Shown here: piece by piece, positions 1 through 64,000 of the stretch | Layout: each line of letters starts with the position of its first letter | Position numbering within the stretch: position 1 is the first letter of the stretch | NCBI GenBank assembly: GCA_903884815.1 | Contig: CAISGE010000002.1 | Location: 109,955-173,954, forward strand | Direction: 5' to 3' | Source of the DNA: Candidatus Omnitrophota bacterium | GTDB lineage: Bacteria; Omnitrophota; Omnitrophia; Omnitrophales; Aquincolibacteriaceae | DNA length: 64,000 nt | The notes under the pieces: model-generated | The model's database searches: none | What the model was told of the DNA's origin: nothing | The model's input: only the letters and a program-made list of their open reading frames with translations | Translations under genes and position numbers: made by a program

Positions 1-5
1 ACTCG

Positions 6-3000
6 GTGCTTCTCGCGACGGTGGCCGGTAATGTCACGACTTATACGGCGAAGGGGCTTGCGCCGAGTACGGATTATATCTTCACGGTCAAAGCGAAGGA
101 TGCCGCGTCAAACTACTCGGATCCAAGCGACCCGCTCACGGTCAGAACGGCACCGGACACCCAGGCTCCGTCAGCTCCGGCGGGGCTTCATTACTCGAAA
201 TTGAAGCGGGAGACCGTGACGCTCTCCTGGAGCGCTTCGACGGACGATATCGGCGTGACGGGTTATCAGATCTTCGAGAACGGAACATTTCTAGCGGACG
301 TACTGTCCGGCACGACCTACTCGGTCACCGGGCTCACGGCGTCGACGACTTATACCTTCACGGTCAGAGCCAAGGATCTTGCAGCTAACGCCTCCGCCTT
401 TTGCACTCCGGTGACATTTACCACGAAATCACTTACCGATGATGTGGCCGATCCCGTGATCAGCATCGGTTTACCCAGCGTGACATCTGCGGTCGCGACG
501 ATCAACTGGACGACCGACGAAGCCAGCGATTCTCAGGTGGAGTACCGGGTTAAGGGGACCACTGCTTGGATGCCCACAAGCACTGACCCTTCTCTTGTGA
601 CAAGCCATTCGGTGGCGCTTACCGGGCTGACTGCGGGTGTGATCTATGAATACCATGTGAAATCCTCGGATGCTTCGGGCAATCTTGCGGACAGTCTCGA
701 TACCCAGGCGACGCCATCTATCTTGACGACGCCGTCTCCTTCCTTTGGCTTGGATCCCGTGATCAGTGCCCAGCCCGTGGGAGGGCAAATCCAGAACGGC
801 AACGATATGACTTTAGGCGTGGCGGCGAGCGTGCCTGCCGGTTCCACCGTGGCGTATCAATGGCAGAAAGACGGCGTCGACATCAACGGAGCGACGAATA
901 GCAGTTACCTGCTTTCCGGAGCGAGTCCTGCTTTAGCCGGGAGTTACCGTTGCATCGTCAAGCGAATGAGCGGCACAACGGTGCTTAGTCAGGTCCCGAG
1001 CGCTGCGGCCGCGGTGACCGTCTCGCCTCTCTATCCGTTGATCTACGGTATCGCCGTGGCGGCTAAGGCTGCGAGTGCGACCATTACCTGGGGTACCTCC
1101 ACAGCCAGCGATTCTAAGGTGATGTACCGGGCGCAGGGGGCCTCGGCCTGGGAGACGGCCACGAGTTCTGATTCGCTCGTAAAAAATCACTCAGTCATGC
1201 TTACCGGGCTTATGGCGGGCACGCTTTATGAGTACCGAGTGAACTCCACGGACAGCGCGTACCGTTCCGCGGACGAGATGAAGCCCGCTGCTTTTACAAC
1301 GGCCCCTTCCGCAAGTTCCACAGATACGATCGTTCCCACGCTCAAGGTGGCGAGTGAGAATATAAACGGCACCGTGACCGACATTGTGAAACTCTCGGCC
1401 TACAGTAACGATGCCGACGCGCCTTCCATTCGATTCCAGCTGGACGGAAATAATCTGACCATAGGCACTCCCACGAATAATACGTTTGATTGGGATACGA
1501 CCCAAACGACCAACGGCGCCCACGTCATCAGCGCGATAGCGACAGACAGCGCCGGCAACACAACGACGATGTTTTTTAACCTGAGGGTTATGAATTATCC
1601 CATTTACTCGGTCTATTTGGAGAGGAATGCGACGGATGTGACCGTGAACTGGAAAACACTTTCCAATTCGAATACCCAGGTGGAATACGTCCGTGTCGAG
1701 GATAACGGAAGCGTTTCAGCGATCGTTTCTTCCCAGGTGCCGGATGACAACACTCCGACTCGCGAACATTCGATAATGCTCAAGGGTCTGGAGCCGGGCG
1801 CGACCTATTATTACCGCGTGAAGTCCACGAATGACGCGGGCACGGAAGTGTCAAGCGACTACATGTTCACGACCGCACAGCTTCCAACCACGGATGCTCC
1901 GCAAATTAGTAGCGAAGGCGCGACCCCTGTTTCGCTCGAAAAGGATATGACGTGGGTGTTCGCGGGCGATAGCATCACGAGCTTGCATGAATACAACGTG
2001 TACATGGAGGCGTATTACCAGCTGCGCTATCCCGGCATGGATTTTCATTTTCGCGAAGCCGCGGGTAGCGGACAGCAAATTATTGGTTTCACGAACTACG
2101 GCAGATATGACTATTGGGCTTATTCCTGGGACCCGGATATTGTGAGCGCTTCGATCTGCAACGGGCCTGCCGTCCGGGATTTGGTCCGGGGTCAGCTGGA
2201 CGATCTTGCCCATAATTTCATTGAGGGAGAGAGTGGCGCGATCCCGGTAATATTCGGTACTATTCCGGCGCCAAGCGGTCTTAGCAACTGGGCAAATGAG
2301 GTTTTCAACGATGCGTACACTTCGTTTGCAAAAGACAATGGCTATCTCTACACGGATGACTTCGGACCGCTCAATGATCTCTGGACCGCCAATCGCAATT
2401 CGGCGAATCCGATTCCTTTTGAAGAAGCGACCCCGGATCATCCGGGACCCACGCCCCAGGCGAGCATCGCTTATGAAAGACTGAGCCAATTGGGAGCGGA
2501 CCCCTTGGTGAGCTCGGCCACGATCAACGCTGCCGCGACGGGAACCGCGACCGATCCCGTGGTTACGGCGCATAACAAAACGACCATCGACGACAAATCG
2601 ATCTACGTCTCCCCGGGGAAGGACCTCATCGAATTCACGCGGCTTGATGACCGGTTGCCGATGGCGATCCCCACCGACAAATCGCTCTTATTACAGCCGG
2701 ACATTGTAAAGCTCAATCAATATATGCTGCAGGTAAACGGCTTGCAAGCCGGGACCTACAAGGTCTATATCGATGGACAAGAATCGGCCACGGTCACCTC
2801 GGGGCAGCTTGCGAATGGCTGGAACATGGCCGCCATGGCCATGACGCAAGGTCCGATCCACGACCAGTTGCAACGCGTGCTCGACGCCATTTACGCTAAA
2901 GAGGGCCTGGGCCCGAACCCAAATACCGTACCACAAACCTACGGGGTCCAGCTACATACAGGAGTCAATAATTTTCAGAACTATGCCAGTTTATATTATA

Positions 3001-3134
3001 GCCAAGGTTATCGCGGCGAGGACCTGAAGGCCAAGCTCGCCCCCCAGATTGCCGCGCTCGAGGCTTTGGATCAAGCCATCTATGATGCGGCCAAACCCGT
3101 CGAAAGAACGTTCAGGTTGGTCAGAATCAGTTGA
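6..3134 (+). CDS. Large secreted multidomain protein, 5'-truncated at the window edge. It has Fn3 and purple-acid-phosphatase-N-like repeats, an Ig-like domain and a C-terminal SGNH/GDSL-hydrolase-like domain.
   Basis: ORF runs from the window edge. Repeated Fn3 signatures (APSAPAGL...TYTFTVRAKD), an Ig-like block (YQWQKDGVDINGATNSSYLL...YRCIV) and an SGNH block I (WVFAGDSIT). Confidence 0.6.
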   Translation: MLLATVAGNVTTYTAKGLAPSTDYIFTVKAKDAASNYSDPSDPLTVRTAPDTQAPSAPAGLHYSKLKRETVTLSWSASTDDIGVTGYQIFENGTFLADVLSGTTYSVTGLTASTTYTFTVRAKDLAANASAFCTPVTFTTKSLTDDVADPVISIGLPSVTSAVATINWTTDEASDSQVEYRVKGTTAWMPTSTDPSLVTSHSVALTGLTAGVIYEYHVKSSDASGNLADSLDTQATPSILTTPSPSFGLDPVISAQPVGGQIQNGNDMTLGVAASVPAGSTVAYQWQKDGVDINGATNSSYLLSGASPALAGSYRCIVKRMSGTTVLSQVPSAAAAVTVSPLYPLIYGIAVAAKAASATITWGTSTASDSKVMYRAQGASAWETATSSDSLVKNHSVMLTGLMAGTLYEYRVNSTDSAYRSADEMKPAAFTTAPSASSTDTIVPTLKVASENINGTVTDIVKLSAYSNDADAPSIRFQLDGNNLTIGTPTNNTFDWDTTQTTNGAHVISAIATDSAGNTTTMFFNLRVMNYPIYSVYLERNATDVTVNWKTLSNSNTQVEYVRVEDNGSVSAIVSSQVPDDNTPTREHSIMLKGLEPGATYYYRVKSTNDAGTEVSSDYMFTTAQLPTTDAPQISSEGATPVSLEKDMTWVFAGDSITSLHEYNVYMEAYYQLRYPGMDFHFREAAGSGQQIIGFTNYGRYDYWAYSWDPDIVSASICNGPAVRDLVRGQLDDLAHNFIEGESGAIPVIFGTIPAPSGLSNWANEVFNDAYTSFAKDNGYLYTDDFGPLNDLWTANRNSANPIPFEEATPDHPGPTPQASIAYERLSQLGADPLVSSATINAAATGTATDPVVTAHNKTTIDDKSIYVSPGKDLIEFTRLDDRLPMAIPTDKSLLLQPDIVKLNQYMLQVNGLQAGTYKVYIDGQESATVTSGQLANGWNMAAMAMTQGPIHDQLQRVLDAIYAKEGLGPNPNTVPQTYGVQLHTGVNNFQNYASLYYSQGYRGEDLKAKLAPQIAALEALDQAIYDAAKPVERTFRLVRIS

Positions 3135-3243
3135 AGTCCGGGGCGCGCGCAGGCCCGCCGCAAGCTGGCGCTGCCGGAGTGAACGACGAAGACTTTGTCT
3201 TGATCTGGCGAATCGACCACAAAGACTAAGAGTCGCAAAAACG

Positions 3244-3315
3244 GTATGTGGCATGTCGTATGTCACATGAAATAGCGAAGCTGCGTTGTCTTTTCGACAT
3301 ACTACATACGACATA
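3244..3315. repeat. Imperfect inverted repeat of GTATGT motifs (GTATGTGGCATGTCGTATGT ... ACATACTACATACGACATAC) between convergent genes. Possibly a bidirectional terminator or protein-binding site.
   Basis: Read directly from the sequence. Lies between the stop codons of the + strand gene (3134) and the - strand gene (3379). Confidence 0.3.
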
Positions 3316-3378
3316 CGCTGTATGAGATAAATAAAGCAATGGCCCCAGGGTCTAGCAGCGTTCTCGAGAGCCCTGTCT

Positions 3379-5661
3379 TTAGCTGGCGAAAGTCTTGACG
3401 GGTTTGGGCTGCACGAGCGGGAGGACGAAAGAGAAGGTGCTGCCCTTCTTGAATTCCGATTCAATTTCGATCTGGCCGTGATGCTGTTCTACGATCTTCT
3501 TCGAGATCGCAAGTCCCAACCCCGTGCCGCCCGGCGCGACGAGCTTGGCCGATTCCAGCTGGCCGAATTTCCGAAAGAGCTTCGGGATATCTTTTTGCTG
3601 GACGCCGATCCCCGTGTCTTTGACCGAGACCTTGATACCCTCCGGGGTTGCGGCTGTGACGAGCGTGATCTCGCCTTGAAGCGTAAATTTGATGGAATTC
3701 TGGATAAGATTGGTCAGTACCTGGAGGATCTTGTCGCGGTCGAGTTCGGGATGAGGGAGGTGGGGTTGGAGCTCCAGCTTTAAAATAAGATTTTTGTTTT
3801 CCACCAGCGGTCGCATGGCGAGGGCGGCTTCTTCGAGGAGCTTATTAACATTCTCCTTTTTCATGTGGAACTCGATCACGCCGGCTTCCATTTTGTGAAA
3901 GGCGAGAACATCGTTGACGAGCCGCACCAGCCGGTCGACGCAGCGCTTGGAGATATTGAGCACTTCTTTTTGCTCGGCCGTGATCTCGCCTGTCAGCCCC
4001 TCAAGGATGATGCTCAGACCTTCCTTAACAGAGTGAATTGGCGTGCGGAGCTCATGGGAAACCATTTGGATGAGCTCTGCCTTGATCTCAAGGGATTCTT
4101 TGTATTTGTGCTCGGTTACGTCCTTGGCGAAACAGTAAAATCCGTCAAAGTTCCCGTCTTTGTCCAGAGCCCGCACAATACAAACATACTGGTGGAAGAT
4201 CGAGCCGTCCTTCCGGAGGGCTTTCACCTCGGTTTCGGCTTTGCCCGAGCGCTTCATTTCTTCGAACGCCATCCCAGCTTTGCCCGCATCCTCCGGGCAG
4301 ATCGTCGTCATACGATTCAGGCCAACCATTTCGTCCGGGGTGTAACCCATCATGGCGGCGTAGGCCTTATTGACGCTCAGGATCTTTTTCTGGGGGTCCA
4401 TGCGGGCGATGCCGTCAAGCGCGTATTCCATCGCGATAGAAAAATCCCGAAGCTGCTTTTCGGACAGGATCCTTTCGGTGATATCCTCCGAGATACCGAG
4501 CAGGTAAGCGGGTTTTCCCTGAGCGTCAAGGATCGGGATTTTCTTCGTGTGGAGGATCCGCACGCCTTTTTTATTTGTGTGAATGGATTCTTCCCGGATC
4601 TCCAGAAGGGCTCCGCCGAGGAGCGTTTGCCGGTCTTTTTCCACGAAGGCGTCTGCCTCGGGCTTTGGAAAAAAGGAATAGTCGTTTTTCCCGATCAATT
4701 CTTCGCGTTTGTGTCCGACGAGCTCTTCGCCCGCGCGGTTGAAGCGTACAAAGCGCAGCTCGTTCGCCTCCTTGATAAAGACCATGTCGGGAATGTTCTC
4801 GATGATCGAATCCAGAAAGGAGTTCGTCTGACGCAGCTCCTTTTCGATACGGATTCTCTGGTCGATCTGCTCCCGCAGTTCCTCGTTTGAAAGTCCAAGT
4901 TGGCGCGATTTCTGCTCAAGCTCCGAGGTTCTTTCGGCGACCTTCAGCTCCAGGGCTTCATTCATGTGTTTGAATCCCTGAAGGTAGACCCCGAGCTTCT
5001 TAAGCGTTGGCAAGAACACAAGCGCGCCGATCAAGACGAGGCAAAAAAAGTTTAAAACAAAGAGTGCCCGTCCAAGATTTTGAAGCGCGAGGATCTGCAC
5101 GCCGTTGTCTTTCTGGAATTTCTTGATCGATGAGCGCAGTGTGCCAAGAAGGCGGGTGCTTTTCGCCTGGAAAGCTACAAGCTGAAGATTGTCCGCGTGG
5201 ACCCTGACCGGGGAGCTGACCAGGAACTTTTTTAATGACGAAACGTATTCTTCCAGTTCCAGGTTCAGCGGGGCGGAGGAGGAATAATAGAGTCTGCGGA
5301 GGACGTTGATCAGGTGGAGAGGGAGTTGTGTTTTCTCGGAAACAATATCGTTGGAGGTGGTGCTGAAGACCAACAGGGAATTGAGATCGTCGTGGACGCT
5401 TGCCCGCAGGTCGGCGCGTTCCTGGGGATCCATCGATTGCGCGTAGGCGATCGACAAAAAAGACGTTTTTTGGATAAGGCTGTACTGACCTTCCATGAAG
5501 CCGATGATCGCTGCGTCACGTTCCGCGTGGACGATTTGGTGATTCATCACGGAGAAGTTTCCGACCGCAAAACAAGCGAGGAAAATGAATGAGAAAAGGA
5601 ATTTCAGATTGGTCGCGAGGAGGACGGAATCGCGACGGGCTTTCACAGGTTTTTTTTCCAT
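3379..5661 (-). CDS. Sensor histidine kinase with an N-terminal two-TM periplasmic sensor region, two PAS domains, HisKA and HATPase_c.
   Basis: H-box (MVSHELRTPIHSV), a coiled-coil linker, PAS-like segments, and G-box residues near the C-terminus (GGTGLGLAISKKIVEQHHG). I preferred the ATG start at 5661 (MEKKPVKARR); the six-frame track extends to a TTG at 5685 that overlaps the upstream gene's stop. Confidence 0.8.
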   Translation of the reverse strand: MEKKPVKARRDSVLLATNLKFLFSFIFLACFAVGNFSVMNHQIVHAERDAAIIGFMEGQYSLIQKTSFLSIAYAQSMDPQERADLRASVHDDLNSLLVFSTTSNDIVSEKTQLPLHLINVLRRLYYSSSAPLNLELEEYVSSLKKFLVSSPVRVHADNLQLVAFQAKSTRLLGTLRSSIKKFQKDNGVQILALQNLGRALFVLNFFCLVLIGALVFLPTLKKLGVYLQGFKHMNEALELKVAERTSELEQKSRQLGLSNEELREQIDQRIRIEKELRQTNSFLDSIIENIPDMVFIKEANELRFVRFNRAGEELVGHKREELIGKNDYSFFPKPEADAFVEKDRQTLLGGALLEIREESIHTNKKGVRILHTKKIPILDAQGKPAYLLGISEDITERILSEKQLRDFSIAMEYALDGIARMDPQKKILSVNKAYAAMMGYTPDEMVGLNRMTTICPEDAGKAGMAFEEMKRSGKAETEVKALRKDGSIFHQYVCIVRALDKDGNFDGFYCFAKDVTEHKYKESLEIKAELIQMVSHELRTPIHSVKEGLSIILEGLTGEITAEQKEVLNISKRCVDRLVRLVNDVLAFHKMEAGVIEFHMKKENVNKLLEEAALAMRPLVENKNLILKLELQPHLPHPELDRDKILQVLTNLIQNSIKFTLQGEITLVTAATPEGIKVSVKDTGIGVQQKDIPKLFRKFGQLESAKLVAPGGTGLGLAISKKIVEQHHGQIEIESEFKKGSTFSFVLPLVQPKPVKTFAS

Positions 5662-5681
5662 AGCCTTTTCAGGAGCGTGGC

Positions 5682-7373
5682 TCAAGCGGGCATTCCGAGG
5701 TAGAATCCCTGGCCGTATTTTACGCCAAGCTCCTTAAGTTTGTCGAGGTCTTCTAAGGTCTCGATGCCTTCGGCTATCACTTCGGCGTTGAGGTCTGCCG
5801 CGATCTTGAGGGTGCGGCGCAGAGAACGTTCAATGTGAAGGTCCTGGGCGATCCCGCGTATGTATTTTTTATCCAGCTTGATCACGTCGGGCTCCAGCAA
5901 AATGAGACTTTCCAGACAGGTGTTCCCGAACCCCACGTCATCGACGGCGATCGAAATGCCATAACGTTTGAGCTCCTCGACAGGGCCGATCAGATGCGAG
6001 GGCTCACCGAGGATTTGCTGCTCGCTGATCTCAAGGCAGTAGCTTTGGGCCGGGCAATTCGTCACGAGTTTCTGGACAAGGTCCTCCACCGCAAGGTCAA
6101 TGATCGTGGCCGGAAAAAGGTTGATGTGCCGGTGCATGGCGGGAGGTAGAGAGGCCGAAGCCGAGACGCAGGAGCGGAAACAGTGATGATCGACCAAGGT
6201 CAGCATGTTGTTTTCCATTGCGAGCCGGAAAAATTCGTCGGGGGTGTGAACGCCGCTATTTTGAAGGCGCGAAAGGAATTCGTAGCCGATGATCGACAGG
6301 TTGTCCAGACGAAGGATCGGCTGTTTCACCGCGAAGAAATCCGTCCCCCGTCGCATGAGTTCGGTCATATGCCCCGCGTCGGCCCCCAGGATCAGCTCTT
6401 CCGCTTCGCCGGGCGTTTGATACGAAATTCGGTTTTTCCCTTCCTTCTTGCTTTGTCTCAGAAAGGGGTCGGAAATGGCCAGAAGATCATCGACGGAGGT
6501 CACGTGAGACGGCACGGAAGAAAGTCCAAAGCTGGCCGTGATGCGGAGGGACTCTTTGTCTGAAATGACGATGGTGGTGTTCGAAATCGCGAACCGGAGA
6601 CGCTCGGCTAGCTGAAGTCCTTCCTTCAGCGGTGTTTTCGGCAGAAGCAGGATGAACTCATCGCCGCCGATCCGCGCTACGTGATCGGAGATGCGCACCG
6701 AATCCCGGATCTTTTTCGCGGTCTCCTTCAGGAGAAGATCGCCGACGGGATGGCCCAGCGTATCATTGATCCGTTTCAAGTCGTCGATATCCAAAATAAG
6801 GACCATTAATCTTCCGCCCTCGCGGGTCAGGACCTGGGTTTCGCGGCGGAGGACTTGCTGGAGGCCGCGGCGGTTGTAAAGTTCGGTCAGGGGATCAAGA
6901 AGCGCCATTTTTTCAAGACGCAGATTGCTTTCGCGAAGGCGTCCGGTGACTGAAGCGAGCTTCTCTTTGATCCGGTGGCGGTCGATCGCGTGATGCAAAA
7001 TGCGGAGCAGGAGCCTCGAATTGATCTCGCCTTTGATCAGGTAGTCTTCCGCCCCTTTGCGGACAGCGTCGATCGCGAGGGTGTCGCTGTCCAGGCCGCT
7101 CATGATCACGATGGGAGTATGGCGCGCCTGGGCCCGGAGAGAAACAAAGGTCTGGATGCCGGAGGAGTCGGGGAGCATCAGGTCGAGCAGGATCAGGTCC
7201 CAGCCCGTTTCGGCGATGGCTTCCAGGGCTTGCCGCAGAGTGGGAACCCATGTGATATCGAGTGGGGGATTTGCCTCTTTGCTGAGGCGGATCTTCATGA
7301 TCTCCGCGAAATCCTGCTCGTCTTCGACGAGGAGTACCTTCCATCCGGGTTGCGTGAACTTTTCCTGGTCCAT
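5682..7373 (-). CDS. Response regulator with REC, GGDEF and EAL domains (c-di-GMP turnover).
   Basis: N-terminal REC (KVLLVEDEQDFAEIM...LILLDLMLPD). GGDEF motif (RIGGDEFILLL). EAL-type motifs (EFLSRL, DDVGFGNTCLESL). RBS AAGGGAG upstream. Its stop lies 20 nt from the kinase start, or overlaps it if the kinase uses the TTG start. Confidence 0.8.
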   Translation of the reverse strand: MDQEKFTQPGWKVLLVEDEQDFAEIMKIRLSKEANPPLDITWVPTLRQALEAIAETGWDLILLDLMLPDSSGIQTFVSLRAQARHTPIVIMSGLDSDTLAIDAVRKGAEDYLIKGEINSRLLLRILHHAIDRHRIKEKLASVTGRLRESNLRLEKMALLDPLTELYNRRGLQQVLRRETQVLTREGGRLMVLILDIDDLKRINDTLGHPVGDLLLKETAKKIRDSVRISDHVARIGGDEFILLLPKTPLKEGLQLAERLRFAISNTTIVISDKESLRITASFGLSSVPSHVTSVDDLLAISDPFLRQSKKEGKNRISYQTPGEAEELILGADAGHMTELMRRGTDFFAVKQPILRLDNLSIIGYEFLSRLQNSGVHTPDEFFRLAMENNMLTLVDHHCFRSCVSASASLPPAMHRHINLFPATIIDLAVEDLVQKLVTNCPAQSYCLEISEQQILGEPSHLIGPVEELKRYGISIAVDDVGFGNTCLESLILLEPDVIKLDKKYIRGIAQDLHIERSLRRTLKIAADLNAEVIAEGIETLEDLDKLKELGVKYGQGFYLGMPA

Positions 7374-7432
7374 CTCCGCACTCCCTTTTCCGTCCCGGGG
7401 ATCCCTTCCCGGGGCTTCATCCTGCCTAGCGC

Positions 7433-7828
7433 CTAAACATCGGGAAGGATTTTCTTGATCGCGTCAAAGAGATCGCTGAATTCATACGGCTTTGTCAAAT
7501 AAGCGTCGGCCCCGATGACCTTGCCCAGGATCTTATCGACAATGGAATCTTTCCCCGTCAACATAATGATGGGAATTTTCACCAGGTTTTCATCAAAACT
7601 TTCCCGGAGCGCTTTGCAGACTTCCTCGCCGGGGAGTTTGGGGATCATGAGATCAAGAATGATAAGGTCGGGGAGGGTTTCCGTGGCTTCTTTAAGACCG
7701 GTCATGCCGTCAAAGGCTGCTGAGACCGAGTAGCCTAGATTTTTCAGGCGCATGGTCAAAAACTTGCTGGCGCTGTATTCGTCTTCAATGATGAGGATTC
7801 TTTTTTTTGTAACGGATTTTTTTTCCAT
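7433..7828 (-). CDS. Single-domain CheY-like response regulator receiver protein.
   Basis: KKRILIIEDE...DLIILDLMIPKLPGEEV...IIMLTGK REC signature. The six-frame ORF extends to 7900, but no RBS precedes that start. The ATG at 7828 (MEKKSV) follows an A-rich AAAGAG motif. Confidence 0.7.
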   Translation of the reverse strand: MEKKSVTKKRILIIEDEYSASKFLTMRLKNLGYSVSAAFDGMTGLKEATETLPDLIILDLMIPKLPGEEVCKALRESFDENLVKIPIIMLTGKDSIVDKILGKVIGADAYLTKPYEFSDLFDAIKKILPDV

Positions 7829-8199
7829 GGGGCTCTTTTTTTCTGCAGGCAAATTAAATTTAGGGGTGGTGGTCTCTGACGCCATATCAACGATCCTCAT
7901 TTGGAATCAACAGGCCGCGCGAAACCGCAGCGGATCTTTTTCGCGAAAACGTTTCTTTTGAAACGGAACTTTCTTTAACTCGAAAGGAAGTATATCTGGC
8001 GAATGTGGAAAAAGCAAATCACGGGGATCTGAAAAGGGGCTAATTGCTATGGAAAACTCTAAAGAGAGATATCTTGTTTCATCCGTGAGGGCATTGCCAA
8101 TTCGTGCCACAACTTTTTTCTATAAATATGTGGCAAGGATTCTCTGGTTCGCCCTCTTACGAGGGAAGTCCTCTCGCCAAACGACAAGCCAAAATAGTT

Positions 8200-8466
8200 C
8201 TATGTCTTGCCGTTGAAGTCATCCACGGTGCGTTCCAAATCCTGGACCCGGTCGGATAAGGCGCTGACCGTTTCCGTCAGCTCCGCGATGCTCTGCTCCA
8301 TTTCATCCATTCTGTCGCTCCGCAGGGTTTTCTGAAGGTCCGCGACTTCCTGGGGAGTTCCGCTCATTCCGGTTTCTGCCGAATCATTTTCTGCGGCCGG
8401 CGCGACCGGAAGCGCGAACGAAAGAAGTCCTATTCCCAAAATTAAAACAGCCGTGATTTTTTTCAT
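8200..8466 (-). CDS. Small secreted protein with a signal peptide and a coiled-coil region; hypothetical.
   Basis: MKKITAVLILGIGLLSFALPVAPAAE signal peptide. RBS GAGGTGG sits 5 nt upstream of the ATG at 8466, and a TATACT -10-like hexamer lies further upstream. Confidence 0.45.
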   Translation of the reverse strand: MKKITAVLILGIGLLSFALPVAPAAENDSAETGMSGTPQEVADLQKTLRSDRMDEMEQSIAELTETVSALSDRVQDLERTVDDFNGKT

Positions 8467-8724
8467 CGAAGCCACCTCGAACGGGAGTATACCCTATCTT
8501 TGCAGAAAAGCAAAACATGGGAGGTTGTTTGATTTTTCGTCACAAAAATAGAAAGGGCCCACGGAACCCTCCAGGAAGCCTAAGCTTAGGCCTCCTGCAG
8601 AAAAAAAATCTTTACGGTTGTCTTTAGAGCGGGATTGTATGATACTTCCTCAGCAAAAAGGCCGTGAGCCCGGTCCGGAAGTCCGGATGTGAGGACGCGG
8701 TGTAAACCAAAAGGAGAAAGCATC

Positions 8725-9009
8725 ATGGCGAAGGCGAAAGCAAAAACGAAGGCAAAAGGAAAAGCAAACTCAGCGTTCATGAAACCGATGAAGATCAGCG
8801 AGAAACTCGCACCGGTGGTCGGCAAAGGTCCGATGCCCCGCAGCGAAGTCGTCAAGAAGCTCTGGGCCTACATCAAGAAGAATAAGCTCCAGGACACCAA
8901 GAACAAGCGCAACATCAATGCGGATGAGTCGCTCAAGGCCGTGTTCGCAGGCAAGAAGGTCGTCAATATGTTCGAGATGACCAAGCTCGTCAGCAAGCAT
9001 CTCTCTTAA
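8725..9009 (+). CDS. SWIB/MDM2 domain protein.
   Basis: Lysine-rich N-terminus followed by LAPVVGKGPMPRSEVVKKLWAYIKKNKLQDTKNKRNINADESLKAVFAGKKVVNMFEMTKLVSKHL, the canonical bacterial SWIB domain. RBS AAGGAGAAAG precedes the ATG at 8725. Confidence 0.7.
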   Translation: MAKAKAKTKAKGKANSAFMKPMKISEKLAPVVGKGPMPRSEVVKKLWAYIKKNKLQDTKNKRNINADESLKAVFAGKKVVNMFEMTKLVSKHLS

Positions 9010-9028
9010 GAAGCCCCTTTTTTCATTG

Positions 9029-9060
9029 CTCTATCCGCCGTCGTAAGGGGGCGGATAGAG
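9029..9060 (+). terminator. Perfect 11-bp GC-rich hairpin (CTCTATCCGCC-gtcgtaagg-GGCGGATAGAG) directly downstream of the SWIB gene. Putative terminator with no clear U-tract.
   Basis: Inverted repeat read from the sequence, 20 nt after the stop codon. Confidence 0.3.
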
Positions 9061-9329
9061 TCCGTGAAAATCCGGATTGAAAGGGATGGCCCTTCGCGGG
9101 CCATCCCGTTCTCCGAGGATCCTCTGCAAACGAAAACCCATTCCCTCTAACTTAGTAATTTCAGTGTTCGCATTCTGTTAATGTCAGGACCTTCCCCTCG
9201 GCGTTTCGGAAGAACCCTTATCTGAGGCGTGATCCGAAGTCCTCAAGCCGCTCCTTTCCACCGCCGTTCAAGTTTTTGCACCCATGCCATAAAGGGCGAC
9301 TTGGACGGCCCCAAGCCTTAAAGACATGT

Positions 9330-9357
9330 TATAGTTTCTATAGGTAGATGCCGAATC
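9330..9357 (+). promoter_or_regulatory. Weak sigma-28 (FliA)-like promoter candidate upstream of the pilin cluster: TATAGTTT-N12-GCCGAATC, versus the consensus TAAAGTTT-N11-GCCGATAA.
   Basis: Motif read from the sequence about 40 nt upstream of the first pilin ATG. The spacer is 1 nt longer than the consensus. Confidence 0.2.
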
Positions 9358-9397
9358 AATAGGCAACATAATCTTTTCACCTGAATGGGGGAAGGCC

Positions 9398-9862
9398 ATG
9401 AAAAACATGAGAAAAGGTTTCACGCTTGTAGAAGTACTGATTGTCGTTGTCATCATCGCTATTCTCGCCTCGCTTATTGTGCCGCGTATGCTCATGCAGA
9501 CCGAAAAGGCCAAAGCCGCCGAAGCTCTCCAGATGATAGGTGCTATCAAACGCGCTGCGGATAGGTACTACGATTTCCATGGAACTTATATTACCCCCAC
9601 TTACGAAATTTATGCGGACCCTGCAGGAGCTGCATCCGCAGAGGGTGATTGGGCGGATCTCGGCCTTGACGACAGCAATATCAGAAAAACAAAGTACTGG
9701 GCTTATAATTATTCTCCCGGGAATAACATCCTCGACGTGCAGACGCCCGATGGGGTAAAATTCGCAACTTACAATATGCAAACGGAGCTGTGGAGTTGCG
9801 ACGGGATTTTTTTTAAAGAGCTTAAAAATGCCGGTGGCAATGTGACCGGCCGCACGATTTAA
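9398..9862 (+). CDS. Type IV pilin or pseudopilin (prepilin-type N-terminal cleavage/methylation domain protein), paralog 1.
   Basis: Class III signal MKNMRKG|FTLVEVLIVVVIIAILASLIVPRM with Glu at +5. C-terminal Cys pair (WSCDG...). RBS GGGGGAAGG. Confidence 0.8.
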   Translation: MKNMRKGFTLVEVLIVVVIIAILASLIVPRMLMQTEKAKAAEALQMIGAIKRAADRYYDFHGTYITPTYEIYADPAGAASAEGDWADLGLDDSNIRKTKYWAYNYSPGNNILDVQTPDGVKFATYNMQTELWSCDGIFFKELKNAGGNVTGRTI

Positions 9863-9928
9863 AAGCAGAATAGAGTAGGTGGTGTGTTGAAAGGGAGCGC
9901 GGCCTATTTCACGCGGGAAAACAGGGTC

Positions 9929-10438
9929 ATGGAAAACACGAAAAAAGGATTTACGCTTGTTGAAGTGCTGATCGTTGTCGTCATTATTGCCATCCTCGCT
10001 TCGCTCATCGTGCCTCGCATGCTCATGCAGACCGAGAAAGCCAAAGCTGCCGAAGCCTTTCAGATGATGGGGGCCATCAAACGAGCAGCGGAAAGATATT
10101 ACGACTTTGCGGGAAGTTATAATGTTCCTTTTCAGGGAAGTATGATTTTTACGAGACCTGACGGGGGTGCGAATATTGGCGATTGGTCCGAACTTGGCCT
10201 CACAGGTATAGAGAAATCAAAGAATTGGTATTACATTTACCAAGGGACGGGCGCCAGTTACGCCATCATTGCCTATGATGACATAGCTTCCGAAAAACGC
10301 AAGGCGGAGATCCATTACGAGGGCTATGAAGATATCAATGAGGTAAGCTTTTGGGTTTGCGCAGGTACTTTTAAACCGATAGAACCTCCCGCGCCGGGAC
10401 ATGGTATGGAGACATCTGTGAAGGGCTGCACGATTTAA
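9929..10438 (+). CDS. Type IV pilin or pseudopilin, paralog 2.
   Basis: MENTKKG|FTLVEVLIVVVIIAILASLIVPRMLMQTEKAKAAEAFQMMGAIKRA, the same N-terminus as paralog 1. C-terminal Cys pair (WVCAG...KGCTI). The six-frame ORF begins further upstream at 9884. Confidence 0.75.
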   Translation: MENTKKGFTLVEVLIVVVIIAILASLIVPRMLMQTEKAKAAEAFQMMGAIKRAAERYYDFAGSYNVPFQGSMIFTRPDGGANIGDWSELGLTGIEKSKNWYYIYQGTGASYAIIAYDDIASEKRKAEIHYEGYEDINEVSFWVCAGTFKPIEPPAPGHGMETSVKGCTI

Positions 10439-10480
10439 AGATTAAGAAGGGAAACGGGTAGCGGCGAACGGGGAAAGCAT

Positions 10481-10942
10481 ATGAAAAATAGAAAAAAAGG
10501 ATTTACGCTTGTTGAAGTGCTGATCGTTGTCGTCATTATTGCCATCCTTGCATCGCTCATCGTGCCGCGTATGCTGATGCAGACCGAAAAAGCCAAAGCT
10601 GCCGAAGCCCTCCAGATGGTGGGTGCTATGAAAAGGGCCCTCGAGAGATACGTCGATATGTCTGCGACTCGTCCGCAGCTAGATCTGAATTCGGGCCACA
10701 GTTATGGGAATATAGAGACAACTGGCCATTGGTCAGATCTTGGGCTTCCACTCATGGACAAATCGCAATTCTGGAATTATTTTGCCTATGCGGATGACAC
10801 TATGTGGCAAGTCTCTGTTTATGACGCTGCGAGCGACTCAAAATACATAGTTTTCACCGAATACTACGGTCCACCTATTTCAGATATTTGGGGCTGCGAT
10901 GGGGTCCTTTTTAAGTCCGTGAATGGCGTTTGCACGGTTTAA
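10481..10942 (+). CDS. Type IV pilin or pseudopilin, paralog 3.
   Basis: MKNRKKG|FTLVEVLIVVVIIAILASLIVPRMLMQTEKAKAAEALQMVGAMKRA. The 5' 130 nt are nearly identical to paralog 2 at the DNA level. C-terminal Cys pair (WGCDG...GVCTV). Confidence 0.8.
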   Translation: MKNRKKGFTLVEVLIVVVIIAILASLIVPRMLMQTEKAKAAEALQMVGAMKRALERYVDMSATRPQLDLNSGHSYGNIETTGHWSDLGLPLMDKSQFWNYFAYADDTMWQVSVYDAASDSKYIVFTEYYGPPISDIWGCDGVLFKSVNGVCTV

Positions 10943-11021
10943 AAAGGGAATAGTCCGCTGCCTGAAAACCACCGTGTTTTCCGCTAGAATCCTACTGATT
11001 CTGAAACTCGCCCATGGATTT

Positions 11022-11066
11022 TATTCACACCACTGTCTGTCTAACGAACGATGCTGGATTGCCTCA
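11022..11066 (-). repeat. Pseudo-copy of the comM 3' end. The minus strand encodes EAIQHRSLDRQWCE-stop, versus the true comM terminus EAIQYRSLDRQWYG-stop. Att-like direct repeat bounding the ORF6N insertion.
   Basis: A direct repeat of roughly 45 nt at about 75% identity, sharing the 15-nt core ACCACTGTCTGTCTA, with comM 11621-11665. The stop codon is preserved at the equivalent position. Confidence 0.55.
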
Positions 11067-11070
11067 TGCG

Positions 11071-11592
11071 TTATGTCTGAAACCCAATCGGACCTTTGGG
11101 TTTTTTCGAAGTGGAAGCCGGTGGTTCGAGGAGTTCTTTGATGGCCTTGAATACAATCTGAAACTGATGGTCGTATTTTCTCTCCATCGCCTCGATTTTC
11201 TGTCGCAGCTCCTTGTTCCCCGCTAGCATTTCCCGTAATTGGGTAAATGTCCGCATTATCTGGATGTTGACTTGAATTGCTCGTTTGCTGTTAAGAACGC
11301 TGGAAAGCATTAGGATGCCATGCTCTGTGAACGCAAAAGGAGGCTTGCGTGTTCCTCCCCAACTTGTTCCGCCAAAATGGCGGGTCAAGTTTGTAAGCTC
11401 TTCTCTTGTAAGGACTAAGAGAAAGTCATCCGGAAAGCGTTCTGTGTTTCTGCGCACCTGGCGCTTGAGATGCTCGGTTTCGACTCCATAAAGTTCTGCC
11501 AAGCCTCTGTCGAACATGACCTTTTTTCCCCGAAGCAGGAAAATCTTGCTCTGAATTACTTCTTGCGGGACGAGAGCCTTTGATCCTGCCAT
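11071..11592 (-). CDS. ORF6N-domain protein (phage/Bro-N-like DNA-binding family).
   Basis: IFLLRGKKVMFDRGLAELYGVETEHLKRQVRRNTERFPDDFLLVLTREEL matches the ORF6N signature. Start at 11592 (MAGSK) with AAAGGA upstream. The six-frame ORF extends to 11628, overlapping the comM end. Confidence 0.7.
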   Translation of the reverse strand: MAGSKALVPQEVIQSKIFLLRGKKVMFDRGLAELYGVETEHLKRQVRRNTERFPDDFLLVLTREELTNLTRHFGGTSWGGTRKPPFAFTEHGILMLSSVLNSKRAIQVNIQIMRTFTQLREMLAGNKELRQKIEAMERKYDHQFQIVFKAIKELLEPPASTSKKPKGPIGFQT

Positions 11593-11620
11593 GGGTTTGT
11601 TTTCCTTTCTGATGTCACGG

Positions 11621-13138
11621 TTATCCATACCACTGTCTGTCTAGGCTGCGATATTGAATTGCCTCAGCAATATGCTCGCTTTGAATTTGTTCGCACCCCG
11701 CCAGATCACCGATTGTTCGGGCGATTTTGAGAATCTTATAATAAGCCCTCGCCGATAAATGGAGTTCCTTCATCGCCATTTCGATAAGCTTGCGGCCCTG
11801 CATGTCCGGCGTTGCGAATTCCTTGATGTCCCTGGGATTCATCTGGGAATTAGTTTTATAGGACCTCATGCGGTAGCGTGACCTTTGGATCGTTCGGCAC
11901 GCGCAAACTCTCTCCCGTATCACTGACGAACTTTCCGACGGTTCTTGACTCGTCAGCGTCTGGAACGATAAGGCCGGCACTTCAATATGAATATCGATCC
12001 TGTCGAGCACCGGCCCCGAGATCTTAGACTGATATTTATGGATTGCCCCTAGCGAGCACCGGCAGGTCTTGCGTGTATCGCCGAGATAACCACACGGACA
12101 GGGATTCATCGCCGCGACTAATAAAAAATGGGCAGGGAAGGTGATCTGGTTCTTGGCTCTCGAGATCGTGATGTAGCCGTCCTCCAAGGGACCGCGCAAG
12201 GTTTCCAGTGCGTCGCGACGGAATTCCGGAAGTTCATCCAGGAAAAGGACGCCGCCGTGGGAAAGTGACATTTCTCCGGGGCGGGGAGAGGTGCCGCCTC
12301 CGGCGAGAGCAATGGCGGACGCGGTGTAATGGGGCGAGCGGAAGGGGCGCTCGGCGATTAGTCCGCTTCCTTGAGGGATCGACCCCGCCACACTGTGGAT
12401 CTTGGTGATCTCCAGGGCCTCCTCGGTTGTCATGGGAGGGAGGAGGGTCGGGATTCGCTTGGCGAGCATCGTCTTTCCGCTTCCGGGAGGGCCGATGAAA
12501 AGGATCTTGTGATCTCCCGAGACGGCAATCTCCAGGGCGCGCTTAGCGGCCTGCTGGCCGCGCACCTCGGAGAAATCAAGAAGATGGGAGGACGGGTTCA
12601 TGTTCTTATAGGGAATATTCCGGAGAGGCTCGACGCTGCGCTCTCCGGTCAGAAATTCTACGGTTTCACGGAGATTCTTGACGGGATAGACGGAGACGTC
12701 TTTGGCTAATGCCGCTTCCCCCCCGTTTTCGGCTGGGAGGACAAACGAGGATTCCCGAAAGCCCGAAGTGATGGCAATAACGCCTTTCAGAGGGCGCAAG
12801 GCCCCGTCGAGGGCCAGTTCTCCGATAAAGATATGTTTTGCCAGCTTTTCAGGGGGGATGATCCCGTGGCAGGCCAGAATTCCCAAGGCGATAGGGAAGT
12901 CAAAAGAAGCGCCTTCCTTCTTGATGTCCGCTGGGGCGAGACTGATGGTGATCTTATCCGGCGGGATATGGAAACCGCTATTTTTGAGGGCGGTGCGAAC
13001 CCTTTCCCGGGCCTCCTTGATGCTGGTGTCGGCGAGGCCCACCAGGATTAGCTGGGGAAGCCCGTCGCTGATATCGACCTCGATATCCACCGGAAAGGCG
13101 TGGATGCCAATGGCGAAGGCGCTTTTGATGCGTATCAT
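11621..13138 (-). CDS. comM: YifB/ComM family Mg-chelatase-like AAA+ ATPase (competence protein ComM).
   Basis: MIRIKSAFAIGIHAFPVDIEVDISDGLPQLILVGL... ChlI-like N-terminus, a Walker A (GPPGSGKT), an AAA+ core and a C-terminal Mg-chelatase subunit ChlI domain. The ATG at 13138 matches the family N-terminus. Confidence 0.85.
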   Translation of the reverse strand: MIRIKSAFAIGIHAFPVDIEVDISDGLPQLILVGLADTSIKEARERVRTALKNSGFHIPPDKITISLAPADIKKEGASFDFPIALGILACHGIIPPEKLAKHIFIGELALDGALRPLKGVIAITSGFRESSFVLPAENGGEAALAKDVSVYPVKNLRETVEFLTGERSVEPLRNIPYKNMNPSSHLLDFSEVRGQQAAKRALEIAVSGDHKILFIGPPGSGKTMLAKRIPTLLPPMTTEEALEITKIHSVAGSIPQGSGLIAERPFRSPHYTASAIALAGGGTSPRPGEMSLSHGGVLFLDELPEFRRDALETLRGPLEDGYITISRAKNQITFPAHFLLVAAMNPCPCGYLGDTRKTCRCSLGAIHKYQSKISGPVLDRIDIHIEVPALSFQTLTSQEPSESSSVIRERVCACRTIQRSRYRMRSYKTNSQMNPRDIKEFATPDMQGRKLIEMAMKELHLSARAYYKILKIARTIGDLAGCEQIQSEHIAEAIQYRSLDRQWYG

Positions 13139-13316
13139 GGGATCTCCCTTCGTTATAACCCCGAAACAAACACGCTTGCTTTTTAAATAAGCTAAACTTA
13201 TAATGACGCACTTCATGAGGCCGTTGCTCACTGGAAGTGCTTCTTTATCATATTATTAATGATAATAATTCATAAACAAGAAAGGTGTCAACCTTTTTCC
13301 TGTTCACAAATCCCTT

Positions 13317-13781
13317 ATGATCGATGTCTTGAATCCTCCATTTCATAGTGAAAGAGCCTACGCCGCCGTCTTATTGAGCTGGTTCGTCGCCCAGGCTCTT
13401 AAGGTGATACTGGGAGGAGCGAGTCACAAAAAATTTGACGTCCGTTGGCTTTTTGACACGGGCGGGATGCCCAGCGCGCACTCCGCGACCGTGGCTAGTC
13501 TCGCCACTGTGGTGGGGCTCTATTATGGCTTCAACAGCATTCCTGCCTTGATGGGATTGATCATTTGCCTTATCACGATGTTCGATGCCGCAGGCGTCCG
13601 CCGGCATTTGGGCACGCAGGGGAAGATCCTCAATGAGATCGTCGACGAGTTTTACGCGAAGGGCGCGGTCCCGGAGAAGCGTCTCAAGGAACTTTTGGGA
13701 CACACGCCTGTCGAAGTGATCGCCGGCGCGGCTTTAGGAATTTTCATGGCCTATCTTTTTTGTGCATGGACCGTCTCATGA
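13317..13781 (+). CDS. Divergent PAP2 (acid phosphatase/vanadium haloperoxidase-related, YuiD-like) membrane protein.
   Basis: GGMPSAHSATVASLATVVG and MFDAAGVRRHLGTQGKILNEIV motifs typical of DUF212/divergent PAP2. Confidence 0.6.
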   Translation: MIDVLNPPFHSERAYAAVLLSWFVAQALKVILGGASHKKFDVRWLFDTGGMPSAHSATVASLATVVGLYYGFNSIPALMGLIICLITMFDAAGVRRHLGTQGKILNEIVDEFYAKGAVPEKRLKELLGHTPVEVIAGAALGIFMAYLFCAWTVS

Positions 13782-14716
13782 AAAAAAACATCCTTCTGAA
13801 GACCCTGATCGTCGCAATATTTCTTGCGCCTATGATGGCCTATGGGGCCGAGACGCCTGTCAAAGAGGCGGTGGACCACGAGGCTCGCGTGACGGAATCT
13901 CCCAAGAGCGCACCGGGAGGCGCGCTGCAGAAAAACGACCACGATGCTTTTAACGAAAAGCATATGGTGGTCCCTGAATCCCGGCCCGAACCTGTCGCGA
14001 CGGTTTCCGGAGCGGAAAAGAAAAAAAGTCAGGCCGCGGCCGTGAAAAAGGAGAACGATGTTTGGAAGACCTCTTCCAACGTTCCTTCCAGGAAAAAAGC
14101 GCCGGACGTTTCAGCGAAGACCGAGACGGTTTCAAAGCTCAACACGGATGAGATGCAGAAGCGGTGGAAAGCCTTGTTTTCCAAGGACGCTTCCCCCGAC
14201 AGCATTTTCTGCGTTGTAAAGCCCGGCGACAGTCTTTATGTTCTCGCCCAAAAAAACCACACGACAGTCGAGTTCATCAAAAAGATCAACCATCTCACGA
14301 GTGACGACATTTATATCGGGAAAAAGCTCAAAATCCACACCGCTCCTTTTTCGATCGTGGTGGATAAGGCGAAGAACACCCTCGTGCTTTATTCTGGGGA
14401 TCTGCCGGTGAAAAAATATTCCGTAGCAACCGGGAAAAAGAACTGCACGCCGGTTGGCGAGTTCAAGATCACGGACAAACTTACGAATCCGACTTGGTTT
14501 AAGACCGGCGCGATTCTTCCCCCGGGGAGTCCGGAGAATGCGCTCGGGACCCGGTGGATGGGCTTGGACAAGCCGTCCTACGGCATTCATGGAACGATCG
14601 AGCCCAAGAGCATCGGCACGCAGGCCTCCGAAGGCTGCATCCGGATGCTGAACGAAGAGGTCGAAGAACTTTACAGCATTGTGCCGGTAGGTACCAAGGT
14701 CACCATCCAGGATTAA
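13778..14716 (+). CDS. LysM domain plus L,D-transpeptidase (YkuD) protein with a signal peptide.
   Basis: Signal MKKNILLKTLIVAIFLAPMMAYGAE. LysM (VKPGDSLYVLAQKNHTTVEFIKKINHL). L,D-transpeptidase catalytic block (YGIHGT...SEGCIRM). An ATGA overlap with the upstream stop. Confidence 0.75.
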   Translation: MKKNILLKTLIVAIFLAPMMAYGAETPVKEAVDHEARVTESPKSAPGGALQKNDHDAFNEKHMVVPESRPEPVATVSGAEKKKSQAAAVKKENDVWKTSSNVPSRKKAPDVSAKTETVSKLNTDEMQKRWKALFSKDASPDSIFCVVKPGDSLYVLAQKNHTTVEFIKKINHLTSDDIYIGKKLKIHTAPFSIVVDKAKNTLVLYSGDLPVKKYSVATGKKNCTPVGEFKITDKLTNPTWFKTGAILPPGSPENALGTRWMGLDKPSYGIHGTIEPKSIGTQASEGCIRMLNEEVEELYSIVPVGTKVTIQD

Positions 14717-14737
14717 TCAAAAGAGGCCTTCTTTTCT

Positions 14738-15790
14738 ATGACTAAAAAAACGAAGAAGAAAAAAATCGTTAAAAAACAAATCGTGGCGCCTGTCGAGATC
14801 CGGGAAAAGATCAAGCTTGGGACGCGCGATATCTTTGACACGTGCCTCGCGTTCGAACGGCCGGTCGTGGAGATGGAAAAAAAGATCAACGAGCTTCGCA
14901 AGATCAATCATGAAGGGATCGATCTTTCCGGCGAGATCAAAAGCGCCGAGAAAAAGCTTGAGAAGGCCATTCAGGACATCTTCGATCATTTAACGCCGTG
15001 GCAGCGCGTGCAGGTTGCGCGGCATCCGCTTCGCCCTTACACGCTCGACTATGTGAGTTTTCTCACTACCGATTTTTTAGAGTTACACGGTGACCGGCGC
15101 TTTAGCGATGACCGGGCGATCGTGACGGGGATCGCGAAATGGGGCGGCAAGGAACCCGTTTGTATAATCGGGCACCAGAAAGGCCGCGATACCAAAGAAA
15201 ATCTGATGCGGAGTTTCGGGAGCGCCCATCCGGAAGGCTATCGCAAAGCCATGCGCGTGATGACCCTGGCGGAGAAGCATAATATTCCTATTCTTTGTTT
15301 TATCGATACGCCGGGCGCTTATCCCGGGATCGGCGCCGAGGAGCGCGGGCAGGCCGAGGCGATTGCCTACAACCTCAGAGCGATGGGGGAACTCAAGGTT
15401 CCCATTATTTGCGTGGTGATCGGTGAGGGCGGAAGCGGCGGGGCCTTGGGGATCGGGGTCGGCGACAGGATCTATGTCATGGAAAATGCGTACTACTCGG
15501 TGATCTCCCCGGAAGGCTGCGCGGCCATTCTCTGGAAAGAACCCACACGCGCTCCGGATGCCGCGACGGCTTTAAAATTGACCGGCCCGGATCTTCTCGA
15601 GCTTGGCGTGATCGATGGCGTGATCCCGGAGCCGCTCGGCGGCGCTCACCGGGATTTTAACGCGACCGCGGAGAATCTTCGCAAGACGGTCAGCGAAGCT
15701 CTCGAAGAGCTTAACAAGATCCCCCGGAAAGAACTTCCGGACCTGCGTTATCAGAAGTTCCGCAAAATGGGTGTTTTTTCCACGAAGTAG
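14738..15790 (+). CDS. accA: Acetyl-CoA carboxylase carboxyltransferase alpha subunit.
   Basis: Strong family match: PILCFIDTPGAYPGIGAEERGQAEAIAYNLRAMGELKVPIICVVIGEGGSGGALG. Has a Lys-rich N-terminal extension. Confidence 0.9.
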   Translation: MTKKTKKKKIVKKQIVAPVEIREKIKLGTRDIFDTCLAFERPVVEMEKKINELRKINHEGIDLSGEIKSAEKKLEKAIQDIFDHLTPWQRVQVARHPLRPYTLDYVSFLTTDFLELHGDRRFSDDRAIVTGIAKWGGKEPVCIIGHQKGRDTKENLMRSFGSAHPEGYRKAMRVMTLAEKHNIPILCFIDTPGAYPGIGAEERGQAEAIAYNLRAMGELKVPIICVVIGEGGSGGALGIGVGDRIYVMENAYYSVISPEGCAAILWKEPTRAPDAATALKLTGPDLLELGVIDGVIPEPLGGAHRDFNATAENLRKTVSEALEELNKIPRKELPDLRYQKFRKMGVFSTK

Positions 15791-15917
15791 CACGCTGCGC
15801 ACGAAGTTTAAAGTGGATTTATGGTGGAAGAGCGTGTTGCGTTCCTATCTGCGAATCCCGAGCGGTACACGCTAAAAAATACGGCAGTTTTTAAAGCGGA
15901 AAATTCCTCCCGACCCT

Positions 15918-16127
15918 TTAGGCGGCTCCCCAGAGCTGTTTTTTCAAGTTCATCAATCTCTCGAACAATTTCTTTTCCTGCACAACTTCCCGCAGAGTGT
16001 TTTCAGGAATATCCAGCAAGGCTACCTCGCTAACGCGATCAATGTGTTCGGGGAAGCGGTGCGCGAGCTCATAGGTGGGGATGCCCTGCCTGTATTTCAG
16101 ATCGAATAATTTTTCATAGAGTGTCAT
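15918..16127 (-). CDS. Small hypothetical protein (69 aa).
   Basis: Strong RBS GGGAGGT 6 nt upstream of the ATG. No recognisable domain. Confidence 0.4.
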   Translation of the reverse strand: MTLYEKLFDLKYRQGIPTYELAHRFPEHIDRVSEVALLDIPENTLREVVQEKKLFERLMNLKKQLWGAA

Positions 16128-16292
16128 TTTTTACCTCCCGAGTATGTGTATCACTTCGGCATCTTTTGCTGAATCTATCGACTTTGTTGAAGATTTCCTA
16201 AAAAATTAATTATTTTATATCTATATATAGCGTTACTATCCAAAAATGAGCACAATTACTTGTGGAACATTAAAATACCTTCACTTTTTGCG

Positions 16293-16318
16293 TTGACGGG
16301 AAAAAAATTTGTTATAGA
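16293..16318 (+). promoter_or_regulatory. Candidate sigma-70-like promoter (TTGACG ... TATAGA) within an AT-rich region upstream of the TPR-like/MerR/FliA gene group.
   Basis: AT-rich 200-nt region at 16140-16355. The hexamers were read from the sequence and their spacing is suboptimal. Confidence 0.2.
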
Positions 16319-16355
16319 TTGTAAAGTATAAAGTGTAATTTACATTTTATAAACT

Positions 16356-17039
16356 ATGAGAACAATAACGCTAATGACTATTGCGATGTTGGTGCTGACG
16401 CCGATTCAGTCGACGGAGGCTTTTCTCGGGTTTGGAGAAAAAAAAGAAAAGCCGCTCGTTCAGGCCCGGAAAAGTTTTAGTAATCACGAATACTACACCG
16501 CGCGCCGCTTGACCCAGCAAGCCCTCGAAAAAAATCCACAGGATCCCGAAGCGACAAAGATGATGGGCGCCATCCTTGATAAGGAGATCGAGCGCCAGAA
16601 GGAACAGCTCTTGCCCCAGGCCGTTGAAGAAATGAATGCGGATGACAAGCAGGACGCGATCAAGACCTGGCTCGAGCGGAGCCGCTCGCTTTTCGCGGTG
16701 AGCCAATATGATCTGGCGCTTTTCGCGGCGGAAAAGGTTTTTCTTTATGACGCGAATAATGCCGCTGCCTCAGAACTCATCGATGAGATCAAGGGGAAGG
16801 CCCTCAAGGAGGGCAAGGCCGACACGCTTTTTATTCATAAGATGTACAAGGAAGAGATCGCGGACCGTCTGGAACAATATCGTACCCAGGCTGAGGATCT
16901 GGCGTCTCAGGGACTTTTCGGGCAGGCCCAGTTCACTGCCGAAAAGATCCTCATGCTCGAACCCGAGGATCCCAAGGCCCTCGGCGTTCTTCAGAAAGTC
17001 CTTTCACACATGGACAGGACAAGGAGCGAATCGCTATGA
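16356..17039 (+). CDS. Secreted TPR-like, coiled-coil protein; hypothetical.
   Basis: Signal peptide MRTITLMTIAMLVLTPIQSTEA. Helical, TPR-like composition. Confidence 0.5.
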   Translation: MRTITLMTIAMLVLTPIQSTEAFLGFGEKKEKPLVQARKSFSNHEYYTARRLTQQALEKNPQDPEATKMMGAILDKEIERQKEQLLPQAVEEMNADDKQDAIKTWLERSRSLFAVSQYDLALFAAEKVFLYDANNAAASELIDEIKGKALKEGKADTLFIHKMYKEEIADRLEQYRTQAEDLASQGLFGQAQFTAEKILMLEPEDPKALGVLQKVLSHMDRTRSESL

Positions 17040-17278
17040 AGCGCGAAAAACTCTATAAGATCGGGGAAGTAATGCAGTACACAAGTCTTTCGAGGCAAAC
17101 ACTTCATAACTATACGGTTGCCGGGCTGATCCATGAGGCCCGGAGGACCATCTCAGGGCACCGGCTTTATGATGAATCAGCGTTCGACCGTCTGGAACAG
17201 ATCAAGATCTTGCAAGCGAAGAATTATACATTAAGCCAAATCAAAAAGATCCTCGAACAGCAAGAGACACCCAAATGA
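17036..17278 (+). CDS. MerR-family HTH transcriptional regulator (small).
   Basis: YKIGEVMQYTSLSRQTLHNYTVAGLI...GHRLYDESAFDRLEQIKILQ MerR-type HTH. An ATGA overlap with the upstream gene. Confidence 0.65.
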   Translation: MKREKLYKIGEVMQYTSLSRQTLHNYTVAGLIHEARRTISGHRLYDESAFDRLEQIKILQAKNYTLSQIKKILEQQETPK

Positions 17279-17299
17279 AGGGTTCTCGAGCTGGGCGCG

Positions 17300-18097
17300 G
17301 TGAAAAGGAGACCCCCCATGCACGAAGATGAGATCAAGATGTGGAAGAAGTTCAAGAGAAGCAAGAGCCTTCCGTTGCGTGAAGAGATCGTGAAGAAATA
17401 TTTGTATCTCGTGAAGTATGTCGCGGGCCGGGTGGCGATCGGACTTCCGTCGAGCGTCGAGTTCAACGACCTCGTCAGCTACGGGATCCTGGGGCTTTTT
17501 GACGCGATCAATAAATATGACGTCTCCCAGGGCAACAAGTTCGAGACCTATGCCGTCTCCCGCATTCGCGGCTCGATCATGGACGAACTTCGCAAACTCG
17601 ACTGGGCGCCCCGGCTTCTGCGCAAGCGGGCGCGGGAGATCGACCGGAAATGCAAAGAGCTCGAAGAGAAGAACGGCCGCTTGGCCACGGATGATGAAGT
17701 GGCGAAGGCCCTGAAGATCTCCACCGACGATTTGAACTCGATCTACAGCGATCTCAATTCCACGACCTTTCTGTCGCTGGATGAGGTGTGGCAGAACGAT
17801 GACGGCAATAAGCCTATCTCGCGTCTTCAGACGATCGAAGATTCCCTGATCACGGACCAGTTCAATTATGTCCACCAGAACGAAGTGAAGGAGCTGTTGG
17901 CCGAGGCGATCGATCAGCTTCCCGAAAAGGAAAAGCTCGTGATCGTGCTCTACTATTACGAGAATCTGACGCTTCGCGAGATCGGCGAGATCCTGGATGT
18001 TTCCGAGTCCCGAGTTTGCCAGATCCACACGAAAGTCGTCACGCGCCTGCGCGGTCATCTGATGCGTCGCGCCGGTCACTTGACCATGGAAGCCTAA
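17300..18097 (+). CDS. fliA: RNA polymerase sigma factor, FliA/WhiG (sigma-28) subfamily.
   Basis: Region 2 (FNDLVSYGILGLFDAINKYD...FETYAVSRIRGSIMDELRKLDW), region 3 and region 4 (LTLREIGEILDVSESRVCQIHTKVVTRLR). Confidence 0.8.
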   Translation: MKRRPPMHEDEIKMWKKFKRSKSLPLREEIVKKYLYLVKYVAGRVAIGLPSSVEFNDLVSYGILGLFDAINKYDVSQGNKFETYAVSRIRGSIMDELRKLDWAPRLLRKRAREIDRKCKELEEKNGRLATDDEVAKALKISTDDLNSIYSDLNSTTFLSLDEVWQNDDGNKPISRLQTIEDSLITDQFNYVHQNEVKELLAEAIDQLPEKEKLVIVLYYYENLTLREIGEILDVSESRVCQIHTKVVTRLRGHLMRRAGHLTMEA

Positions 18098-18159
18098 GCG
18101 AGAGGGAAGACGAAAAGGAACAGAAGATAAAAAATCCAGCACCTTTGTTACAAAAGTAT

Positions 18160-18186
18160 TAAGTTTTGTCACGCTGCGTCGATATA
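18160..18186 (+). promoter_or_regulatory. Sigma-28-type promoter candidate upstream of flgM: TAAGTTTT-N11-TCGATATA, versus the consensus TAAAGTTT-N11-GCCGATAA.
   Basis: Motif read from the sequence. The spacer is exactly 11 nt. Lies 128 nt upstream of the flgM ATG. Confidence 0.35.
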
Positions 18187-18313
18187 AAGAGAGTCACAGC
18201 GAAGGAAGCCGTGTAGTTGTCTTATCCCAAAACGGCCTGCCGCTCAGGACGAAGCCCGAAGTGAAAAACAGGGCTCGCCAAAAGCGACCGCAAGTGGCTT
18301 AAAGGCAGGAAGA

Positions 18314-18565
18314 ATGCAAAGCGTGGCAGAATCTAAAAGACCCAAATTCAGGATCCAGGCTCCGAGCGAGAGAACGATCGCGCAAAAAGATCGCGAGGAG
18401 GTCCAGAAATATCTTCGCCTTATCCCCACCGAAGCGGAGCCCAATCTGGGGCGCGTCCGCGAGATCAAAGAAGAGATCAAAAAAGGCACTTACCTGACGC
18501 ATGAGATGATCGAAGCCGCTGCGATGCAGCTGGCGCTCAGGCTCCTAAGGAAAGAAAAAGATTAG
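18314..18565 (+). CDS. flgM: Anti-sigma-28 factor FlgM.
   Basis: The C-terminal RVREIKEEIKKGTYLTHEMIEAAAMQLALRLL matches the FlgM sigma-28-binding region. Lies directly downstream of fliA. Confidence 0.6.
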   Translation: MQSVAESKRPKFRIQAPSERTIAQKDREEVQKYLRLIPTEAEPNLGRVREIKEEIKKGTYLTHEMIEAAAMQLALRLLRKEKD

Positions 18566-18618
18566 ACCGGAGTTTCCCCAGTCCCCTTCTGGAAAGGTAG
18601 CTAAGGTTTAAACCTTAG

Positions 18619-19911
18619 CTACAAAGCTCCGGAAGTCGCAACAGCCGTTGAAGCAGATCGCGAGTTGAGACCCGTAAGCTCGATCCACTTTTTGACCGCC
18701 GGAAGCGTCATGAACTTTTTCCAGACGCTCTCGCCATTCAAGTAATTCTCCAACATCAGCAGCGTGATCCCCTGATCGATCCCGAGATATTCCGTAGCCC
18801 ACCAGCCTTTGTCCACGTTGAAGGCATCTTTGAATCCGAAGTTTCCGTAGAGTTCTTGCTGGTAGTGGTCATAGAAGAAGCGCGCGGCTTTGGTGCTGAG
18901 CTCCGGGGTGAAGACGATCGAGGAAAGAGCGGCGTAGGGAGCGATCGTGCCGTCCTGGATGCCGCCTCCGGGTTTTCCGCCGTACGCTTTGTAACCTCCC
19001 GGGCCCACGGACGAGGATAACCCCCAGGAGGACTCGGAGTAACCCTTGTATTTTCCGGCGAAGCTCAGGGAATACTCCCGGTTGGCCAGGGTCGCCTCGC
19101 GGGAATTCTCAAAAAAATTGATGCCGCGGTCGTCCAGCCCCCGGAAGTCGATGTAGGCGTGTGAGAACTGATAAGTAAAAAGCGCGCCGGTGGACGCGTA
19201 AACAACTTTGTGGCCGTTGAAATCCCCCTCAGGGCGAAGCCAACGCTCCCAGGCTCTCGGAGGGACGGGAAAAGTCGGAGAGCCGACGGCGAGAGCCACC
19301 AGGAGCATCAACTCATTGTAGGAATCCCAATAATAGGGGAGGAATTTGGACTCCGGCGTCCAGCCCATGCAAATAAAATCAGAACCGTTCATCATCCACT
19401 TCCAGTTCACACGTTCGTAGATCTCCCGGGCGAGCTTGTCGACCTCCGTCCCCGGATAATACTGAGCGGCCAGGAGCGCGCCCGCGACCGCCAGCGCGGT
19501 GTCGATCGACGAAGCCTCCGAACCCCAAACCCGTTTTCCGGTTTTATTGTCCAGGAAATGATAAAAAAACCCTTCCTGGTGCGCAGCTTTGTGGCGGAGC
19601 ATTTGGAGCGTCGTGAGAATTCTCCCGTAGGCATAATCCCGGGTGATCCATCCGCGGGAAGCTCCGATGGCGTAAGCCGCGAGGGCAAACCCCGTGGCGG
19701 CCACTGAAGTCGGGGAGCCGGCACGGGAAGAATCCTTGGTCAGTCCCGTGAGCTTGTCCGAGAAGCGGGTGAAATACTGGAAGGTGTCTTTTTCGATCTT
19801 GTTCAGGAGCTCGCGGTCTTCGGGGGACGGTTCAAAGGCCCAGAGAGACGCGGGAGAAAAAGAAAACGCGAGCAGAAGTGCGAGAAAAAAACAGGTGAGA
19901 CGCTTAAGCAT
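18619..19911 (-). CDS. Secreted glucoamylase-family (Glycoamylase/DUF3131-like, possible beta-1,2-glucan hydrolase) protein.
   Basis: Signal MLKRLTCFFLALLLAFSFSPASLWA. My recollection of conserved blocks of the bacterial glycoamylase family (SSIDTALAVAGALLAAQYY...). The ORF extends to 19971. Confidence 0.45.
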   Translation of the reverse strand: MLKRLTCFFLALLLAFSFSPASLWAFEPSPEDRELLNKIEKDTFQYFTRFSDKLTGLTKDSSRAGSPTSVAATGFALAAYAIGASRGWITRDYAYGRILTTLQMLRHKAAHQEGFFYHFLDNKTGKRVWGSEASSIDTALAVAGALLAAQYYPGTEVDKLAREIYERVNWKWMMNGSDFICMGWTPESKFLPYYWDSYNELMLLVALAVGSPTFPVPPRAWERWLRPEGDFNGHKVVYASTGALFTYQFSHAYIDFRGLDDRGINFFENSREATLANREYSLSFAGKYKGYSESSWGLSSSVGPGGYKAYGGKPGGGIQDGTIAPYAALSSIVFTPELSTKAARFFYDHYQQELYGNFGFKDAFNVDKGWWATEYLGIDQGITLLMLENYLNGESVWKKFMTLPAVKKWIELTGLNSRSASTAVATSGAL

Positions 19912-20548
19912 CAGCGCTGGTTTTGACTTGGGAAAGCTTTTCTTTGATCCGCGCGACAGCCTGCGTCGCATCCTTTTCCAGGGTCAGAGCTTTAAGGTCG
20001 GAGAGGAAACGATCGGATTTTTCAAGCGCTTCATTGAATTCCTCCGCGGCGGGGATGCCCTCATCCAGCTTTCTTAAAAAAACACGCGCCCGGTAATCGC
20101 CTTTTTCGAGCGTGCCGAAGGCCTGACTGAACCTGAAAAAAGGCCCCGCGATCTTGTGCGAGATAAAAATGGTACCCCACGCGATCAGAACGAGAAGGAG
20201 GGAAAATTTCCAGAAAAGGGACCGGTTCGCTTCATTGAGGATTTCCTTGAAAACTTCACGCTGACGCTCCCCCAGCTTTTCGGTCGACTTAAAAAAGGAG
20301 AGGGAGGAGAAGCTCGGCGTACCGGGGGTGTGGCGCGCCTGCTCGTATTCCACCATCCGAGACGCGGTCACGAGATCGTTCAGCGTTTGCTCATCGGAAA
20401 AAGTATCCAGCACCTTGCTCCAGATGCCGAAATAGAGGCCGCCCATTGCAACGAGGTTGATCAGGAGGAGCGGGACCGTGACGGCCAGCATGAAGCGCGT
20501 TTGGAGCGGTCGATTAATGAAAAACTGCCTACGGCGATTTGGGTTCAT
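19904..20548 (-). CDS. Membrane protein with a HAMP-like region; hypothetical.
   Basis: Two TM helices followed by a HAMP-like segment KIAGPFFRFSQAFGTLEKGDYRARV. Confidence 0.45.
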   Translation of the reverse strand: MNPNRRRQFFINRPLQTRFMLAVTVPLLLINLVAMGGLYFGIWSKVLDTFSDEQTLNDLVTASRMVEYEQARHTPGTPSFSSLSFFKSTEKLGERQREVFKEILNEANRSLFWKFSLLLVLIAWGTIFISHKIAGPFFRFSQAFGTLEKGDYRARVFLRKLDEGIPAAEEFNEALEKSDRFLSDLKALTLEKDATQAVARIKEKLSQVKTSADA

Positions 20549-20620
20549 TGATTTTTCCCTCGATCTTCATACTATTGAAAAGGAAATCATCTGTCAAAAC
20601 GTTATTCCTTGTATATAATA

Positions 20621-20690
20621 GCGTACGGCGTAAGGAGTACGGCGGGAAAAGATGCGCGTTGCGCCGTACCCCGTACGCCTTACTTTTTCC
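20621..20690 (+). promoter_or_regulatory. GC-rich hairpin followed by TTTTT in the glmS 5' leader. Candidate attenuator or regulatory RNA structure.
   Basis: GTACGGCG (20637-44) pairs with CGCCGTAC (20662-69), and GCGTAC (20621-26) pairs with GTACGC (20673-78). Followed by CTTACTTTTTCC, then the RBS GGAGGA and the glmS ATG. A TATAAT hexamer lies at 20615-20620. Confidence 0.3.
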
Positions 20691-20701
20691 GGAGGAAAAT
20701 C

Positions 20702-22546
20702 ATGTGCGGCATTATTGGTTATGTAGGTTATAGGAACACCGTGCCGGTCCTGATCACCGGGCTTGAGCGGCTCGAATACCGGGGCTATGACTCGGCCGGG
20801 ATCGCTTGCGTGGACCATCAGAAGGACGGGCTGATCCTCATTAAGGAAAAGGGGAAGCTCGGGGTCCTGAAGGAAAAACTCGGGGATTTCGCGATCGAGG
20901 CGCATATCGGGATCGGGCATACCCGCTGGGCCACGCACGGGGAACCCTCCCGCGCGAACGCCCACCCGCACGTGGATGCCTCAGGCAAGATCGCCCTCGT
21001 TCATAACGGAATTCTGGAGAATTACGCCGCCGTCAAAAGCATCCTCCAGAAAAAAAGAGTACGCTTTCTCTCCCAGACCGATACCGAGGTCGGTGTCAAT
21101 CTCATCGGCGCCTATTACCGGAAAACCGGCAAGCTTTTTGACGCGGTCAAGCGCGCGGTTCAGGAACTGCACGGCTATTTCGCGTTCGTTCTTTTTTCCA
21201 AAGAGGACCCCGAGACCTTGATCGCCTACAAAAGGTCGAATCCACTCGTGATCGGGCTCGGACAGGGAGAAAATTTCGTCGCGAGTGATGTGACGGCCTT
21301 GATCCCCTACACGCGGCAGGTGATCTACCTCGAAGACGAAGACCTGGCCGTGATCACGGCGCAAAAAATTTCCGTTTATTCCCTCAAGACCAAGACCTGG
21401 GTCAAGCGTCATCCGACCACGGTCCATTGGGATGTCTCGCAGGCCCAGAAGCAGGGGTTCCCGCATTTCATGCTCAAGGAAATGTATGAACAGCCGGAGG
21501 TCCTCAAGAACATTCTCGCCAAACGCACTCCTGGAAGCGGGGAGATCTTTTTTGACACGCTCGACAAGAAATTCCAGAAGCGTCTCCGGGAGATTGAACG
21601 GGTCTCCATGATCAGCTGCGGCACGGCGTATCACGCGGGCTTGGTCGGCGCCATCGCCCTCGAGCAGTACACGCGGCTTCCGTGTCGCACGCAGGTCTCC
21701 AGCGAATTCCGCTACGGGGATCCTATTCTGAACACCAAGGATCTGGTGGTCTTGATCACGCAGTCGGGCGAGACGGCCGATACCTTGGCCGCGCTTCGTG
21801 AAGCAAAAGCCAAAGGGGCCGCCACCTTGGCGGTGGTGAACGTAGTCGGAAGCACGATCGCGCGCGAAGCCGATGCGGTGATTTACACGCATGCCGGGCC
21901 CGAGATCGGCGTGGCTTCGACCAAAGCCTATATCGCCCAGCTGGCCACGCTTCTTTTGCTGGCTTTCTATATGGCGAAGATCCGCAAAACGATCTCTCCC
22001 GCGGATCTCAAGGAACTGCTCCGCGAATTTAAAAAAATGCCCCAGCATTGCGCCCGGGTTCTGAAAGATATCAAGAAATTCGAATCGTGTGCCGAGAAAC
22101 ATTATACCCGGCGCAATTTTCTTTATCTCGGGCGGGGCTGCAACTATCCGACCGCGCTTGAGGGCGCCTTAAAACTAAAAGAAATTTCCTACGCCCACGC
22201 ACACGGCTACGCGGCGGGGGAGATGAAGCACGGGCCGATCGCCTTGATCGATCACGAACAACCCGTGATCTGTATTGCTCCGGAATCCAAGACTTATGAC
22301 AAAATGATCTCGAACGTTCAGGAGATCCTCGCCCGGGACGGCATCGTGATCGCGATCGGAACCGACGGCCAGAAGGACCTTAAAAAAATGGCGGATGATT
22401 TTTTCGCGATCCCCCGGGTTCCGGAAATCCTTTCCGCGATCCTCACCGTTATCCCGCTCCAGTTTCTGGCGTATAAGATCGCCGTGCTGAACGGCAGGGA
22501 TGTGGACCAGCCGAGAAATCTGGCGAAGTCAGTCACCGTAGAATAA
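20702..22546 (+). CDS. glmS: Glutamine--fructose-6-phosphate aminotransferase.
   Basis: MCGIIGYVG N-terminal nucleophile. A GATase class II domain and two SIS domains. Full-length family match. RBS GGAGGA. Confidence 0.95.
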   Translation: MCGIIGYVGYRNTVPVLITGLERLEYRGYDSAGIACVDHQKDGLILIKEKGKLGVLKEKLGDFAIEAHIGIGHTRWATHGEPSRANAHPHVDASGKIALVHNGILENYAAVKSILQKKRVRFLSQTDTEVGVNLIGAYYRKTGKLFDAVKRAVQELHGYFAFVLFSKEDPETLIAYKRSNPLVIGLGQGENFVASDVTALIPYTRQVIYLEDEDLAVITAQKISVYSLKTKTWVKRHPTTVHWDVSQAQKQGFPHFMLKEMYEQPEVLKNILAKRTPGSGEIFFDTLDKKFQKRLREIERVSMISCGTAYHAGLVGAIALEQYTRLPCRTQVSSEFRYGDPILNTKDLVVLITQSGETADTLAALREAKAKGAATLAVVNVVGSTIAREADAVIYTHAGPEIGVASTKAYIAQLATLLLLAFYMAKIRKTISPADLKELLREFKKMPQHCARVLKDIKKFESCAEKHYTRRNFLYLGRGCNYPTALEGALKLKEISYAHAHGYAAGEMKHGPIALIDHEQPVICIAPESKTYDKMISNVQEILARDGIVIAIGTDGQKDLKKMADDFFAIPRVPEILSAILTVIPLQFLAYKIAVLNGRDVDQPRNLAKSVTVE

Positions 22547-22565
22547 AATAAAAAGGAGACCTCTC

Positions 22566-23099
22566 ATGAAATGTCCTCGCACAGGCGCCAACATGAAAGA
22601 AGTCGAGATCAACAAGGTTAAGGTGGATATTTCCGAGGGATGTGGCGGCGTCTGGTTCGACAATCTGGAATTTGAAAAATTCGATGAGGCTCATGAAAAC
22701 GCGGGCGACAAACTGGTTGATTTGATGGCGTCTTTCGCGAAGGGGAAGGGACCGGTCGACCTGGACAAACGGATCAACTGCCCCCGTTGTGCGGACACGG
22801 TGCTGATGCGGCATTTTGAAAGTCCCCTCCGGAAGATCCAGATCGATCAATGTCCGGGATGCGGCGGGATCTGGTTGGATGCCGGGGAGCTGAAGGATTT
22901 CCGGAAGCTTTTTCCGACGGAAGCGGACCGGAAAAAAGCCGGCGACGAATTTATCGCGAAGTCCATCATGCCCATCCTTGAGGCCAAAGCCAAAGAGGGC
23001 CAGGAAGAGCTCGAAAAGGCCCGGCGTGTTGCCCACATGTTCCGCTTCATTTGTCCGAGTTATTACATCCCCGGGAAACAAGCAGGCGCCGCTTTTTAA
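22566..23099 (+). CDS. Double zinc-ribbon (zf-TFIIB-like) protein; hypothetical.
   Basis: Two CPxC...C..CGG(V/I)W(F/L)D modules (CPRTGANM...CGGVWFD and CPRCADTV...CPGCGGIWLD). RBS AAAGGAGA. Confidence 0.55.
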   Translation: MKCPRTGANMKEVEINKVKVDISEGCGGVWFDNLEFEKFDEAHENAGDKLVDLMASFAKGKGPVDLDKRINCPRCADTVLMRHFESPLRKIQIDQCPGCGGIWLDAGELKDFRKLFPTEADRKKAGDEFIAKSIMPILEAKAKEGQEELEKARRVAHMFRFICPSYYIPGKQAGAAF

Positions 23100-23155
23100 A
23101 AACAGCTGGGGGCCTGCGGATGACGGCTCCCTTTTCCTTTGATGGACGAGGGGAA

Positions 23156-23746
23156 ATGCAAAGAAAAACAATAGCGTTCCTTTTTCTCGCCCTCCTGCTT
23201 TATCCCGCCACACTGCTTTTCTCCGAATCACCCCTGACTGTCACCCGCGTGATCGACAGTGATACCCTGGAACTTTCGAGCGGCGAAACCGTGCGCCTGA
23301 TCGGGATCGATTGTGATGAGCAGGAATACAGTCCAGCAGACGCGGCGTATCTTAACCGTGGCAAGAAGTGGGAACGCGGCCCAGATTCACTAAAACACGC
23401 CAAGGAAGCGGCGGAGTTCACTCGCAAGCTGGTGGAAGGCAAGAAGGTCAGACTAGATTACGATGTCCAGCGGAGGGATAAATACGGGCGATTGTTAGCC
23501 TATGTTTATGTCTTGGTATGCAACAACTGCGATGTTCTTAGGGCGGCAGAATATGAATATCTGGATATGATAGATCCGGACGAAAGCAATGCTGTTTGTA
23601 TCTTTCTTAATGCAACCCTCATCAAGGCTGGCTACGCCCAAGTCGTGACCGTCCCGCCGAGTGTGAAGTACGCTGACCTGTTCGTGAAGCTGGAGAAGGA
23701 AGCCAGGGGGAGGAAAAGGGGGTTGCGAAGTGAGGGTAAAATTTGA
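23156..23746 (+). CDS. Secreted thermonuclease (staphylococcal nuclease, SNase)-like protein, copy 1.
   Basis: Signal peptide. SNase motifs RVIDSDTLEL, TVRLIGIDCDE and DKYGRLLAYVYV. The C-terminal tail is conserved with the other copies (KAGYAQ...VKY..LFVKLEKEAR). Confidence 0.75.
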   Translation: MQRKTIAFLFLALLLYPATLLFSESPLTVTRVIDSDTLELSSGETVRLIGIDCDEQEYSPADAAYLNRGKKWERGPDSLKHAKEAAEFTRKLVEGKKVRLDYDVQRRDKYGRLLAYVYVLVCNNCDVLRAAEYEYLDMIDPDESNAVCIFLNATLIKAGYAQVVTVPPSVKYADLFVKLEKEARGRKRGLRSEGKI

Positions 23747-24861
23747 GCGAAGAACATATGCGGAAATACAAGTATGACAACTTCGGCAATGATCTTGCTT
23801 CTGAGCTCGGGCAGAAAGTTCGATGCACCCGATGTTTGGGGCCGTCCAGCATCAGGAAACAGGATGGCGGCGCCGTGAATAAAGAGCTTCCGTATGACAT
23901 GTATATACATTGGCAGTTATTAAGGGAGTGTAATTTTTCATGTGAATATTGTTATTCTTCCCCGCAGACCGGCCCGGCAAAAAAAGCGGATGTTGCGCGG
24001 ATAGTTCACCGGTTAGATGCTTTTGGGAAGACATCTCTTATTTCATTTACAGGAGGGGAACCTTTTCTTGTTCCGAATTTTATCGAGCTGGTGAAGGAAT
24101 TAACAAAAAGACATTATGTTCGCATCGATACGAATCTCAGCCTTTTAGCAGCTTGCGAGAGCTTTATCAAGGAGGTTGATCCGGAAAGGATTTGCGAGAT
24201 AGTTTTTTCGATTCATGCCGGAGAAAGGGAGAAACGCAAGATGCCGCTGCGGGACTTGTGCGCTCTTGTAAGAAAGTTCCGAGATCGCGGATTTATCATG
24301 ACGGGAAATTATGTCGTCTACCCCACGCTGTTGAAGAGGTTCTCGGATGACATGAAAATATTTCGAGAGAATGCGGTCAGTGTTTTGCCTAGTTTGTTTG
24401 TCGGAAGACAGGGCGGTAAAAATTATCCAATGCATGCCGGCAGGTTAGCTTACGAGCAAAACGCCTTTGATTTGATCTCAGGGATAAATCCAAAGGTAAA
24501 TCTCGTTTTAAACAGGAGCGTCGGCGAATTGTGCCCGGCGGGGGTAAATTCATTTTTTGTTAATTCCGATTATAAGGTTTTTGCCTGTGCGGCTATCCGG
24601 AGGGAAATAGGCGACTTTTGGGGGGATTGGAAGATGTTTCCCAAGGTCGTGCGGTGTCCGATGGAGTATTGTTACTGCCCATTTAATAAACCTTTTGTGG
24701 TGGGTCAGAGGACTCAAATACAGACTTCATTGCTGAAAGACGCTCTCCATCGGAACGGCGAGGCATCCGTTTGGCAATCTAGATTCTTAACAAGGGATAT
24801 GCGGAGAGGGGTAAAAAGGTTTGTCGAGCGCCTTGTTGAAAAGTTCTCGCTGCGTGAATAG
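23743..24861 (+). CDS. Radical SAM enzyme with a C-terminal SPASM/twitch-like Cys cluster, copy 1.
   Basis: CNFSCEYC is a CxxxCxxC radical SAM motif. The C-terminus carries CPAG...C...CPMEYCYCP. The track start is a TTG at 23743 overlapping the SNase stop, and an alternative ATG lies at 23758. Confidence 0.75.
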   Translation: MSEEHMRKYKYDNFGNDLASELGQKVRCTRCLGPSSIRKQDGGAVNKELPYDMYIHWQLLRECNFSCEYCYSSPQTGPAKKADVARIVHRLDAFGKTSLISFTGGEPFLVPNFIELVKELTKRHYVRIDTNLSLLAACESFIKEVDPERICEIVFSIHAGEREKRKMPLRDLCALVRKFRDRGFIMTGNYVVYPTLLKRFSDDMKIFRENAVSVLPSLFVGRQGGKNYPMHAGRLAYEQNAFDLISGINPKVNLVLNRSVGELCPAGVNSFFVNSDYKVFACAAIRREIGDFWGDWKMFPKVVRCPMEYCYCPFNKPFVVGQRTQIQTSLLKDALHRNGEASVWQSRFLTRDMRRGVKRFVERLVEKFSLRE

Positions 24862-24910
24862 GCTTTAAATTGCAGAAGGAAGCACGGGAACAGAAAAGGG
24901 GGATTTGGAA

Positions 24911-25384
24911 ATGAAGAAGTACTTGTTCGCGATCGCGGCATTGTGCCTGGCGGCCACCACCATTGCGGCGGAGAGTCGCGCATCAAACGGATCAACAGAG
25001 ACCCTTAAGAAGGTTAGATCGGTTCTGCCTCAAGGCTGGTTCATTGTCAAAGTTGTGAAAGGGCCGTCTTCTCCGAACCATTACGCGGAGGATGCACAAG
25101 AGGCTGTTGTTGTTTTGATCAGCAATCCATCAATCGATGCGAAAATGAAAAGTAAAGCCAAGATCGGGCCGTACGAGCTCTATCTGATGGACCTTCGCTA
25201 TAAAGAGAAAAGCCATACAGTCTCAGCTCTGCATCCGGAGGTCGCGGAACGGCCTGCGCGATACCTCGGCAGAAGTGAGCATTTTAAAATTTATTGGGGT
25301 GGGGGTATGTGGGGACTCGATCCTGTTGAAAAGAAACTTGAGGCTGACGTCAAACAAGCGTTGAGCATTGCTACGGAAAAGTGA
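24911..25384 (+). CDS. Secreted hypothetical protein.
   Basis: Signal MKKYLFAIAALCLAATTIAAESRA. Preceded by the recurring junction element at 24878-24914. Confidence 0.5.
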   Translation: MKKYLFAIAALCLAATTIAAESRASNGSTETLKKVRSVLPQGWFIVKVVKGPSSPNHYAEDAQEAVVVLISNPSIDAKMKSKAKIGPYELYLMDLRYKEKSHTVSALHPEVAERPARYLGRSEHFKIYWGGGMWGLDPVEKKLEADVKQALSIATEK

Positions 25385-25396
25385 GGAGTCGTTAAA

Positions 25397-26356
25397 ATGA
25401 GGAAGCTATTATTCGTGATCACGGCGCTGTGCCTAGCGGCCTCGGCGGGGTATGGGGAGGAATCTTCCGGGAATTTCCCGTTCAGCAAGATCGAGAGGAG
25501 GGGCGGCGTGGTCCGCCTGCAACTTCCTGACCATGGATTCCGGTGGCTCATAGGTGTAAATACGGAAAACCGCGCGAAGCTCAGAAGGTCGAACTATTCG
25601 GAGGTCGTGGAGTTGAAGACCCGCGGGATCTTGGGTGGGGACAAGCTTTATATGATTGAAAAGCATCAACAGATCGTCATCGAACCTATTTTTCAGGGCA
25701 AAGCCCTTTTTTTAAAGCAAACCGTTAAAACGGATTTGCGTAGCATGGGCGGCTCCGTAAAGATTGAAAAATCCTTTATTCCCGTGCCGGACGAGGGAAA
25801 GCAGCTGCAAGCGAGCCTGGCGCCGGAGGGTTCTTTGGTTGTGAAACGCGTGATCGACGGTGATACCCTGGAACTTTCGAGCGGCGAAACTGTGCGTCTG
25901 ATCGGAATCGATTGTGAGGAAAACGAGTACAGTCCTGCCGAGGCGGTCTATCTTAACCAAGGAAAAAAATGGAAGCGCGCGCCGGGATCTCTGATGCACG
26001 CTAAGGCGTCGGCAGATTTCGCCCGCAAGCTGGTCGAGGGCAAGCAGGTTCGGTTGGAGTACGACGTTCAGAAGAAGGATAAGTCCGGCAGGACGCTGGC
26101 GTATGTTTATCTATTGCCAAGGCAGGCAGAGAATCATGACAAGACCGTTCTTGAATTCGGACGTTTTTTGGATGATGGTTATGGCGGGCCGGGAAAATCG
26201 AGCCTCGTCTTTATCAACGCCACCCTCATCAAGGCTGGCTACGCCCAAGGCATGACCTCCTCCAAGGATGCCATCCCGCCGAATGTGAAGTATCAGGAGT
26301 TGTTTGTGAAGCTGGAGCAGGAAGCCAGAGAAAATAAAAGGGGGTTGTGGAAATGA
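25397..26356 (+). CDS. Secreted SNase-like nuclease with an N-terminal extra domain, copy 2.
   Basis: Signal MRKLLFVITALCLAASAGYG. The C-terminal SNase domain (RVIDGDTLELSSGETVRLIGIDCEENEY...) is nearly identical at the DNA level to copy 1 (25852-25940 versus 23260-23345). Ends ...EARENKRGLWK*. Confidence 0.75.
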   Translation: MRKLLFVITALCLAASAGYGEESSGNFPFSKIERRGGVVRLQLPDHGFRWLIGVNTENRAKLRRSNYSEVVELKTRGILGGDKLYMIEKHQQIVIEPIFQGKALFLKQTVKTDLRSMGGSVKIEKSFIPVPDEGKQLQASLAPEGSLVVKRVIDGDTLELSSGETVRLIGIDCEENEYSPAEAVYLNQGKKWKRAPGSLMHAKASADFARKLVEGKQVRLEYDVQKKDKSGRTLAYVYLLPRQAENHDKTVLEFGRFLDDGYGGPGKSSLVFINATLIKAGYAQGMTSSKDAIPPNVKYQELFVKLEQEARENKRGLWK

Positions 26357-26691
26357 AAAAACAGAAAAATCAGAACGTGGTAACACCAAGCAACGTCCTT
26401 TCTTCTTACGACCCAGTTAAAGTTGCCTTGGCAGAAGGAAATATATACGGAGCAGGCGCTTCGGGGAGATTCAAGAAGAGTTGGGTGACAAGGCTGGGTT
26501 TTATTCTTCTGGCGCTACCGTTTCTTGGCTACGCTATCTTTATGTTTCCTATGATTTATAAGAGCTTGTCTGAAGCCATCAACGTCAAAACAACTGAGGT
26601 TACACTGGCGGTCGGCATTGGAGGCATGCTTCTCGACTTATCCTGCCTTTGGCTGGGACTTAAATTAATCGCAGGTGCGTTAAAGAAATAA
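26353..26691 (+). CDS. Small two-TM membrane protein; hypothetical.
   Basis: An ATGA overlap with the SNase-2 stop, inside the junction element. The hydrophobic helices suggest a membrane protein. Confidence 0.5.
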   Translation: MKKQKNQNVVTPSNVLSSYDPVKVALAEGNIYGAGASGRFKKSWVTRLGFILLALPFLGYAIFMFPMIYKSLSEAINVKTTEVTLAVGIGGMLLDLSCLWLGLKLIAGALKK

Positions 26692-26703
26692 TAGGAGGGG
26701 GTT

Positions 26704-27153
26704 GTGGAAAAGAAAAGGTCAATAGGTGTAATGGTCATTTCTATAGTTAATTTGCTGGTAGGTTTGCCCGTGCTTTTTTTATGCCTCCGTTTTTTCATTT
26801 CAAATTATGAAAAGTTCATATCGCAGCTAGGTGATTTGTCTTTTTTCAGCGTTTTCGTTTTTATACTCTATGTTCTTATGGCGCTAACAGCTGTTTGTTT
26901 CCCCGTCCTATTTAGTTATGCGGGAATTTCAACTTATAATCTCAAGCCTGGTTCCGTAGCCCTCAATAAGGCTATCGCTAAATGGACGATTGTTTTCGTG
27001 GGGGGAGGCGAAGTTATTTTTGCGGTTACGCTTGCACCGCATCTAATGATTAGAATGGAATTCAGCCTTCTTGTGACGCTTGCCGCCGTGCTGTATTTTA
27101 TGTGGGTGCAAATGTATTTCACGCATCCCAAAGTTAAGGAGCAGTTCAAGTAA
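26704..27153 (+). CDS. Four-TM membrane protein, paralog family A (C-terminus ...P.VK.QFK).
   Basis: GTG start after GGGGGTTGTGGAAAAG. The C-terminal THPKVKEQFK is shared with the 30507 and 34426 genes. Confidence 0.5.
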   Translation: MEKKRSIGVMVISIVNLLVGLPVLFLCLRFFISNYEKFISQLGDLSFFSVFVFILYVLMALTAVCFPVLFSYAGISTYNLKPGSVALNKAIAKWTIVFVGGGEVIFAVTLAPHLMIRMEFSLLVTLAAVLYFMWVQMYFTHPKVKEQFK

Positions 27154-27214
27154 GGACCCCGAACCGCAAGGGGCCGCGGCAGGGAGCGCGGGAACAGAAA
27201 AGGAGGTTGTGGAG

Positions 27215-27496
27215 ATGAAAAGGATATTTGTAATAATATTAACATTAAGTATCTTGCTTGGAATTTCTGACGTTGCGTTTGCGAAGCACCATCATTCTAA
27301 AAAAGCAGAGGCCCCGAATAACAAAGAGGATCAAGGGAGGAAGGTGACGTGCCTCGTCAAGGGCGTCCCGCAAATGGTGAGGACAGAAGGCGTTTGTAAG
27401 GATTTTAACGGCACCGTGGTGCCCGAAAAAACTCCTCCAGGAGCAACGGCGGTGCCGGAGAAAAAAATAACGGCGCAAAAAATAGAAAGCAAATAG
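27215..27496 (+). CDS. Small secreted protein (93 aa) with a His-rich segment and 2 Cys; hypothetical.
   Basis: Signal MKRIFVIILTLSILLGISDVAFA. Preceded by the junction element GGGAACAGAAAAGGAGGTTGTGGAGATG. Confidence 0.45.
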   Translation: MKRIFVIILTLSILLGISDVAFAKHHHSKKAEAPNNKEDQGRKVTCLVKGVPQMVRTEGVCKDFNGTVVPEKTPPGATAVPEKKITAQKIESK

Positions 27497-27537
27497 ATCC
27501 CTCGTTATGAATTGAAAATGATCAGAAAGGCAACTCT

Positions 27538-27741
27538 ATGACACGCATAATCTTTTTGGCAGCACTGGTTTTGACCTTCAGCGGTTGTTGCACTTCTCAG
27601 TCGGCGGCGGACTTGCAAATCAGCCAGGACGAGGCGAAGCTGACACGGATGTACCGCGAGTGCATTGAGAAGAATCTTGGCCATGGGGAAGCCATGAGGA
27701 AGGATTGCGAGCCGATCCTTGGCCCCTATGTAAGTCATTAG
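27538..27741 (+). CDS. Small lipoprotein (67 aa) ending ...KDCEPILGPYVSH.
   Basis: Lipobox LTFSGC. The 3' end is repeated at 29254-29310. Confidence 0.4.
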   Translation: MTRIIFLAALVLTFSGCCTSQSAADLQISQDEAKLTRMYRECIEKNLGHGEAMRKDCEPILGPYVSH

Positions 27742-27838
27742 AGGCGGGGGCGACGAAGGCGTTTAACCGGTTGGAGGGTGATGTTGAGTTCGGGGAGATG
27801 ATGGAGGATTAAAAGAGTAAGAAAAAAAGGAGGGTTCT

Positions 27839-28006
27839 ATGAACGGAAGTGATATGACAATGATCGTAACGTATATCGTCGGGAGTCTCCTTGTTTTTCT
27901 CGTTTGCAGAGAAATCGTGTGCTGGTATTTTAAAATGAATGAAGTCACGAAGTTGCTTCGGGAGATCAAGGAATGTTTGAAAAGCCATCCCTCCCTTAAG
28001 TCTTGA
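27839..28006 (+). CDS. 55-aa single-TM peptide (MNGSDMTMIVTYIVGSLLVFLVCREIVCWYFKMNEVTKLLREIKECLKSHPSLKS); hypothetical.
   Basis: A strong RBS AAAAAGGAGGG 7 nt upstream. Below the 60-aa cutoff of the ORF track. Confidence 0.35.
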   Translation: MNGSDMTMIVTYIVGSLLVFLVCREIVCWYFKMNEVTKLLREIKECLKSHPSLKS

Positions 28007-28090
28007 TGGGGGGGGGGAAGAGGCTGCTTCGGGATGCGGGCGTGCATCGTAGTTTATTAAAATGATGAGGCAGCTAAAGGAGAAGGCAAA

Positions 28091-28708
28091 ATGAAGCTAA
28101 AAACAATTTCTATTTTAGGATTGTTACTGGCGCTCAACATGGGCACCGTTTGGGCGGGACAGTATGTTTTTTCCGGGTATGGGAAACGAGTCTTGTTTGG
28201 TTCGATCGACAAATCTCGCATGTGTACCGTGAGCTTCTCTGTGGATGAGACGTTGCCATCGAGTGAAATTGTTGCGACCCTTCGGTTTACGAATACAGGC
28301 AATGCTCCGATGAAAGGCGATCCATTCTTCTCTCAAACAACGCAAATTGTTTCCAAGGATGAGAAGACCTATGAGGTGCCATGGGCGACTGGAATGGTGG
28401 AGTTGAAAGACGGAAGTAAATACGAGATTCCCGGCACAGTGACTCCCGAAAAGGTTGAAGATGTCGTGAAAAATCATCCCGAACTAAGAAAGCCGTCACC
28501 TTTTGAGACATTAGTGGCTCCTCTGGAGGATGACTCGGAGGAGGCTTCTAAAAACAAAGAAGTTCGACTTATTAACCCGGGCGGCATAGCGGAGAAGGTG
28601 CTGTATATCAAAGATCCGCTTATTCGGGCTGTGATAACATCAAATAATGTGAAGAGTGTCATTTTAAATTGCGGCATGGGAAAATTCGTTCTTACCCAAC
28701 AGTCTTAA
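28091..28708 (+). CDS. Secreted hypothetical protein (205 aa).
   Basis: Signal MKLKTISILGLLLALNMGTVWA. RBS AAAGGAGAAGG. Confidence 0.5.
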   Translation: MKLKTISILGLLLALNMGTVWAGQYVFSGYGKRVLFGSIDKSRMCTVSFSVDETLPSSEIVATLRFTNTGNAPMKGDPFFSQTTQIVSKDEKTYEVPWATGMVELKDGSKYEIPGTVTPEKVEDVVKNHPELRKPSPFETLVAPLEDDSEEASKNKEVRLINPGGIAEKVLYIKDPLIRAVITSNNVKSVILNCGMGKFVLTQQS

Positions 28709-28791
28709 AACATGAGATGAAAACGGGCGTTTATCAAGAGGATGCGGCGGATTAAAGGAAGAAATAACAGGAGCCGTTGGGGAAGGACATA

Positions 28792-28920
28792 ATGCGCTAT
28801 GCCATTGGCCTGATAAGTAAGTTGGATGGTCCCACGATAATGTTTCTGGGCATTTTCTCCCTTACTATCATTGTCATTTGCATGGTTGGGATATCTTTTC
28901 CAAAGAAGCGGGGAAAATAG
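28792..28920 (+). CDS. 42-aa hydrophobic peptide; hypothetical.
   Basis: RBS GGGGAAGGA upstream. A single TM. Very short, so the confidence is low. Confidence 0.2.
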   Translation: MRYAIGLISKLDGPTIMFLGIFSLTIIVICMVGISFPKKRGK

Positions 28921-28950
28921 GAGAGGGAGAACCTACGAAGGAGAGGATAT

Positions 28951-29253
28951 ATGCTGTTCGGATGTTTCGTGACCAGAGCTGAGGATCAAAGCGGTGCTAT
29001 GATGCGGATAATTCTGTTGTTATCTGGGATTTTGTTTTTGGCGGGCTGTGCGACATCGACATCCCAAACTGCTTTTGTGGATGCCGGGGGGCATGCGTGC
29101 ACGAAAGCCTTTAAAAAAGTCGCGCCTTTTGGAATTGCGATCAGCGAAAGCGTCGAATGCTCGGAGATTGCTACTTTTGCTCCCGCCGAATCGTCCAAGC
29201 CCTCATCCCCGAGGAAAGCAAAACAAAAGAAACATTGGTTCTGGCCATTTTAG
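28951..29253 (+). CDS. Lipoprotein (100 aa). Its stop is immediately followed, in frame, by a remnant EDKDCEPVLGP*.
   Basis: RBS AGGAGAGGA. Lipobox LFLAGC. The in-frame remnant after the stop matches the 27538 gene's C-terminus. Confidence 0.4.
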   Translation: MLFGCFVTRAEDQSGAMMRIILLLSGILFLAGCATSTSQTAFVDAGGHACTKAFKKVAPFGIAISESVECSEIATFAPAESSKPSSPRKAKQKKHWFWPF

Positions 29254-29340
29254 GAGGACAAGGATTGCGAGCCGGTCCTTGGCCCGTAGGGAAGTCATGA
29301 GAGGCAGAGTCGGGGAGCCGTAGAACCAAGCGAGGGGCGT

Positions 29341-30393
29341 ATGAACGCGATCGCGAAGGACGTTTATCAGAAGCTGGTGCGGGAGATCGGCGAGATCTAT
29401 GAGGGTGCGCGTAGGACCCTGGTCGAGGCCTATTGGAAGATCGGACAGAGGATCGTTCGGGTCGAACAGCAGGGCGCGGTCAAAGCCGTTTACGGTTCCG
29501 GTCTCCTTCAAAAAATCTCCGAAGAGCTTACGCGAAAGTGCGGTCCTGGATTTTCCGAATCGAACCTCCGGCGCATGCGGCAGTTCTACCTGAGTTACCC
29601 AATTCGTGCGGCGCCGCACGAATTGACCTGGACCCAATACTCGGAGCTTCTCCCCGTCGGGAATGCCGCAGTTCGGAAACGGCTTGAAAAGCAGGCCCTG
29701 AGGGAAGGACTTTCTCACAAAGCAATCCGCAAGCTTGTCCAGTCCGAACGCGTTCGCGAAGAAGCTCCTTCCCCCTCCGCAAGTCCCGAGTCCCGAGCGA
29801 CGAGTCCCGATCTTTTAATCCCCCTCCGCGGAAAGCTTCACACGCATCAGATCGCCCTCAAAGGGGGCGCGCTTTATCTCGACCTGGGCTTCCGTATTTA
29901 CCGCCCGCTGACGCCAGACCAAGCTGCGGCGGGGTTCAAAGAAGGCGATATTGTCAACGTGGAACCCCTTCAACCTACGCGGTTGAAAAGGTCGGAGTCT
30001 GGCTCCGGAGCCCTTTATACGTATGAAGCGGCGCTTGACCACATCTATGACGGCGACACGCAGTGGTATTTTATTTTTACGGGGCGCGGAGAAGGGCCGG
30101 GAAATAAAAGTGCCGGCTTTATGAAAAACGACAAGCTCCGGCTCCGCGGGATCGACTGTCCGGAGCTTAAGTACGCGGCGGGGAAGGCGGCGAAGCGCTT
30201 CGTGGTGGAGCTTTTCAGCCGGGCGGTGGGGATGACCGTCACGACGACGAAGCCCGACAAGTACGACCGCTACCTTTCCGATATCTTTCTCCGGATGAAG
30301 GACGGGGCGGAGCTTTTCCTCAATAACGAACTTCTCGCGGCCGGCCACGCCTGCTTGTACAGCGATCCCAAGCCCAAGGATTGGGAAGATTAA
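29341..30393 (+). CDS. Fusion protein with an N-terminal YhcG/DUF1016-like domain and a C-terminal SNase-like nuclease domain (no signal peptide).
   Basis: N-terminus LVEAYWKIGQRIVRVEQQGA...GFSESNLRRMRQFYLSYP is DUF1016_N-like. C-terminus HIYDGDTQWYF...LRLRGIDCPELKY...KYDRYLSDIF is SNase-like. Confidence 0.65.
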   Translation: MNAIAKDVYQKLVREIGEIYEGARRTLVEAYWKIGQRIVRVEQQGAVKAVYGSGLLQKISEELTRKCGPGFSESNLRRMRQFYLSYPIRAAPHELTWTQYSELLPVGNAAVRKRLEKQALREGLSHKAIRKLVQSERVREEAPSPSASPESRATSPDLLIPLRGKLHTHQIALKGGALYLDLGFRIYRPLTPDQAAAGFKEGDIVNVEPLQPTRLKRSESGSGALYTYEAALDHIYDGDTQWYFIFTGRGEGPGNKSAGFMKNDKLRLRGIDCPELKYAAGKAAKRFVVELFSRAVGMTVTTTKPDKYDRYLSDIFLRMKDGAELFLNNELLAAGHACLYSDPKPKDWED

Positions 30394-30435
30394 CGCGGGA
30401 AAAAAGAAAATGGGGTTAGGTCTTGTTTTCTTTGG

Positions 30436-30510
30436 GTCGTAAAGTATCTGGAGCTGTTCGTGAAGCTGGAGAAGGAAGCGAGAGAAAACGAAAGGGGGCT
30501 TTGGAAATGA
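30436..30510 (+). repeat. Orphan SNase 3'-end fragment (encodes VVKYLELFVKLEKEARENERGLWK*) carrying the RBS and start of the downstream gene.
   Basis: About 85% DNA identity to 26285-26356, the 3' end of SNase copy 2. No upstream SNase body. Confidence 0.6.
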
Positions 30511-30971
30511 AAACAGGAGCTGTGGTATTTATTAAAAAAGGAGAACAGAAAAAGAAACTACCCAAGGGTGTGAAAATAATTGGCATTTATCACAAGTGGT
30601 TTGGTGGAATTTTGGGTTTCTTCTCATCGCTTGCATATCTTTTTGAGCTTTTTTTTCCAAATTTTCTTCCTCAGTTTATTGGGAGGATGCCGCAACACGG
30701 GGAGAACATATTTTATGTAAAAATTTACTGTATCCTTAGTCTAATACTTTCACCTATCTGCTATATTTTGGGAAGCCAACTTTTGCAATTCAAGGAAAAA
30801 GGAAGGAAAGGCATTTTATATCTTACCGTTTTTTACATATTTCTTACTCCTTGGCTTAATGTGTTAGCGTATAACATAAAATCACCAAGCAGAATCATTT
30901 TGTCAGTATTGTTGCAGTCGTTGGTCATTTGCTATCTTAGCCGTCCCAACGTCAAAGCCCAGTTCCAATAA
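30507..30971 (+). CDS. Multi-pass membrane protein, paralog family A (C-terminus RPNVKAQFQ).
   Basis: An ATGA overlap with the orphan fragment's stop. The C-terminus is shared with 26704 and 34426. Confidence 0.5.
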   Translation: MKTGAVVFIKKGEQKKKLPKGVKIIGIYHKWFGGILGFFSSLAYLFELFFPNFLPQFIGRMPQHGENIFYVKIYCILSLILSPICYILGSQLLQFKEKGRKGILYLTVFYIFLTPWLNVLAYNIKSPSRIILSVLLQSLVICYLSRPNVKAQFQ

Positions 30972-31029
30972 GGACCCCGAACTACATGGGTACGTGGCGG
31001 GGAGCACGAGAACAGAAAAGGGGGTTGTG

Positions 31030-31674
31030 ATGGAGATGAATGATGCGGAAAAGTTGAAGGGAACTGGCGGGTGGTTGGGGCTATACATTCTCTTGGGATT
31101 TTTGGACCTTATATCGGTTCCGGTTATTTGTTTGTTTCCAACCGTTGAAACTGTTTCGCGTGCAGTTCTGATCATATGTAATGCAATAGCCTGCTTTTTG
31201 CTCATAAAGAAAAATAGTAATGCAGTGAAATGGACACGGCTTTTTCTATGGAGCCAAATGGGCGTGGATGCTGCTTTTTTCCTTTTCCATGCGCCTGATT
31301 TTTTATGGACATGGTCTTCCGGCAGGAATTACTACGAAGCTTTTTTTGCAATTAGAGGAACCCTGGGGGGTATTTTTTCGGCATGGATCTGGTTATCATA
31401 TTTTGAAAAATCAGAACGAGTAAAATTGAACTTTCCCGACTCTTTGCTCCCCGCACCCAGTAACCAATCGGTACGATTATGGAATTGGGTGGGTGTGATT
31501 GTGATATTAATTTACCTCCCACTCACAGTTTATGGGCAGGTATTAAAGGCCCAAATAAAACCGATCATAAGGGAATCTATAAAAAAAGGCGGGACATCTG
31601 TGGGCAGCCTGCTGAGAAATCCATTGGCATTACAGAAAGAGGCTCTCCGGAAATTGTGGGAATCGAAACATTGA
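31030..31674 (+). CDS. Multi-pass membrane protein (215 aa), possibly DUF2569-like.
   Basis: N-terminal GTGGWLGLYILLGF and 5-6 hydrophobic helices. Preceded by a conserved spacer GGACCCCGAAC...GAACAGAAAAGGGGGTTGTG. Confidence 0.45.
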   Translation: MEMNDAEKLKGTGGWLGLYILLGFLDLISVPVICLFPTVETVSRAVLIICNAIACFLLIKKNSNAVKWTRLFLWSQMGVDAAFFLFHAPDFLWTWSSGRNYYEAFFAIRGTLGGIFSAWIWLSYFEKSERVKLNFPDSLLPAPSNQSVRLWNWVGVIVILIYLPLTVYGQVLKAQIKPIIRESIKKGGTSVGSLLRNPLALQKEALRKLWESKH

Positions 31675-31681
31675 GAAAACT

Positions 31682-31861
31682 ATGACCGAAGACCCCAGCA
31701 AGAATAAACCCACCAATCTCGACATCCCCGGATCTGAGCCGGAAGCGAATTCTGAGGCGAAGGTCACTTTGCTGAAGCGCGGACTTTTGATCCTGATCTT
31801 TTTCGGCATAGGCATGCTCATCGCGACCGCCTGGTATATGACGAAGCGGTATTGGCGTTGA
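31682..31861 (+). CDS. 59-aa peptide with an acidic N-terminus and a C-terminal TM (…LLKRGLLILIFFGIGMLIATAWYMTKRYWR).
   Basis: Intact ORF. A frameshifted copy lies at 35486-35664. Confidence 0.35.
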   Translation: MTEDPSKNKPTNLDIPGSEPEANSEAKVTLLKRGLLILIFFGIGMLIATAWYMTKRYWR

Positions 31862-31927
31862 AAATGCAAGCACGGGGACAGACAAGGGGATTGTGGAAAT
31901 GAAGCTATTTTTCAAAAGGAGAATGAC

Positions 31928-32989
31928 TTGAGTCATTCCTGCCGCGCCATTTCTTTTTTGCCGATCACCGCTGTTCTTGAAATGACTTATCGGTGTAATC
32001 ACCAGTGCCAGTTCTGTTCCTGTCCTTGGATGACGGAGGAGCATGTCTCCATGAAGGGGAAAGAGCTTTCCACGGTTCAATGGAAGGCCGTTCTTGATCT
32101 TTTGGCGCGGCAGGGCGTTCACCAAATCTGTTTTACGGGCGGTGAAGCGCTATTACGCCCCGATCTTCCCGAGATCATGGCTTACGCTTCACGGCTGAAG
32201 GTTAAAGTGATCAAGGATAAAGACGGTCAACTGGCGGAACACATAGCGTCCCCCAAACTATACCTTTTATCGAATGGTGCGTTGGTCGACGATGCTATTC
32301 TCGACCTCTGCAAGAGAGATGACATCCAGCTGAGCATCAGCATGCCCGGGCTGCGCACTTTTGCCGAATTGACCGGCGGGGGTGACGTGAACAAAATACT
32401 GCGTATCTTCGAGAAAGCCCGGGAGCGCGGCCTTTCAACGGTGGTGGGCATCACTGTGACAAAGAAGAATCTTTTCGAACTCTACGAAACGATTTCAGCG
32501 GCCTTTCTTGCGGGGGCGACCCAGCTTTTATTAAATCGATTTCTTGAAGGCGGTCGCGGGCGCCGCTACGCCCGGGAACTTGCTTTAAGCCGCGCAGAAT
32601 TGATCGAAATGCTCGATGTCGCGGAACAAGCGCTTCATGATGCGGGCCGTTATGGCTCGGTGGGGACCGAGCTGCCGCTGTGCTTGTTCACCTCTGGTAA
32701 ATATAAGAGATTAGAGGTTTCAACGGGATGTTCTGCGGCCAAGGGTTTTTTTGTGATCGGTCCATCGGGAAAAGTGAGGGTTTGCAATCATTCGCCGGTG
32801 GAGCTGGCGCACTATTCGGAGATCGAAACCTTGAAAATGGATCCGTATTGGATGAAATTCGCCCGGAGTGATTACTTACCCGCCATGTGTGCGGGGTGTG
32901 AGGATGCCGGTCGTTGTGCCGGTGGATGCCGGGAAGCCGCGCATATTGTCGCGGGCGCGATCAACGCGCCGGACGCTCTGCTCATTTAA
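31928..32989 (+). CDS. Radical SAM/SPASM-domain enzyme (peptide or protein-modifying maturase, or anSME-like), copy 2.
   Basis: CNHQCQFC radical SAM motif and a full SPASM motif CAGCEDAGRCAGGC (CX2CX5CX3C), plus further upstream Cys. TTG start. Confidence 0.8.
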   Translation: MSHSCRAISFLPITAVLEMTYRCNHQCQFCSCPWMTEEHVSMKGKELSTVQWKAVLDLLARQGVHQICFTGGEALLRPDLPEIMAYASRLKVKVIKDKDGQLAEHIASPKLYLLSNGALVDDAILDLCKRDDIQLSISMPGLRTFAELTGGGDVNKILRIFEKARERGLSTVVGITVTKKNLFELYETISAAFLAGATQLLLNRFLEGGRGRRYARELALSRAELIEMLDVAEQALHDAGRYGSVGTELPLCLFTSGKYKRLEVSTGCSAAKGFFVIGPSGKVRVCNHSPVELAHYSEIETLKMDPYWMKFARSDYLPAMCAGCEDAGRCAGGCREAAHIVAGAINAPDALLI

Positions 32990-33003
32990 AGAAAGGAGAC
33001 AGG

Positions 33004-33645
33004 ATGCTTTTTATTCAAATCGCTTTGGTCACGATGCTTCTTCTTGGGCTCACGGTTTTATCCGCTTGCACAAAGCAGGCAAATCAATCAGATGCCAAGA
33101 GTAAGCAGGCGGTTACGTCCGAGCAAATCCAAGCCATGTCGCGTGAGGATATACAAAGAGCCTTGAAAAGGATCGAATCGAGTCATACGCCAACGTCGCA
33201 AAAGATGGGCGCGATGTGTTATGAACCAGTAGCTCCCGCATCTGGATACTTCGAATATGTTTGCCCCGTTGACGGCGATAAAACAGTTTTTTCGCTAAAA
33301 TCCAATGCATTTGATCAGGCAACCCATTTGCAGGAGCTTAGAGGCTCGGTCGAAAGATTGCGTCCGCTTGCTAAGGGGATCGCCCTATCACTTGATGAAG
33401 GCAGGCTTTGCGCCAAGTGTCATCCGGCGCTTCCTGATGCGGAAAGATTTGTTTCCCTGGTTCTTCAATATGCCGATGGAAGAACGGTCCGTACGGATCG
33501 GGTGACTCCTGAGGACCTCAAATATCTGACGGGGTTCTTTTCCGGCGGATTAAGCTATTTATCTCAAGGTCCGGATCAGGAGCCCCTGAAGCCTAAAGTG
33601 GCTCGCCTCAAGGAGCTGTTGGGTGAGAAAGGAGTAGGCACATGA
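33004..33645 (+). CDS. Lipoprotein (213 aa) with 4 Cys, including a CAKCH (CXXCH) motif.
   Basis: RBS AAAGGAGA. Lipobox LTVLSAC. Paralogous to 33642-34262. Confidence 0.5.
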   Translation: MLFIQIALVTMLLLGLTVLSACTKQANQSDAKSKQAVTSEQIQAMSREDIQRALKRIESSHTPTSQKMGAMCYEPVAPASGYFEYVCPVDGDKTVFSLKSNAFDQATHLQELRGSVERLRPLAKGIALSLDEGRLCAKCHPALPDAERFVSLVLQYADGRTVRTDRVTPEDLKYLTGFFSGGLSYLSQGPDQEPLKPKVARLKELLGEKGVGT

Positions 33646-34262
33646 TGTTCTTGCAAATTGTTTTTGTCGTGATGCTTGTTCTGGGGCTCACGGTTTTATC
33701 GGCTCGTGCGCAGCAGGCGGATCCGCCCGACACCAAGAGTAAGCAGGCGGTGACTTCCGAGAAAATCCAAGCCATGTCGCGTGAGGATATACAAAAAGCC
33801 TTGAAAAGGATCGAGTCGAGTAATCCGCCGGCGAAGAAGATGGGCGCGATGTGTTATAAAATGGGTGAAACACCTGAAAACTTTGAATATGTTTGCCCCG
33901 TTGACGGGGAGAAAACCGTCTATTCACGAGCCCAAGCATCTAAACAGGCAGTAGATTTGCAGGGGCTCAGAAGTTCGATCGAAAAATTGCGCCCGTTTGC
34001 AAAGGGGATCTCCCTATCGCTCGATGAGAGCAAACTCTGCGCCAAGTGTAATCCGGCACTCCCCGATGCGGAAAGATACGTTTCCCTTGTCCTTCAATAT
34101 GCCGACGGGAGAACGGTCCGCACAGACAGGGTGACTCCCGAAGATCTGCGTTATTTGACAGGGTTCTTTTCTGGAGGATTAAGCTATGAAACTTTTAATG
34201 AGGGGCAGGACCCCCTCAAGCCTGTTGAAGGTCGGTTGAAACAGCTTTTGGGGGAGCAGTAA
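33642..34262 (+). CDS. Secreted paralog of the 33004 lipoprotein (CAKCN in place of CAKCH).
   Basis: An ATGA overlap. Long stretches of near-identical DNA with the upstream paralog. Confidence 0.5.
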   Translation: MMFLQIVFVVMLVLGLTVLSARAQQADPPDTKSKQAVTSEKIQAMSREDIQKALKRIESSNPPAKKMGAMCYKMGETPENFEYVCPVDGEKTVYSRAQASKQAVDLQGLRSSIEKLRPFAKGISLSLDESKLCAKCNPALPDAERYVSLVLQYADGRTVRTDRVTPEDLRYLTGFFSGGLSYETFNEGQDPLKPVEGRLKQLLGEQ

Positions 34263-34353
34263 TTCCGCCTTCATAAAATGTCCGCTGTTTTTGGGAAGGT
34301 CCGTATGCGGAAGAGCGGGAACGGAAAAGAAGGCTAGTGCCTGTTTTCTAAGG

Positions 34354-34428
34354 GTCGTAAAGTATCTGGAGCTGTTTCGTGAAGCTGGAGAAGGAAGCGA
34401 GAGAAAATAAAAGGGGGTTGTGGAGATG
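34354..34428 (+). repeat. Second orphan SNase 3'-end fragment (frameshifted) carrying the start of the downstream gene.
   Basis: Near-identical to 30436-30510 apart from a 1-nt insertion (gctgtttcgtg versus gctgttcgtg). Confidence 0.6.
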
Positions 34429-34911
34429 AGAAAAATATCAGCAGGATTGAGGGGGACAGGATGGCTGTTGGTATTATATGGATTGATTTCTTTTTGCGGG
34501 CTTGCGGTTAGCTTCTTTTTAGGTGCTCTCCTTAGTATACGCCAAGCACCAATGTCGGAGTCACAATACCGTACATCTGTGGACCTTGTTACGAGTGTTT
34601 TTATGCCTCTTCCGAATAAATTTGTCGCAATAGGAATGCTTATAGGTGGGATAGGGGTATTAAGGCTAAAGTCATGGGGAAGATGGCTTGTGGTAGGAGC
34701 TATCCTTACCGATTTTATTCAAAAATCATTCTGGATGTACGCCTCTTCACGATTCAACCTAGATTTTATTTTTCAAACCGAATTGACTGTTTTTGTATTT
34801 TATTCTTCTCTTTTCTTGGAGTTGCTGGTTCTTTTGTATTTTATGCGCCCCAATGTAAAGATACAGTTCAAACAAGGAACCACGGGAACAGAAAAGGGGG
34901 TTGTGGTGTGA
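34426..34911 (+). CDS. Multi-pass membrane protein, paralog family A (…RPNVKIQFK then GTTGTEKGVVV encoded by the junction element).
   Basis: N-terminal GTGWLLVLYG. The C-terminal family motif. Its 3' end runs through the GGGAACAGAAAAGGGGGTTGTGG element. Confidence 0.5.
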   Translation: MRKISAGLRGTGWLLVLYGLISFCGLAVSFFLGALLSIRQAPMSESQYRTSVDLVTSVFMPLPNKFVAIGMLIGGIGVLRLKSWGRWLVVGAILTDFIQKSFWMYASSRFNLDFIFQTELTVFVFYSSLFLELLVLLYFMRPNVKIQFKQGTTGTEKGVVV

Positions 34912-35489
34912 ATGCTAAGGTTAGAGCTTTCATTGGCGGGGCACTCGGAGTTGTCGTAATTTTCATAATAACATTCAGTTCTATTGGATACGGGGAGGAA
35001 ACAAAAAGGGCGTACTATGCGAATGGGAAGTTGCAGGGCGAGATGATTTATAAGAACGAAAGTAATGAGTCTCTGTCTAAGGAATATTACGAAAGCGGGG
35101 AATTACAAGGCGAGACGCTTTTCAAGAACGGAATGCTTGAAGGGCCGTATAAACTTTATTACAGAAACGGACATGTGCGGGAAGATGGATCTTATAAAAA
35201 TGGCTATCGTGAAGGGCCGTATAAAGAATATTACGAAAGCGGGCAATTGAAAGAGGCGAAAGCTTATGTGAATGGAAAACCAGAGGGGCCGAGTGAAGAG
35301 TATTACCCGAGCGGGCAATTGCATGTCGAGAGAAATTTCAAGAACGGAATGCAAGAGGGACTGATGAAGTCTTATTACGAAAGCGGGCAATTGCAATCCG
35401 AGGTATCTTACGAGAAGGGAGAGCCTGGCGAGGGAACGATAAAGCTCTATGGTCTAGACGGAAAATTAATGTCCGTGAGAAAACCATGA
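34908..35489 (+). CDS. YwqK/MORN-variant repeat protein with an N-terminal TM anchor.
   Basis: GTG start overlapping the upstream stop. About 8 repeats of the form Y(K/E)NG.(L/R)EGPYKEYYESGQL. Confidence 0.55.
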   Translation: MNAKVRAFIGGALGVVVIFIITFSSIGYGEETKRAYYANGKLQGEMIYKNESNESLSKEYYESGELQGETLFKNGMLEGPYKLYYRNGHVREDGSYKNGYREGPYKEYYESGQLKEAKAYVNGKPEGPSEEYYPSGQLHVERNFKNGMQEGLMKSYYESGQLQSEVSYEKGEPGEGTIKLYGLDGKLMSVRKP

Positions 35490-35664
35490 CTCCAGACCCT
35501 ATCAAAAAGCAACTCTCCGACCCCGCGATCCCAGGATCTGAGACGGAAGCGAATTCTGAGGCGAAGGTCACTCTGCTGAAAGCGGACTTTCGATCCTGAT
35601 CTTCCTCGGCATAGGTATGTTGATTGCAACTGCCTGGTTGATGGCGAAACGGTATTGGCGTTGA
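35486..35664 (+). pseudogene. Frameshifted copy of the 59-aa peptide gene (31682-31861).
   Basis: About 85% DNA identity to 31712-31861, with a 1-nt deletion producing a premature stop (…KVTLLKADFRS*). Confidence 0.4.
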
Positions 35665-35763
35665 AGATTGAATTACGGGAACAAAAAATGCGTCCCCGTG
35701 GGACGCCGTTCCGTCCCGAGGTTATTCAGAGTTTATCGTGGTGTCTCTAAAATGGAGGTGAGT

Positions 35764-36246
35764 ATGAAAATGTTTCTTTGGGCAGTCGTTTTGGGTGCGT
35801 TGTTCACACAGATGCCGACTTGCGTTTATTGCGAAACGAATAGCCTTATCGGAGAGTGGGAAGTCGTGTCGCAAGTTCCTTCGCAAAAGGAGCTGTTATC
35901 ATACACAAAGAAACCTGCGGGATTCGAGGGCGTGAATAATGATGACGTCGTTGTCCCCGAGACTAAACAGACGGTAACCATTACAGAAAACAATCTGATA
36001 AATAAAACGGTCGGAGAAGGCGTAAACATAAACGATGAAGAACCGTATAAATTAGAAGGCGATAAAATCATCATGATCCCGCCTGAGGGCGAAGCTGCGG
36101 AAAGTCCGTTCTATGTTTATGCCAAGCAGTTTATTCCGGCTTATACGTCTTTCAAGTTTGATGGGGAGAATCTCATACTGACGACGAGCGAAATCCCGGG
36201 ATATCAAAATAAAACAATAACCAAGGTGTTAAAACGCATTAAATAA
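35764..36246 (+). CDS. Secreted hypothetical protein.
   Basis: Signal MKMFLWAVVLGALFTQMPTCVYC. RBS GGAGGTG. The start is ambiguous between 35752, 35764 and 35770. Confidence 0.45.
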   Translation: MKMFLWAVVLGALFTQMPTCVYCETNSLIGEWEVVSQVPSQKELLSYTKKPAGFEGVNNDDVVVPETKQTVTITENNLINKTVGEGVNINDEEPYKLEGDKIIMIPPEGEAAESPFYVYAKQFIPAYTSFKFDGENLILTTSEIPGYQNKTITKVLKRIK

Positions 36247-36350
36247 GCACCAGTTTTTATTTTACAGCCCGGCGGTTCTGCGGCCAGTTGGAAAGACCGG
36301 ACGCAGTCTCGTTTTCAGGAAGGACGACTCAACGGCGGGAAGGATGAAAG

Positions 36351-36695
36351 ATGATTAAAAAATCCAAAGGTGCAAGGATGGTTTTAATGTTTGTGGCCGT
36401 TTTGCTATTGGGAGGACTCCTTGCTTTCGCAGTTACGGCCAATAAGAAAGAGACGCCCGCGGAGAGAATTGACCGGCTGGGACGAGAGATGGCGGCCGAC
36501 AAGGCTGAGGCGGTACGCCGCGCAAAAAAACTAGGGATCCCGGTACGCGAGACCTATTCCGACGGGAGAACGATTGAGCTAATGCGGTTCGACGGTGATC
36601 GTCCCGTGTTTTATACGACAGACCAGGTAACCCATCCGAGGCCGTCGGCCCCTCCCGTTGAAGTAAACCAAACTTCGTCTGTGAAGGAGGGGTAA
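36351..36695 (+). CDS. Membrane-anchored or secreted hypothetical protein (114 aa).
   Basis: The N-terminal hydrophobic segment VLMFVAVLLLGGLLAFAV. Confidence 0.4.
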   Translation: MIKKSKGARMVLMFVAVLLLGGLLAFAVTANKKETPAERIDRLGREMAADKAEAVRRAKKLGIPVRETYSDGRTIELMRFDGDRPVFYTTDQVTHPRPSAPPVEVNQTSSVKEG

Positions 36696-36828
36696 GCTAA
36701 CGCTTCCCCGCGCCTGCCCGCCAACGCATTGTGGCGGGGGATGCCGTTGGGTTCACACGGTAGTAGAATGGAACCCTTCGACGCGGATCCGCGGAAAGCA
36801 GGTATGTCAAAACAAGGAGGCGATTGAA

Positions 36829-37938
36829 ATGAAAGAGGACAAATTGTTCGAATCTTTTTCGATCGGGGGCATGCGCCTTAAAAACAGGATCGTCCTTGCT
36901 CCCATGACTCGGGCACGGGCGGGCACAAGCCGCGTCCCCAACGAGCTGATGGCGGAATATTATCTCCAGCGCTCCGGCGCCGGGATGCTGATCACGGAAG
37001 CGACCGTGATCTCGGAGCAGGGGATCGGCTGGGGCGGGACTCCGGGGATCTACACGCAGGCCATGGCGGAGGGATGGAAAAAGATCACTCAAACGGTCCA
37101 GGCGGGCGGGGCGCCGGTCATTCTTCAGCTCTGGCATTGCGGGAGGGTCTCGCACAGTGATTTCTTGGGAGGCGCGCTTCCGGTTTCAGCTTCGGCCGTG
37201 AAGATCGATAACGGCGAGCTGGTCCGTACGCCACTCGGTAAAAAACCTTATGAGGTCCCGCGCGCTTTGACGACAGGTGAAGTCAAGGCGGTGGTGCAGG
37301 ATTTCCGGGCCGCGGCGGTCCACGCGAAATCGGCCGGCTTCTCGGGCATCGAGATCCACGGGGCGAATGGTTATCTGATCAATCAATTTCTCGATCCGAA
37401 AGCGAACCTGCGCACGGATGCTTACGGGGGGGACGTCCTGAACCGCTTCCGTTTCCTGAGAGAGATCCTGGAAGCGGTGCTGGAGGTTTGGCGCCCCGAG
37501 GAAGTGGGCGTACGCATTTCTCCGAACGGGGTCTTTAACGATATGGGCAGTGACGATTTCAGGGAGACCTATCTTTTTGTCGCGAAAGAATTAAATCAGC
37601 TGCGGCTGGGCTATCTGCACGTCATGGACGGTCTGGCCTTTGGTTTTCATGGCAAAGGAGAGCCGATGAAGCTTTCGGAGTTCCGGGGGATCTTTTCCGG
37701 GGCGATCCTCGGTAATTGTGGGTACACGCGTGAACTGGCAGAGCAGCGGGTCGGGCAGGGCGACGCGGACCTGATCGCCTTCGGCCGTCCGTTTATCACC
37801 AACCCGGACCTGGCCGACCGCTTCAAAAACGACTGGCCCCTCAATCCCTTCAGCGATATGTCCCAATGGTACGGCGGGGGAGCGGCCGGGTATACGGATT
37901 ATTTGCCGTTTGCTGCGGCCCAATCGGCTCAGGGGTGA
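36829..37938 (+). CDS. Old Yellow Enzyme family NADH:flavin oxidoreductase (alkene reductase/NemA-like).
   Basis: Full-length OYE match (LKNRIVLAPMTRARA..., HGANGYLINQFLD...). RBS AAGGAGG. Confidence 0.85.
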   Translation: MKEDKLFESFSIGGMRLKNRIVLAPMTRARAGTSRVPNELMAEYYLQRSGAGMLITEATVISEQGIGWGGTPGIYTQAMAEGWKKITQTVQAGGAPVILQLWHCGRVSHSDFLGGALPVSASAVKIDNGELVRTPLGKKPYEVPRALTTGEVKAVVQDFRAAAVHAKSAGFSGIEIHGANGYLINQFLDPKANLRTDAYGGDVLNRFRFLREILEAVLEVWRPEEVGVRISPNGVFNDMGSDDFRETYLFVAKELNQLRLGYLHVMDGLAFGFHGKGEPMKLSEFRGIFSGAILGNCGYTRELAEQRVGQGDADLIAFGRPFITNPDLADRFKNDWPLNPFSDMSQWYGGGAAGYTDYLPFAAAQSAQG

Positions 37939-38077
37939 GTGGGGGACAGACCGGGCGCGTTTCGCTCCATATAGCTTCTAGGTAATATGGCCGAAGTTAA
38001 TAAGGCTTGGCTTTCTTGAGGCTTAGAGGATACAAACGGAAGCGCATATCCATTCAAAAAATGGCGGGTTTGATAAA

Positions 38078-39622
38078 GTGAAAAAGTTTTTTAACGCAAT
38101 CACCGGCTGGATGACTGAAGAAACATTCAGACGCAGCGATCTGTTCGTGCTCGCGCTCTACGGGCTGCTGATCGGGTTCGGGATCCGGTATCACGAGCCG
38201 TGGAGCGACGAGGCGCTGCCCTGGATCATCGCGCGGGATACCGATCTGCGCGGCTTCCTTGGGATGATCCTTCAGAATTGGGACAGGCATCCGGGGCTTT
38301 TCCACGTCCTTCTGCTCCCCTTCGTGAAGCTCGGCTTTCCTTATTTTACCCAGGCCATTCTGAACGCTCTCCTGGCGCTTCTGGCGGCTTTCCTTTTTCT
38401 GACGAAGGCGCCCTTTCCACGGATCTTCCGGTATCTTTTTCTGTTCACCTATTACATGCTCTTTGAATATTCCGTGGTCGTTCGTCCCTACATGCTCACC
38501 GTCGTCCTTCTGTTCATTCTGGCGGTTTTTTATCCCAAGCGCGAGAGCCGGCCGATCACCTACGCGCTTCTGATCACCCTGTTGTTTCACGCGGACTATA
38601 TGAGTTTTGGATTGGGAGTGGGATTGACGGCAGCTTATCTGGTGGAATATGGACGCCTGTTTAAAACGAAGCCACGTTTGGCCGCGGCGTTCGCCTTGAT
38701 GGCGCTGAATGCGCTGTGGATCGGGTGGATGGCCCACGCGCTTCCGGCGGGGCACGGGGAATATGGCAATAAATGGGCGCCGGATATCCTGAACTTCGTG
38801 AAGCCCCTGGCAAACGCCTTTTTTCCGTTCTCGGATCTGGGCCGGCACGCGGCTTTCGCGTTCCCCACGGCCGTGATCGCCGGAAGCTATGTTTTGATCG
38901 CGACGTTCGTCTCTCTGATCCGGCGTCGGATACCCGCCTTGATCCTGGGCGTTTCCTTGGCGTACCTTTTTACGGTTTTTACGTTTTTCCACGGAGGCGA
39001 TTACCGCAATCACGGTTTTATTTTACTCAGCGTTCTCTTTGCTCTCTGGATCGCCCGGGATTCCGCCGGGGAGGCTCCGGCCGCTCCCGGGACCGGAAGA
39101 AGTGCCCGGCCCTGGTTCGGTCAACTTGCGATTGCGATCATGAGCCTTTGCATTCTCCTGGGCCTTCAGAATCTCAGTTTTGTTTATCGCCTGGAATATC
39201 ACCTTCCTTTCTCGGGGAGCCGGGATATGGCCCGGGTGATCGCGGGGATCGAAAAAAAGAACCACATTTTCGAACAGGGATTTGTGATCGTTTCACCGCA
39301 CAAGAATTCCGTGGGGCTGATGCCTTATTTGCCCGGCGTGAGGTTCTGGAATCCCTGCACGGGCAATTACGCGGAATACTACCGGTTGACGCGGGAAACG
39401 TCCCGGTGTAATGATCTTCCCGAGGCGGCGGCCGTTCAGATTGCGAAGGGTTATTTTAGGGATCTAAGCCGTGTCCTGTTCCTTTTCCGGAATCCCTTGC
39501 CGGCAATGACAGATCCGGATTATGAATATCAAGAACTCTACCGGGTCAGTCCCGCTTTCGGACACTGGCAGGAAACGTTTTCTCTTTACCGGGCGCTGCC
39601 CAAGGTTTCTCCGGCGAAATGA
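38078..39622 (+). CDS. Multi-pass membrane protein, putatively a GT-C fold glycosyltransferase (ArnT/PMT_2-like), paralog 1.
   Basis: About 12 predicted TM helices. An early periplasmic loop with YHEPWSDEALPW (DE motif). GTG start with a weak RBS. Confidence 0.4.
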   Translation: MKKFFNAITGWMTEETFRRSDLFVLALYGLLIGFGIRYHEPWSDEALPWIIARDTDLRGFLGMILQNWDRHPGLFHVLLLPFVKLGFPYFTQAILNALLALLAAFLFLTKAPFPRIFRYLFLFTYYMLFEYSVVVRPYMLTVVLLFILAVFYPKRESRPITYALLITLLFHADYMSFGLGVGLTAAYLVEYGRLFKTKPRLAAAFALMALNALWIGWMAHALPAGHGEYGNKWAPDILNFVKPLANAFFPFSDLGRHAAFAFPTAVIAGSYVLIATFVSLIRRRIPALILGVSLAYLFTVFTFFHGGDYRNHGFILLSVLFALWIARDSAGEAPAAPGTGRSARPWFGQLAIAIMSLCILLGLQNLSFVYRLEYHLPFSGSRDMARVIAGIEKKNHIFEQGFVIVSPHKNSVGLMPYLPGVRFWNPCTGNYAEYYRLTRETSRCNDLPEAAAVQIAKGYFRDLSRVLFLFRNPLPAMTDPDYEYQELYRVSPAFGHWQETFSLYRALPKVSPAK

Positions 39623-39647
39623 TGTACGTGGCGAGAAGGAACGATTG

Positions 39648-41234
39648 ATGCAAATAACTTTTAAAAGTAGCCTGGAGCTTGTCCTGTCTTTACCGAAGAA
39701 GGTCATGGGCTGGCTGCTCGACGAAAAATTCCGCAGAACGGACCTCCTGGTGCTGGCTGTTTATGGCGTGATCGTCAGCTTCGGGATCTGGCACCACGAG
39801 CCCTGGGGCGACGAGGCTTATCCCTGGATCATTGCCCGGGACGCGGACTGGCGGACCTTTCTGGAGATCCTCTTCACGAATCGGGACCGGCACCCCGGAC
39901 TTTTCTATCTCGTGATCCTTCCTTGGGTCAAGCTGGGCTTTCCGTATATCGCCCAGGGGATTTTGAATCTCCTCTTTGCGCTTGGAGCGGCGTTTCTCTG
40001 GCTCAAGCGCGCGCCTTTTCCCCGCGTGTTCCGCTACCTTTTCCTGTTCTCCTTTTACATGCTTTACGAGTACGCCGTGATCACGCGGAATTATATGATG
40101 TCGCTTCTGATCCTTTTTGCTATCGCGGCCTTGTATCCCAAGCGAACGGAGCGCCCGATGGTTTACGCGATTCTGGTCGCCCTTCTTTTGCACGCGGATT
40201 TTATGTGCCTGGGCCTCGGGCTCGGATTGACAGCCGTCTTTGCCTGGGAGCACCGGAACAAATTTGCCGGAAACCGTCCGCTCATCATCTCCATGACCTT
40301 GATGACATTCTCAGCCCTGCTCGTCCTCTGGATCGCACACGCGCTTCCTCTGGACCATCCCGCACGCGGCCGGCATCTCGCATTTTCCGTGAGCCAATGC
40401 CTCGTTCCCGTCAGCAAGGCGTTCCTCCCGTTTTTTAACGACAGTCAAACTCCGGGATTGCCTCGGGTGGCGATGCTTGCCAGCTTCACGGCATTTTTTC
40501 TTTCGTGGATCGCGCTCTTGCGAAAGCCCGCGCCTCTTGTGATCTTGGGGTGCGCGCTCGCGCCGCTTTTTTACATCTTTAATTTCGTGGATGTCGGGGA
40601 TTACCGCCACTACGGATTCATTCTGGTCAGTATTATTTTCACGTTTTGGATCGCGGCAAGTTATCCCGCGCCGCTGGGGACTGCGCCCACGGTTTGGCCC
40701 CGTCGCACGCGAGCCGCAGTGATCGCGCTCATGTGCGCGTTCTTTTTTGTGGGCCTCCGTGCGGTCAACTTTATTTATATGATGGAATACAAGTTGCCCT
40801 TTTCGGGGTCGCGTGACGCCGCGGACGCTGTTAAATTATTGGAGAGGCGCTACGGCCTTTTGAGTCAGGGTTTTACGGTCGTGGCCAAGAACGCGAACGC
40901 CATCAGTCTCATGCCGTATTTGCCCGGGGTGAAGTTTTGGAACCCTTGCACGAGAAGCTTTGCCCGTTACTATTACAATAATAAGGCGCTGGCCGCCTGC
41001 ACCGAGGTTCCTTCTTATGAAGCGGTCCTGCGGACGAAAGCTGCTTGGGGAGACATTAGCAAGGCGATCTTCCTCTTCGATGCTCCGCTTCCGGTCCCGG
41101 AGGACGCTGATTACAAGTATGAGAACTTTTTCACTTCCCGGAAAGGGTTTGGCTATACGTACGAGACTTTCTATTTCTATCGCGCGATCCCTAAAGGGGC
41201 TCCGGTATCTCCCGCGGGACAGGCGGCGCGCTAA
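39648..41234 (+). CDS. Paralogous GT-C-like multi-pass membrane protein, paralog 2.
   Basis: Same architecture and motifs (WHHEPWGDEAYPWIIARD..., C-terminal MPYLPGVKFWNPCT...). Confidence 0.4.
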   Translation: MQITFKSSLELVLSLPKKVMGWLLDEKFRRTDLLVLAVYGVIVSFGIWHHEPWGDEAYPWIIARDADWRTFLEILFTNRDRHPGLFYLVILPWVKLGFPYIAQGILNLLFALGAAFLWLKRAPFPRVFRYLFLFSFYMLYEYAVITRNYMMSLLILFAIAALYPKRTERPMVYAILVALLLHADFMCLGLGLGLTAVFAWEHRNKFAGNRPLIISMTLMTFSALLVLWIAHALPLDHPARGRHLAFSVSQCLVPVSKAFLPFFNDSQTPGLPRVAMLASFTAFFLSWIALLRKPAPLVILGCALAPLFYIFNFVDVGDYRHYGFILVSIIFTFWIAASYPAPLGTAPTVWPRRTRAAVIALMCAFFFVGLRAVNFIYMMEYKLPFSGSRDAADAVKLLERRYGLLSQGFTVVAKNANAISLMPYLPGVKFWNPCTRSFARYYYNNKALAACTEVPSYEAVLRTKAAWGDISKAIFLFDAPLPVPEDADYKYENFFTSRKGFGYTYETFYFYRAIPKGAPVSPAGQAAR

Positions 41235-41317
41235 AAGACGGTATCCTGGATCTCGTGATTTGGAATTTGATTTCGCGGAGAAGGGGGAGTATCCTTATCC
41301 GCAAGGAGAACTGATCT

Positions 41318-41764
41318 GTGGCCCAAAAAAAACGCAAGTCTTTCACCCTTCATGAAGCGCACGCGCTTCTGCCGGAACTCGAAAAACGCCTGAAACATCT
41401 CCGCGACAAAAAAGAGACCTACAGCCGCACCCACGATCTTCTTTTCATGCACGAACTTGTTTGCGCGGCCGAACGCTCCCACGGACTTTCGGACGAAACC
41501 GACGACCTGGAGGACGGCATTCACGCGCTCGAAGACGCGATCGAGGATCTTGCCAAGGACGTCGAGGCGATCTTTGCGACAGGGTGCCTGCTCCGCAATA
41601 TCGAAAGAGGACATATCGAGTTCTTCGGTTCCCATGATGGGATGGAGGTTTATTTTTCCTGGCAGCTCGGTGAGCCAGAGATCGGCCACTACCGTCCGAT
41701 CGGGAAAAAGATCCATGAGCGTGTTCCGCTTGATCCCAAACGGCCGGGCAAGAAAAAAACTTAA
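41318..41764 (+). CDS. DUF2203-like hypothetical protein.
   Basis: TLHEAHALLPELE...GCLLRNIERGHIEFF...WQLGEPEIGHYRP. RBS AAGGAG with a GTG start. Confidence 0.4.
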   Translation: MAQKKRKSFTLHEAHALLPELEKRLKHLRDKKETYSRTHDLLFMHELVCAAERSHGLSDETDDLEDGIHALEDAIEDLAKDVEAIFATGCLLRNIERGHIEFFGSHDGMEVYFSWQLGEPEIGHYRPIGKKIHERVPLDPKRPGKKKT

Positions 41765-41798
41765 AGCCGGTTCCATGCAGCTATCCCCAGGAGGCACT

Positions 41799-43232
41799 AT
41801 GAACGTCCGCTCAAGCTTGTCTTTACTACTTCTCATGACACTTCCCCTCGTTTGCTGCTCTGCCGCGACCGGTGCGCCGTCTCAAAGCACTTTGGCGGAC
41901 CAGGCCGCGATCGAGCTCACCGTCTATAACAGCAATATCGCCCTCGTGAAGGACACGCGGCAGGTGACACTTCCGGCCGGGGAAGGGGAGCTCCGCTTCA
42001 TGGACGTGGCCTCCAGCATCAATCCCGTGACGGTGAGCGCGCGGTCGCTTAATTTCCCCAATGATTTTTCGATACTCGACCAGAATTACGAGTATGACCT
42101 GATCAGCGAATCCCGGCTTCTCGATAAATACGTCGGCAAGAAGCTCAAAATCCTCCGTTGGGACGAGACCCTCACCAAAAGAGAAGAGGTCGAGGCGACG
42201 CTTTTGAGTAATAACGACGGGCAGATCTATCAGATCGGGAGTGAAATCTATCTCGGGTACCCCGGCACCAAGGTCGTTCCGACGATCCCGGAAAATCTTA
42301 TCTCCAAGCCGACCCTGACCTGGCTTTTCACGAACAAGAGCACGAAGGCGCATCAGCTCGAGGTTTCCTATCTGACCGGGAATATTAGCTGGAAAGCGGA
42401 CTATGTGGCGACGCTCTCGGGAGATGACAAATCTCTCGGATTGTCCGGATGGGTCACGATCGACAATCAAAGCGGCGCGATGTACAAAGACGCGCGCCTC
42501 AAGCTCGTCGCCGGCGATGTCAATCGCGTCCAAGATAACTTTAGGGAGAAATCCATGATGCCTACCGAATCGATGGCGATGAACGGTGCCGCGGCCCAGC
42601 AGTTCGAGGAGAAGGCCTTCTTTGAATATCATATCTACGATTTGCAGCGAAGGACCACGATCAAGGACAGGCAGACCAAACAGATCAGCCTGCTGGAAGC
42701 CTCTGGAGTTGACGCGAAGAAGGAATTCCTGGTTTCCGGTGACGCTAATTATTATTTTTACGCCATGCCGGGTCAGAAGCAAAAGCAGGATGTGAATGTT
42801 TTTATCGAATTCAGGAACTCCCAGGCCAATCACGTCGGGATGCCGCTTCCCCAGGGGACGGTGCGGATGTACAAGAAAGACACCGACGGTAGCCTCCAGT
42901 TTATCGGTGAGGACAATATCCGCCACACCCCCAAGGATGAGGTCGTGCGTCTCAAGATCGGCAAGGCCTTCGATGTGGTGGCCGAGCGCGTTCAGATGGA
43001 CTACAAGCATATTTCTTCGAACATGCACGAGAGCGAGTGGGAAGTGACGATCCGCAACCACAAGACCTCCGCGATCGACGTGGCGATCCTTGAGCCGCTT
43101 TACTCCGACTGGAAAGTCCTGACGAGTACGCACGAGTATAAGAAGGTGGATGCCAACACTTTACGTTTTGATGTTCCCGTCGGAAAAGACCAGGAAGTCG
43201 TCGTTCGCTACCGCGTTCAGGTCAAATCCTGA
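41799..43232 (+). CDS. Secreted DUF4140/DUF4139 (TIGR02231-like) protein.
   Basis: RBS AGGAGG and a signal peptide. The TVYNSNIALVKDTRQVTLPAGEGELRF and ARLKLVAGDVNRV blocks. Confidence 0.5.
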   Translation: MNVRSSLSLLLLMTLPLVCCSAATGAPSQSTLADQAAIELTVYNSNIALVKDTRQVTLPAGEGELRFMDVASSINPVTVSARSLNFPNDFSILDQNYEYDLISESRLLDKYVGKKLKILRWDETLTKREEVEATLLSNNDGQIYQIGSEIYLGYPGTKVVPTIPENLISKPTLTWLFTNKSTKAHQLEVSYLTGNISWKADYVATLSGDDKSLGLSGWVTIDNQSGAMYKDARLKLVAGDVNRVQDNFREKSMMPTESMAMNGAAAQQFEEKAFFEYHIYDLQRRTTIKDRQTKQISLLEASGVDAKKEFLVSGDANYYFYAMPGQKQKQDVNVFIEFRNSQANHVGMPLPQGTVRMYKKDTDGSLQFIGEDNIRHTPKDEVVRLKIGKAFDVVAERVQMDYKHISSNMHESEWEVTIRNHKTSAIDVAILEPLYSDWKVLTSTHEYKKVDANTLRFDVPVGKDQEVVVRYRVQVKS

Positions 43233-43285
43233 GGGCGAAGCTCCAAGAATCAACTGAAGTAAAACCCGAAAAAAAAGAGGTTCCA

Positions 43286-44740
43286 ATGTTCCGGTGCATT
43301 CATGGTGACTGCCAAAAATATAAAAATCTCCTTAACGGCGAGTGGGTAGCCCCCGCTTCAAAAAAATGGGACAAGATCGTTTCCCCGTCCGATGGTTCTC
43401 TGGTGGGGGAAGTGCCCGCGATGAGCCGGGAAGAGGCGGATGAGTTTCTCAAGTCCGCGGCCGCGGCGCAAAAGGGCTGGGAGGCGGTGCCGGTCAATGA
43501 ACGTGCCGCTCTTTTGCACAAGGCGGCCGATATCCTGGAGAGTGAAAAGGATGTGATCGCGGAAGTACTGATGCGGGAGATCTCCAGGAACCGGAAATCC
43601 TGTGTTTCCGAGGTGGTCCGTACGGCGGATCTGATCCGTTTCACGGCAGAAGAGGGCAAGCGCGTCACCGGGGAAAGTATTTCTTCCGGAGCGTTTCCCG
43701 GCTTTCACGAAACGAAACTCTCGATCGTGAACCGAGTCCCGGTCGGGGTGGTGCTCGCGATCGCGCCTTTCAATTATCCGATCAACCTGGCGGCTTCCAA
43801 GATCACCCCGGCGCTTGTGGCGGGGAATTCCGTGCTTTTTAAACCCCCGACGCAAGGGTCCGTGAGCGCCCTTTATCTCGCGCGCGTTTTCTGCGAGGCA
43901 GGGATCCCGGCGGGGGTTCTGAACGTCATTACGGGACAGGGCCGCGTGATCGGAGACTATTTGGTCAGCCATCCGCTTGTGAATATGGTGGCCTTCACGG
44001 GAAGCAGCAAGGTCGGGAAGCACATTGCTTCGCTTGTCGGGATGAAGCCCCTTCTTTTAGAGCTCGGCGGCAAGGACGCGGCGATTATTCTGGAAGATGC
44101 CGATCTTGTTTTGGCCGCAAAACATATTGTCGGGGGCGCTTTCTCGTATTCCGGCCAGCGTTGCACGGCCGTGAAGCGCATTCTCGTACTGGATTCTGTG
44201 GCCGACAAGCTGATCGAGCAGATCCTGCCTCTGGTCCGGGCTCTGACCGTGGGTCGCCCTGAAGATAACGCGGAAATCACCCCGCTGATCACCACCGAGG
44301 CCGCGGATTTCGTCCAAGAGCTGATCGACGATGCGATTCAGAAAGGCGCCAAGTTGTTGACCGGGAATAAACGCGAAGGGAACATTATTTATCCGACGCT
44401 CTTTGACCAAGTGACCGTGGATATGCGGATCGCCTGGGAGGAGCCTTTCGGGCCGGTGCTTCCCATCCTGCGCGTGAAATCAATCGAGGAAGCGGTCAAG
44501 ATCACGAATGATTCCGAATACGGTCTCCAGGCGTCCATCTTCACAAAAAGTATCGACGAGGCTTTCCGGGTGGCGGCGCGCCTTGATGTCGGGACGATCC
44601 AGGTCAACGGAAAGACAGAGCGCGGACCGGATCATTTCCCGTTCGTCGGGGTCAAGAGCTCCGGAATGGGAACCCAGGGGATCCGTTATTCGATCGAAGC
44701 CATGACGCGCTGCAAGGCCGTCGTTCTTAATTTTAACTAG
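43286..44740 (+). CDS. gapN: NADP-dependent non-phosphorylating glyceraldehyde-3-phosphate dehydrogenase (aldehyde dehydrogenase family).
   Basis: Full-length ALDH match with the GapN-type motifs PFNYPINL, ELGGKD and the catalytic Cys (GQRCTA). Confidence 0.75.
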   Translation: MFRCIHGDCQKYKNLLNGEWVAPASKKWDKIVSPSDGSLVGEVPAMSREEADEFLKSAAAAQKGWEAVPVNERAALLHKAADILESEKDVIAEVLMREISRNRKSCVSEVVRTADLIRFTAEEGKRVTGESISSGAFPGFHETKLSIVNRVPVGVVLAIAPFNYPINLAASKITPALVAGNSVLFKPPTQGSVSALYLARVFCEAGIPAGVLNVITGQGRVIGDYLVSHPLVNMVAFTGSSKVGKHIASLVGMKPLLLELGGKDAAIILEDADLVLAAKHIVGGAFSYSGQRCTAVKRILVLDSVADKLIEQILPLVRALTVGRPEDNAEITPLITTEAADFVQELIDDAIQKGAKLLTGNKREGNIIYPTLFDQVTVDMRIAWEEPFGPVLPILRVKSIEEAVKITNDSEYGLQASIFTKSIDEAFRVAARLDVGTIQVNGKTERGPDHFPFVGVKSSGMGTQGIRYSIEAMTRCKAVVLNFN

Positions 44741-44889
44741 GCTGTTCGGGGGTCTGATTTCCGCGCCGGAAGCGTCTATTTTTCGCTTTACGAGCATCGG
44801 ATGACTCAGTACTATGCGTTCGTGACTTGGGGCGAGCCCCCGCCTTCCTGCGTATTCGAAGCACTATTGAACCGTTAAAGGAGAAAATT

Positions 44890-45522
44890 ATGCCCTTCGG
44901 ATTCCTTCTACCCAAAGAAACCAGCTTTTATGACTATTTTGACAAGCAGGCGGATTACGCCGTTCAGGCGGCGGCCCAATTCGTGAAGATGGTGGCGGAT
45001 TTCAAAGTCGACGAAGCCGAGGTCGGGATCATGAAGGAGATCGAGCACGGCGGGGACGAAGTCACCCACCAGATCATGGACCAGCTCAACAATACGTTCA
45101 TCACGCCGTTCGACCGGGAGGATATTCACGATCTGGCCAAAAGGCTCGATGATATCGTGGACATACTCTACACCCTCACCAAGCGTCTCCGCGTCTATAA
45201 GATCCTGAGCATGGAGCGGAACCTCACGGAATTTGCCCGCGTGATCGAAATGTCCGTCAAAGGCGTTTCTCAGGCCGTCAAAGGCCTCCGGGACATGAAG
45301 AACAGCAAGAATGTCCTCAAAGCCTGCATCGAAGTGAATAACCTCGAGAATCTCGGGGACAGGATGCGGGATGACATGCTGAGCGAGCTTTTCGAAAAAC
45401 ACGGTAAAGATCCCATCGCCGTGATCAAGTGGAAGGATATTTATCAGGACGCGGAAACGGTCCTGGACGTTTGTGAGGATGTGGTCCACGTCGTCGAATC
45501 CATTCTCGTCAAACACGCCTGA
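44890..45522 (+). CDS. DUF47 (PhoU-like/YkaA) protein associated with a Pi transporter.
   Basis: The N-terminal MPFGFLLPKETSFYDYFDKQADY. RBS AAGGAGA. Lies immediately upstream of pitA. Confidence 0.7.
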   Translation: MPFGFLLPKETSFYDYFDKQADYAVQAAAQFVKMVADFKVDEAEVGIMKEIEHGGDEVTHQIMDQLNNTFITPFDREDIHDLAKRLDDIVDILYTLTKRLRVYKILSMERNLTEFARVIEMSVKGVSQAVKGLRDMKNSKNVLKACIEVNNLENLGDRMRDDMLSELFEKHGKDPIAVIKWKDIYQDAETVLDVCEDVVHVVESILVKHA

Positions 45523-45533
45523 GAATTGCCGCG

Positions 45534-46526
45534 ATGACCCTCTGGATCCTCTTCCTGATCGTGCTGGCGCTTTCCTTTGATTTCCTGAACGGTTTTCACG
45601 ATTCCGCGAACTCCATTGCGACGGTCGTTTCCACGCGCGTTCTTTCGCCCCAGCATGCGGTGATCTGGGCCGCCTTCTTCAACTTCATCGCGTTCCTTTT
45701 CTTCGGGCTCCACGTGGCCAATACCATCGGGAAGGGAATCATCGATATCCACATCGTGGACAGCCAGATCATCTTTGGCGCCTTGATGGGTGCGTGTGCT
45801 TGGAACATTATCACCTGGTATTACGGGCTTCCCACGAGCTCTTCCCACGCTTTGATCGGTGGGCTGGTGGGATCGGCGCTTGTGAAGGCCGGGACGGGGG
45901 CTCTCGTTTGGGGCGGGATCATCAAAACGGTGGCTTTCATCATTATCTCCCCCGTCGTGGGTCTTATTCTTGGGGTTGTCTACGGAGTTATTGTCCACTG
46001 GATTGCCCGGAAAAGTTCTCTGGCGGGTGTCGATCATTGGTTCAGAAAAGGGCAGCTGGTTTCCGCGGCGCTTTACAGCCTGGGACATGGCGGCAATGAT
46101 GCGCAAAAGACCATGGGTATCATCGCAAGCCTTCTTTTCAGCGCGGGGCTTCTTGGTAAGGAGTTTCATATCCCGTTCTGGATCGTGATCACCTGTCATT
46201 CCGCGATCGCCCTTGGAACGATGTCGGGGGGATGGCGGATCGTGAAGACCATGGGACAGAAAGTCGCGAAACTTCGCCCCGTGGATGGTTTTTGTGCGGA
46301 GGCAGGAGCGGCGACAAGCCTTTTCGTGGCATCCGCGTTCGGGATCCCGGTCAGCACGACCCATACGATCACCGGCGCCATCATGGGCGTTGGTTCCCTG
46401 AAACGGATGAGCGCGGTACGGTGGGGAGTGGCGGGGAGTATTGTTTGGGCCTGGATCATCACGATCCCGTGTTCGGCGGCGATCTCTGCTATTTCTTACA
46501 GCGCGGCAAAATATTTCATGAAATAG
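45534..46526 (+). CDS. pitA: Inorganic phosphate transporter, PiT family.
   Basis: GFHDSANSIATVVST... PHO4 signature repeated in both halves (GGNDAQKTMGII). Confidence 0.85.
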   Translation: MTLWILFLIVLALSFDFLNGFHDSANSIATVVSTRVLSPQHAVIWAAFFNFIAFLFFGLHVANTIGKGIIDIHIVDSQIIFGALMGACAWNIITWYYGLPTSSSHALIGGLVGSALVKAGTGALVWGGIIKTVAFIIISPVVGLILGVVYGVIVHWIARKSSLAGVDHWFRKGQLVSAALYSLGHGGNDAQKTMGIIASLLFSAGLLGKEFHIPFWIVITCHSAIALGTMSGGWRIVKTMGQKVAKLRPVDGFCAEAGAATSLFVASAFGIPVSTTHTITGAIMGVGSLKRMSAVRWGVAGSIVWAWIITIPCSAAISAISYSAAKYFMK

Positions 46527-46606
46527 GCGCGCCCCGGTTTTCTTTTAGTTTTTACGGGAAACCGGGACAATCCTGATTTGTTGTAGATTCTTTTAATGAA
46601 TGATAA

Positions 46607-48379
46607 TCAGGATGGAAAGAATACCGAGAAGCGCGCCCCTTGGCCGAGGGTGCTTTGGCAGGAGGCGTGGCCGCCATGAGCTTCCATAATGTGCTTCACG
46701 ATCGCAAGCCCCAATCCCGTTCCTCCCAGCTCTTTCGAATGAGACTTATCCGCTCGAAAAAATCGCTCGAAAACCCGTTCTAAGGAGTCCTCGGGGATCC
46801 CGGTCCCCGTATCTTCGATCGTCACCGTGATTCCCTTCGATTCTTGCTCAGACCAAACAGTGATCCGTCCTTCCGGTTTGTTGAATTTGATCGCGTTGTC
46901 GAGAAGGTTCACGAATACCTGATGGATCTTGTCTCTGTCGCCGGACACCTCGAGCGGCTTGCCTGACAGACGGTTTTCCACCGAGATCCTTCTCTCCTGA
47001 AGCCGTAGCTTGAATCTCTCCAGGATCATGGGCAGTTCCGAAGCCAGGTCGACCGTCTCTTTTCTAAGGAGGGCCACGCCCTGCTCAATCTCTCCGAGGG
47101 TCAAGACGTCTTCTACAAGACGCCCAAGACGGCCGGTCTCTTCGGCGACGATCTTGAGGAACTTTTCGCGTGTGGCCGGGTCTTTCGCGGCGCCGTCCAG
47201 CAAGGTTTCGATAAAGCCCTTGATCGTTGTAAGAGGCGTCCGGAGCTCATGGGAGACGTTGGCGACGAATTCCCTGCGGATATTCTCGAGGCGCCGTAGC
47301 TCCGTCATATCATGAAAGACCAGGATGCCGCCGATGTCGCGTACATGGGACTCGAGAACGATGACGTTCACGCGTAGGATCTTTTTGATTTTTCCGGAAA
47401 GCTGGATTTCTCCGGAGACGGTTTTCTGGTCCCGGAAGGCCTGGTCCACGATCTGTTCGAGCAGGGGATGCCGCGTGATCTCGATCAGTCCCTTGCTTTG
47501 TGCGCCGGCGGCAGAGAATTCGAAGATCTTTTCCGCGGCGGGGTTCGCCATGACGCACTGTTTCCGCCGGCTGATCGCGATCACGCCTTCGGTCATATTG
47601 CTCAGGATGACCGAAAGTTTTTCTTTTTCGGTTTCCAGGTCTTCTATCCGCGAACGCAGCGTCGCGGCCATCTGGTTCATCGTGACCGCGAGCATCTTGA
47701 GCTCATCCCGGCCATCCATCAGGATCTTTTCAGACCAGTCCTCCCGGGCGTAGCGCTCAGCCACGGAGGTGATGCGCCGGATACGTTTTGTGAGCTGGTG
47801 GCTGAAGATCATTCCGGCGCCCACGACGACGAGGATGCCGAGAAGCGCGGTGAATATGACGGGCCGGCTGACGGAGGACAGGATCTCATCAACGCGCGTG
47901 ACCGGCATCGACGCGCGCACGACCCCCAGGACTCTTTCACGGTCCAGCACGGGGAGGGCAACATAAAGCATCCGGGTTCTGACGGTCATGCTGTAGCGGA
48001 TGCTTATGCCCGTTTCCTTCCTGAGCGCAGCCGCCACTTCCGGCCGGGTCGCGTGATTGTCCATTTTCGAGAGTCCTTCCACGGTCTCGCTGGAGTCCGC
48101 CAGGATCGCTCCTTCGGGATCTATGACGGTGATGCGCAGCCGGATCACTTCAGATAGTTTTTTGATCTCGGATTGAAGACGGGGCACGTCGCCCAGCAGG
48201 GGCGTCGCGATCTCACGGATCAGTGTCGTCTGATGCGTCAGGGAGCTCTGCAGCTGTTGGAGGTCGCGCTGCTGGAGATAACGGGAAAGCGTCCAGTCGG
48301 TTACGAACAGGACGAGAACGAAAACGATGCCATAAAGCGCGAGAAGGCGCTTGGCGAAACCGGTTTGGAGGAATGCCAT
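46607..48379 (-). CDS. Sensor histidine kinase, PhoR-like (TM, HAMP, PAS, HisKA, HATPase_c).
   Basis: H-box FVANVSHELRTPLTTIKGF and G-boxes (GGTGLGLAIVKHIMEAHGG). Start MAFLQ at 48379. The ORF extends to 48409. Confidence 0.75.
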   Translation of the reverse strand: MAFLQTGFAKRLLALYGIVFVLVLFVTDWTLSRYLQQRDLQQLQSSLTHQTTLIREIATPLLGDVPRLQSEIKKLSEVIRLRITVIDPEGAILADSSETVEGLSKMDNHATRPEVAAALRKETGISIRYSMTVRTRMLYVALPVLDRERVLGVVRASMPVTRVDEILSSVSRPVIFTALLGILVVVGAGMIFSHQLTKRIRRITSVAERYAREDWSEKILMDGRDELKMLAVTMNQMAATLRSRIEDLETEKEKLSVILSNMTEGVIAISRRKQCVMANPAAEKIFEFSAAGAQSKGLIEITRHPLLEQIVDQAFRDQKTVSGEIQLSGKIKKILRVNVIVLESHVRDIGGILVFHDMTELRRLENIRREFVANVSHELRTPLTTIKGFIETLLDGAAKDPATREKFLKIVAEETGRLGRLVEDVLTLGEIEQGVALLRKETVDLASELPMILERFKLRLQERRISVENRLSGKPLEVSGDRDKIHQVFVNLLDNAIKFNKPEGRITVWSEQESKGITVTIEDTGTGIPEDSLERVFERFFRADKSHSKELGGTGLGLAIVKHIMEAHGGHASCQSTLGQGARFSVFFPS

Positions 48380-48380
48380 C

Positions 48381-49070
48381 TTATTCTCCGTCGAAGCGGT
48401 AGCCGACACTTTTTACGGTTACGATACGGGGGGATTCCTTCCCGAGTTTTTTCCGCAACTGCCCAATGTGCATGTCGACGGTCCGGGTTTCGATATTGAC
48501 CGAATTGTCATAACCCCAAACCCGCTCCAGAAGAAATTCCCGGGAAAGCACGCGGCCGCTTGCTTCCATCAGTGTTTTCAGCAGTTCAAACTCTTTGGCG
48601 GTCAGCTCGACAGGTTTCTCTTTGAGGCGGAGCTCGTGCTTGGTGAGGTCGAGTTCGAGCGTGCCGGCCCTCATCATCTCCACCTTGGGCCTATCCTTTG
48701 CCCGGCGCAAGACCGCCTTGACGCGCGCGACAAGTTCCCTCGGGCTGAAAGGCTTTGTCATGTAGTCATCGGCGCCGAGTTCAAGGCCCACGATCTTGTC
48801 GGATTCCGTGCCCTTAGCGGTAAGCATGATGATGGGGATCGTGCGGGTCTTGTCGTTCTGCTTGAGGGCTTTGCACACATCAAGGCCGCTCATTTCCGGA
48901 AGCATGAGATCCAAAACCACAAGCGCCGGTTTATCTTTGAGCGCCGACTCAAGACCCGTTGTGCCCTTGGCGGCCGTGAGAACGCGAAAACCGTCCTGCT
49001 CGAGATTGTATTTTACAAGCTCGGCAATGTTTTTTTCATCTTCAATGAGGAGGATCGTTTCGTTTGCCAT
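48381..49070 (-). CDS. OmpR/PhoB-family response regulator.
   Basis: A REC domain (ILLIEDEKNIAELV...LVVLDLMLPEMSGLDV) and a winged-helix C-terminus (LTAKEFELLKTLMEASGRVLSRE...VDMHIGQLRKKL). Confidence 0.8.
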   Translation of the reverse strand: MANETILLIEDEKNIAELVKYNLEQDGFRVLTAAKGTTGLESALKDKPALVVLDLMLPEMSGLDVCKALKQNDKTRTIPIIMLTAKGTESDKIVGLELGADDYMTKPFSPRELVARVKAVLRRAKDRPKVEMMRAGTLELDLTKHELRLKEKPVELTAKEFELLKTLMEASGRVLSREFLLERVWGYDNSVNIETRTVDMHIGQLRKKLGKESPRIVTVKSVGYRFDGE

Positions 49071-49140
49071 AAGTTTTCGGAAAGCATTCTATCACAAAGA
49101 ATCCAGCCCGAAGAAGACTTAAGGTCCTCCCTCAGATGTT

Positions 49141-49259
49141 TTTACACATCCTTTACATAGCGTGCTTAAGCCGGCTGCGGTTCCGCTCAGGTCGATAGCG
49201 GTGGGAAACACGTCCAGGCCTGTTCCGCGGCAGCGAATCTGTTTTACGTTCAATTTACA
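49141..49259 (+). promoter_or_regulatory. Two pairs of TTTACA/TTTACG direct repeats with 11-bp periodicity (Pho-box/PhoP-box-like) in the divergent phoB - giant-gene intergenic region.
   Basis: TTTACAcatccTTTACAtag at 49141-49160 and TTTACGttcaaTTTACAcc at 49243-49261, both read from the sequence. Confidence 0.25.
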
Positions 49260-49349
49260 CCATCATCAAGGGGTTTTTTCACGGCAAGGATAGCATTGTC
49301 ATAGAAAGAAAAACATTTTTAAAAAGAATTCAGGAAGAGGACTCGGTCG

Positions 49350-52300
49350 ATGAAAAACTTGAGAAGAAAATCCAGGGCTAAACCAAAGGAGATTTTCCAC
49401 TCGTCGGCGATCTCAAAACGGGCTCTCGAGTTTTTTCCACGAATCATCAGTTTTTTTCTGATCCTAGTTTTTGTATGGAGTCAGGTTCTTCCCGCGGATA
49501 CCGCGTGGGCCTTTCAGGAAATGACAGCTGGATTCATGAAAGCCCCGGCGTATGAAAGGATCGTTTTCCCGGATTTTGCCCGCGTGGAATGGGCGAATAC
49601 CTCTGTGAACGTGCCGCGCGGCGTGGTGTATCTTTTCCAGGACGCCCACACCTCTCTCTTGGCGCAGCAAAGAATTACCCAGACGCTTCTCGAACTCCGG
49701 AAGCAAGGCGCGATCGATGCCGTTCTTGTAGAAGGCGCTGCGGGCAGGTTGACCGCTGACCGCTTCGACGCCCACCCCGGGCTCAAAAAAACCCCCGAAC
49801 TGATTGAGAACCTCGAGAAGCAAGGCTATCTCCATGGAGCTGCGGCCTTCTATGTTTTACGTCCCGACACGACCGTGGAAGGTCTCGAAACACCGGGGCT
49901 TTACCGTGAAAACCGCCAGGCCTTCCGCGATGTCTTTGCATTCCGCGACAGGATCGATCCGGTGACGGAGCGCTTCAAAGTGGAATGGCAGCGTTGGCTC
50001 CAAGGTCACATGGATGAAGCGTCCCGGACTTTTTTCCTCAATGCCGCTTCCCGGCACACCGACGCTATCGAGCCGGCGTATTTCCAGCAGCTCCTCCGCA
50101 TGGCTTCCGAGAAAGCCGGGATCTCCTGGAGTATCGGGGATCAGGCCGAGTGGCCGCAGCTGATCCGGGTCCAGCGCATGCTTGAGATCCAACCCAGGCT
50201 CCGGATGGATGAAGCCCGCGCCGCATTCAAGGATCTGAGGAAAATCCTTCCGGGCTCATTCAAGGAAAAGCTCGATTTCATTCAAATGAGGATTGACGGA
50301 GGCCTCAAAGGAACGCTTGTACAGGAAGATGCCACCCTCTACCGTGATTTTGCAGCGCAGCTCATGACGGAACTTGTGAAGCAAAAGCGCCCGATGCTTT
50401 CTTATGGAGCTTTTTATGACTGGCTGGCCTGCGAGACATTCCGCCAGGAGATTCAGGCCGAGGATCTTGCCCTTGAGATCGAAAGGCTCGAGGACAGGAT
50501 CTGGAAGGCCTGGTTCCAGAACCCGGAAGACCGCGGTTGGATGGCGCTTGGAAGGCTCGGAGTTCTGCTTGCGAAGGCCAGCCGCCTGGAGCTTTCACGC
50601 GGAGAGGTTCGTCAATTCTCCAGGGCGCTCGAGGCCAAAGCCTTCGAAGCCTGGATCGGGAAGTTCCTGCCGGAGGAAAAAGAGACTTTTGAGAAATTCA
50701 GCAGCGGAGTTCTGTCCTTCTACAAATTAGCAGAAAGCCGTGAGCAGGGATTTGTCGCGCGCCTTTCGGAAACGCTCGAAGCATTATCCTCAAAGAATGC
50801 CAGAACTCCCCACGTGGCCGTCGTGACCGGCGGCTATCACAAGATCGGGCTCCTTAATAATCTGAAGTCCCAGGGGCTGCGTGTGGCGGTCGTGACTCCG
50901 GTATTAGAGCGGGTGGATCAGAACGTCGCCTATCTGTATAGAATGCTGGAAACCACGCCGGAAGCTTCGACGCTTTCGATAGTTCCTGCCGCGGTGGTAG
51001 GTTCCTCCGAATTGCGCGGGCTGGTAGGCGACGCGAATGCCGAGCGAAGCGAAAGGAGAGTGGCGAAGATCTTGGACGAAGCTTCTACCCCCGGGACTCC
51101 TGCTGCTACGGTTCGCAAAGCCGTTCCCACAGAGTTCCGGTGGAAATCCTGGATCCGCTGGATACTTACGGCTTTCATTCTGTTGTTTTCTTCTCGAGGC
51201 CTGAGTCAGGAAGCTCCGGCATCTCATAAGGCCGAACTGGCGGAGTTGAACCGGATCGCCGGACAGGGTTTTAACGTCAATAGGCCCCCGGTAGCGGAGC
51301 GGCCTGCCATGCTTTTTACTTCGGGACGACTCAATTCCCAGAGTTTTGTTTGGGGAAAAGGACTCGGTGCTGGCGGGAAGAACCTTGGAGAATTGGCGCG
51401 TATGAATCCGGAAGCGCGCCGGGTTGCGATCCAGGCACTTTTACAGAACGAGCTACGCGGCCGGTATCTGTCGATCGGATTGGATATTAAGACTTCTTCG
51501 AGCAGCACTAAAGCTACCGATCTGATCCATCCCAGCCCTCTCATGCTTGGATTTTTAAAACTGAGGGCGGCTACGGAGGCTTTGGAATGGCTTTTGTCGG
51601 CGGCTCCCCAGAATGCCGCGGATGAGGCCTACGCCCAAGGGTGGCGGCTGGAGTGGGAAGCGCAAGTCAAGAATCTCGAAGCTCAGGCCTATGCGACAGT
51701 GATCCAGATCCAGAAACTTGGCGCCAAGATCGATTTGAATACAAGAATCCTGAAATTGCTGGAGATATCCTTACCGCAGGCCCGGGTCCGGGAAGATCCC
51801 AAAAACAGGCTGGAAAGTCCCGGGACGGCTTTAAACGTCGAGATGAAGCTCCGTATGCTCCAGGTCAGAACAAGAGATCTGATGCGGCAGCGGCAGACCC
51901 TCCGGGCGGAGCTAGGATTTTTGCTCGGGGTTTCGGCTGAAGCGATCAGCCTTGACAGTGTGGGACGTCTCCCGGTTCCTCTTCTTCCTATCTCATGGAA
52001 AAACAATCAGCGGGAAAATTTTTCAAATGCCGTTCTCGGATCTATTCCGGCAAGTTTGCGTCTGAGGTCCCGTGAAATGTTGGCTCTCGGGGCCAGCGAG
52101 GCAGCGACGGCGGAAGGACGCCGGGGTTGGTTCCATCTTCCGCAGGTCAGGATCTCCGGTCTTACGGCGGAGCAAGCCGGTGGAGAGGCTGTCCCGGGAT
52201 GGACCCCGGAGCGAAGAAAAGCCAATTTGGAGGGGGCCGATCAAGAGGCAGCCTTGGAGGTTGCTCAGGCTCAAGTAGCGCTTCAAGCCAGAAAAGGACT

Positions 52301-55300
52301 CGATGGAATATGGATGGGGCTCGACCAGGAACAAGCCTCGGAAGAGATGCTCGCGAAGTACTGGGCGGATTGGCAACAGAACTCGCTCACATTTCATTCC
52401 TCCAATGCCGTGCAAATGAATCTCCTGGGGAATATGCAGGAACTCGGCGGGCAGCTGATCGATGCCCGGGTCAGCGTCAGCGAAACTGTCGTAGGGTTTG
52501 TGGGCCTGGGGATCCTGGACCCCGCTACACTCGGGGCCGCCCCGATCAGTCCGAATCTCTATTCCCGTGGTTCTTCGCCGCGGTCCGAGGTCCGGACATG
52601 GATCAAGACGGTTTTTCAGAAGCTGCCGCTCCTTTTCATGGCAGGATTCGCCTTGTTTCTGGCGTCTTGCGCGACGGGGCCCCGGAATGTTATGCCGCCT
52701 CACGCGGCCAAGATGGAGTGGAAAGCCCCCGCGGCCCCGCGGCACATGAATATCGAGAAGTATAAGGAGCCCGCGCTTCCCTTGACCGGGGGTGTTTCTG
52801 ACGGCTTTTATGGGGACTTGCTTCCGCCCAAAGCTGACGCCGAAACGAAAGCCAGGATCCTGGCATCAACACCCCTCGCGGAAACCTCAAAGCAGGCGAA
52901 GCAAGACGCTCCAAAAGAAATTAAAGTGGAGGGGCCCGGGAAAAACGCTTGGGATGCATCGGATACGGTGAAGACGGCTCCGGAGAAACCCGCCGCGGCT
53001 CCGAAGAGCGAAACGGCCGAAAATGCGGCCCTTATCAAGACCCTCCTCGATACCGCGAAGGTGCTGGATGCCTATCATTTCCAGCCCGGAGAAACGCGTG
53101 ACGCGCTGCTTCAGGGAGAGCCGATCAAGAAATTCCAGGACGCCCTCGTCGCTGCGGCGCCTCTCCTGGCAGGACTGGACTTCGTCGACGATCCACTCCA
53201 CACGAAAAATCGCGGCAGCTTTGGAAAATACACCTACGTCTGGCTGAAGAAGGTTATGGGAGACGCACCTCAGATTCTGGCGCTCACGAGCGGAACACCT
53301 GCTGAGACAAAGACGGCGCAAGCTCCCGCTCCGAAGGCGGAGGAGCATCTTTCAAAAGGGAAGACCCACGAAACAGAGGCTCAGCGCGATGAGGCCATTA
53401 ACAAGGCCGTCGCGGCGGCCGCTTCGCCCTCCACCGTGAATCCTCCGGCGATGCCTGAAAAAATCAAGACGGAAAAAACTTCTCCGGCCGGAATTCCCGC
53501 GGTGGCGGAAACTCCGACTCCATCCGCCCAGCGTAAAACGCCCCTGGCTCAAACGCCTCCCAAGGCGGAAGATCTTTCCGGGGATTCCGACAGTGATTTT
53601 GTTTTTGAGATGCCCGAAATAAAAATGCATTCGGCCAAACTGGGGGACGGCCCCTCCGGAGGCTTTGTCATCAAAGCTTTTTCGGCGGGAGAAGTCAGGA
53701 CAAGTGACAGCGGGGGGACGCAGACCTGGAGCATCGAAGATCCCATTCGGGCCAACGCGATCAAGAATCTTTTCGATCTTCTCAAAACCGATCTGGGGCA
53801 ATTGGCCGGCATGGATTCTCAATCCTGGGCTCCATATGAATTGCTTATGCAAAAGCTGAAAGCTGCAGAGGAGAAAATACAGCTGGCGCGCGCGCTGCAG
53901 AACGACGAAGAACTCGGGCATCTTGAAACGGGCCGCTTCGTGGAGACCGGGCATGTCTATGCCGAGGCGGGTTCGGTCAATGCCGGGGACCCTGTCATCG
54001 AGGCATTCCCGGATAGCGTGGTGGGCGTTGAAACAACGGTGCCTCTTTGGACGTTGATCGGCCACCAGCTCCATCCTCTGATCAATGAAAAGCCGGCGGC
54101 GATCCTTGGCTCCATCCAGGTGCTGAAGATTGATCCGACGGGGAACCCGGAGATCGATCCGAAAGGCGGCCCGACGGCCGTCATTCACTTTGCAGCTCAA
54201 CCCGCTGACGGGGGCTCGATTGAAAAAGATGCGGAATTCAACGTGGAATTGCGCTTTGCTAAAACCGGCGGGATCCAGGAAGGTGAGCCTGTTAATGTGG
54301 AGCTCGGCGATTCCGGCACGCTGACTCCGGCCGCAAGAGCCCAAAAGGATGTGCCCGCACCCGAGGATGGTTTTTTTAAGGTAGAAGGTCCCGGCCATTA
54401 TCAGGGAAATGTCCATCTGGCTTCCCGGCGCGACGGGGCCCAGGTGCTGGCGAATGAAAGCTGGCAGTCTCTTTTAAGCGACGCGCAGAGTCTTGTCAAC
54501 GGGGCCGCAGAGATGTTGCAGCGTATGAGCGATTCAGGCGTCGGGTCCGATAAAGTGCAGGCGTTTCAAAATCGTGTGCATGATCTTTCCCAGATTTTGA
54601 CAGGCATCGGACAATCGACTGTCAGGGGTGGCAACGGATTTTTTTCGCCGGACCCGCAGGCGACAGCCCTTCCCGCTGCAAAAGGCGCCTCTCTCGGAAC
54701 AGTTTATTCCGACAGCGTTTTTATAGGTTCGAAGACGGATCCGGGGGAGATGTTCATGGTTCCCAAGGGCTCCGCCAAGGTGGGCGATCTTGTGAGGGTC
54801 ACCGGAGGCGGCGAGGTATTAACGGGGAAAGTTTCGAAGATCATTGAGGAGATCCCTGCCGAGCCGAGAGATGCCTACAAGGATCTGGACGCGGTGGTTG
54901 TTGAGGTCGAGTCGCCGGCTTCGCAGATCATCGTCTGGCCGAAAGGATTGGACCTGCCGCTTTTCGGCGAAATTCTCCGGAAGATCCGCGAACAGTCTCA
55001 GGAAACCTCCCAATATTCTCCGGAAGGGGCAGGGTTCCATTGGATCGCGGGGCCTGCGGGATTCGGGGAGGAATGCTTGCTGGCCTCGGTGGGCAAGAAG
55101 GCTACGGGAACACCTTCAGTCGCACCTTCTATCGGACCCAGGTCCGCCCAGTTGGCTTCAACGGATTCAAGGCCTATCGTCACTCTTCCGGATCCTTCAA
55201 GCCCCCGAGTTCGCGAGATTACGGCGGAACACAGTCCCGGACGGCAGATTGAAAAGTTTAATAAAGAGAAAGGATCCATGACGGACCCGGAATTCAGGGA

Positions 55301-58300
55301 GCTATTTGAACGGGGCTCGGTGCCGCTGGTCTTTGAAATGAGCCGGTTCTTGCTTGCTGAAAAACATGATTGGGCTCCGGCGATGGACTCGCTCCGTGCG
55401 CTAAGCGGACATGCCGGGAAAGACGGTGCCGATGTCCAGCGGGCGGGTGCCATTGAACTAGCGATCGTTTCGGTTCTCTATCAGCGGCCGGCGAATCTTT
55501 CTTCGGATCTCATGCGTCTCAAAGTACAATCCCGGGAATATCCGGAAGCCCAGGCGTTCATCGATTCCGTTTTCCTGTATATTCTTCAAAAAGAGGGGAT
55601 TCATTCCCAGGCATCACAAGCTTTCCTGGGTTCCGGATATTTCACTCTCGAGGATATGAAGCCCGTTGCGCGCGCAGCGCGGCATTCCGCCGATCCTCTT
55701 TATAAAACCTTGGGAGCGCAGCTGGATACCTTCCGGAGGCATGAAGCTGCCGCGCGGGAAATTTTAGATCTTAAACTTACGCCGGATGTTGCGGCTGCCA
55801 CGAGCAGCGTGGATCCCACCAATCCTTTCAAAAACCTTTCTCCTGAAAAGAAACGCGCCGCGCATTTTACCCAGGCGGTCCGGAGGGACGATGTCCTTAT
55901 GCTTCAATCGGGCCGGCTGACCTCCGACGCGGGATTGGGCGCTGCCCAGATCGATCCCTCGACGGCCGCTCAGTTGAAGCAGACAAACACAAACGAAGCC
56001 TCCTCCGGTTCGGAATTCAAATTATATCCGGGCAGTTCCGCGACGGGCGCGACGCTTGGCGAATGGGACACCGTGGGATTATTGCAACGGCAGGAAATGG
56101 TCCGCGAATGGGCGTCCCAGGGCCGGTTTTATGATCTCACACAAGCCTTGCGAGGGCTTGGTTCCAGGCAGCCGGTCCTGACAGACATGATCCTCAAGAC
56201 GCTTTCAGCTTCCCCGGAAGGCCGGCTGGCGCTCTATGCCGCAGTTTTAAACGGAACCGTCACCCTTCCGTTCAGTCAGGCCTACCTTTCCAATTTGATC
56301 AAAGATGCCGCGCAGTTCACGGATCTGAATCAGTCCGGGACATCGGAGGAAAAGAAAGACGGAACTCTTTCCCCTCGCTCCCCCAGGTTCATTTACATAG
56401 AGGCATTGCTGCAATCGCTTAAAAAGAACAGTGCGGATAGTGCGAACAGTGCGGGCAGCGCGGACCGTAATGCCGTCTTGAGAGCTTTGGCGGGACTTGT
56501 TCCGCACGGTCATTCCCTTAGAGCTTTGGAAGGAAATCTGAAGGGTGTTTCCGCGGATACAGACCGTATCCTCCAAGGGGTTCCGGAAGAAGACCGCGAA
56601 GGACTACGAAAGGCTGCCATAAATGAAGAAGGGCGCCGCGCGGTGAGGGCCGGAGCCAATGCCGTTTTTAAAAGCAAACATTCCGAAGCTTTGGGCGAGG
56701 CGCGTCTCGGATCGATACAGACGGATCTTGGCATCTTGCTTGCGGATCTTGAGCTTTCGCGTGCTGGGGTTGGGTCTGTGACGGCTTCGTCGGCCGGAGA
56801 GTTCATCGAAACGTCCCTTTCGAAATGGAGAGCTTCCGAGAGTCTCAAAGACGATGTCCGGAAAGCGTCGGGGGAAGCGTTGGGATACATGAACGGGCAG
56901 GCGCGTCCGGACTTTGACCCCAAGAAAGATTACTACATGGGGGCTAATTTTATGGCCTGGCTCAGCTGGGGATTGGGCGGTCTCGGATTTTATTTCGTCG
57001 GATGGCTTATGAACATGTACCGGTTAGCGCACAAGCGCGAGAAATTGCTGGATAGTCGCGTCGAGAAGGGCCTTCCTGTGCACTCTTTCCCGTCGCTTGA
57101 GGAGTGGCGCCTGGAATTTCAAGGGCAGATCAACTCCTCTGAATTTGTCGGGTATGAAAACCTCAAGGACGCACTTCAGCGGTGGATGAATATGCTGGCG
57201 ACGGAAGGCCCTTTGTCCGCGGAAAATCTGGCAGGGATGCGCGTGGAAGCCGAGCGGATCTCCAGGGACCATAAACTGAAACTTGGTGAAACCATGCTTC
57301 GTCGTTACTGGCACAATGACCGCATCCATAACAGGAACATGATGCATATGGTCGCAGAGCTTTCGATGCTGACTATGGAGCGGTTGATTCATGAGGGAGC
57401 GGGTCGTTCCCGGAATTCGGATTTCATTTTTCACAGAGATCTTGCGCTCAAGATGCTTTTCCTGAAAAGGCTTCTTTTCACGATGAAAAATCTCCGATCG
57501 AACCGGGCTCTGAATGTTATTGAACCGCTTCTAGTTAATGACAAGGAGATCGACCGGATCTCAAGAAAATTACTCAAACATGAAAGAAGAGGCTGGAAAT
57601 ATATCGTTCGCCCCCAATGGGCGCTCAATTGGATGAGAGGAAAACATAATGAGCTCGCTTTTCAGTCCCTGGATGAATACGCGAGGGTTGCAGAGCGGCT
57701 GGGGGAACGGGTGGATCTTCCGGGGCTGAGAACGATTCTCGGGGAGGTCCTGGATACAGAGAAGCCTATGCAGGAGACCCGGCTGACGACAGATGACAAT
57801 GATGCTTTTAATGTTCACCGAAGGCTGAAATCAAGAATGCTTAATCTTGTGTCCCGCATTATGGGGATTCCCGGACTTTTGGCTTTGGGGATCAGTATTC
57901 ATACCCTGGGCTTCGGAGTTTTGACCTGCATGTTGTTCGTGGTGAACATCGGTCTTTTATTGCCCTGGATCAACTATCTCGCTCACGTCATTGGCAATAT
58001 GAGCGGTGCGGAAGGGCGTCACTTCACCGAAGGGATCCTGAAGCTTCAAAGACTGAAGATGGCATTTGACGCTGCTTCGCCGGAGGAAGATGACGCTACC
58101 GAAGTCGATGGCGATGAGTTTCTTCCTGACAATATTTTCCAGTTTGAACCGGATCCGTCAGGAATGGTCCCGGCGCTGGCCCGGGTCCAAAATTCATCCG
58201 AAACCGGAGATCCTGGCCGCGCAGAATCCCGCGTGCCGGTCACGCTTATGGCCAATTCGATCAAGACGGAAATGAAAGGGAAAAAAGAATATTGGGTGGC

Positions 58301-59435
58301 GGTTTTCTCCAGAGCTGGCCAGGAAGAGGCCTTTGACGCATTAATGAGAGGGATCGGCTCTTTTGCCTTGAAGGAGCTTTCCGCTTCCGCCGGCGGTGGG
58401 GAAGATGTGAAAAAGGGGAAAGAAAACCGCCTTCGCGAAACTCTTGCGGCTGTGAAAGAACAGGGAAATGTTCGTCTTCATATAGACAAGGAGAGCGGGC
58501 GCCTTGCGGTGGCTGACCTTGGCATAATGCCGTTAAGAGAAAAAAAGCGGGCGCTCATTTTTGGTTTGGGGATCGCCACACAACTCTATGGACAGGTCAC
58601 TAGCGGCGGCACTGTCTTTAACCACTTTCCCGGTTTCTCCGGCCTCGCGTTTCAAGTGGATGCCGAAAGTTCCCGGGTCATCTTCAGCGATCTCCCCATT
58701 GCCGAAAAAACTGCCCTTCCTTCGGGAAACGCCAAGCCCTCGCCAAAGCCGGCGCTCACCGCGGCAGTGGTGGCCGCGACGTTGATTATCTTTCTCGGAA
58801 TATTGCCGTTGGGGGCAGGAGCTTATGCCGCAACGCTTGCCAGGAAAGCCTTCGAAGCGCGAGAAGCCCTGCTCCAGCCGGACCTAAATGCTTTGGTAGC
58901 CCGCGCGCCGAAAGAATCTTTGGCGTTGCTGGCCCCCAAAGCGGATGCGAACTACACGCTCTTTCTGGAGGCGGCTCTGCTGAAGGGGCAGGAGACGATC
59001 GAGCCACTGACTCGTTTGCCTTACAAAGTGGTAGTGGTTTTCAATGAGGTGCAGAAAAAAGAATACATGAATTTCGTTGCTCGGCTTGGCGGCACCAAAA
59101 AGGGATCGTTTGAAATCAGGCTAGGGAAAGTCGAAGAAGTCGTTCGCTTGAGCGTCGGGCGCCCTGTCCAGGAAGACAATGAAGAAAAAATGCAGTTCGC
59201 GTTCGCGGGCTCTGACGAAAAGGTGCTTCGCCATCTAAGGCCGTATGTCGGCAATTTGATTCACGTCGACGGCGAGACCCTCGTTCCGGGAGAATGGCTT
59301 CTGGACGCGTTCCAGAGCCTGTATGTCTTCAATTTAGGGAAAATCCGGAAGGATTTTATCTGGTCGATCGATACCGCGTTGCCGATTCTGCTGGAACAGA
59401 CCCTGGCGATCCAGCGCATCGCTCATGCGGCGTAA
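49350..59435 (+). CDS. Giant protein (3361 aa) of unknown function with an N-terminal signal anchor and at least 6 further internal TM segments.
   Basis: An uninterrupted 10,086-nt ORF in DNA of roughly 56% GC. RBS AGGAAGAGGA. Hydrophobic segments (FFLILVFVW, WIRWILTAFILLF, LLFMAGFALFLASC, FMAWLSWGLGGLGFYFVGWLM, LLALGISIHTLGFGVLTCMLFVVNIGLLLPWI, LTAAVVAATLIIFLGILPLGAGAYAA). I recognise no domain in it. Confidence 0.8.
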   Translation: MKNLRRKSRAKPKEIFHSSAISKRALEFFPRIISFFLILVFVWSQVLPADTAWAFQEMTAGFMKAPAYERIVFPDFARVEWANTSVNVPRGVVYLFQDAHTSLLAQQRITQTLLELRKQGAIDAVLVEGAAGRLTADRFDAHPGLKKTPELIENLEKQGYLHGAAAFYVLRPDTTVEGLETPGLYRENRQAFRDVFAFRDRIDPVTERFKVEWQRWLQGHMDEASRTFFLNAASRHTDAIEPAYFQQLLRMASEKAGISWSIGDQAEWPQLIRVQRMLEIQPRLRMDEARAAFKDLRKILPGSFKEKLDFIQMRIDGGLKGTLVQEDATLYRDFAAQLMTELVKQKRPMLSYGAFYDWLACETFRQEIQAEDLALEIERLEDRIWKAWFQNPEDRGWMALGRLGVLLAKASRLELSRGEVRQFSRALEAKAFEAWIGKFLPEEKETFEKFSSGVLSFYKLAESREQGFVARLSETLEALSSKNARTPHVAVVTGGYHKIGLLNNLKSQGLRVAVVTPVLERVDQNVAYLYRMLETTPEASTLSIVPAAVVGSSELRGLVGDANAERSERRVAKILDEASTPGTPAATVRKAVPTEFRWKSWIRWILTAFILLFSSRGLSQEAPASHKAELAELNRIAGQGFNVNRPPVAERPAMLFTSGRLNSQSFVWGKGLGAGGKNLGELARMNPEARRVAIQALLQNELRGRYLSIGLDIKTSSSSTKATDLIHPSPLMLGFLKLRAATEALEWLLSAAPQNAADEAYAQGWRLEWEAQVKNLEAQAYATVIQIQKLGAKIDLNTRILKLLEISLPQARVREDPKNRLESPGTALNVEMKLRMLQVRTRDLMRQRQTLRAELGFLLGVSAEAISLDSVGRLPVPLLPISWKNNQRENFSNAVLGSIPASLRLRSREMLALGASEAATAEGRRGWFHLPQVRISGLTAEQAGGEAVPGWTPERRKANLEGADQEAALEVAQAQVALQARKGLDGIWMGLDQEQASEEMLAKYWADWQQNSLTFHSSNAVQMNLLGNMQELGGQLIDARVSVSETVVGFVGLGILDPATLGAAPISPNLYSRGSSPRSEVRTWIKTVFQKLPLLFMAGFALFLASCATGPRNVMPPHAAKMEWKAPAAPRHMNIEKYKEPALPLTGGVSDGFYGDLLPPKADAETKARILASTPLAETSKQAKQDAPKEIKVEGPGKNAWDASDTVKTAPEKPAAAPKSETAENAALIKTLLDTAKVLDAYHFQPGETRDALLQGEPIKKFQDALVAAAPLLAGLDFVDDPLHTKNRGSFGKYTYVWLKKVMGDAPQILALTSGTPAETKTAQAPAPKAEEHLSKGKTHETEAQRDEAINKAVAAAASPSTVNPPAMPEKIKTEKTSPAGIPAVAETPTPSAQRKTPLAQTPPKAEDLSGDSDSDFVFEMPEIKMHSAKLGDGPSGGFVIKAFSAGEVRTSDSGGTQTWSIEDPIRANAIKNLFDLLKTDLGQLAGMDSQSWAPYELLMQKLKAAEEKIQLARALQNDEELGHLETGRFVETGHVYAEAGSVNAGDPVIEAFPDSVVGVETTVPLWTLIGHQLHPLINEKPAAILGSIQVLKIDPTGNPEIDPKGGPTAVIHFAAQPADGGSIEKDAEFNVELRFAKTGGIQEGEPVNVELGDSGTLTPAARAQKDVPAPEDGFFKVEGPGHYQGNVHLASRRDGAQVLANESWQSLLSDAQSLVNGAAEMLQRMSDSGVGSDKVQAFQNRVHDLSQILTGIGQSTVRGGNGFFSPDPQATALPAAKGASLGTVYSDSVFIGSKTDPGEMFMVPKGSAKVGDLVRVTGGGEVLTGKVSKIIEEIPAEPRDAYKDLDAVVVEVESPASQIIVWPKGLDLPLFGEILRKIREQSQETSQYSPEGAGFHWIAGPAGFGEECLLASVGKKATGTPSVAPSIGPRSAQLASTDSRPIVTLPDPSSPRVREITAEHSPGRQIEKFNKEKGSMTDPEFRELFERGSVPLVFEMSRFLLAEKHDWAPAMDSLRALSGHAGKDGADVQRAGAIELAIVSVLYQRPANLSSDLMRLKVQSREYPEAQAFIDSVFLYILQKEGIHSQASQAFLGSGYFTLEDMKPVARAARHSADPLYKTLGAQLDTFRRHEAAAREILDLKLTPDVAAATSSVDPTNPFKNLSPEKKRAAHFTQAVRRDDVLMLQSGRLTSDAGLGAAQIDPSTAAQLKQTNTNEASSGSEFKLYPGSSATGATLGEWDTVGLLQRQEMVREWASQGRFYDLTQALRGLGSRQPVLTDMILKTLSASPEGRLALYAAVLNGTVTLPFSQAYLSNLIKDAAQFTDLNQSGTSEEKKDGTLSPRSPRFIYIEALLQSLKKNSADSANSAGSADRNAVLRALAGLVPHGHSLRALEGNLKGVSADTDRILQGVPEEDREGLRKAAINEEGRRAVRAGANAVFKSKHSEALGEARLGSIQTDLGILLADLELSRAGVGSVTASSAGEFIETSLSKWRASESLKDDVRKASGEALGYMNGQARPDFDPKKDYYMGANFMAWLSWGLGGLGFYFVGWLMNMYRLAHKREKLLDSRVEKGLPVHSFPSLEEWRLEFQGQINSSEFVGYENLKDALQRWMNMLATEGPLSAENLAGMRVEAERISRDHKLKLGETMLRRYWHNDRIHNRNMMHMVAELSMLTMERLIHEGAGRSRNSDFIFHRDLALKMLFLKRLLFTMKNLRSNRALNVIEPLLVNDKEIDRISRKLLKHERRGWKYIVRPQWALNWMRGKHNELAFQSLDEYARVAERLGERVDLPGLRTILGEVLDTEKPMQETRLTTDDNDAFNVHRRLKSRMLNLVSRIMGIPGLLALGISIHTLGFGVLTCMLFVVNIGLLLPWINYLAHVIGNMSGAEGRHFTEGILKLQRLKMAFDAASPEEDDATEVDGDEFLPDNIFQFEPDPSGMVPALARVQNSSETGDPGRAESRVPVTLMANSIKTEMKGKKEYWVAVFSRAGQEEAFDALMRGIGSFALKELSASAGGGEDVKKGKENRLRETLAAVKEQGNVRLHIDKESGRLAVADLGIMPLREKKRALIFGLGIATQLYGQVTSGGTVFNHFPGFSGLAFQVDAESSRVIFSDLPIAEKTALPSGNAKPSPKPALTAAVVAATLIIFLGILPLGAGAYAATLARKAFEAREALLQPDLNALVARAPKESLALLAPKADANYTLFLEAALLKGQETIEPLTRLPYKVVVVFNEVQKKEYMNFVARLGGTKKGSFEIRLGKVEEVVRLSVGRPVQEDNEEKMQFAFAGSDEKVLRHLRPYVGNLIHVDGETLVPGEWLLDAFQSLYVFNLGKIRKDFIWSIDTALPILLEQTLAIQRIAHAA

Positions 59436-59495
59436 GGTTTCAGCAGCCCTTCTGGGCAAGAACTTTAAACGCAATTCACAAAAGGAGCCAAGCTT

Positions 59496-59720
59496 ATGAG
59501 CGAAAATGAAAAGATGGTCGTTTTGTTGAGGAATCAAGTGGAGCTGCTCGAAGATCTCGTGGAGGAACTCGAAAAGAAAGAAGCTCTCAGTGTTGAGGAC
59601 TTCTCTTATTGCGAGAGCCGCACAGATGAGATCACCAAGAATCTCCTGAGGGTCAGGCGCTGGGCCTTGGCCGAGATGATCTGCGGAACTCAGTGGCGCC
59701 AGCCCGTCGCAGCGGCGTAG
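59496..59720 (+). CDS. Small hypothetical protein (74 aa), coiled-coil.
   Basis: RBS AAAGGAG upstream. No recognised domain. Confidence 0.4.
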   Translation: MSENEKMVVLLRNQVELLEDLVEELEKKEALSVEDFSYCESRTDEITKNLLRVRRWALAEMICGTQWRQPVAAA

Positions 59721-59834
59721 CAGCGGACTCCCCGGGCTATTTTTCGCTGTCCTAACCCACCCCCTCATTTTCTCTGCGTTAGACTGGAGGAAATTCCCAC
59801 CACACACGTCCAAGCCAAAGTCTTTGAGGTTGCC

Positions 59835-62537
59835 CTAGCGGGGGTGAATTGTTCGGAGGTGTTTGGTGAGGGTGGTTTTTTTGAGCATCGGGTCGTCCAG
59901 GGGTTCCTGGGTCAGGAGCACTGAACTGAGCTCGAACTCTCCGGCGGCGTCGGACACGGCCAGATAGTTGAAGGTTTGTCCCGTGTCCTTGGGAATCTTG
60001 ATCTCGAAGACAGACCAGTCGCTATCCGTGGAAAGCACGACGGGCACTTTCGTCGTGAGCAGCTGATTATCCTCGTATTTGAATTCGATAAAAAAATTGT
60101 TGTTCTTTCCCGACACGTTCCTGGCCCGCAGGTAGATGTAGTTGAATTTTTTTAAATTCGTGTAAGGGATATACCCGCCCCGCCATCCTTGGCCTCCGGA
60201 GAACCGGTAAGAACCCTTTCCCGGATATTTTAAGAACGGAATGCTGCCGTGGCTTAAGCGCCAGTAGCGGATCACTTCGAATTCTTCCGGTCTTTGGAGA
60301 ATATTATCGGTGGGAGCCATCTCGGCTTCCTTGAAGGGATCGGTTCGGGTGAGGAGGATCTTTTCGAGCCGGATTTCTCCCTCCCGTCCGCCGCGCACCA
60401 TGGCGTTGAGAAGATACCTCGGGTCGTGAAGGACCACCGAAATGTAATTCAGGGGCTTGTCGTCCGACTCCGGGATGGGTTTGATGGGCAGTATGAATGT
60501 CTTGGAAAGTCCGTCTTTGGAAAGGACTCCAGGTTGCACGGTATTGACCACGACCGTGGCGAGCGTGATGTCATCGCTTTTGAGTTCGATCTCAAAAATG
60601 CTCGGCGAACTCCGGACGGGGAGCGTGACGGATAAATAACGCATATCCGCGATCCGGACGGCTTTGTCAATATAGGTGCCCCGGAATGCCCACTGGTCAA
60701 AATAGGAGGCGTAGGCGGGGATGTTGTAATAAAAAGTGAAGGGTTTGCCCGGGGCGATATCCATTTCCAGGGTCGGGCGGTCGATAGAATAGACGTTTTT
60801 CCCGTGAAGATGCCCGCTTTGAAGATGTTCCGTGATATTGAAAAAAGGACCCGGGTCGGGCGGCTTTTGAAAGTGGACTTCGAAGGTTCCGGACGTGGGA
60901 GCCGGAAAAGGCTGTGTCGGGAAATAAAGCGGCACGCCCTTTCTTTCGGCGATTATCTGTCGGTATTTAGAATGCAGAAGTTCGGCCAGCTTGATGTCCA
61001 TCGGAATACCTGAATGAGGCACGGTGCGCCGGTGAAGATACTCTTTAATCTCGTCGAGAACGCCGCCGCTTGCGGCCAAAAGGGTCATGCCCTTGGCGTC
61101 CGCCGTGAAAATGTCGGCATAGCCATCGCGCCCTACGGACTCCAGAGCTCCGAACGGAGTAACCATCTTCGGGACTTGATAGAAACGTTCCATCCATGCG
61201 GCTCCCACCGTGGGATTGATCAGCATGCCCATGGAGGTCGCGAAAAAAACCGCCACATCCTCCCGGTCGACCGCCTCTTCGGCGATCGAAGGAAGGCCCA
61301 TCTGGCGATAGATCCCCTTGGGATCATACGCGGTGCTGGAAAAACCCGGGAGTCCAAGGCGGCGGGCATGGTCGGCCTGGGCGTAAAGATAATTTTGATA
61401 AAGCGGGGCGAGGGCGGTTTCCATGAAAGGAATGAAAGCGAGTGCCCAGCTTTCGTGAAAGGAAGCGCGGAAACCTTTCAGGACAGTGATCTTTTCTCCG
61501 GATCCGGTCAGGTATTCGGTGGTCGGAATCCTGAGGCGCTGCCAGGCTTCTTCGGGGATCTGGCCGTGGAGGACGCCCCAGAGCACGGCGAGGGTTCCCT
61601 CGAACATGTCATTCAGATAATAGGTGTCGTCGCCGGTCCACTGCCCGGTTTCAGGATCAAACTGGATCGTTCCGTGGAGCACGCCTTTTTTAGCGTTATA
61701 GAATTTCCTGTAATTTTGGGCGTCCAAGATGATCTGCGCCTCTCTTGCGAGCTCCCGGTCGGGACGGTCCGAGGCGTTCTCAAAAGCGGCGACGATCGCG
61801 GCGAGAGCCCAGGTCATCTGGCCGTTATCAAGCGACGGGATCTTCGTGTTTGCGGGGGCAATGGTTCCGTTCGGGCGGATATCGACCCAAGGAAAGAAGC
61901 CGGCCTGTTCGGGATATTTTTTCTGATAGACCCGGAGGACGTGAAGGCTCAGGTTCAAAAGCCTGCGTGCTTCTTTCGGGGTGATGGAGAGTTTTTGGAA
62001 CCCCTTTTTCTTTTGGATGATCTTCAGAAGAAAAGGGATAGAAAGAGATAGCTTCGAGGCGGCCGTGTAGTGGCCTACCTCGCTTAGCATATTCTCGTCC
62101 AGGCGTATCCGGATATGGTCGTAAGGCAGTCCGGTCTTAGCGTCCAGTCCCGTGCCGGGCTGAAAGTAAAGGGCTTCTGTGGGGATCAGTGTCCCGTTCA
62201 GGAACGAGGCCAAAGCCTCCGGGATTTCTTCCTGTCCTGGATAGCGAAAGAATTCGGGAGGCTCCTGGAGCCGCGCTTCCGGAGAGACCGTTGTTATCGG
62301 GCCCCGCACGACGCGTGCGGCGTCCCGGAGAAGGTCGCGAGGCTCGGGCTGAGTTTTTTGTGGCGGCAGGGGGATCTCCTGAGGGAGCTCAGTCGCGGTG
62401 AAGACGGGTGAAGAGCCTGGATCTGCCGACAGGGGATTCGCGGTCAAAAGAACCAGCGAACACAGTGTTGTCAGGAATACCGACCGGCGCTTTCCGTTCA
62501 CGCGCGGGCTCAGGCATTCTTTCATATAGAGGATCAT
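59835..62537 (-). CDS. Large secreted protein (900 aa) with an N-terminal glucoamylase/DUF3131-like domain and a C-terminal beta-rich region.
   Basis: A signal peptide (…LCSLVLLTANPLSA). The block SLDNGQMTWALAAIVAAFENA resembles the 18619 protein and the glycoamylase family. Confidence 0.5.
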   Translation of the reverse strand: MILYMKECLSPRVNGKRRSVFLTTLCSLVLLTANPLSADPGSSPVFTATELPQEIPLPPQKTQPEPRDLLRDAARVVRGPITTVSPEARLQEPPEFFRYPGQEEIPEALASFLNGTLIPTEALYFQPGTGLDAKTGLPYDHIRIRLDENMLSEVGHYTAASKLSLSIPFLLKIIQKKKGFQKLSITPKEARRLLNLSLHVLRVYQKKYPEQAGFFPWVDIRPNGTIAPANTKIPSLDNGQMTWALAAIVAAFENASDRPDRELAREAQIILDAQNYRKFYNAKKGVLHGTIQFDPETGQWTGDDTYYLNDMFEGTLAVLWGVLHGQIPEEAWQRLRIPTTEYLTGSGEKITVLKGFRASFHESWALAFIPFMETALAPLYQNYLYAQADHARRLGLPGFSSTAYDPKGIYRQMGLPSIAEEAVDREDVAVFFATSMGMLINPTVGAAWMERFYQVPKMVTPFGALESVGRDGYADIFTADAKGMTLLAASGGVLDEIKEYLHRRTVPHSGIPMDIKLAELLHSKYRQIIAERKGVPLYFPTQPFPAPTSGTFEVHFQKPPDPGPFFNITEHLQSGHLHGKNVYSIDRPTLEMDIAPGKPFTFYYNIPAYASYFDQWAFRGTYIDKAVRIADMRYLSVTLPVRSSPSIFEIELKSDDITLATVVVNTVQPGVLSKDGLSKTFILPIKPIPESDDKPLNYISVVLHDPRYLLNAMVRGGREGEIRLEKILLTRTDPFKEAEMAPTDNILQRPEEFEVIRYWRLSHGSIPFLKYPGKGSYRFSGGQGWRGGYIPYTNLKKFNYIYLRARNVSGKNNNFFIEFKYEDNQLLTTKVPVVLSTDSDWSVFEIKIPKDTGQTFNYLAVSDAAGEFELSSVLLTQEPLDDPMLKKTTLTKHLRTIHPR

Positions 62538-62708
62538 GGAGGAGTCTAGCGCTGTGATGTAATGCTTCCGTAATACAGGCGTAAGTGTTTGGAAAATTCC
62601 CTGTAAGCTCCCCTTGTCTCTCTTTTCGGAAAAGAGAAATAGTCGTTCGAATCTTCAGAACAACGTAATAGAATAAACCCATTATGTGATCCAACGAGGG
62701 GCTTTGCT

Positions 62709-63218
62709 ATGAAACTGTATTTTTTACGTCACGGGATGGCTGCCGAGAAAAGCGACAGCGATTATCCTGATGATTCCAAGCGCCCGCTCACGCCGGGAGG
62801 GAAGCGTGAGATGAGGACCATCGCAAGGGGGATGCACCATATGAAGTTCCGGATCGACCGGATTCTTTCCAGTCCCTATCTCCGAGCGAGACAGACCGCG
62901 GAAATCGTCTCCCAGGAAATGAAGACGCCTCTTAAGGTGGAATTTTCGGATCATCTGATCCCCGGCGCTTCATTCCGGGAACTTCTCAAGGAGCTCCGTG
63001 TTTCAGGAAAAGAATTTTCCCGCGTTCTTCTGGTGGGACATGAGCCTTTTCTGAGGCAGAGTTTGTCCCTGATCCTTTCCGGGACCGCGAACGCTTTTCT
63101 CCCGATGAAAAAAGGCGGGGTTTGCAAAGTCAGCATCGACCGCTGGGACGAAATCCCTTGCGCCACTATGAAATGGTTCCTGACCCCTAAGCAGCTCATG
63201 GCGCTCGCGCCGCACTGA
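62709..63218 (+). CDS. sixA: Phosphohistidine phosphatase SixA (histidine phosphatase superfamily).
   Basis: MKLYFLRHGMA...RPLTPGGKREM...LLVGHEPFL. The RHG and H catalytic motifs. Confidence 0.7.
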   Translation: MKLYFLRHGMAAEKSDSDYPDDSKRPLTPGGKREMRTIARGMHHMKFRIDRILSSPYLRARQTAEIVSQEMKTPLKVEFSDHLIPGASFRELLKELRVSGKEFSRVLLVGHEPFLRQSLSLILSGTANAFLPMKKGGVCKVSIDRWDEIPCATMKWFLTPKQLMALAPH

Positions 63219-63374
63219 GAGCCTTTGGCGCGCGAAGTTTTTTATAACTTGTTTGTTTCAAAAGATTTAAAGGTGTTTATCCGAGGGCCAGTTTACCTAG
63301 GTTTTACATGAATTCTCGCGGGATTCGGATTAGAATACGGCCTTAAAGCGTCTCTTCAGGCGTAGGAGAAATCT

Positions 63375-64000
63375 ATGGGGAACAACAAGAAAAGATACCT
63401 GCTTGGGATCGACCTCGGCGGGACCAAGGTTCTGATCGGGATCATGGACAAGAAATTCCGGATCCTGAAACGGGTCAAGCTCGAGATGGACGGGAACAAG
63501 GGCGAAAAATTCTTCTTCAATAATCTCGTGGACGGCATTGAAGAGGTTTTGGAGGAGGCCGGCACGGGACTGAACAATATCTCCATGATCGGGATCGGCT
63601 GTCCCGGGATCATCGATGTTTTTAACGGGGTGGTCAAGATCTCCTCGAACGTCTCTTTCTTCAAGAATTATCCTCTCGTCAAAAAGCTTAAAGCCAAACT
63701 GAAGGTGCCGATCCTTCTTGAGAATGATGCCAACGCGGCACTCTACGGGGAGCAGCAATTCGGAGCCGCTCACGGGTACCGGCAGGTCGTGGGAGCTTTT
63801 CTCGGTACCGGCGTGGGCGGCGCGTTGATACTGAACGGCCATCTTTACAGAGGCATTTCCGGGGGTGCTGGCGAGATCGGGCAGATGCTTGTTTCGATGC
63901 CCTCTTTTTCTGATTTCGAGATTTCCCGCCAAAAGGTCGGCGCCTTGATCGGGCGGAACGCGATCGCGTCAGAGGCCGGATTTCTTTTATTGCGACAAAA
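63375..64000 (+). CDS. ROK family sugar kinase or regulator (glucokinase-like), 3'-truncated at the window edge.
   Basis: RBS AGGAGA. LLGIDLGGTK, ENDANAALYGE and GTGVGGALILNGHLYRGISGGAGEIG ROK signatures. No stop before the window end, so it is absent from the ORF track. Confidence 0.75.
   Translation, partial: MGNNKKRYLLGIDLGGTKVLIGIMDKKFRILKRVKLEMDGNKGEKFFFNNLVDGIEEVLEEAGTGLNNISMIGIGCPGIIDVFNGVVKISSNVSFFKNYPLVKKLKAKLKVPILLENDANAALYGEQQFGAAHGYRQVVGAFLGTGVGGALILNGHLYRGISGGAGEIGQMLVSMPSFSDFEISRQKVGALIGRNAIASEAGFLLLRQ

Follow-up and report, generated by a model that had tools for sequence, protein, structure and literature searches.

Remnants of a secreted-nuclease gene 3′ end precede unrelated genes in an accessory array of an Omnitrophota bacterium

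What holds together a run of genes for nucleases, radical SAM enzymes and small envelope proteins that are mutually unrelated? The question is raised by an uncultured Omnitrophota bacterium, in which an array of ~24 genes is tightly packed on the same strand in a 13-kb run (positions 23.1-36.7 kb of the 64-kb window, the window being the whole stretch of DNA that was analysed; all features below lie on its plus strand). The array is located between glmS with a Zn-ribbon gene and an OYE reductase gene (at 36829), and its G+C content is 0.488 versus 0.542 in the flanks. The first-pass annotation had offered three readings of this region: a secreted-nuclease locus with variable accessory cassettes, a polymorphic effector and partner array, or a RiPP-like maturation locus.

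Composition of the array

The array contains three SNase-family genes, two radical SAM genes and ~18 genes for small exported or membrane proteins. Its predicted cargo comprises two extracellular nucleases, two radical SAM enzymes and one cytoplasmic DUF1016_N-SNase fusion, and the rest is mostly envelope or secreted. The abundance of short membrane, lipo- and secreted proteins that had been annotated is borne out by a crude hydropathy and lipobox scan, which flags 18 of the 24 island proteins for a signal peptide, anchor or TM segments. By eye, SNase2 and the 28091 protein have the look of signal-peptide proteins. The genes are co-oriented, apparently promoterless and joined by the annotated ATGA or GTGA overlaps and short gaps, and the array is probably transcribed as one long transcript continuing from glmS and g01. 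The latter (22566..23099), which encodes two Zn_ribbon_TFIIB domains (Pfam PF13453, E 2e-23), is conserved flank outside the variable array.

All three thermonuclease-like genes that had been called (23156, 25397 and 29341) match Pfam SNase (PF00565). SNase1 (23156..23746; E 2e-16), a predicted secreted nuclease with an N-terminal hydrophobic segment, is the anchor gene of the array. SNase2 (25397..26356; E 1e-14), also predicted to be secreted, combines an N-terminal domain with the SNase domain and shares 61% aa identity with SNase1. Its N-terminal domain is homologous to g04 (24911..25384; BLASTP 27% identity over 98 aa, E 8e-5), a predicted secreted protein with a hydrophobic N-terminus and no match in Pfam, NCBIfam or PDB. 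The third gene, g14 (29341..30393), encodes the cytoplasmic fusion of DUF1016_N (E 5e-25) and SNase (E 2.6e-6) domains. It matches PADLOC PDC-S02 with its N-terminal domain only (E 4e-32) and belongs to a candidate-defence-like family.

Both radical SAM assignments hold, and the SPASM assignment holds for one of the two. rSAM1 (23743..24861; PF04055, E 3e-16) yields no SPASM match, though its C-terminus is Cys-rich, and no named family above a curated cut-off; its best NCBIfam matches fall far below, and its PDB and PADLOC matches are limited to the generic radical SAM core. rSAM2 (31928..32989; PF04055, E 9e-22) carries a SPASM Cys motif visible in the sequence (CX13GX4C...CX2CX5CX3C). Although rSAM2 aligns over its full length with the PqqE, mycofactocin, GeoRSP, PapB and DynA maturases, all of these matches are below curated cut-offs, and no named equivalog includes it.

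The junctions are SNase gene 3′ ends

The recurring conserved junctions that had been reported between the genes are real: a degenerate junction pattern gives seven matches where 0.03 are expected, all within 24.9-34.9 kb of the 64-kb window, nhmmer finds nine copies at E <= 1e-4, and the repeats reproduce when the region is compared with itself. What are these junctions? The repeat is the 3′ end of the SNase gene, encoding ...FVKLEKEARE(N/Q)KRGLWK and the stop. This identity with the SNase C-terminus and stop codon is a new finding. Nine clear and three degenerate copies align to the final 19-86 nt of the SNase genes, and in the TGG frame all translate to the SNase C-terminus and stop. Intact SNase genes account for only two copies. 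The rest are orphans that precede unrelated genes, and these genes are joined by leftover tails, each corresponding to the final 26-75 bases of a secreted-nuclease gene. Within the window, the motif occurs nowhere outside 23.7-34.9 kb, and it is absent from the viral contigs searched. No consensus secondary structure is predicted for it. The first-pass annotation had described the junctions without recognising the SNase C-terminus and stop in them.

The codons of the purine-rich tail form a strong Shine-Dalgarno sequence (AAAAGGGGG), and the SNase stop overlaps the next ATG (ATGA). The ATG of ..TGGAAATGA is the start codon of the next gene at J2, J3, J4, J5 and J9, and at J3b, J6 and J10 the start codon lies at most ~8 nt from that position. 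At J7 the same ATG instead opens a 10-codon mini-ORF. Judging from the Shine-Dalgarno sequence and the ATG position, the SNase tails form a putative leader that carries the ribosome-binding site and start codon of the next gene.

Junction copies and the genes behind them

J1 (23649-23725), a degenerate copy recognised by alignment, is the 3′ end of SNase1. J2 (24877..24914; E 7e-9) is a class-Q orphan that reads ..GFKLQKEAREQKRGIWK and a stop, matches the terminal 38 nt of a class-Q SNase gene at 34 of 38 positions, and provides the ATG of g04 at 24911. The class-N reference, J3, is the last ~72 nt of SNase2 and the reference copy of repeat family D1. It is followed by g06 (26353..26691; 112 aa, two TM segments by hydropathy) and the short copy J3b (26684..26709; 22/26 identical, repeat D5), whose GTG at 26704 starts memA1. 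Bracketed by J3 and J3b, g06 looks like an insertion into a junction, and the junction alignment is split around it (alignment A2).

J4 (27181..27218; E 1e-8), a 38-nt class-Q orphan, provides the ATG of g08 at 27215. Downstream of g14, the block 30399..30510 contains the degenerate J5a (30399-30417) and J5 (30439-30510; repeats D1 and D13), a 72-nt class-N SNase remnant with the ATG of memA2 at 30507. A similar block at 34303..34429 contains the degenerate J8 (34303-34329) and, by alignment, J9 (34357-34429), a 73-nt class-N remnant with a 1-nt insertion and the ATG of memA3 at 34426. The two blocks are ~90% identical over 92 nt, and J5 and J9 have a common truncation breakpoint (D13). The remaining class-Q orphans are J6 (30997..31036; E 2e-7), with the ATG of g16 at 31030; J7 (31868..31902), which reads KMQARGQTRGLWK and a stop and whose mini-ORF, opened at 31899, has a stop that overlaps the rSAM2 start; and J10 (34875..34906; E 7e-9), followed by the GTG of the MORN gene g22 at 34908 in a GTGA overlap.

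The proposed membrane family at 26704/30507/34426 proved to be over-called. By hydropathy, memA1 (26704..27153) has four TM segments, and memA2 (30507..30971) and memA3 (34426..34911) are multi-TM proteins, memA3 with a C-terminus that reads into J10. BLASTP detects no paralogy among the three, and only their last ~40 aa are similar (z 5-13 versus z 1-5 for the whole proteins), including a C-terminal motif, Y(F/L)xxP(K/N)VKxQF(K/Q). At the DNA level, the memA1 3′ end, spacer and junction constitute repeat D10 (77% identity over 97 nt). The array has three copies of the segment of SNase tail, memA, spacer and tail, in which the ends are conserved and the centres cannot be aligned. The lipoprotein paralogy of g09 (27538-27741) and g13 (28951-29253) was likewise overstated, as the shared part is limited to the signal peptide and a 53-nt 3′ repeat (D12). 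Between these two genes (lipobox and hydropathy) lie ORFs for a TM protein, g10 (27839-28006), a predicted secreted protein of 205 aa, g11 (28091-28708), and a further TM protein, g12 (28777-28920). No junction copies separate the five genes in 27538..29253 and none has a family match; all five are also called as genes on public contigs.

Other claimed pairs stand. lipoB1 (33004-33645) and lipoB2 (33642-34262) are tandem paralogs, both predicted to be exported, with 70% aa identity, four conserved Cys and dN/dS ~0.28; they have no family or structure match, and the AF2 model is poor (pLDDT 44). Given a dN/dS of ~0.2 also for g08 (27215..27496; 93 aa, predicted secreted), these small ORFs are real genes. 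The 59-aa peptide gene g17 (31682-31861) encodes a Cys-free product that by hydropathy ends in a TM helix, followed by KRYWR. Its frameshifted copy (35486..35665) is 82% identical to nt 31672-31885 (D8/D9), and the N- and C-terminal halves of the copy are in different reading frames. g16 (31030-31674) encodes a DUF2569-like membrane protein (weak Pfam match, E 4e-4, below cut-off), and g22 (34908..35489; D7) a membrane-anchored or secreted protein with six MORN_2 repeats (Pfam E 5e-31), a family that includes the YwqK immunity protein. At the distal end of the low-G+C block lies g25 (36351-36695), with an N-terminal anchor, preceded by g24 (35668-36246), which is predicted to be exported and whose real start is probably an internal Met; neither has a family match.

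Comparison with other genomes

The same array is found, with the exact SNase2 protein as query match, on 19 contigs from independent assemblies and is therefore not an assembly artefact. The four loci available as DNA match the window at 99.97-99.99% identity, and the contigs of this species show no structural variation, and hence no sign of ongoing shuffling. Does the gene content vary between species? In the sister species (L077/L078), the flank is 81% identical in nucleotides, core genes are 82-100% identical in amino acids (glmS 91%, sigma-70 100% and g01, at the same position after glmS, 82%), and synteny is kept up to the SNase slot. The SNase in that slot shares 62% aa identity with its counterpart, at a saturated dS of 2.4 versus 0.8-1.05 in the flank, a divergence that marks the gene as replaced, and is followed by a group II intron. 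In a more distant relative, 9 kb lie between glmS and the OYE gene, and the genes in this interval are entirely different. The gene behind the SNase stop also differs among six loci (L006, L008, L012, L067, L073 and L074). Gene order is thus not conserved between relatives, and within the species no variation is seen.

Orphan junction copies occur in three other Omnitrophota MAGs. Arrays with several copies are rare: of 58 SNase loci in GTDB species representatives, just 3 have an orphan copy. In L067, an orphan remnant of 80 nt is followed by a Zn-ribbon gene and a second orphan that is identical to J2 at 27 of 27 nt, the two Omnitrophota being distantly related. In L011, an SNase gene and another gene are followed by a split orphan tail and then a membrane gene. 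In L015, the SNase gene is followed by a g08 homolog (69-70% aa identity) that has a tail of ~31 nt. The stretch homologous to the window runs from within the tail, ~25 nt ahead of the ATG, to 2-3 nt past the stop, such that g08 and its leader constitute a cassette common to both genomes.

The fusion gene g14 has 810 homologs at E <= 1e-10, and the source names given are mostly Omnitrophota. In five of six further genomes looked up via these homologs, the gene stands alone among toxin-antitoxin, defence-like, polysaccharide or housekeeping genes. The sixth, P0002, which carries the closest homolog, has it within a similar array of two SNase genes, a MORN_2 gene, the fusion gene and small genes in a different order.

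Origin of the array

How could such an array arise? We propose, with about an even chance of being right, that it is a lineage-specific accessory array grown by recombination downstream of a secreted-SNase anchor gene, with the tails serving as both translation leader and homology handle. In the SNase genes of this clade, the last ~38-75 nt, which encode ...EARE(N/Q)KRGLWK and the stop, would double as an unstructured purine-rich leader. A gene whose ATG overlaps the SNase stop (ATGA) would thus be translated from a ready-made initiation region, and the repeated tails would act in the same way for the genes that follow them. As direct repeats of 80-100% identity, the tails may also provide portable homology for duplication, deletion and swapping. 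We infer the mode of recombination to be one in which modules of an SNase tail and one or more genes are duplicated, truncated, inserted into one another and exchanged, leaving unrelated genes each with the same SNase-tail leader. Of the three readings first offered, the secreted-nuclease locus with variable accessory cassettes fits best, given that the junctions are relics of nuclease 3′ ends and that relatives differ in the genes behind them.

An unlikely alternative is the sequential displacement of effector-partner modules, in which the SNases are secreted antagonists and an incoming SNase with its partner replaces the resident SNase by homology-facilitated recombination. The previous partner gene would stay behind, preceded by what is left of the displaced SNase gene's 3′ end, and the outcome would be an array of orphan, immunity-like partners of the kind known from T6SS clusters of Vibrio cholerae and AID/rAID arrays of Bacteroidales. 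Stubs of varied length (72-73, 38, 26 and 80 nt) before orphan genes, the SNase slot replaced between sister species with conserved flanks, the conserved ends and hypervariable centres of the memA genes, and the presence of g22 agree with this scheme. Orphan modules preceded by 3′ remnants of the upstream gene are likewise found in T6SS/CDI orphan arrays, for which a model of the Vibrio cholerae T6SS cluster type has been published (PMC5361080), and low G+C content, co-orientation and repetitive intergenic sequence are common to this locus and Bacteroidales rAID-1 arrays (10.1101/471110). However, the SNases here are small Sec-type proteins of 196-319 aa that lack any domain for delivery or trafficking, and the genes behind near-identical stubs are unrelated (radical SAM, MORN, multi-TM, secreted and DUF2569-like), whereas cognate partners of near-identical nucleases should be homologous. 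Moreover, proteins that span the membrane several times would hardly be expected to inhibit a soluble DNase, and defence and immunity models match nothing but the N-terminal domain of g14 (the generic PDC-S02). The polymorphic effector and partner array first suggested thus survives only as an analogy. An integron-like system, in which the ~38-nt junction is an attachment site for a recombinase encoded elsewhere in the genome and cassettes insert at the SNase gene 3′ end with duplication of the site, much as islands insert at tRNA 3′ ends, is improbable. Five independent class-Q orphans in three genomes (J2, J4 type, J7, L011 and L067) all begin ~35-38 nt before the stop. This uniform boundary, which counts against our own proposal, can be accounted for by a discrete element or a site-specific crossover no less well than by random truncation, and would also be expected from selection on a leader about the size of a ribosome footprint. 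A further point against the proposal is that the array contains no class-Q SNase gene to serve as donor of these copies. The 27-nt identity between distant genomes, the promoterless packing, the target-duplication-like position of g06 and the limits of the g08 cassette point in the same direction. By contrast, class-N remnants of 26, 72 and 80 nt (the last in L067) resemble truncation rather than a fixed crossover, the junction shows neither dyad symmetry nor an attC-like R″/L″-L′/R′ architecture nor predicted structure, the motif is missing from viral contigs, and the array is invariant across the contigs of the species. Integrase, transposase and invertase domains are absent from the searched ORFs of at least 180 aa in the 64-kb window (the island genes and 21 outside; a few long ORFs, including one of 3361 aa, lay beyond this search).

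An ordinary old operon, with junctions that are convergent strong ribosome-binding sites or ancient tandem duplicates and play no role in building the locus, is already disfavoured and very improbable. The fixed gene order within the species, the lack of mobility genes among the searched ORFs and the canonical Shine-Dalgarno sequence and start codon would suit it. However, the similarity extends over 35-75 nt with the SNase frame and stop kept, far beyond a Shine-Dalgarno sequence and far above chance expectation; relatives differ in content; and duplication of a single gene with later divergence cannot account for the unrelated genes that follow the junctions. We give slightly less credence still to a RiPP-like biosynthetic locus, in which the substrate of one or both radical SAM enzymes is the 59-aa peptide or the lipoB proteins with their Cys residues, and export or immunity falls to the other genes. 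The SPASM motif and maturase alignments of rSAM2, the 59-aa gene 66 nt upstream of it and the two four-Cys exported proteins directly downstream prompt this idea. Against it, the maturase matches are far below cut-offs, the candidate peptide lacks Cys and ends in a membrane helix, a junction copy and mini-ORF lie between the peptide gene and rSAM2, the second copy of that gene is a pseudogene away from any maturase, the gene preceding rSAM1 encodes an SNase and not a peptide, and a Pfam search of the island finds no RRE/PqqD domain, peptidase or ABC exporter.

Neither an integron nor a polymorphic-toxin locus nor a demonstrable RiPP cluster is taken as the best reading. The locus has the appearance of a cassette array assembled by recombination and of a kind not described before, for which "accessory envelope array" is a description and not a function. 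Omnitrophota is a phylum thought to be predatory or parasitic, and the array is likely to contribute to DNA scavenging and to cell-surface or interaction functions.

The junction repeat is the 3′ end of an SNase gene

The repeat families D1, D4 and D5 of the array are copies of the 3′ end of an SNase gene. The reference copy, junction J3 (26285-26359), lies at the end of SNase2 (25397-26356) and encodes VKYQELFVKLEQEARENKRGLWK followed by the stop codon. The codons AAA-AGG-GGG of this copy constitute a Shine-Dalgarno sequence, and the stop codon and the start of the following gene overlap (TGGAAATGA). In the SNase frame of the reference, J2 (24877) reads GFKLQKEAREQKRGIWK, J4 (27181) QGAREQKRRLWR, J5 (30439) EARENERGLWK, J6 (30997) RGAREQKRGL, J7 (31868) KMQARGQTRGLWK and J9 (34357) FVKLEKEARENKRGLWR, each up to a stop codon, and J10 (34875) reads KEPREQKRGLWC. 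Nine junction copies were recovered at E <= 1e-4 with nhmmer, and three more are degenerate (J3b at 26684, J5a at 30399 and J8 at 34303); intact SNase genes end in J1 and J3 only. A degenerate pattern of the motif matches seven times against 0.03 expected, with no match in the window outside 24.9-34.9 kb. The length and the reading frame of this similarity exclude an ordinary operon in which ribosome-binding sites have merely converged.

Two sequence classes can be distinguished among the copies. Class N (..GCGAGAGAAAATAAAAGG.., ENK) comprises SNase2, J5 and J9, and its remnants measure 26, 72 and 73 nt. Class Q (..GCACGGGAACAGAAAAGG.., EQK) comprises J2, J4, J6, J7 and J10, and no SNase gene of this class is present in the array. 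The class-Q orphans all begin ~35-38 nt ahead of the stop. The ~38-nt extent of these orphans corresponds in size to a ribosome-binding footprint; a discrete recombination site would look the same. The junction ATG is the start codon of the downstream gene in J2, J3, J4, J5 and J9 and opens a mini-ORF in J7, and in J3b, J6 and J10 the downstream start lies within ~8 nt of the junction ATG position. The junction alignment yielded no predicted base pairs and no inverted-repeat architecture. The motif matched nothing in viral contigs and was found at no fewer than five loci in metagenome contigs. The metagenome scan missed the window's own JGI contig, Ga0114951_10000059, which does contain the pattern; the collection is therefore incomplete and the five loci are a lower bound.

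Setting of the array and the same slot in related species

The array lies between glmS (20609/20702-22546) on the left and an OYE-type flavin reductase gene (36829-37938) on the right, and every gene from 22566 to 36695 is on the + strand. G+C content falls from about 0.54-0.55 in the flanks to 0.46-0.51 in the island, and the GC skew is strongly positive. The locus is genuine and not an assembly artefact: independent assemblies contain the exact SNase2 protein on 19 contigs, and over 11.6-17.4 kb four loci match the window at 99.97-99.99% identity. The same four loci displayed no structural variation within the species in the array, and active cassette exchange is thus unproven. In two long public contigs from the same strain, the sequence breaks off at window positions 30638, inside the membrane gene memA2 (L004), and 35638, in the duplicated copy of the 59-aa gene g17 (L003). 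Assembly breaks thus coincide with hypervariable and repeated parts of the array, and they could reflect population heterogeneity.

The sister species (L077 and L078) retains the gene order TPR-MerR-sigma70-glycoamylase-glmS-g01 in a flank that is 81% identical at the nucleotide level, with amino acid identities of 91% for GlmS, 100% for sigma-70 and 82% for g01, the gene that follows glmS. Its SNase is only 62% identical to that of the window, with a dS of 2.4 compared with 0.8-1.05 in the flank. A group II intron (Rfam RF02005, 84.5 bits; L077 7960-8144) starts ~130 nt after the SNase stop, and both sister contigs end within this intron, where the comparison of the array stops. The window's species and its sister occur together in samples 3300009502 and 3300022555. 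In a more distant relative, represented by the closest OYE homologue on a long contig (L079; 74% and 76% amino acid identity for GlmS and OYE, respectively), the glmS and OYE genes are 9 kb apart. The interval (857-10000) contains genes for CheW, CheR, a response regulator, redoxin, PilZ, RNase D and others but no SNase, indicating that the glmS-OYE interval is a variable region between conserved anchors.

Elsewhere in the window, a giant ORF of 3361 aa occupies 49350-59435 (+); very long proteins are a reported trait of Omnitrophota (10.64898/2026.06.07.730766). ORF6N-domain proteins are encoded near the array (11071-11628, -) and near the SNase locus L011 of another genome (5920-6516, -).

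Internal organization

The array is a patchwork of modules. A block consisting of an SNase tail, a memA membrane gene, a spacer of ~25-60 nt and a further tail occurs three times (26285-27221, 30406-31039 and 34324-34915). The ends of the memA blocks are conserved at 77-90% nucleotide identity, and the centres are unalignable. These conserved ends include the non-coding remnants J5 and J9, both truncated at the same breakpoint. The g06 gene (26353-26691) has a tail on either side and looks like an insertion into a single tail, and the seven genes g08-g14 stand between J4 and J5a without tails. The island genes and, from the rest of the window, 21 of the ORFs of >=180 aa, the giant ORF at 49350-59435 not among them, were searched for integrase, transposase and invertase domains, and none was found. 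Promoter-like and terminator-like sites showed no enrichment over shuffled sequence, which is compatible with read-through transcription. Rfam contains no family that matches the window; the only matches in the material were the group II intron of the sister contig and a tRNA in L011.

SNase loci in relatives

An SNase profile scan of the GTDB species representatives, among which the species of the window is not included, returned 58 loci. The best matches are from Omnitrophota at 51-54% identity, and the island SNase and g14 homologues that carry a source name are mostly from Candidatus Omnitrophota/Omnitrophica. Most of the 58 loci have a single tail, that of the SNase itself, and orphan tails occur at three; multi-copy junction arrays are so far rare. 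The gene that overlaps the SNase stop varies by genome. It encodes a lipoprotein in L008, a Zn-ribbon protein in L012 and L067, a DUF2007 protein in L073, a 138-aa protein in L074 and, in the window, either a radical SAM enzyme or a 2-TM protein. A small Zn-ribbon protein with the motif M(E/G)(V/I)K(I/S)(C/K)..CP.CG..NNP...C(W)KC recurs beside the SNase in three genomes (L008 1400-1963, L012 1298-1945 and L067 10081-10362).

In L067, a DUF1016_N-SNase gene and an XRE gene are followed by an 80-nt orphan SNase remnant whose ATG starts the Zn-ribbon gene. A second orphan (GAAGCACGGGAACAGAAAAGGGGGTTG), identical to J2 at 27 of 27 positions, precedes the next gene, and the contig then ends; the gene behind this second junction has no significant similarity to g11 (28091-28708). 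In L011, the SNase gene is followed by a 120-aa gene, a split orphan tail and a membrane gene, with a DUF1016_N-SNase gene further on. In L015, a homologue of g08 (27215-27496; 69-70% amino acid identity) lies 200 nt after the SNase behind a tail of ~31 nt, and nucleotide homology to the window extends from ~25 nt before the g08 ATG to 2-3 nt past the stop codon. The contig of the closest g14 homologue (61% amino acid identity) encodes an SNase, a pyrophosphatase, a second SNase that overlaps the following gene by 10 nt, three small genes, one of which codes for a MORN_2 protein, two further small genes, a DUF1016_N-SNase fusion and another two genes.

Proposed accretion at an anchor SNase and rival explanations

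The array is best accounted for by accretion at an anchor SNase. We propose that, by chance, the DNA for the SNase C-terminus in this clade forms an unstructured leader, rich in purines, with a strong Shine-Dalgarno sequence and an ATG that overlaps the stop, so that, judging from the sequence, any gene behind the SNase would be expressed. Modules that consist of a tail and one or more genes would then have been acquired, duplicated, truncated and nested by recombination. The tails would be retained because they serve as translation-initiation regions of the downstream genes, and as direct repeats they would also favour further rearrangement. If this proposal is true, an ordinary enzyme-gene tail has been taken over for a second use, as a portable leader for expression and a handle for recombination that assembles and shuffles accessory genes in a little-known uncultured phylum whose members are thought to be predators or parasites (PMC10066038). 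It would be a mechanistically distinct addition to the cassette-array architectures represented by integrons, rAID clusters and orphan toxin/immunity arrays, and the ~38-mer would be a simple tag to find fast-evolving surface or secreted gene sets in Omnitrophota genomes.

Alternatively, the SNase tail may be a previously undescribed Omnitrophota attachment site for cassette capture, in which the ~38-nt tail gives captured genes a ribosome-binding site and start. The insertion point of the cassettes would be exactly the stop codon of a gene for a secreted nuclease. Such an integron analogue would have neither attC hairpins nor a linked integrase, and recombination would depend on an enzyme encoded elsewhere or on the host. 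The 38-nt extent of the class-Q orphans and the 27/27 identity between distant genomes keep such an integron-like, trans-acting system as a minority reading, which we regard as improbable. Displacement of effector-immunity modules (PMC5361080; rAID, 10.1101/471110) would account for the stubs and for the replaced SNase. However, it gives no reason for unrelated genes to stand behind stubs that are almost identical, nor a way for SNases of the Sec type to work as delivered toxins. A RiPP-like maturation locus, one of the possibilities raised by the first-pass annotation, is not supported, given that the 59-aa gene (31682-31861) encodes no Cys and ends in a TM helix, and that the island lacks RRE, peptidase and ABC transporter domains.

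The architecture of the array is a variant of known remnant-marked or repeat-delimited gene arrays and not a new category, and no description of SNase-tail junction arrays was found in the literature searched. The T6SS/CDI/Rhs orphan arrays, as in Vibrio cholerae (PMC5361080), likewise extend on the same strand downstream of a conserved gene, carry orphan genes behind stubs of the 3′ part of the upstream gene, grow by horizontal acquisition and (homology-facilitated) recombination, and have an anchor that is replaced between close relatives. In contrast, a small Sec-type SNase takes the place of a delivered polymorphic toxin as the anchor here, and what is left of it in each stub is the very 3′ end, which also provides the following gene with its ribosome-binding site and start. 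The orphan genes bear no relation to one another, and no secretion apparatus lies next to the array. Neither SNase is a large protein with the N-terminal delivery domain and variable C-terminal toxin of a polymorphic toxin, and the genes downstream, where a cognate immunity gene would lie, are unrelated. The rAID-1 clusters of Bacteroidales span >10 kb, contain co-oriented small genes, low G+C and repetitive intergenic sequence, and have been called integron-like (10.1101/471110). The array shares the co-orientation, low G+C and repeats, but it does not belong to rAID-1: no counterpart of the 5′ XerD-like recombinase was found in the ORFs searched across the 64-kb window, rAID-1 genes have immunity homology whereas searches of PADLOC and NCBIfam gave no homology of the array genes to defence or named families beyond the N-terminal PDC-S02 match of g14, and the repeat here is a coding-gene tail.

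Integrons and CALINs resemble the array in their promoterless, co-oriented cassettes separated by a recurring site, and the g08 cassette is common to two genomes with boundaries at the site. However, the ORFs searched encode no IntI, and the array has no attC structure; its site lies 5′ of each gene, supplies the ribosome-binding site and ATG, and is homologous to a protein-coding gene end. An integron or CALIN identity was rejected, since the ORFs searched contained no recombinase domain and the attC scan (RYYYAAC ... GTTRRRY, imperfect inverted repeats and hairpin fold) returned a single trivial 134-nt match that spans coding sequence. In tRNA-gene islands and CIME-type elements, integrative elements accrete in tandem at the 3′ end of a target gene. 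There, as here, direct repeats of the target-gene 3′ end delimit the inserts and the first copy lies on the intact gene, but the inserts here are 0.35-3.3 kb, no integrases are present, the repeats are unequal and the target is a nuclease gene. A Tn7-like element at attTn7 downstream of glmS was also rejected because transposase domains are absent from the ORFs searched and g01 is conserved in the sister species.

Proteins encoded in the array

The three SNase genes proposed by the first-pass annotation all contain the Pfam SNase domain (PF00565), with scores of 60.7 bits for 23156-23746, 55.3 bits for 25397-26356 and 28.3 bits for 29341-30393 against a gathering cut-off of 21; none of the island SNases matches the NCBIfam equivalogs NucI or EcnA at its cut-off. 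The SNases of 196 and 319 aa have a signal peptide and SNase as their sole domain. As extracellular enzymes, they plausibly degrade environmental or prey DNA, which would fit the predatory or parasitic lifestyles proposed for Omnitrophota (PMC10066038). The g04 gene (24911-25384) is homologous to the N-terminal domain of SNase2 (25397-25660; 27% identity, E 8e-5), and this domain thus exists free-standing as well as fused to the nuclease.

Pfam Radical_SAM was confirmed in both genes annotated as radical SAM/SPASM enzymes, 23743-24861 (rSAM1) and 31928-32989 (rSAM2). The SPASM assignment is supported for rSAM2, which has the Cys motif and full-length alignments below cut-offs, but not for rSAM1, which lacks a SPASM signature. 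The rSAM2 alignments are to the PqqE, mycofactocin, GeoRSP, PapB and DynA maturases, all far below the curated cut-offs (e.g., 85 bits versus 381 for PqqE). A pVip/viperin identity of either protein was rejected because the matches are limited to the generic core. The mini-ORF that starts at the J7 ATG has 10 codons (31899-31931; MKLFFKRRMT). Its stop codon and the TTG start codon of rSAM2 overlap, which suggests possible termination-reinitiation coupling.

The abundance of small exported or membrane proteins was borne out, with 18 of the 24 island proteins flagged by a crude hydropathy and lipobox scan and two more signal-peptide-like by eye, as was the tight packing, with ATGA and GTGA overlaps and gaps of 7-100 nt. 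The claimed paralogy stands for 33004/33642 (lipoB1 and lipoB2, 70% amino acid identity) and for the 59-aa gene and its frameshifted copy, and it also relates SNase1 to SNase2 (61%). It is weak for the lipoproteins 27538/28951, which have in common a signal peptide and a 53-nt 3′ repeat, and for the proposed membrane family 26704/30507/34426 (memA1-memA3), which gives no BLASTP match and whose similarity is confined to the last ~40 residues (z 5-13, versus z 1-5 for whole proteins).

The g14 protein (29341-30393) has an N-terminal DUF1016_N domain (88.7 bits) that matches the PADLOC candidate PDC-S02 (E 4e-32). Its N-terminal domain is that of the PDC-S02/DUF1016 (YhcG-like) candidate defence genes, but g14 carries an SNase domain in place of the usual C-terminal PD-(D/E)XK nuclease domain. 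The family has 810 homologues at E <= 1e-10, with named members mostly from Omnitrophota, and DUF1016_N-SNase fusions are found, besides g14, in L010, L011, L067-L072, L082 and L083. In most of the other genomes checked, the homologues lie, without tails, among toxin-antitoxin, defence-like, polysaccharide or housekeeping genes. The first three contexts (loci L068-L072) gave no match to the junction or other island genes, and in five of the six further genomes for which context was looked up the homologue stands alone, with no junctions or SNase arrays nearby. Thus, g14 does not belong specifically to the junction system, and its candidacy as the array's dedicated nuclease or recombinase was rejected. 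The SNase-for-PD-(D/E)XK swap, the ~18 uncharacterised exported proteins and the two orphan radical SAM enzymes are candidates for interaction or defence functions.

Searches of Pfam, NCBIfam, PADLOC and PDB gave no informative homologues for the small exported proteins, both radical SAM enzymes or the lipoB pair, and PDB sequence searches with g04, g11 and lipoB returned nothing significant. The AlphaFold (AF2) model of lipoB1 is too poor for a fold test (pLDDT 44). Residues 143-184 of lipoB weakly resemble ubiquitin 37-78, ending in GG, a likeness that is not significant against a single ubiquitin unit. The dN/dS values of 0.2-0.3 for g08 and lipoB indicate that these are maintained genes. 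A Y(A/S)DGRT motif is common to lipoB1, lipoB2 and g25 (36351-36695), encoded at 33469-33486, 34098-34115 and 36555-36572, respectively (repeat family D15).

What the first reader, a model, noticed from the sequence alone, without database searches (positions are those of the whole stretch)
23711..34910. Recurring junction element (SNase 3' end, RBS and overlapping start) present at least 10 times in 12 kb
A conserved sequence ...GAAGC(C/G)AGAGAAAA(T/C)(A/G)AAAGGGGGTTGTGGA(A/G)ATGA, or its shorter form (G/C)ACGGGAACAGAAAAGGGGGTTGTGG...ATG, occurs at 23711-23746 (degenerate), 24878-24914, 26285-26356, 26690-26706 (partial), 27188-27217, 30436-30510, 31001-31039, 31866-31902, 34354-34428 and 34880-34910. 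In the SNase genes it encodes the C-terminus ...EARENKRGLWK* and at the same time supplies the RBS (AAAGGGGG) and the overlapping start codon for whatever gene follows. Different downstream genes follow different copies. The pattern behaves like a recombination handle allowing 3'-flanking cassettes to be swapped, in the way att sites or polymorphic-toxin conserved regions do. Alternatively it could be a conserved translational-coupling or regulatory RNA element.
Basis: seen in the sequence. Interest (0 to 1): 0.75.

Follow-up and report, generated by a model that had tools for sequence, protein, structure and literature searches.

The report
Nuclease gene tail reused as ribosome-binding site
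The last 30-75 bases of a secreted nuclease gene happen to form a strong ribosome-binding site plus an overlapping start codon, and they survive about ten times in front of unrelated genes in one strain-specific gene island of an uncultured Omnitrophota bacterium; this is a tidy evolutionary curiosity, not a new kind of genetic system.

Summary
There are ten copies, all on the + strand and all between 23.7 and 34.9 kb (0.54 expected by chance), plus three decayed copies.

Every copy derives from the 3' end of a thermonuclease (SNase, PF00565) gene.

The same bases, AAAGGGGGU, pair over 9 bp with the 16S 3' end of a relative. A start codon that overlaps the stop (ATGA) follows 7 nt later.

Two copies end intact SNase genes; the other eight strong copies are orphan fragments. 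Their 5' boundaries vary and their 3' boundary is fixed, and each sits in front of a different gene. Copies with no gene behind them have decayed.

An orthologous MORN gene in another Omnitrophota genome keeps 25 of 26 element bases although its coding sequence is only about 70% identical.

Most likely the element is an SNase-derived translation-initiation region, left as a deletion scar and kept by selection.

I found no RNA structure, no inverted repeats, no recombinase and no alternative junctions in about 19 contigs. The whole 15-kb island is absent from syntenic relatives. The recombination-handle idea is therefore only weakly supported.

The parts
23699..23746 (+). 3' end of intact SNase gene 1 (23156-23746). 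This is a degenerate copy of the element (29/36 to consensus). The C-terminus has drifted to ...KRGLRSEGKI* and the canonical ATGA start is lost.
24870..24914 (+). Orphan SNase 3' fragment of about 45 nt (reads LQKEAREQKRGIWK* in the SNase frame). It starts 9 nt after the stop of radical SAM gene 23743-24861 and supplies the SD and ATG (24911) of a 157-aa signal-peptide protein.
   Evidence: 34/36
26285..26356 (+). True 3' end of intact SNase gene 2 (25397-26356, ...VKYQELFVKLEQEARENKRGLWK*). Its stop overlaps the ATG of the next gene (ATGA at 26353-26356). This is the ancestral, functional form of the junction.
   Evidence: 35/36
26684..26713 (+). Shortest orphan copy (about 30 nt, 25/36). 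The stop codon of the 112-aa gene 26353-26691 lies inside it. It supplies the SD for the GTG start (26704) of a 149-aa 4-TM protein.
27185..27218 (+). Orphan short-form copy (…GAREQKRRLWR*), 31 nt after the stop of membrane-protein gene 26704-27153. It carries the canonical SD variant AAGGAGG and supplies the ATG at 27215 of a 93-aa secreted protein.
   Evidence: 31/36
30395..30417 (+). Decayed copy (19/36) directly after the stop of the DUF1016_N-SNase fusion gene 29341-30393. It has no start codon behind it.
30439..30510 (+). Long orphan SNase 3' fragment of 72 nt (VKYLELFVKLEKEARENERGLWK*), with ATGA at 30507-30510 starting a 154-aa 4-TM protein.
   Evidence: 32/36
31003..31039 (+). Orphan short-form copy after membrane-protein gene 30507-30971, with a 3-nt insertion in the spacer. 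It supplies the SD and start (ATG 31030 or 31036) of a 214-aa membrane protein with weak DUF2569 similarity.
   Evidence: 32/36
31868..31931 (+). Orphan short-form copy (31868-31902) plus the 10-codon uORF it initiates (ATG 31899, MKLFFKRRMT*). The uORF contains an AAGGAG SD, and its stop overlaps the TTG start (31928) of a radical SAM/SPASM gene (TTGA).
   Evidence: 32/36
34310..34339 (+). Decayed copy (23/36) with the SD and start destroyed. It is the paralogue of 30395-30417 and lies just 5' of the second long fragment.
34357..34429 (+). Second long orphan SNase 3' fragment. It has a 1-nt insertion that breaks the SNase frame, and ATGA at 34426-34429 starting a 161-aa membrane protein.
   Evidence: 35/36
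34877..34911 (+). Orphan short-form copy, read through by the preceding membrane-protein gene (its stop is mutated to CAA). A GTGA overlap (GTG 34908 / TGA 34909-34911) starts the MORN-repeat gene. 25 of 26 bases are conserved upstream of the MORN orthologue in L007.
35670..35688 (+). Truncated copy holding only the left half (ACGGGAACAAAAAA), after a frameshifted paralogue of gene 31682-31861. Homology to the 31868 copy breaks inside the element.
23100..38100 (+). The lower-GC, single-strand accessory island that contains every copy. It is absent from syntenic relatives, where the Zn-ribbon gene (ending at window 23099) joins directly to the homologue of window 38116 onward.

Best explanation
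The element is the terminal 30-75 nt of a secreted thermonuclease (SNase) gene, co-opted as a self-contained translation-initiation region.

In the intact gene the last codons (E-A-R-E-N/Q-K-R-G-L-W-K-stop) encode the family's conserved C-terminus. The same bases, AAAGGGGGU, are complementary over 9 bp (one G.U pair) to the 16S rRNA 3' end. Seven nt downstream an ATG overlaps the TGA stop (ATGA), so the next gene is translationally coupled to SNase.

Within a 15-kb lineage-specific island, SNase-plus-partner modules were duplicated. The SNase bodies were then lost by deletion. Only deletions that spared the last ~30 nt or more were tolerated, because that stretch is the ribosome-binding site and start of the downstream gene. 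The result is orphan fragments with ragged 5' ends and one fixed 3' end, each in front of a different gene in what looks like one long co-oriented operon.

Shown here:
- the sequence identity of all copies to SNase 3' ends;
- complementarity to the anti-SD, and the spacing to the start;
- the variable 5' and fixed 3' boundaries;
- decay of copies that have no gene behind them;
- cross-genome conservation.

Inferred, not shown: that ribosomes actually initiate there, that the array is one transcript, and that deletion rather than another recombination route created each junction.
For: 1. Origin. The core codons are K-R-G-L-W. SNase 25397-26356 matches Pfam PF00565 to profile position 106/107 at its last residue. 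Intact SNases in unrelated metagenome contigs end with the same nucleotides and an overlapping ATG: L015 ends ...EAREQKRGLWK* (the exact 'short form') and L011/L016 end ...EAREKKRGLWEE*.

2. All orphan copies read as SNase C-termini in the SNase frame.

3. Ribosome-binding function. The 16S 3' end of a syntenic relative is ...GGATCACCTCCTTTCT. Reading the sequence against it, AAAGGGGGU pairs over 9 bp, followed by a 7-nt spacer to the start. Other genes of the window use AAGGAG-type SDs.

4. Boundaries. Homology to SNase extends 30, 34, 36, 45 or 72-75 nt upstream in different copies, but always ends just past ATGA.

5. Selection depends on a downstream gene. Copies followed by a start are 29-35/36 identical to consensus, with one at 25/36. 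The three copies with no start behind them are 16-23/36, with the SD and ATG destroyed.

6. Purifying selection across genomes. Upstream of the MORN orthologue in Omnitrophota MAG contig L007, 25 of 26 element bases are identical, the coding sequence is about 70% identical, and the sequence further upstream is unalignable. My binomial estimate for 25 or more of 26 at 70% identity is about 1e-3.

5b. Flanks outlast genes. Next to the three membrane-protein paralogues, the noncoding element is 80-93% identical, while the proteins share only a 12-residue C-terminal motif whose third codon positions vary.

7. Other deletion scars that preserve coupling are present: a 10-codon uORF with a TTGA overlap to the radical SAM start, and a gene whose stop lies inside the element.
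Against: - The upstream half of the element (CACGGGAACAGA), which is not part of the SD, is as conserved as the SD half (about 93% versus 94% to consensus, counted from the alignment). A plain SD requirement does not explain this. It needs either a longer ribosome or standby contact, or an additional binding factor.
- The deletion model requires that many unrelated genes each once sat behind an SNase gene, or that relic-to-gene fusions arose repeatedly near the ATGAAR start. No intermediate was observed.
- There are no expression or ribosome-profiling data.
- The consensus used to score decay was built from the conserved copies, so that comparison is partly circular.
- One copy (26684) that does precede a gene is only 25/36.
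Confidence: 0.6

Rival explanations
1. Recombination handle or cassette junction. The direct repeats act as substrates (homologous or site-specific) through which genes are inserted, swapped or lost, so that promoterless genes are captured into an expressed array, analogous to integron cassettes or orphan toxin/immunity modules.
For: - The three membrane-protein genes 26704-27153, 30507-30971 and 34426-34911 have unalignable interiors but both flanks 80-93% identical, so flanks and interiors appear to have different histories.
- Runs of single genes are each bracketed by copies (26321/26684/27185; 30475/31003; 34394/34877).
- One homology breakpoint lies inside the element (31880/35683).
- In L014 an orphan copy sits next to a tyrosine-recombinase gene fragment.
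- Element plus MORN occurs in a different context in L007.
- The island is an accessory insertion.
Against: - About 19 contigs carrying SNase2 and 17 carrying the 154-aa gene, from several samples and assemblers, all show the same gene order. Five fetched stretches are 99.97-100% identical and colinear.
- The island has no integrase, transposase or other recombinase.
- The element has no inverted-repeat architecture (only CCAC...GTGG), and the island has no minus-strand self-similarity apart from one unrelated 26-nt palindrome at 29600-29625.
- The 5' boundaries are ragged, not fixed.
- Most copies share only 30-36 nt with mismatches. From general knowledge of RecA, this is near or below the minimum efficient length for homologous recombination.
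- Copies without a downstream gene decay, whereas a recombination site would not depend on a start codon.
- The closest homologue of the 161-aa gene in another organism has no element on either side.
Confidence: 0.15
2. Shared translational operator. The 26-36-nt block is the binding site of an RNA-binding protein or small RNA that co-regulates all element-led genes. It overlaps the SD so that binding blocks initiation. This reading is compatible with the SNase origin.
For: The non-SD upstream half is conserved as strongly as the SD half in seven orphan copies, including two from other contigs (alignment). The element is off-consensus relative to the genome's usual AAGGAG SD, yet it is preserved.
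Against: No candidate regulator was identified. No conserved secondary structure was found (-2 kcal/mol, 0 compensatory pairs). There was no Rfam match. The 'long-form' copies differ in exactly that upstream half (GAGAAAATAAAA versus GGGAACAGAAAA) and still precede genes.
Confidence: 0.15
3. Neutral leftovers. The copies are young debris of recent segmental duplications in a fast-turnover island and have no function of their own.
For: The island contains other duplicated pieces at 70-89% identity (SNase1/2, 33004-33645/33642-34262, 31672-31880/35476-35683, 27700-27745/29260-29305). Some copies belong to the same duplicated blocks.
Against: - The element is the only sequence shared between otherwise unrelated contexts.
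- It is far better conserved than the adjacent coding sequence, both within the island and between genomes.
- Conservation tracks the presence of a downstream start.
Confidence: 0.1

Closest known systems
Overlapping stop/start (ATGA) translational-coupling junctions with the SD embedded in the upstream gene (surveyed in PMC6728339; reviewed in PMC12548453)
   Same: The intact form SNase2->next gene (26353-26356) is exactly this: a 4-nt ATGA overlap with the SD inside the last codons of the upstream ORF. The junction at 33642-33645 in the island is another ATGA overlap, and GTGA/TTGA variants occur at 34908-34911 and 31928-31931.
   Different: Here the junction has been detached from its upstream gene. 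It persists as a 30-75-nt orphan in front of at least seven unrelated genes, and at two further loci outside the window.
Orphan toxin-CT/immunity modules of CDI and Rhs/polymorphic toxin loci (from general knowledge)
   Same: Both are arrays in which gene fragments homologous to part of a nuclease-type gene precede different downstream genes, in a variable accessory region.
   Different: In those systems the conserved handle is upstream of a variable toxin domain (VENN or PxxxxDPxGL) and the retained unit is toxin-CT plus immunity. Here the retained piece is the extreme 3' end only, it has no coding role, and the downstream genes are not a recognisable immunity family. No large CdiA or Rhs gene is involved.
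Integron gene cassettes / attC arrays
   Same: Both are co-oriented arrays of small, mostly uncharacterised, promoterless-looking genes separated by a recurring short sequence, in an accessory region.
   Different: The element has no attC architecture (no R''/L''-L'/R' imperfect palindrome and no GTTRRRY core; it reads GTTGTGG). It is 30-36 nt long rather than 55-140. No IntI is present. The repeat lies at the 5' start of the genes and includes their SD and ATG.
Staphylococcal-nuclease family (Pfam PF00565) C-terminal motif
   Same: The element's codons are the family's terminal ...K-(K/R)-G-L-W motif. The same nucleotides end intact SNases in L011, L015 and L016.
   Different: Eight of the ten strong copies are not part of any SNase ORF.

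Membership tests
SNase (PF00565) gene 3' end, as the origin of the element | Sequence encodes the C-terminal end of the SNase profile in frame with an SNase domain | tested here: met
   25397-26356 matches profile 1-106/107 to its last residue. The L011 and L015 SNases do the same with the same nucleotides. All orphan copies translate to ...EARE(N/Q)KRGLWK* in that frame.
ATGA-type translational-coupling junction | Stop codon of the upstream ORF overlaps the start codon of the downstream ORF, with an SD inside the upstream ORF | tested here: met
   Met for the intact junction at 26353-26356 and for 34908-34911 (GTGA). In the orphan copies only a short vestigial frame ends at the TGA.
ATGA-type translational-coupling junction | Downstream translation depends on upstream translation (termination-reinitiation) | not testable with these tools
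   Needs reporter or ribosome-profiling data.
Shine-Dalgarno ribosome-binding site | Complementarity to the 16S rRNA 3' end at 5-10 nt from a start codon | tested here: met
   The 16S 3' end of relative L027 is CACCUCCUUUCU. AAAGGGGGU gives 9 bp with one G.U pair, and the spacer is 7 nt (6 in L014, 10 in the 31003 copy).
Integron attC site | Imperfect inverted repeats (R''-L'' / L'-R'), 55-140 nt, with a GTTRRRY core | tested here: not met
   No inverted repeat was found in or around the copies, and the minus-strand self-BLAST of the island found only one unrelated 26-nt palindrome. The core reads GTTGTGG. The conserved length is 30-36 nt.
Integron attC site | Integron integrase (IntI) adjacent to the array | tested here: not met
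   No Phage_integrase or other recombinase domain was found in the 20 island proteins scanned. The gene upstream of the array is glmS plus a Zn-ribbon protein.
CDI/Rhs orphan toxin-immunity modules | Conserved pre-toxin handle upstream of a variable C-terminal toxin domain followed by a cognate immunity gene, with a large CdiA/Rhs gene upstream | tested here: not met
   The conserved piece is the last 10-24 codons, not a pre-toxin motif. No CdiA or Rhs gene lies in the island, and the downstream genes are heterogeneous.
Structured cis-regulatory RNA (riboswitch, leader, thermosensor) | Conserved secondary structure with covariation, or a match to a curated RNA family | tested here: not met
   RNAalifold on 7 copies gave -2.0 kcal/mol and 0 compensatory pairs. 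There were no Rfam matches in the window at gathering thresholds.
MITE / REP-type intergenic repeats | Terminal inverted repeats or palindromic units, found in both orientations and dispersed in the genome | tested here: not met
   All copies are on one strand. None lies in the 49 kb of the window outside the island. No palindromic structure was found.

The most novel reading that the evidence does not exclude
The element is the working site of an unrecognised gene-capture system. A ~30-nt sequence would serve at once as a recombination target and as a ready-made ribosome-binding site with start codon, so that any gene joined to it is immediately translated inside a long operon. This would be functionally analogous to an integron but without attC or IntI. 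The unknown recombinase would be encoded elsewhere; the tyrosine-recombinase fragment next to the L014 copy is a hint.
Probability: 0.08. Interest if true: 0.75.

Novelty: new variant of a known kind. Interest (0 to 1): 0.35.

Why it matters
If the reading is right, this is a clear natural example of coding sequence being exapted into a portable translation-initiation module. Codons kept for a protein motif (KRGLW) double as an unusually long Shine-Dalgarno sequence. When the gene decays, exactly that piece survives because downstream genes depend on it.

It illustrates how translational coupling constrains gene loss in long operons. It also explains why short 'orphan' gene tails can be conserved for reasons unrelated to the parent protein.

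Practically, it warns annotators that such repeats need not be mobile-element or recombination sites. It also provides a compact natural ribosome-binding cassette for the uncultured phylum Omnitrophota.

The phenomenon appears confined to one lineage: the window species, plus two other loci found in about 600 Gb of genomes and the metagenome collection. Its general importance is therefore modest.

Tried and rejected
- **Known RNA family:** Rfam scan of the whole window found nothing. There are no tRNA or tmRNA genes that could mark an integration site.
- **Conserved RNA structure:** an alifold of seven orphan copies gave a trivial 5-bp stem with no covariation.
- **Integron attC, MITE or REP:** no inverted repeats and a single orientation.
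- **Generic SD context of this organism:** rejected. Other genes use AAGGAG-type SDs, and no other site in the window scores above 8.2 bits.
- **Element as an obligatory flank of the membrane-protein family:** rejected. The 52%-identical homologue P0002 (L020/L021) has no copy on either side. MORN homologue loci L022-L024 also lack it.
- **Genome-wide and collection-wide spread:** the exact-pattern scan found 5 hits in GTDB genomes, 10 in metagenomes and 0 in viral contigs. These are mostly genuine SNase ends or isolated, probably chance, matches. Only L007 and L014/L018 are orphan copies.
- **Phage or plasmid origin of the island:** no megablast match.
- **Defence-system membership:** PADLOC gave only generic radical-SAM, SNase and DUF1016 hits. 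NCBIfam hits were also generic and all below the curated cut-offs.
- **Promoters or terminators next to the copies:** no enrichment over shuffles.
- **Circular permutation of a MORN cassette:** a hairpin-like GGGACGCCGTCCC lies upstream of the L007 copy and downstream of the window's MORN gene. The 16-nt match has E=0.21, which is not significant.
- **Alternative junctions in populations:** all contigs retrieved for two island genes are colinear.

Full report

Yes. The 14-nt core AAAGGGGGTTGTGG, allowing two mismatches, occurs 10 times in the 64-kb window. All copies are on the + strand and all lie between 23715 and 34906. Dinucleotide shuffles give 0.54 expected, and none of 100 shuffles reached 10. 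A weight matrix spanning 56 nt scores the ten copies at 39.8-72.8 bits, while the best other site on either strand scores 8.2 bits.

I found three more copies that are decayed or truncated: 30395-30417, 34310-34339 and 35670-35688. A self-BLAST of the island shows that the element is the only sequence shared among otherwise unrelated gene contexts. All other similarities are simple paralogue pairs.

**2. What is the sequence?**

In the reading frame of the thermonuclease gene 25397-26356, the core reads AAA-AGG-GGG-TTG-TGG, which is K-R-G-L-W. The gene ends ...VKYQELFVKLEQEARENKRGLWK*. The Pfam SNase profile (PF00565) is matched to position 106 of 107 at the last residue. The element is therefore the coding sequence of the family's conserved C-terminus.

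In the same frame it reads E-A-R-E-Q-K-R-G-L-W-K-stop. Exactly these nucleotides terminate an intact 181-aa SNase in an unrelated metagenome contig, L015. A close variant terminates the 179-aa SNase of L011/L016. In each case an ATG overlaps the end of the SNase gene.

Of the ten strong copies, two are the ends of intact SNase genes: 23156-23746, which has drifted, and 25397-26356. The other eight are orphan SNase 3' fragments with no SNase body upstream.

**3. Why would that fragment matter to the downstream gene?**

A syntenic relative (L027, about 77% nucleotide identity in the flanks) carries its rRNA operon next to the same Zn-ribbon gene. Its 16S rRNA ends ...GGATCACCTCCTTTCT. Read against this tail, AAAGGGGGU forms nine consecutive pairs, one of them G.U. 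The start codon follows after a 7-nt spacer.

In the canonical copies the start is the ATG of ATGA, so the stop of the SNase frame overlaps the next gene's start. This 4-nt overlap is the classical arrangement for translational coupling by termination-reinitiation (PMC6728339, PMC12548453).

Other genes in the window use ordinary AAGGAG-type Shine-Dalgarno sequences. The element is therefore not just this organism's generic leader.

**4. Anatomy of the orphan copies**

Homology to SNase extends upstream by different amounts in different copies: about 30 nt (26684), 30-36 nt (27185, 31003, 31868, 34877), 45 nt (24870) and 72-75 nt (30439, 34357). It always ends at the same place, a few bases past ATGA. 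Ragged 5' ends with one fixed 3' end are what deletion scars look like when only the 3' part is indispensable. A site-specific recombination site would have fixed boundaries.

Other scars that preserve coupling are visible:
- The stop of gene 26353-26691 lies inside a copy.
- The stop of 34426-34911 has mutated (TAA to CAA), so the gene reads through the element to a GTGA overlap with the MORN gene.
- The copy at 31868 initiates only a 10-codon uORF. That uORF carries an AAGGAG, and its stop overlaps the TTG start of a radical SAM/SPASM gene.

The two long fragments are each preceded by a decayed short copy plus about 18 nt. This is consistent with an SNase gene that itself sat behind a short copy and then lost its interior.

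**5. Is the element under selection?**

Three lines of evidence say yes.

(a) Copies followed by a start codon are 29-35 of 36 identical to the consensus, with one at 25. The three copies with nothing to initiate are 16-23 of 36, with the SD and ATG destroyed. The caveat is that the consensus derives from the conserved copies.

(b) The three 4-TM membrane-protein genes 26704-27153, 30507-30971 and 34426-34911 share only a 12-residue C-terminal motif (YFxRPNVKxQF). Its third codon positions vary, which indicates old, protein-level conservation. Their interiors are unalignable. Yet the noncoding element copies on both sides are 80-93% identical.

(c) In contig L007, from a Candidatus Omnitrophota MAG, the orthologous MORN-repeat gene is about 70% identical in its coding sequence and unalignable further upstream. 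Even so, 25 of the 26 element bases directly before its ATG are identical. By a simple binomial estimate, the chance of 25 or more matches out of 26 at 70% identity is about 1e-3.

A further orphan copy precedes an unrelated 172-aa gene in L014/L018, next to a tyrosine-recombinase gene fragment.

**6. Context**

The organism belongs to Candidatus Omnitrophota. The Zn-ribbon protein's 77%-identical homologue is labelled as such, and the flanks are syntenic.

All copies lie in a 15-kb stretch (23.1-38.1 kb) with lower GC (0.46-0.52 against about 0.55) and strong positive GC skew, and all its genes are on one strand. In related genomes, sampled by four contigs (L025, L026, L031, L032; 80-83% nucleotide identity in the flanks), the Zn-ribbon gene joins directly to the homologue of window 38116 onward. 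The whole island is therefore lineage-specific. No element copy exists in the relatives' syntenic regions.

What it actually shows is that the island is accessory, not that the element is unreal.

The island contains three SNase genes (one fused to DUF1016_N), two radical SAM genes, a MORN protein, and many small membrane proteins and lipoproteins with no family assignment. It has no recombinase. It has no counterpart among plasmid or phage records.

**7. Tests of the recombination-handle idea**

Two island genes, each looked up by its exact protein sequence, were found on about 19 and 17 metagenome contigs from several lakes and assemblers. Every contig has the same gene order. Five fetched stretches are 99.97-100% identical to the window and colinear. 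No alternative junction was seen.

The element has no inverted-repeat architecture. It is not accompanied by promoter- or terminator-like signals beyond chance, has no conserved RNA fold and matches no Rfam family. The closest homologue of one bracketed gene in another organism lacks the element on both sides.

The mosaic pattern in point 5(b) is the only positive evidence for recombination. Differential selection explains it equally well.

**8. Conclusion and scores**

The best explanation (confidence about 0.6) is that the element is an SNase-derived, self-contained translation-initiation region. It consists of coding sequence that doubles as a long SD plus an overlapping start. It was detached from its gene by deletions after module duplication and is retained because downstream genes in a tightly coupled array need it.

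One point remains unexplained. The non-SD upstream half is as conserved as the SD itself. This leaves room for an extended ribosome contact or a shared translational operator (about 0.15). An actively used recombination handle (about 0.15) and purely neutral debris (about 0.1) are less likely.

It is a new variant of known things: ATGA coupling junctions and orphan gene fragments in variable arrays. It is not a new category. It seems confined to one lineage. Interest: 0.35.

Noticed in passing
window 23100-38100: The whole 15-kb stretch between the Zn-ribbon gene (ending at 23099) and the 514-aa gene (38078 onward) is missing from four related contigs (L025, L026, L031, L032), where the two flanks abut. 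It includes the Old Yellow Enzyme gene 36829-37938. I saw no integrase and no obvious direct repeats at the junctions. The site lies two genes downstream of glmS.
   Followed up: partly
L027 10925-16429 (also probably L029, L030): In another relative (about 77% identity) the same Zn-ribbon gene is followed by a complete rRNA operon (16S, two tRNAs, 23S, 5S). This position is therefore a rearrangement hot spot in the lineage.
   Followed up: partly
window 29341-30510: The DUF1016_N-SNase fusion gene matches only SNase profile positions 1-78 of 107 and stops at a TAA (30391-30393). The long orphan SNase tail (30439-30510), which encodes the missing profile end, lies in the same frame 15 codons downstream. 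This could be a disrupted single gene or a coincidence (1 in 3).
   Followed up: partly
window 28951-29312 and 27538-27741: After the stop of the small lipoprotein gene ending at 29253, an in-frame 46-nt stretch (29260-29305) is 89% identical to the 3' end of lipoprotein gene 27538-27741 (...KDCEPILGP). This is another gene tail stranded behind a premature stop.
   Followed up: no
window 35487-35665: A frameshifted (pseudogene) paralogue of the 59-aa membrane-peptide gene 31682-31861, about 81% identical over 209 nt. Homology ends inside the element copy.
   Followed up: partly
window 31899-32989: A 10-codon uORF (MKLFFKRRMT*) overlaps, via TTGA, the only start that keeps the CxxxCxxC motif of a radical SAM/SPASM (peptide-maturase-like) gene. 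Three gene callers chose three different starts. The 59-aa gene just upstream might be its substrate peptide.
   Followed up: no
window 33004-34262: Tandem paralogous lipoprotein genes (213 and 206 aa, 77% nucleotide identity), joined by an ATGA overlap at 33642-33645. They match no Pfam family. A variant strain has 203- and 205-aa versions.
   Followed up: no
window 24909-24955 vs 25395-25441: The signal-peptide coding region of the 157-aa gene behind the 24870 copy is 79% identical to that of SNase gene 2. This hints that the first codons after the element can also be inherited from an SNase gene.
   Followed up: no
window 29600-29625: A perfect 26-nt palindrome inside the DUF1016_N-SNase gene. 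It is the only inverted repeat found in the island.
   Followed up: no
window 49350-59435: A single 3361-aa ORF (a giant protein) on the + strand. Not examined.
   Followed up: no
window ~30250-30640 (ends of contigs behind L004, L035 and one contig without DNA): Three independent assemblies break within about 400 nt of the 30.4-kb double copy, although the sequences that are present are identical to the window. This could reflect strain heterogeneity or repeat-induced fragmentation at this junction.
   Followed up: no
L014 1242-2241 (minus strand): An orphan element copy lies 11 nt after the stop of a 146-aa C-terminal fragment of a tyrosine recombinase and directly before a 172-aa gene of unknown function. 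The contig comes from the same sample as L002, and its tetranucleotide profile resembles the island (r=0.87).
   Followed up: partly

What the first reader, a model, noticed from the sequence alone, without database searches (positions are those of the whole stretch)
23743..32989. Two radical SAM/SPASM-type enzymes embedded among small Cys-containing secreted or TM peptides, possibly peptide or protein maturation
The gene at 31928-32989 has CNHQCQFC together with a canonical SPASM CX2CX5CX3C (CAGCEDAGRCAGGC). The gene at 23743-24861 has CNFSCEYC and a C-terminal Cys cluster. SPASM enzymes are typically RiPP or protein maturases, such as sactisynthases, anSME and QhpD. Nearby candidate substrates are the 55-aa peptide (27839), the 93-aa His-rich and Cys-containing secreted protein (27215), the 59-aa peptide (31682), a 10-codon uORF (MKLFFKRRMT) right before rSAM-2, and the two Cys-rich lipoproteins directly downstream (33004 and 33642). 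No sulfatase substrate for an anSME-like enzyme lies nearby.
Basis: partly seen in the sequence, partly recalled or inferred. Interest (0 to 1): 0.65.

Follow-up and report, generated by a model that had tools for sequence, protein, structure and literature searches.

The report
Radical SAM enzyme with partner proteins
One of the two radical SAM enzymes forms, with the two genes just downstream, a widespread but unnamed two-gene module that most likely modifies a conserved Cys-Tyr site in small zinc-ribbon proteins; the other enzyme and the nearby small peptides are unrelated to it.

Summary
Both genes and all quoted Cys motifs are at the stated coordinates. Only rSAM-2 (31928-32989) is a true SPASM enzyme. 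rSAM-1 (23743-24861) has a single twitch-like Cys cluster, and its homologues lie in polysaccharide gene clusters.

The real finding is a conserved module: rSAM-2 plus the two paralogous ~210-aa proteins downstream (33004-33645, 33642-34262).
- Starting from the enzyme, 68 of 80 loci across more than 12 phyla carry 1-5 tandem partner copies directly beside it. Most of the rest carry a divergent version.
- Starting from the partner, 54 of 57 informative loci carry the enzyme.
- No third gene family is conserved.

In 255 unique partner domains, Cys71, Tyr72 (motif A-M-C-Y), Cys85, Cys133 and Cys136 are essentially invariant. The family has no Pfam or NCBIfam model and no Foldseek match in the PDB. 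Its N-terminus looks more like an uncleaved membrane anchor with a cytoplasmic domain than a conserved lipoprotein signal.

The 55-, 59- and 93-aa ORFs and the uORF are not conserved with the enzyme.

Best reading: an uncharacterised rSAM/SPASM protein maturase with tandem protein substrates. The chemistry is unknown.

The parts
31928..32989 (+). rSAM-2: radical SAM/SPASM enzyme (353 aa, TTG start), the enzyme of the module
   Evidence: It carries CX3CX2C (C23, C27, C30), C252, C268-X12-G-X4-C286 and C321-X2-C-X5-C-X3-C334, all invariant or nearly so in the family. It scores 78 bits on Pfam Radical_SAM. TIGR04085 SPASM is matched by 18/18 family members. It aligns end to end with PqqE/MftC/PapB profiles but far below their cutoffs, and with the PqqE structure 6c8v.
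33004..33645 (+). Partner protein 1 (213 aa): N-terminal hydrophobic helix, linker, then a conserved domain with A-M-C-Y and a 4-Cys zinc-ribbon-like site. Probable substrate.
   Evidence: It starts 14 nt after the rSAM-2 stop. It is homologous to the proteins beside rSAM-2 homologues in other phyla. Its residues matching the partner-2 numbering (C71, Y72, C85, C133, C136) are essentially invariant in 255 domains.
33642..34262 (+). Partner protein 2 (206 aa), a 71%-identical paralogue of partner 1
   Evidence: Its start overlaps the partner-1 stop by 4 nt. Paralogy is shown by repeats D2, D6, D11 and D15 and by alignment A3. AF2 model: pLDDT 77.5. No PDB fold match.
31899..31931 (+). 10-codon uORF whose TGA stop overlaps the TTG start of rSAM-2. 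Probably translational coupling, not a substrate.
   Evidence: Sequence read. The ATG belongs to the island's repeated RBS element (D4/D5). Orthologous locus L009 has an unrelated 9-codon uORF that ends 1 nt before its TTG start.
23743..24861 (+). rSAM-1: radical SAM enzyme with one twitch-like auxiliary Cys cluster. It is a separate gene and not part of the module.
   Evidence: Radical_SAM scores 60 bits, with no SPASM match. Only 34 homologues were found. Four of four homologue contexts with DNA are polysaccharide gene clusters. The top structural match of the AF2 model (pLDDT 85) is BlsE, a twitch-domain enzyme that acts on a sugar nucleoside.

Best explanation
Two unrelated things lie in the span.

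(1) rSAM-2 and the two paralogous genes downstream form a self-contained, widely distributed module. It consists of a cytoplasmic radical SAM/SPASM enzyme and 1-6 tandem copies of its cognate protein.
- Shown: the synteny holds in both directions. The gene junctions are tight or overlapping. The motifs are conserved.
- Inferred: the partners are the enzyme's substrates. The enzyme cleaves SAM at the CX3CX2C cluster. The 5'-deoxyadenosyl radical abstracts a hydrogen in or near the invariant Ala-Met-Cys-Tyr loop, which lies just before a Cys4 (Cys3Asp in Omnitrophota) zinc-ribbon-like site. The SPASM clusters have 7 conserved Cys for two clusters, which leaves one possible open ligand site. They would bind the substrate Cys and/or take up an electron.
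- Most likely chemistry, by analogy with thioether-forming SPASM enzymes: an intramolecular Cys-S-to-carbon cross-link or an oxidation of that Cys.
- The enzyme has no room for a leader-recognition (RRE) domain and no PqqD-like neighbour. It therefore probably recognises the folded or folding partner domain directly, as anSME and QhpD do.
- The partner domain probably stays on the cytoplasmic face of the membrane, tethered by an N-terminal helix.

(2) rSAM-1 is an independent twitch-type radical SAM enzyme. It probably acts on a sugar or nucleotide-sugar.
For: - Enzyme side: 338 relatives were found in GTDB species genomes. Of the 80 loci fetched, from more than 12 phyla, 68 have 1-5 same-strand partner copies abutting the enzyme. 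Most HMM-negative loci still have an upstream ORF with (A/S)xCY plus CxxC...CxxC.
- Partner side: of 80 loci found with the partner, 54 have the enzyme adjacent, 23 end at a contig edge and 3 lack it. That is 54/57 informative loci.
- All-against-all clustering found no third conserved family.
- Copy number varies from 1 to 6 genes. Single proteins carry 2-4 tandem domains. This is the pattern of multiple substrates, not of a stoichiometric subunit.
- C71, Y72, C85, C133 and C136 are 100% conserved in 255 unique domains. C88 is 93% Cys and 7% Asp.
- The pLDDT block covering residues 71-80, which starts at Cys71-Tyr72, is the lowest within the domain (58).
- The enzyme has the SPASM motifs, and TIGR04085 is matched by 18/18 members. 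Its radical SAM motif starts at residue 23, so there is no N-terminal RRE.
- Topology: 85% of 177 partner N-termini have no Lys/Arg before the helix, against a mean of 2.3 just after it. Only 31% have a lipobox-like motif. Clostridial versions lack the helix.
- rSAM-1.
Against: - No experiment or structural complex links the enzyme to the partner, so co-occurrence alone cannot separate a substrate from an accessory protein.
- The modified residue and the chemistry are guesses.
- The four invariant Cys could all be metal ligands, Cys71 included, rather than a modification site.
- A lipobox-like Cys in about a third of partners, including window partner 1, leaves export possible. In that case modification would have to precede export.
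- The partner model rests on only 17 sequences (pLDDT 77.5), and I could not inspect its coordinates.
- For rSAM-1, TM-scores to BlsE are only about 0.5. The window copy is not in a glycan cluster; only glmS lies 1.2 kb upstream.
Confidence: 0.6

Rival explanations
1. The partner proteins are accessory components rather than substrates. For example, they could be rubredoxin-like or zinc-ribbon electron donors, or membrane-tethering adaptors. In this view rSAM-2 acts on something else, such as a membrane lipid or a small molecule.
For: The CPxCG...CxxC knuckles resemble rubredoxin or zinc-ribbon sites. Only weak zinc-ribbon profile hits were found. The N-terminal helix would place the complex at the membrane. 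No modification has been shown.
Against: Copy number ranges from 1 to 6 genes, with 2-4 domains in some proteins, which is unusual for a fixed subunit. One knuckle Cys is Asp in 7% of domains and Gly in one, which is a poor fit for an electron-transfer centre. The invariant Cys-Tyr lies outside the knuckles and is left unexplained. No lipid or small-molecule pathway genes are conserved nearby.
Confidence: 0.25
2. The whole 23.7-33 kb span is one peptide-maturation (RiPP-like) cluster, in which both radical SAM enzymes act on the small Cys-containing peptides (55, 59 and 93 aa, and the uORF).
For: The small ORFs exist and are called as genes on 35 contigs of the same organism. L007 shows a rSAM-1 homologue near a PqqD-like gene and other radical SAM genes.
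Against: None of 14 small ORFs has a tblastn hit in 170 loci that carry the module. The closest orthologous locus, L009, lacks them. The 59-aa ORF lies in a repeat whose second copy is frameshifted. The uORF arises from a repeated RBS element, and its sequence is not conserved. rSAM-1 homologues sit in glycan clusters. Neither enzyme has an RRE domain.
Confidence: 0.03
3. rSAM-2 is a housekeeping cofactor enzyme, a divergent PqqE, MftC, AhbD/NirJ or anSME. Its adjacency to the partners would then be incidental.
For: The best profile similarities are to PqqE (85 bits), MftC (70) and AhbD (66). PqqE is a full-length PDB match.
Against: All scores are 4-8 times below the curated cutoffs for every family member tested. 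No pqqA-D, mftA/B, haem d1 or sulfatase genes are conserved nearby. anSME structures are not matched at E<=1e-3. The adjacency to the partner holds in about 95% of informative loci.
Confidence: 0.04

Closest known systems
QhpD / QhpC (quinohemoprotein amine dehydrogenase maturation)
   Same: A SPASM radical SAM enzyme that acts on a cognate protein subunit encoded nearby, not on a leader-bearing peptide. Its targets are Cys residues, which form thioether cross-links. This comparison rests on my knowledge of the system.
   Different: There is no amine dehydrogenase, protease or exporter gene nearby. The partner is an unrelated ~165-aa zinc-ribbon-like domain in 1-6 tandem copies. No profile-level membership was seen among the reported NCBIfam hits.
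Anaerobic sulfatase-maturing enzyme (anSME)
   Same: An RRE-less SPASM enzyme of similar size that modifies a single Cys/Ser in a full-length protein. It acts in the cytoplasm, before export of the substrate.
   Different: The partner has no C/S-x-P-x-R motif. No sulfatase is conserved nearby. anSME chains are not matched by sequence at E<=1e-3.
Thioether-forming SPASM RiPP maturases (PapB, CteB, AlbA) and PqqE/MftC
   Same: The same domain architecture: radical SAM core plus SPASM. rSAM-2 aligns end to end with PapB, PqqE and MftC. It has seven auxiliary Cys, which is compatible with an open cluster site for a substrate Cys.
   Different: There is no RRE/PqqD domain or neighbouring gene. The substrate candidates are folded ~200-aa proteins, not short leader-core peptides. 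Scores are far below the family cutoffs (51-85 bits against 265-381).
BlsE / BtrN-type twitch radical SAM enzymes (comparison for rSAM-1)
   Same: They have a single auxiliary-cluster domain after the radical SAM core. BlsE is the top structural neighbour. The gene contexts are sugar-related.
   Different: TM-scores are only about 0.5 and identity about 17%. The weak profile links are to the uncharacterised STM4011 family (39 bits against a cutoff of 200; 24/28 family members). No substrate is known.

Membership tests
Radical SAM superfamily (both enzymes) | CX3CX2C cluster motif and a Radical_SAM core profile match above the cutoff | tested here: met
   PF04055 scores 78.4 bits (rSAM-2) and 60.4 bits (rSAM-1) against a cutoff of 29.5. 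The motif Cys are invariant or nearly so in both families.
SPASM-domain radical SAM enzymes (rSAM-2) | CX9-15GX4C, then CX2CX5CX3C, and a match to the SPASM profile | tested here: met
   C268-X12-G-X4-C286 and C321-X2-C-X5-C-X3-C334 are invariant. TIGR04085 is matched by 18/18 family members, best E 1.3e-10. Pfam PF13186 was not reported for the window protein at E<=0.01.
SPASM-domain radical SAM enzymes (rSAM-2) | A final (7th or 8th) Cys downstream of CX3C that completes both auxiliary clusters | tested here: not met
   There is no conserved Cys after C334. A conserved upstream C252 brings the total to 7 auxiliary Cys.
SPASM-domain radical SAM enzymes (rSAM-1) | CX2CX5CX3C motif and a SPASM profile match | tested here: not met
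   The motif is absent. The conserved Cys are C264, C282, C305 and C310 (C312 in most members). TIGR04085 is not among the families listed for it. 13/28 members weakly match a twitch-domain model.
PqqE / MftC / AhbD / NirJ (cofactor biosynthesis) | Score above the curated NCBIfam cutoff, with pathway genes nearby | tested here: not met
   Scores are 85 against a cutoff of 381, 70 against 265, 66 against 500 and 59 against 500. No pathway genes are conserved in 80 loci.
anSME | Sequence similarity to anSME and a sulfatase substrate with C/S-x-P-x-R | tested here: not met
   anSME chains are absent from the PDB sequence hits at E<=1e-3. The partner lacks the motif. No sulfatase family is conserved nearby.
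RiPP radical SAM maturases (sactipeptide, ranthipeptide, etc.) | An RRE/PqqD recognition domain, fused or adjacent, and a short leader-core precursor peptide | tested here: not met
   The radical SAM motif begins at residue 23 of 353, which leaves no room for an RRE. No PqqD-like family is conserved nearby. The conserved neighbours are proteins with a folded ~165-aa domain.
Bacterial lipoproteins (partner proteins) | A signal peptide with a positively charged n-region and a conserved lipobox Cys | tested here: not met
   Of 177 N-termini, 85% have no Lys/Arg before the helix. A lipobox-like motif is present in 58/188. In window partner 2 and many orthologues the Cys position is Arg.
Zinc-ribbon proteins (partner domain) | Two CxxC-type knuckles on beta-hairpins, and metal binding | tested here: inconclusive
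   CPxCG and CxxC are conserved, and a beta-hairpin surrounds the first knuckle in the model. Only sub-threshold zinc-ribbon profile hits were found. Metal binding cannot be tested here.
Viperin / STM4011 family (rSAM-1) | Score above the curated cutoff | tested here: not met
   Scores are 43 against a cutoff of 180, and 39 against 200.

The most novel reading that the evidence does not exclude
The module makes a previously unknown kind of modified protein. A radical SAM/SPASM enzyme would install a cross-link or a protein-derived cofactor at an invariant Cys-Tyr next to a zinc site, in a membrane-tethered cytoplasmic domain with a new fold. The module is present in multiple copies per genome across many, mostly uncultivated, bacterial phyla, which implies an unrecognised and widespread cellular function.
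Probability: 0.25. Interest if true: 0.8.

Novelty: new variant of a known kind. Interest (0 to 1): 0.6.

Why it matters
Radical SAM/SPASM enzymes with known protein substrates, as opposed to peptide substrates, are few; anSME and QhpD are the main examples. This analysis defines an enzyme-partner pair with very strong comparative support.
- The enzyme has more than 1300 homologue clusters, and 338 relatives were found in GTDB species genomes.
- The partner has at least 878 50%-identity clusters.
- The pair occurs in Omnitrophota, Planctomycetota, Verrucomicrobiota, Bacteroidota, Clostridia and other phyla.
- It has no Pfam or NCBIfam model, no name and no structural relative in the PDB.

The analysis gives a precise, testable site (the invariant Cys71-Tyr72) and a simple two-gene co-expression experiment. 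It also corrects a recurrent gene-call error: database versions of the enzyme start at an internal Met and lose the radical SAM motif.

Tried and rejected
- Defence-system models (PADLOC) gave only generic viperin-core similarity for both enzymes.
- Rfam, tRNA, promoter and terminator scans of the region gave nothing useful.
- A broad partner alignment was too divergent for the locus scan. A narrower alignment worked.
- An apparent enzyme-partner fusion in L045 turned out to be an out-of-frame read-through ORF in high-GC DNA, not a fusion.
- The three partner loci without the enzyme (L112, L127/L128) have uninformative neighbours.
- Three literature searches found no description of this module. 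The one recurring paper concerns other SPASM systems.
- I considered and rejected a link between rSAM-1 and the overlapping upstream nuclease gene: no homologue context shows a nuclease.
Full report
OBSERVATION

- rSAM-2 (31928-32989, +, TTG start, 353 aa) carries CNHQCQFC and CAGCEDAGRCAGGC.
- rSAM-1 (23743-24861, +, 372 aa) carries CNFSCEYC and a C-terminal group of Cys.
- Both pass the Pfam Radical_SAM cutoff of 29.5 bits, with 78 and 60 bits.
- The window is probably from an Omnitrophota genome. The closest database relatives of both enzymes and of the downstream proteins are named Candidatus Omnitrophica.

rSAM-2 IS A TRUE SPASM ENZYME OF NO NAMED FAMILY

An alignment of 18 homologues from several phyla shows these Cys invariant or nearly invariant:
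- the radical SAM Cys C23, C27 and C30;
- an extra C32;
- C252;
- C268-X12-G-X4-C286;
- C321-X2-C324-X5-C330-X3-C334.

There is no conserved Cys after C334, so seven auxiliary Cys serve two predicted clusters.

All 18 members match the SPASM model TIGR04085. The protein aligns end to end with PqqE, MftC, NirJ2, GeoRSP and PapB profiles. The scores are 52-85 bits against cutoffs of 265-500, so it belongs to none of them. By sequence against the PDB it reaches only SkfB, PqqE and MoaA, and not anSME.

The radical SAM motif starts at residue 23, which leaves no room for an N-terminal peptide-recognition (RRE) domain. Residues 9-20 are conserved across phyla, so the TTG start, or a start close to it, is correct. 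Database gene calls of 319 and 312 aa begin at internal Met codons and lose the motif.

THE CONSERVED MODULE

The word-index search found more than 1300 homologue clusters, with about 55% identity among those listed from other phyla.

In the first three foreign contexts examined (Planctomycetota, Omnitrophota, Melainabacteria), the enzyme lies next to 2-3 tandem genes of about 180-220 aa with no Pfam hit. These are homologues of the two window genes at 33004-33645 and 33642-34262.

I then tested the association at scale in both directions.
- From the enzyme: a scan of one genome per GTDB species found 338 relatives. The 80 loci fetched span Omnitrophota, Planctomycetota, Verrucomicrobiota, Lentisphaerota, Bacteroidota, Fibrobacterota, Fermentibacteria-like groups, Myxococcota, Spirochaetota, Armatimonadota, Clostridia, Riflebacteria and Coatesbacteria.
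- A profile of the partner hit 1-5 same-strand copies abutting the enzyme in 68 of these 80 loci. They are nearly always immediately upstream, and downstream in Omnitrophota.
- In most profile-negative loci (Clostridia, Prevotella), the upstream ORF still carries (A/S)xCY followed by CxxC...CxxC.
- From the partner: of 80 metagenomic loci found with the partner, 54 have the enzyme adjacent, 23 end at a contig edge beside the partner block, and 3 lack it although there is room. That is 54 of 57 informative loci.
- All-against-all clustering of every ORF in the enzyme-derived loci found no third conserved family. The other large clusters are antisense shadows of the two genes.

In the window the three genes are tightly packed: a 14-nt gap, then a 4-nt overlap. 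The 84%-identical orthologous locus L009 has the same enzyme-partner-partner order in a different neighbourhood.

THE PARTNER PROTEIN

Numbering follows the protein encoded at 33642-34262. Over 255 unique domains:
- Cys71, Tyr72, Cys85, Cys133 and Cys136 are 100% conserved;
- Ala69 is 98% and Met70 is 91% conserved;
- Cys88 is 93% Cys and 7% Asp; both window copies have Asp (CPVDG);
- Thr92 is 97%, Asp128 is 93% and Glu129 is 94% conserved.

The pattern is therefore A-M-C-Y, then CPxCGEKT about 13 residues later, then LDESxFCxKCxP.

Pfam and NCBIfam give only sub-threshold generic zinc-ribbon matches.

An AlphaFold2 model built from 17 sequences has pLDDT 77.5 and pTM 0.67. It shows a helix, a loop, a beta-hairpin around the first knuckle, a long helix and a small alpha/beta unit. 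The pLDDT block for residues 71-80, which starts at Cys-Tyr, is the weakest within the domain (58). Foldseek found no PDB match better than E 0.18 or TM 0.25.

A full-library profile search found 878 representatives of 50%-identity clusters at E<=1e-3. They include proteins with 2, 3 and 4 tandem domains. Two-domain proteins and fusions to other regions also appear in the fetched loci.

TOPOLOGY OF THE PARTNER

Window partner 1 does have LSAC after its hydrophobic helix, but partner 2 and many orthologues have Arg at that position.

Across 177 unique N-termini:
- 85% have no Lys/Arg before the helix; the stretch before the helix is usually only 2-4 residues (M-x-Y);
- the 15 residues after the helix carry a mean of 2.3 Lys/Arg;
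- only 58 of 188 have a lipobox-like motif;
- clostridial versions have no helix at all.

By the positive-inside rule this fits an uncleaved anchor with the domain in the cytoplasm. That location also suits a zinc site and a cytoplasmic Fe-S enzyme. This is an inference. Export of some copies is not excluded.

HOW THE MODULE MOST LIKELY WORKS

Shown:
- a two-family module with co-occurrence in both directions;
- variable partner copy number;
- tight gene junctions;
- an invariant Cys-Tyr beside a Cys4/Cys3Asp site;
- an RRE-less SPASM enzyme with seven auxiliary Cys.

Inferred:
- The partners are substrates.
- The enzyme abstracts a hydrogen in or near the Cys-Tyr loop.
- The most likely product is a thioether-type cross-link or an oxidised Cys. 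This rests on analogy with thioether-forming SPASM enzymes and with anSME/QhpD, which act on proteins without a leader-recognition domain.

I put about 0.6 on the enzyme-substrate relationship and much less on any specific chemistry.

The main rival (0.25) is that the partner is an accessory metal-binding or membrane-targeting component. The variable copy number, the multi-domain proteins, the Cys-to-Asp/Gly changes in one knuckle and the unexplained invariant Cys-Tyr all count against it.

rSAM-1 IS A SEPARATE MATTER

- Only 34 homologues were found, mostly from Omnitrophota.
- The conserved C-terminal Cys (C264, C282, C305, C310, and C312 in most members) form one twitch-like site. There is no CX2CX5CX3C.
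- Family members weakly match the uncharacterised STM4011 family (24/28) and a twitch-domain model (13/28), all below the cutoffs.
- All four homologue contexts with DNA are polysaccharide clusters. They contain glycosyltransferases, Wzy, Wzz, Poly_export, sulfotransferases, APS kinase and UDP-galactopyranose mutase. A more distant homologue lies in a phage-like context.
- The AF2 model (pLDDT 85) is closest to BlsE, a twitch enzyme that acts on a sugar nucleoside. SkfB, SuiB, viperin and anSME follow, with TM-scores of about 0.5.
- It most likely modifies a sugar or nucleotide-sugar. In this window it lies apart from such a cluster, 1.2 kb downstream of glmS.
- Nothing links it to rSAM-2.

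THE SMALL ORFs

- None of 14 small or membrane ORFs between and around the two enzymes has a tblastn hit (E<=0.01) in the 170 loci that carry the module. L009 lacks them as well.
- The 59-aa ORF lies in a ~215-nt repeat (31672-31885). Its second copy (35476-35688) is frameshifted.
- The 10-codon uORF starts at the ATG of a 33-nt RBS-bearing element that occurs ten times in this island. Its stop overlaps the TTG start of rSAM-2. L009 has an unrelated 9-codon uORF that ends 1 nt before its own TTG. This points to translational coupling to a weak start codon, not to a substrate peptide.

COMPARISON WITH KNOWN SYSTEMS AND NOVELTY

The module works like the protein-modifying SPASM systems (anSME-sulfatase, QhpD-QhpC). 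It is a member of neither, and not of any RiPP maturase family; see the membership table.

Three literature searches found no description of it. NCBI names its members only 'radical SAM protein' and 'hypothetical protein'.

I rate it a new variant of a known kind: a radical SAM/SPASM maturase whose cognate substrates are tandem, probably membrane-tethered, zinc-ribbon-like proteins with a new fold.

VERDICT

Interest is 0.6.

Noticed in passing
window 23000-36300: This is a lower-GC (0.46-0.52 against about 0.55), strongly G-over-C-skewed island with the main ORFs all on the plus strand. It holds three SNase-domain genes (23051-23746, 25397-26356, 29341-30393) and two relic SNase 3' ends (30439-30513, 34358-34432). 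It also has ten copies of a 33-75-nt element (SNase 3' end + RBS + ATG) in front of successive small membrane or secreted genes. It looks like a cassette array, possibly toxin/immunity-like.
   Followed up: partly
window 29341-30393: This is a DUF1016_N + SNase fusion protein. Its N-terminal domain matches many PADLOC PDC-S02 candidate defence models (E down to 4e-32).
   Followed up: no
window 26704-27153, 30423-30971, 34420-34911: Three multi-pass membrane proteins share similar C-terminal tails (…HPKVKEQFK, …RPNVKAQFQ, …RPNVKIQFKQ). Two of them follow relic SNase 3' ends.
   Followed up: no
window 31672-31885 and 35476-35688: A ~215-nt direct repeat (about 80% identity) flanks the block rSAM-2, two partners, a membrane protein and a MORN-repeat protein. 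The first copy contains the 59-aa ORF. The second copy is frameshifted.
   Followed up: partly
window 31899-31931; L009 981-1010: A short uORF ends at or 1 nt before the TTG start of rSAM-2 in the window and in its 84% orthologue. The two peptide sequences are unrelated. An orthologue with an ATG start (L010) has no obvious uORF in the sequence read just upstream. This suggests termination-reinitiation coupling.
   Followed up: partly
window 31928-32989 (database entries P0001, P0182-P0184): Public gene calls for this enzyme start at internal Met codons (319 or 312 aa) and lack the CX3CX2C motif. A 353-aa call also exists (P0181).
   Followed up: yes
L005 7144-9041: In a Melainabacteria locus the module is followed by two ~100-aa ORFs and a second, 404-aa radical SAM/SPASM gene.
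   Followed up: no
L036 3696-4964; L039 3365-4978; L044, L045, L066: The partner domain occurs fused to C-terminal ~24-aa repeats (L036) and to a ~350-aa N-terminal region (L039). It also occurs as two tandem domains in one protein. The representative library holds proteins with up to 4 domains.
   Followed up: partly
window 49350-59435: A 3361-aa ORF on the plus strand. I did not examine it.
   Followed up: no
window 22566-23099: A 177-aa protein with two TFIIB-type zinc-ribbon repeats lies between glmS and the first SNase gene.
   Followed up: no
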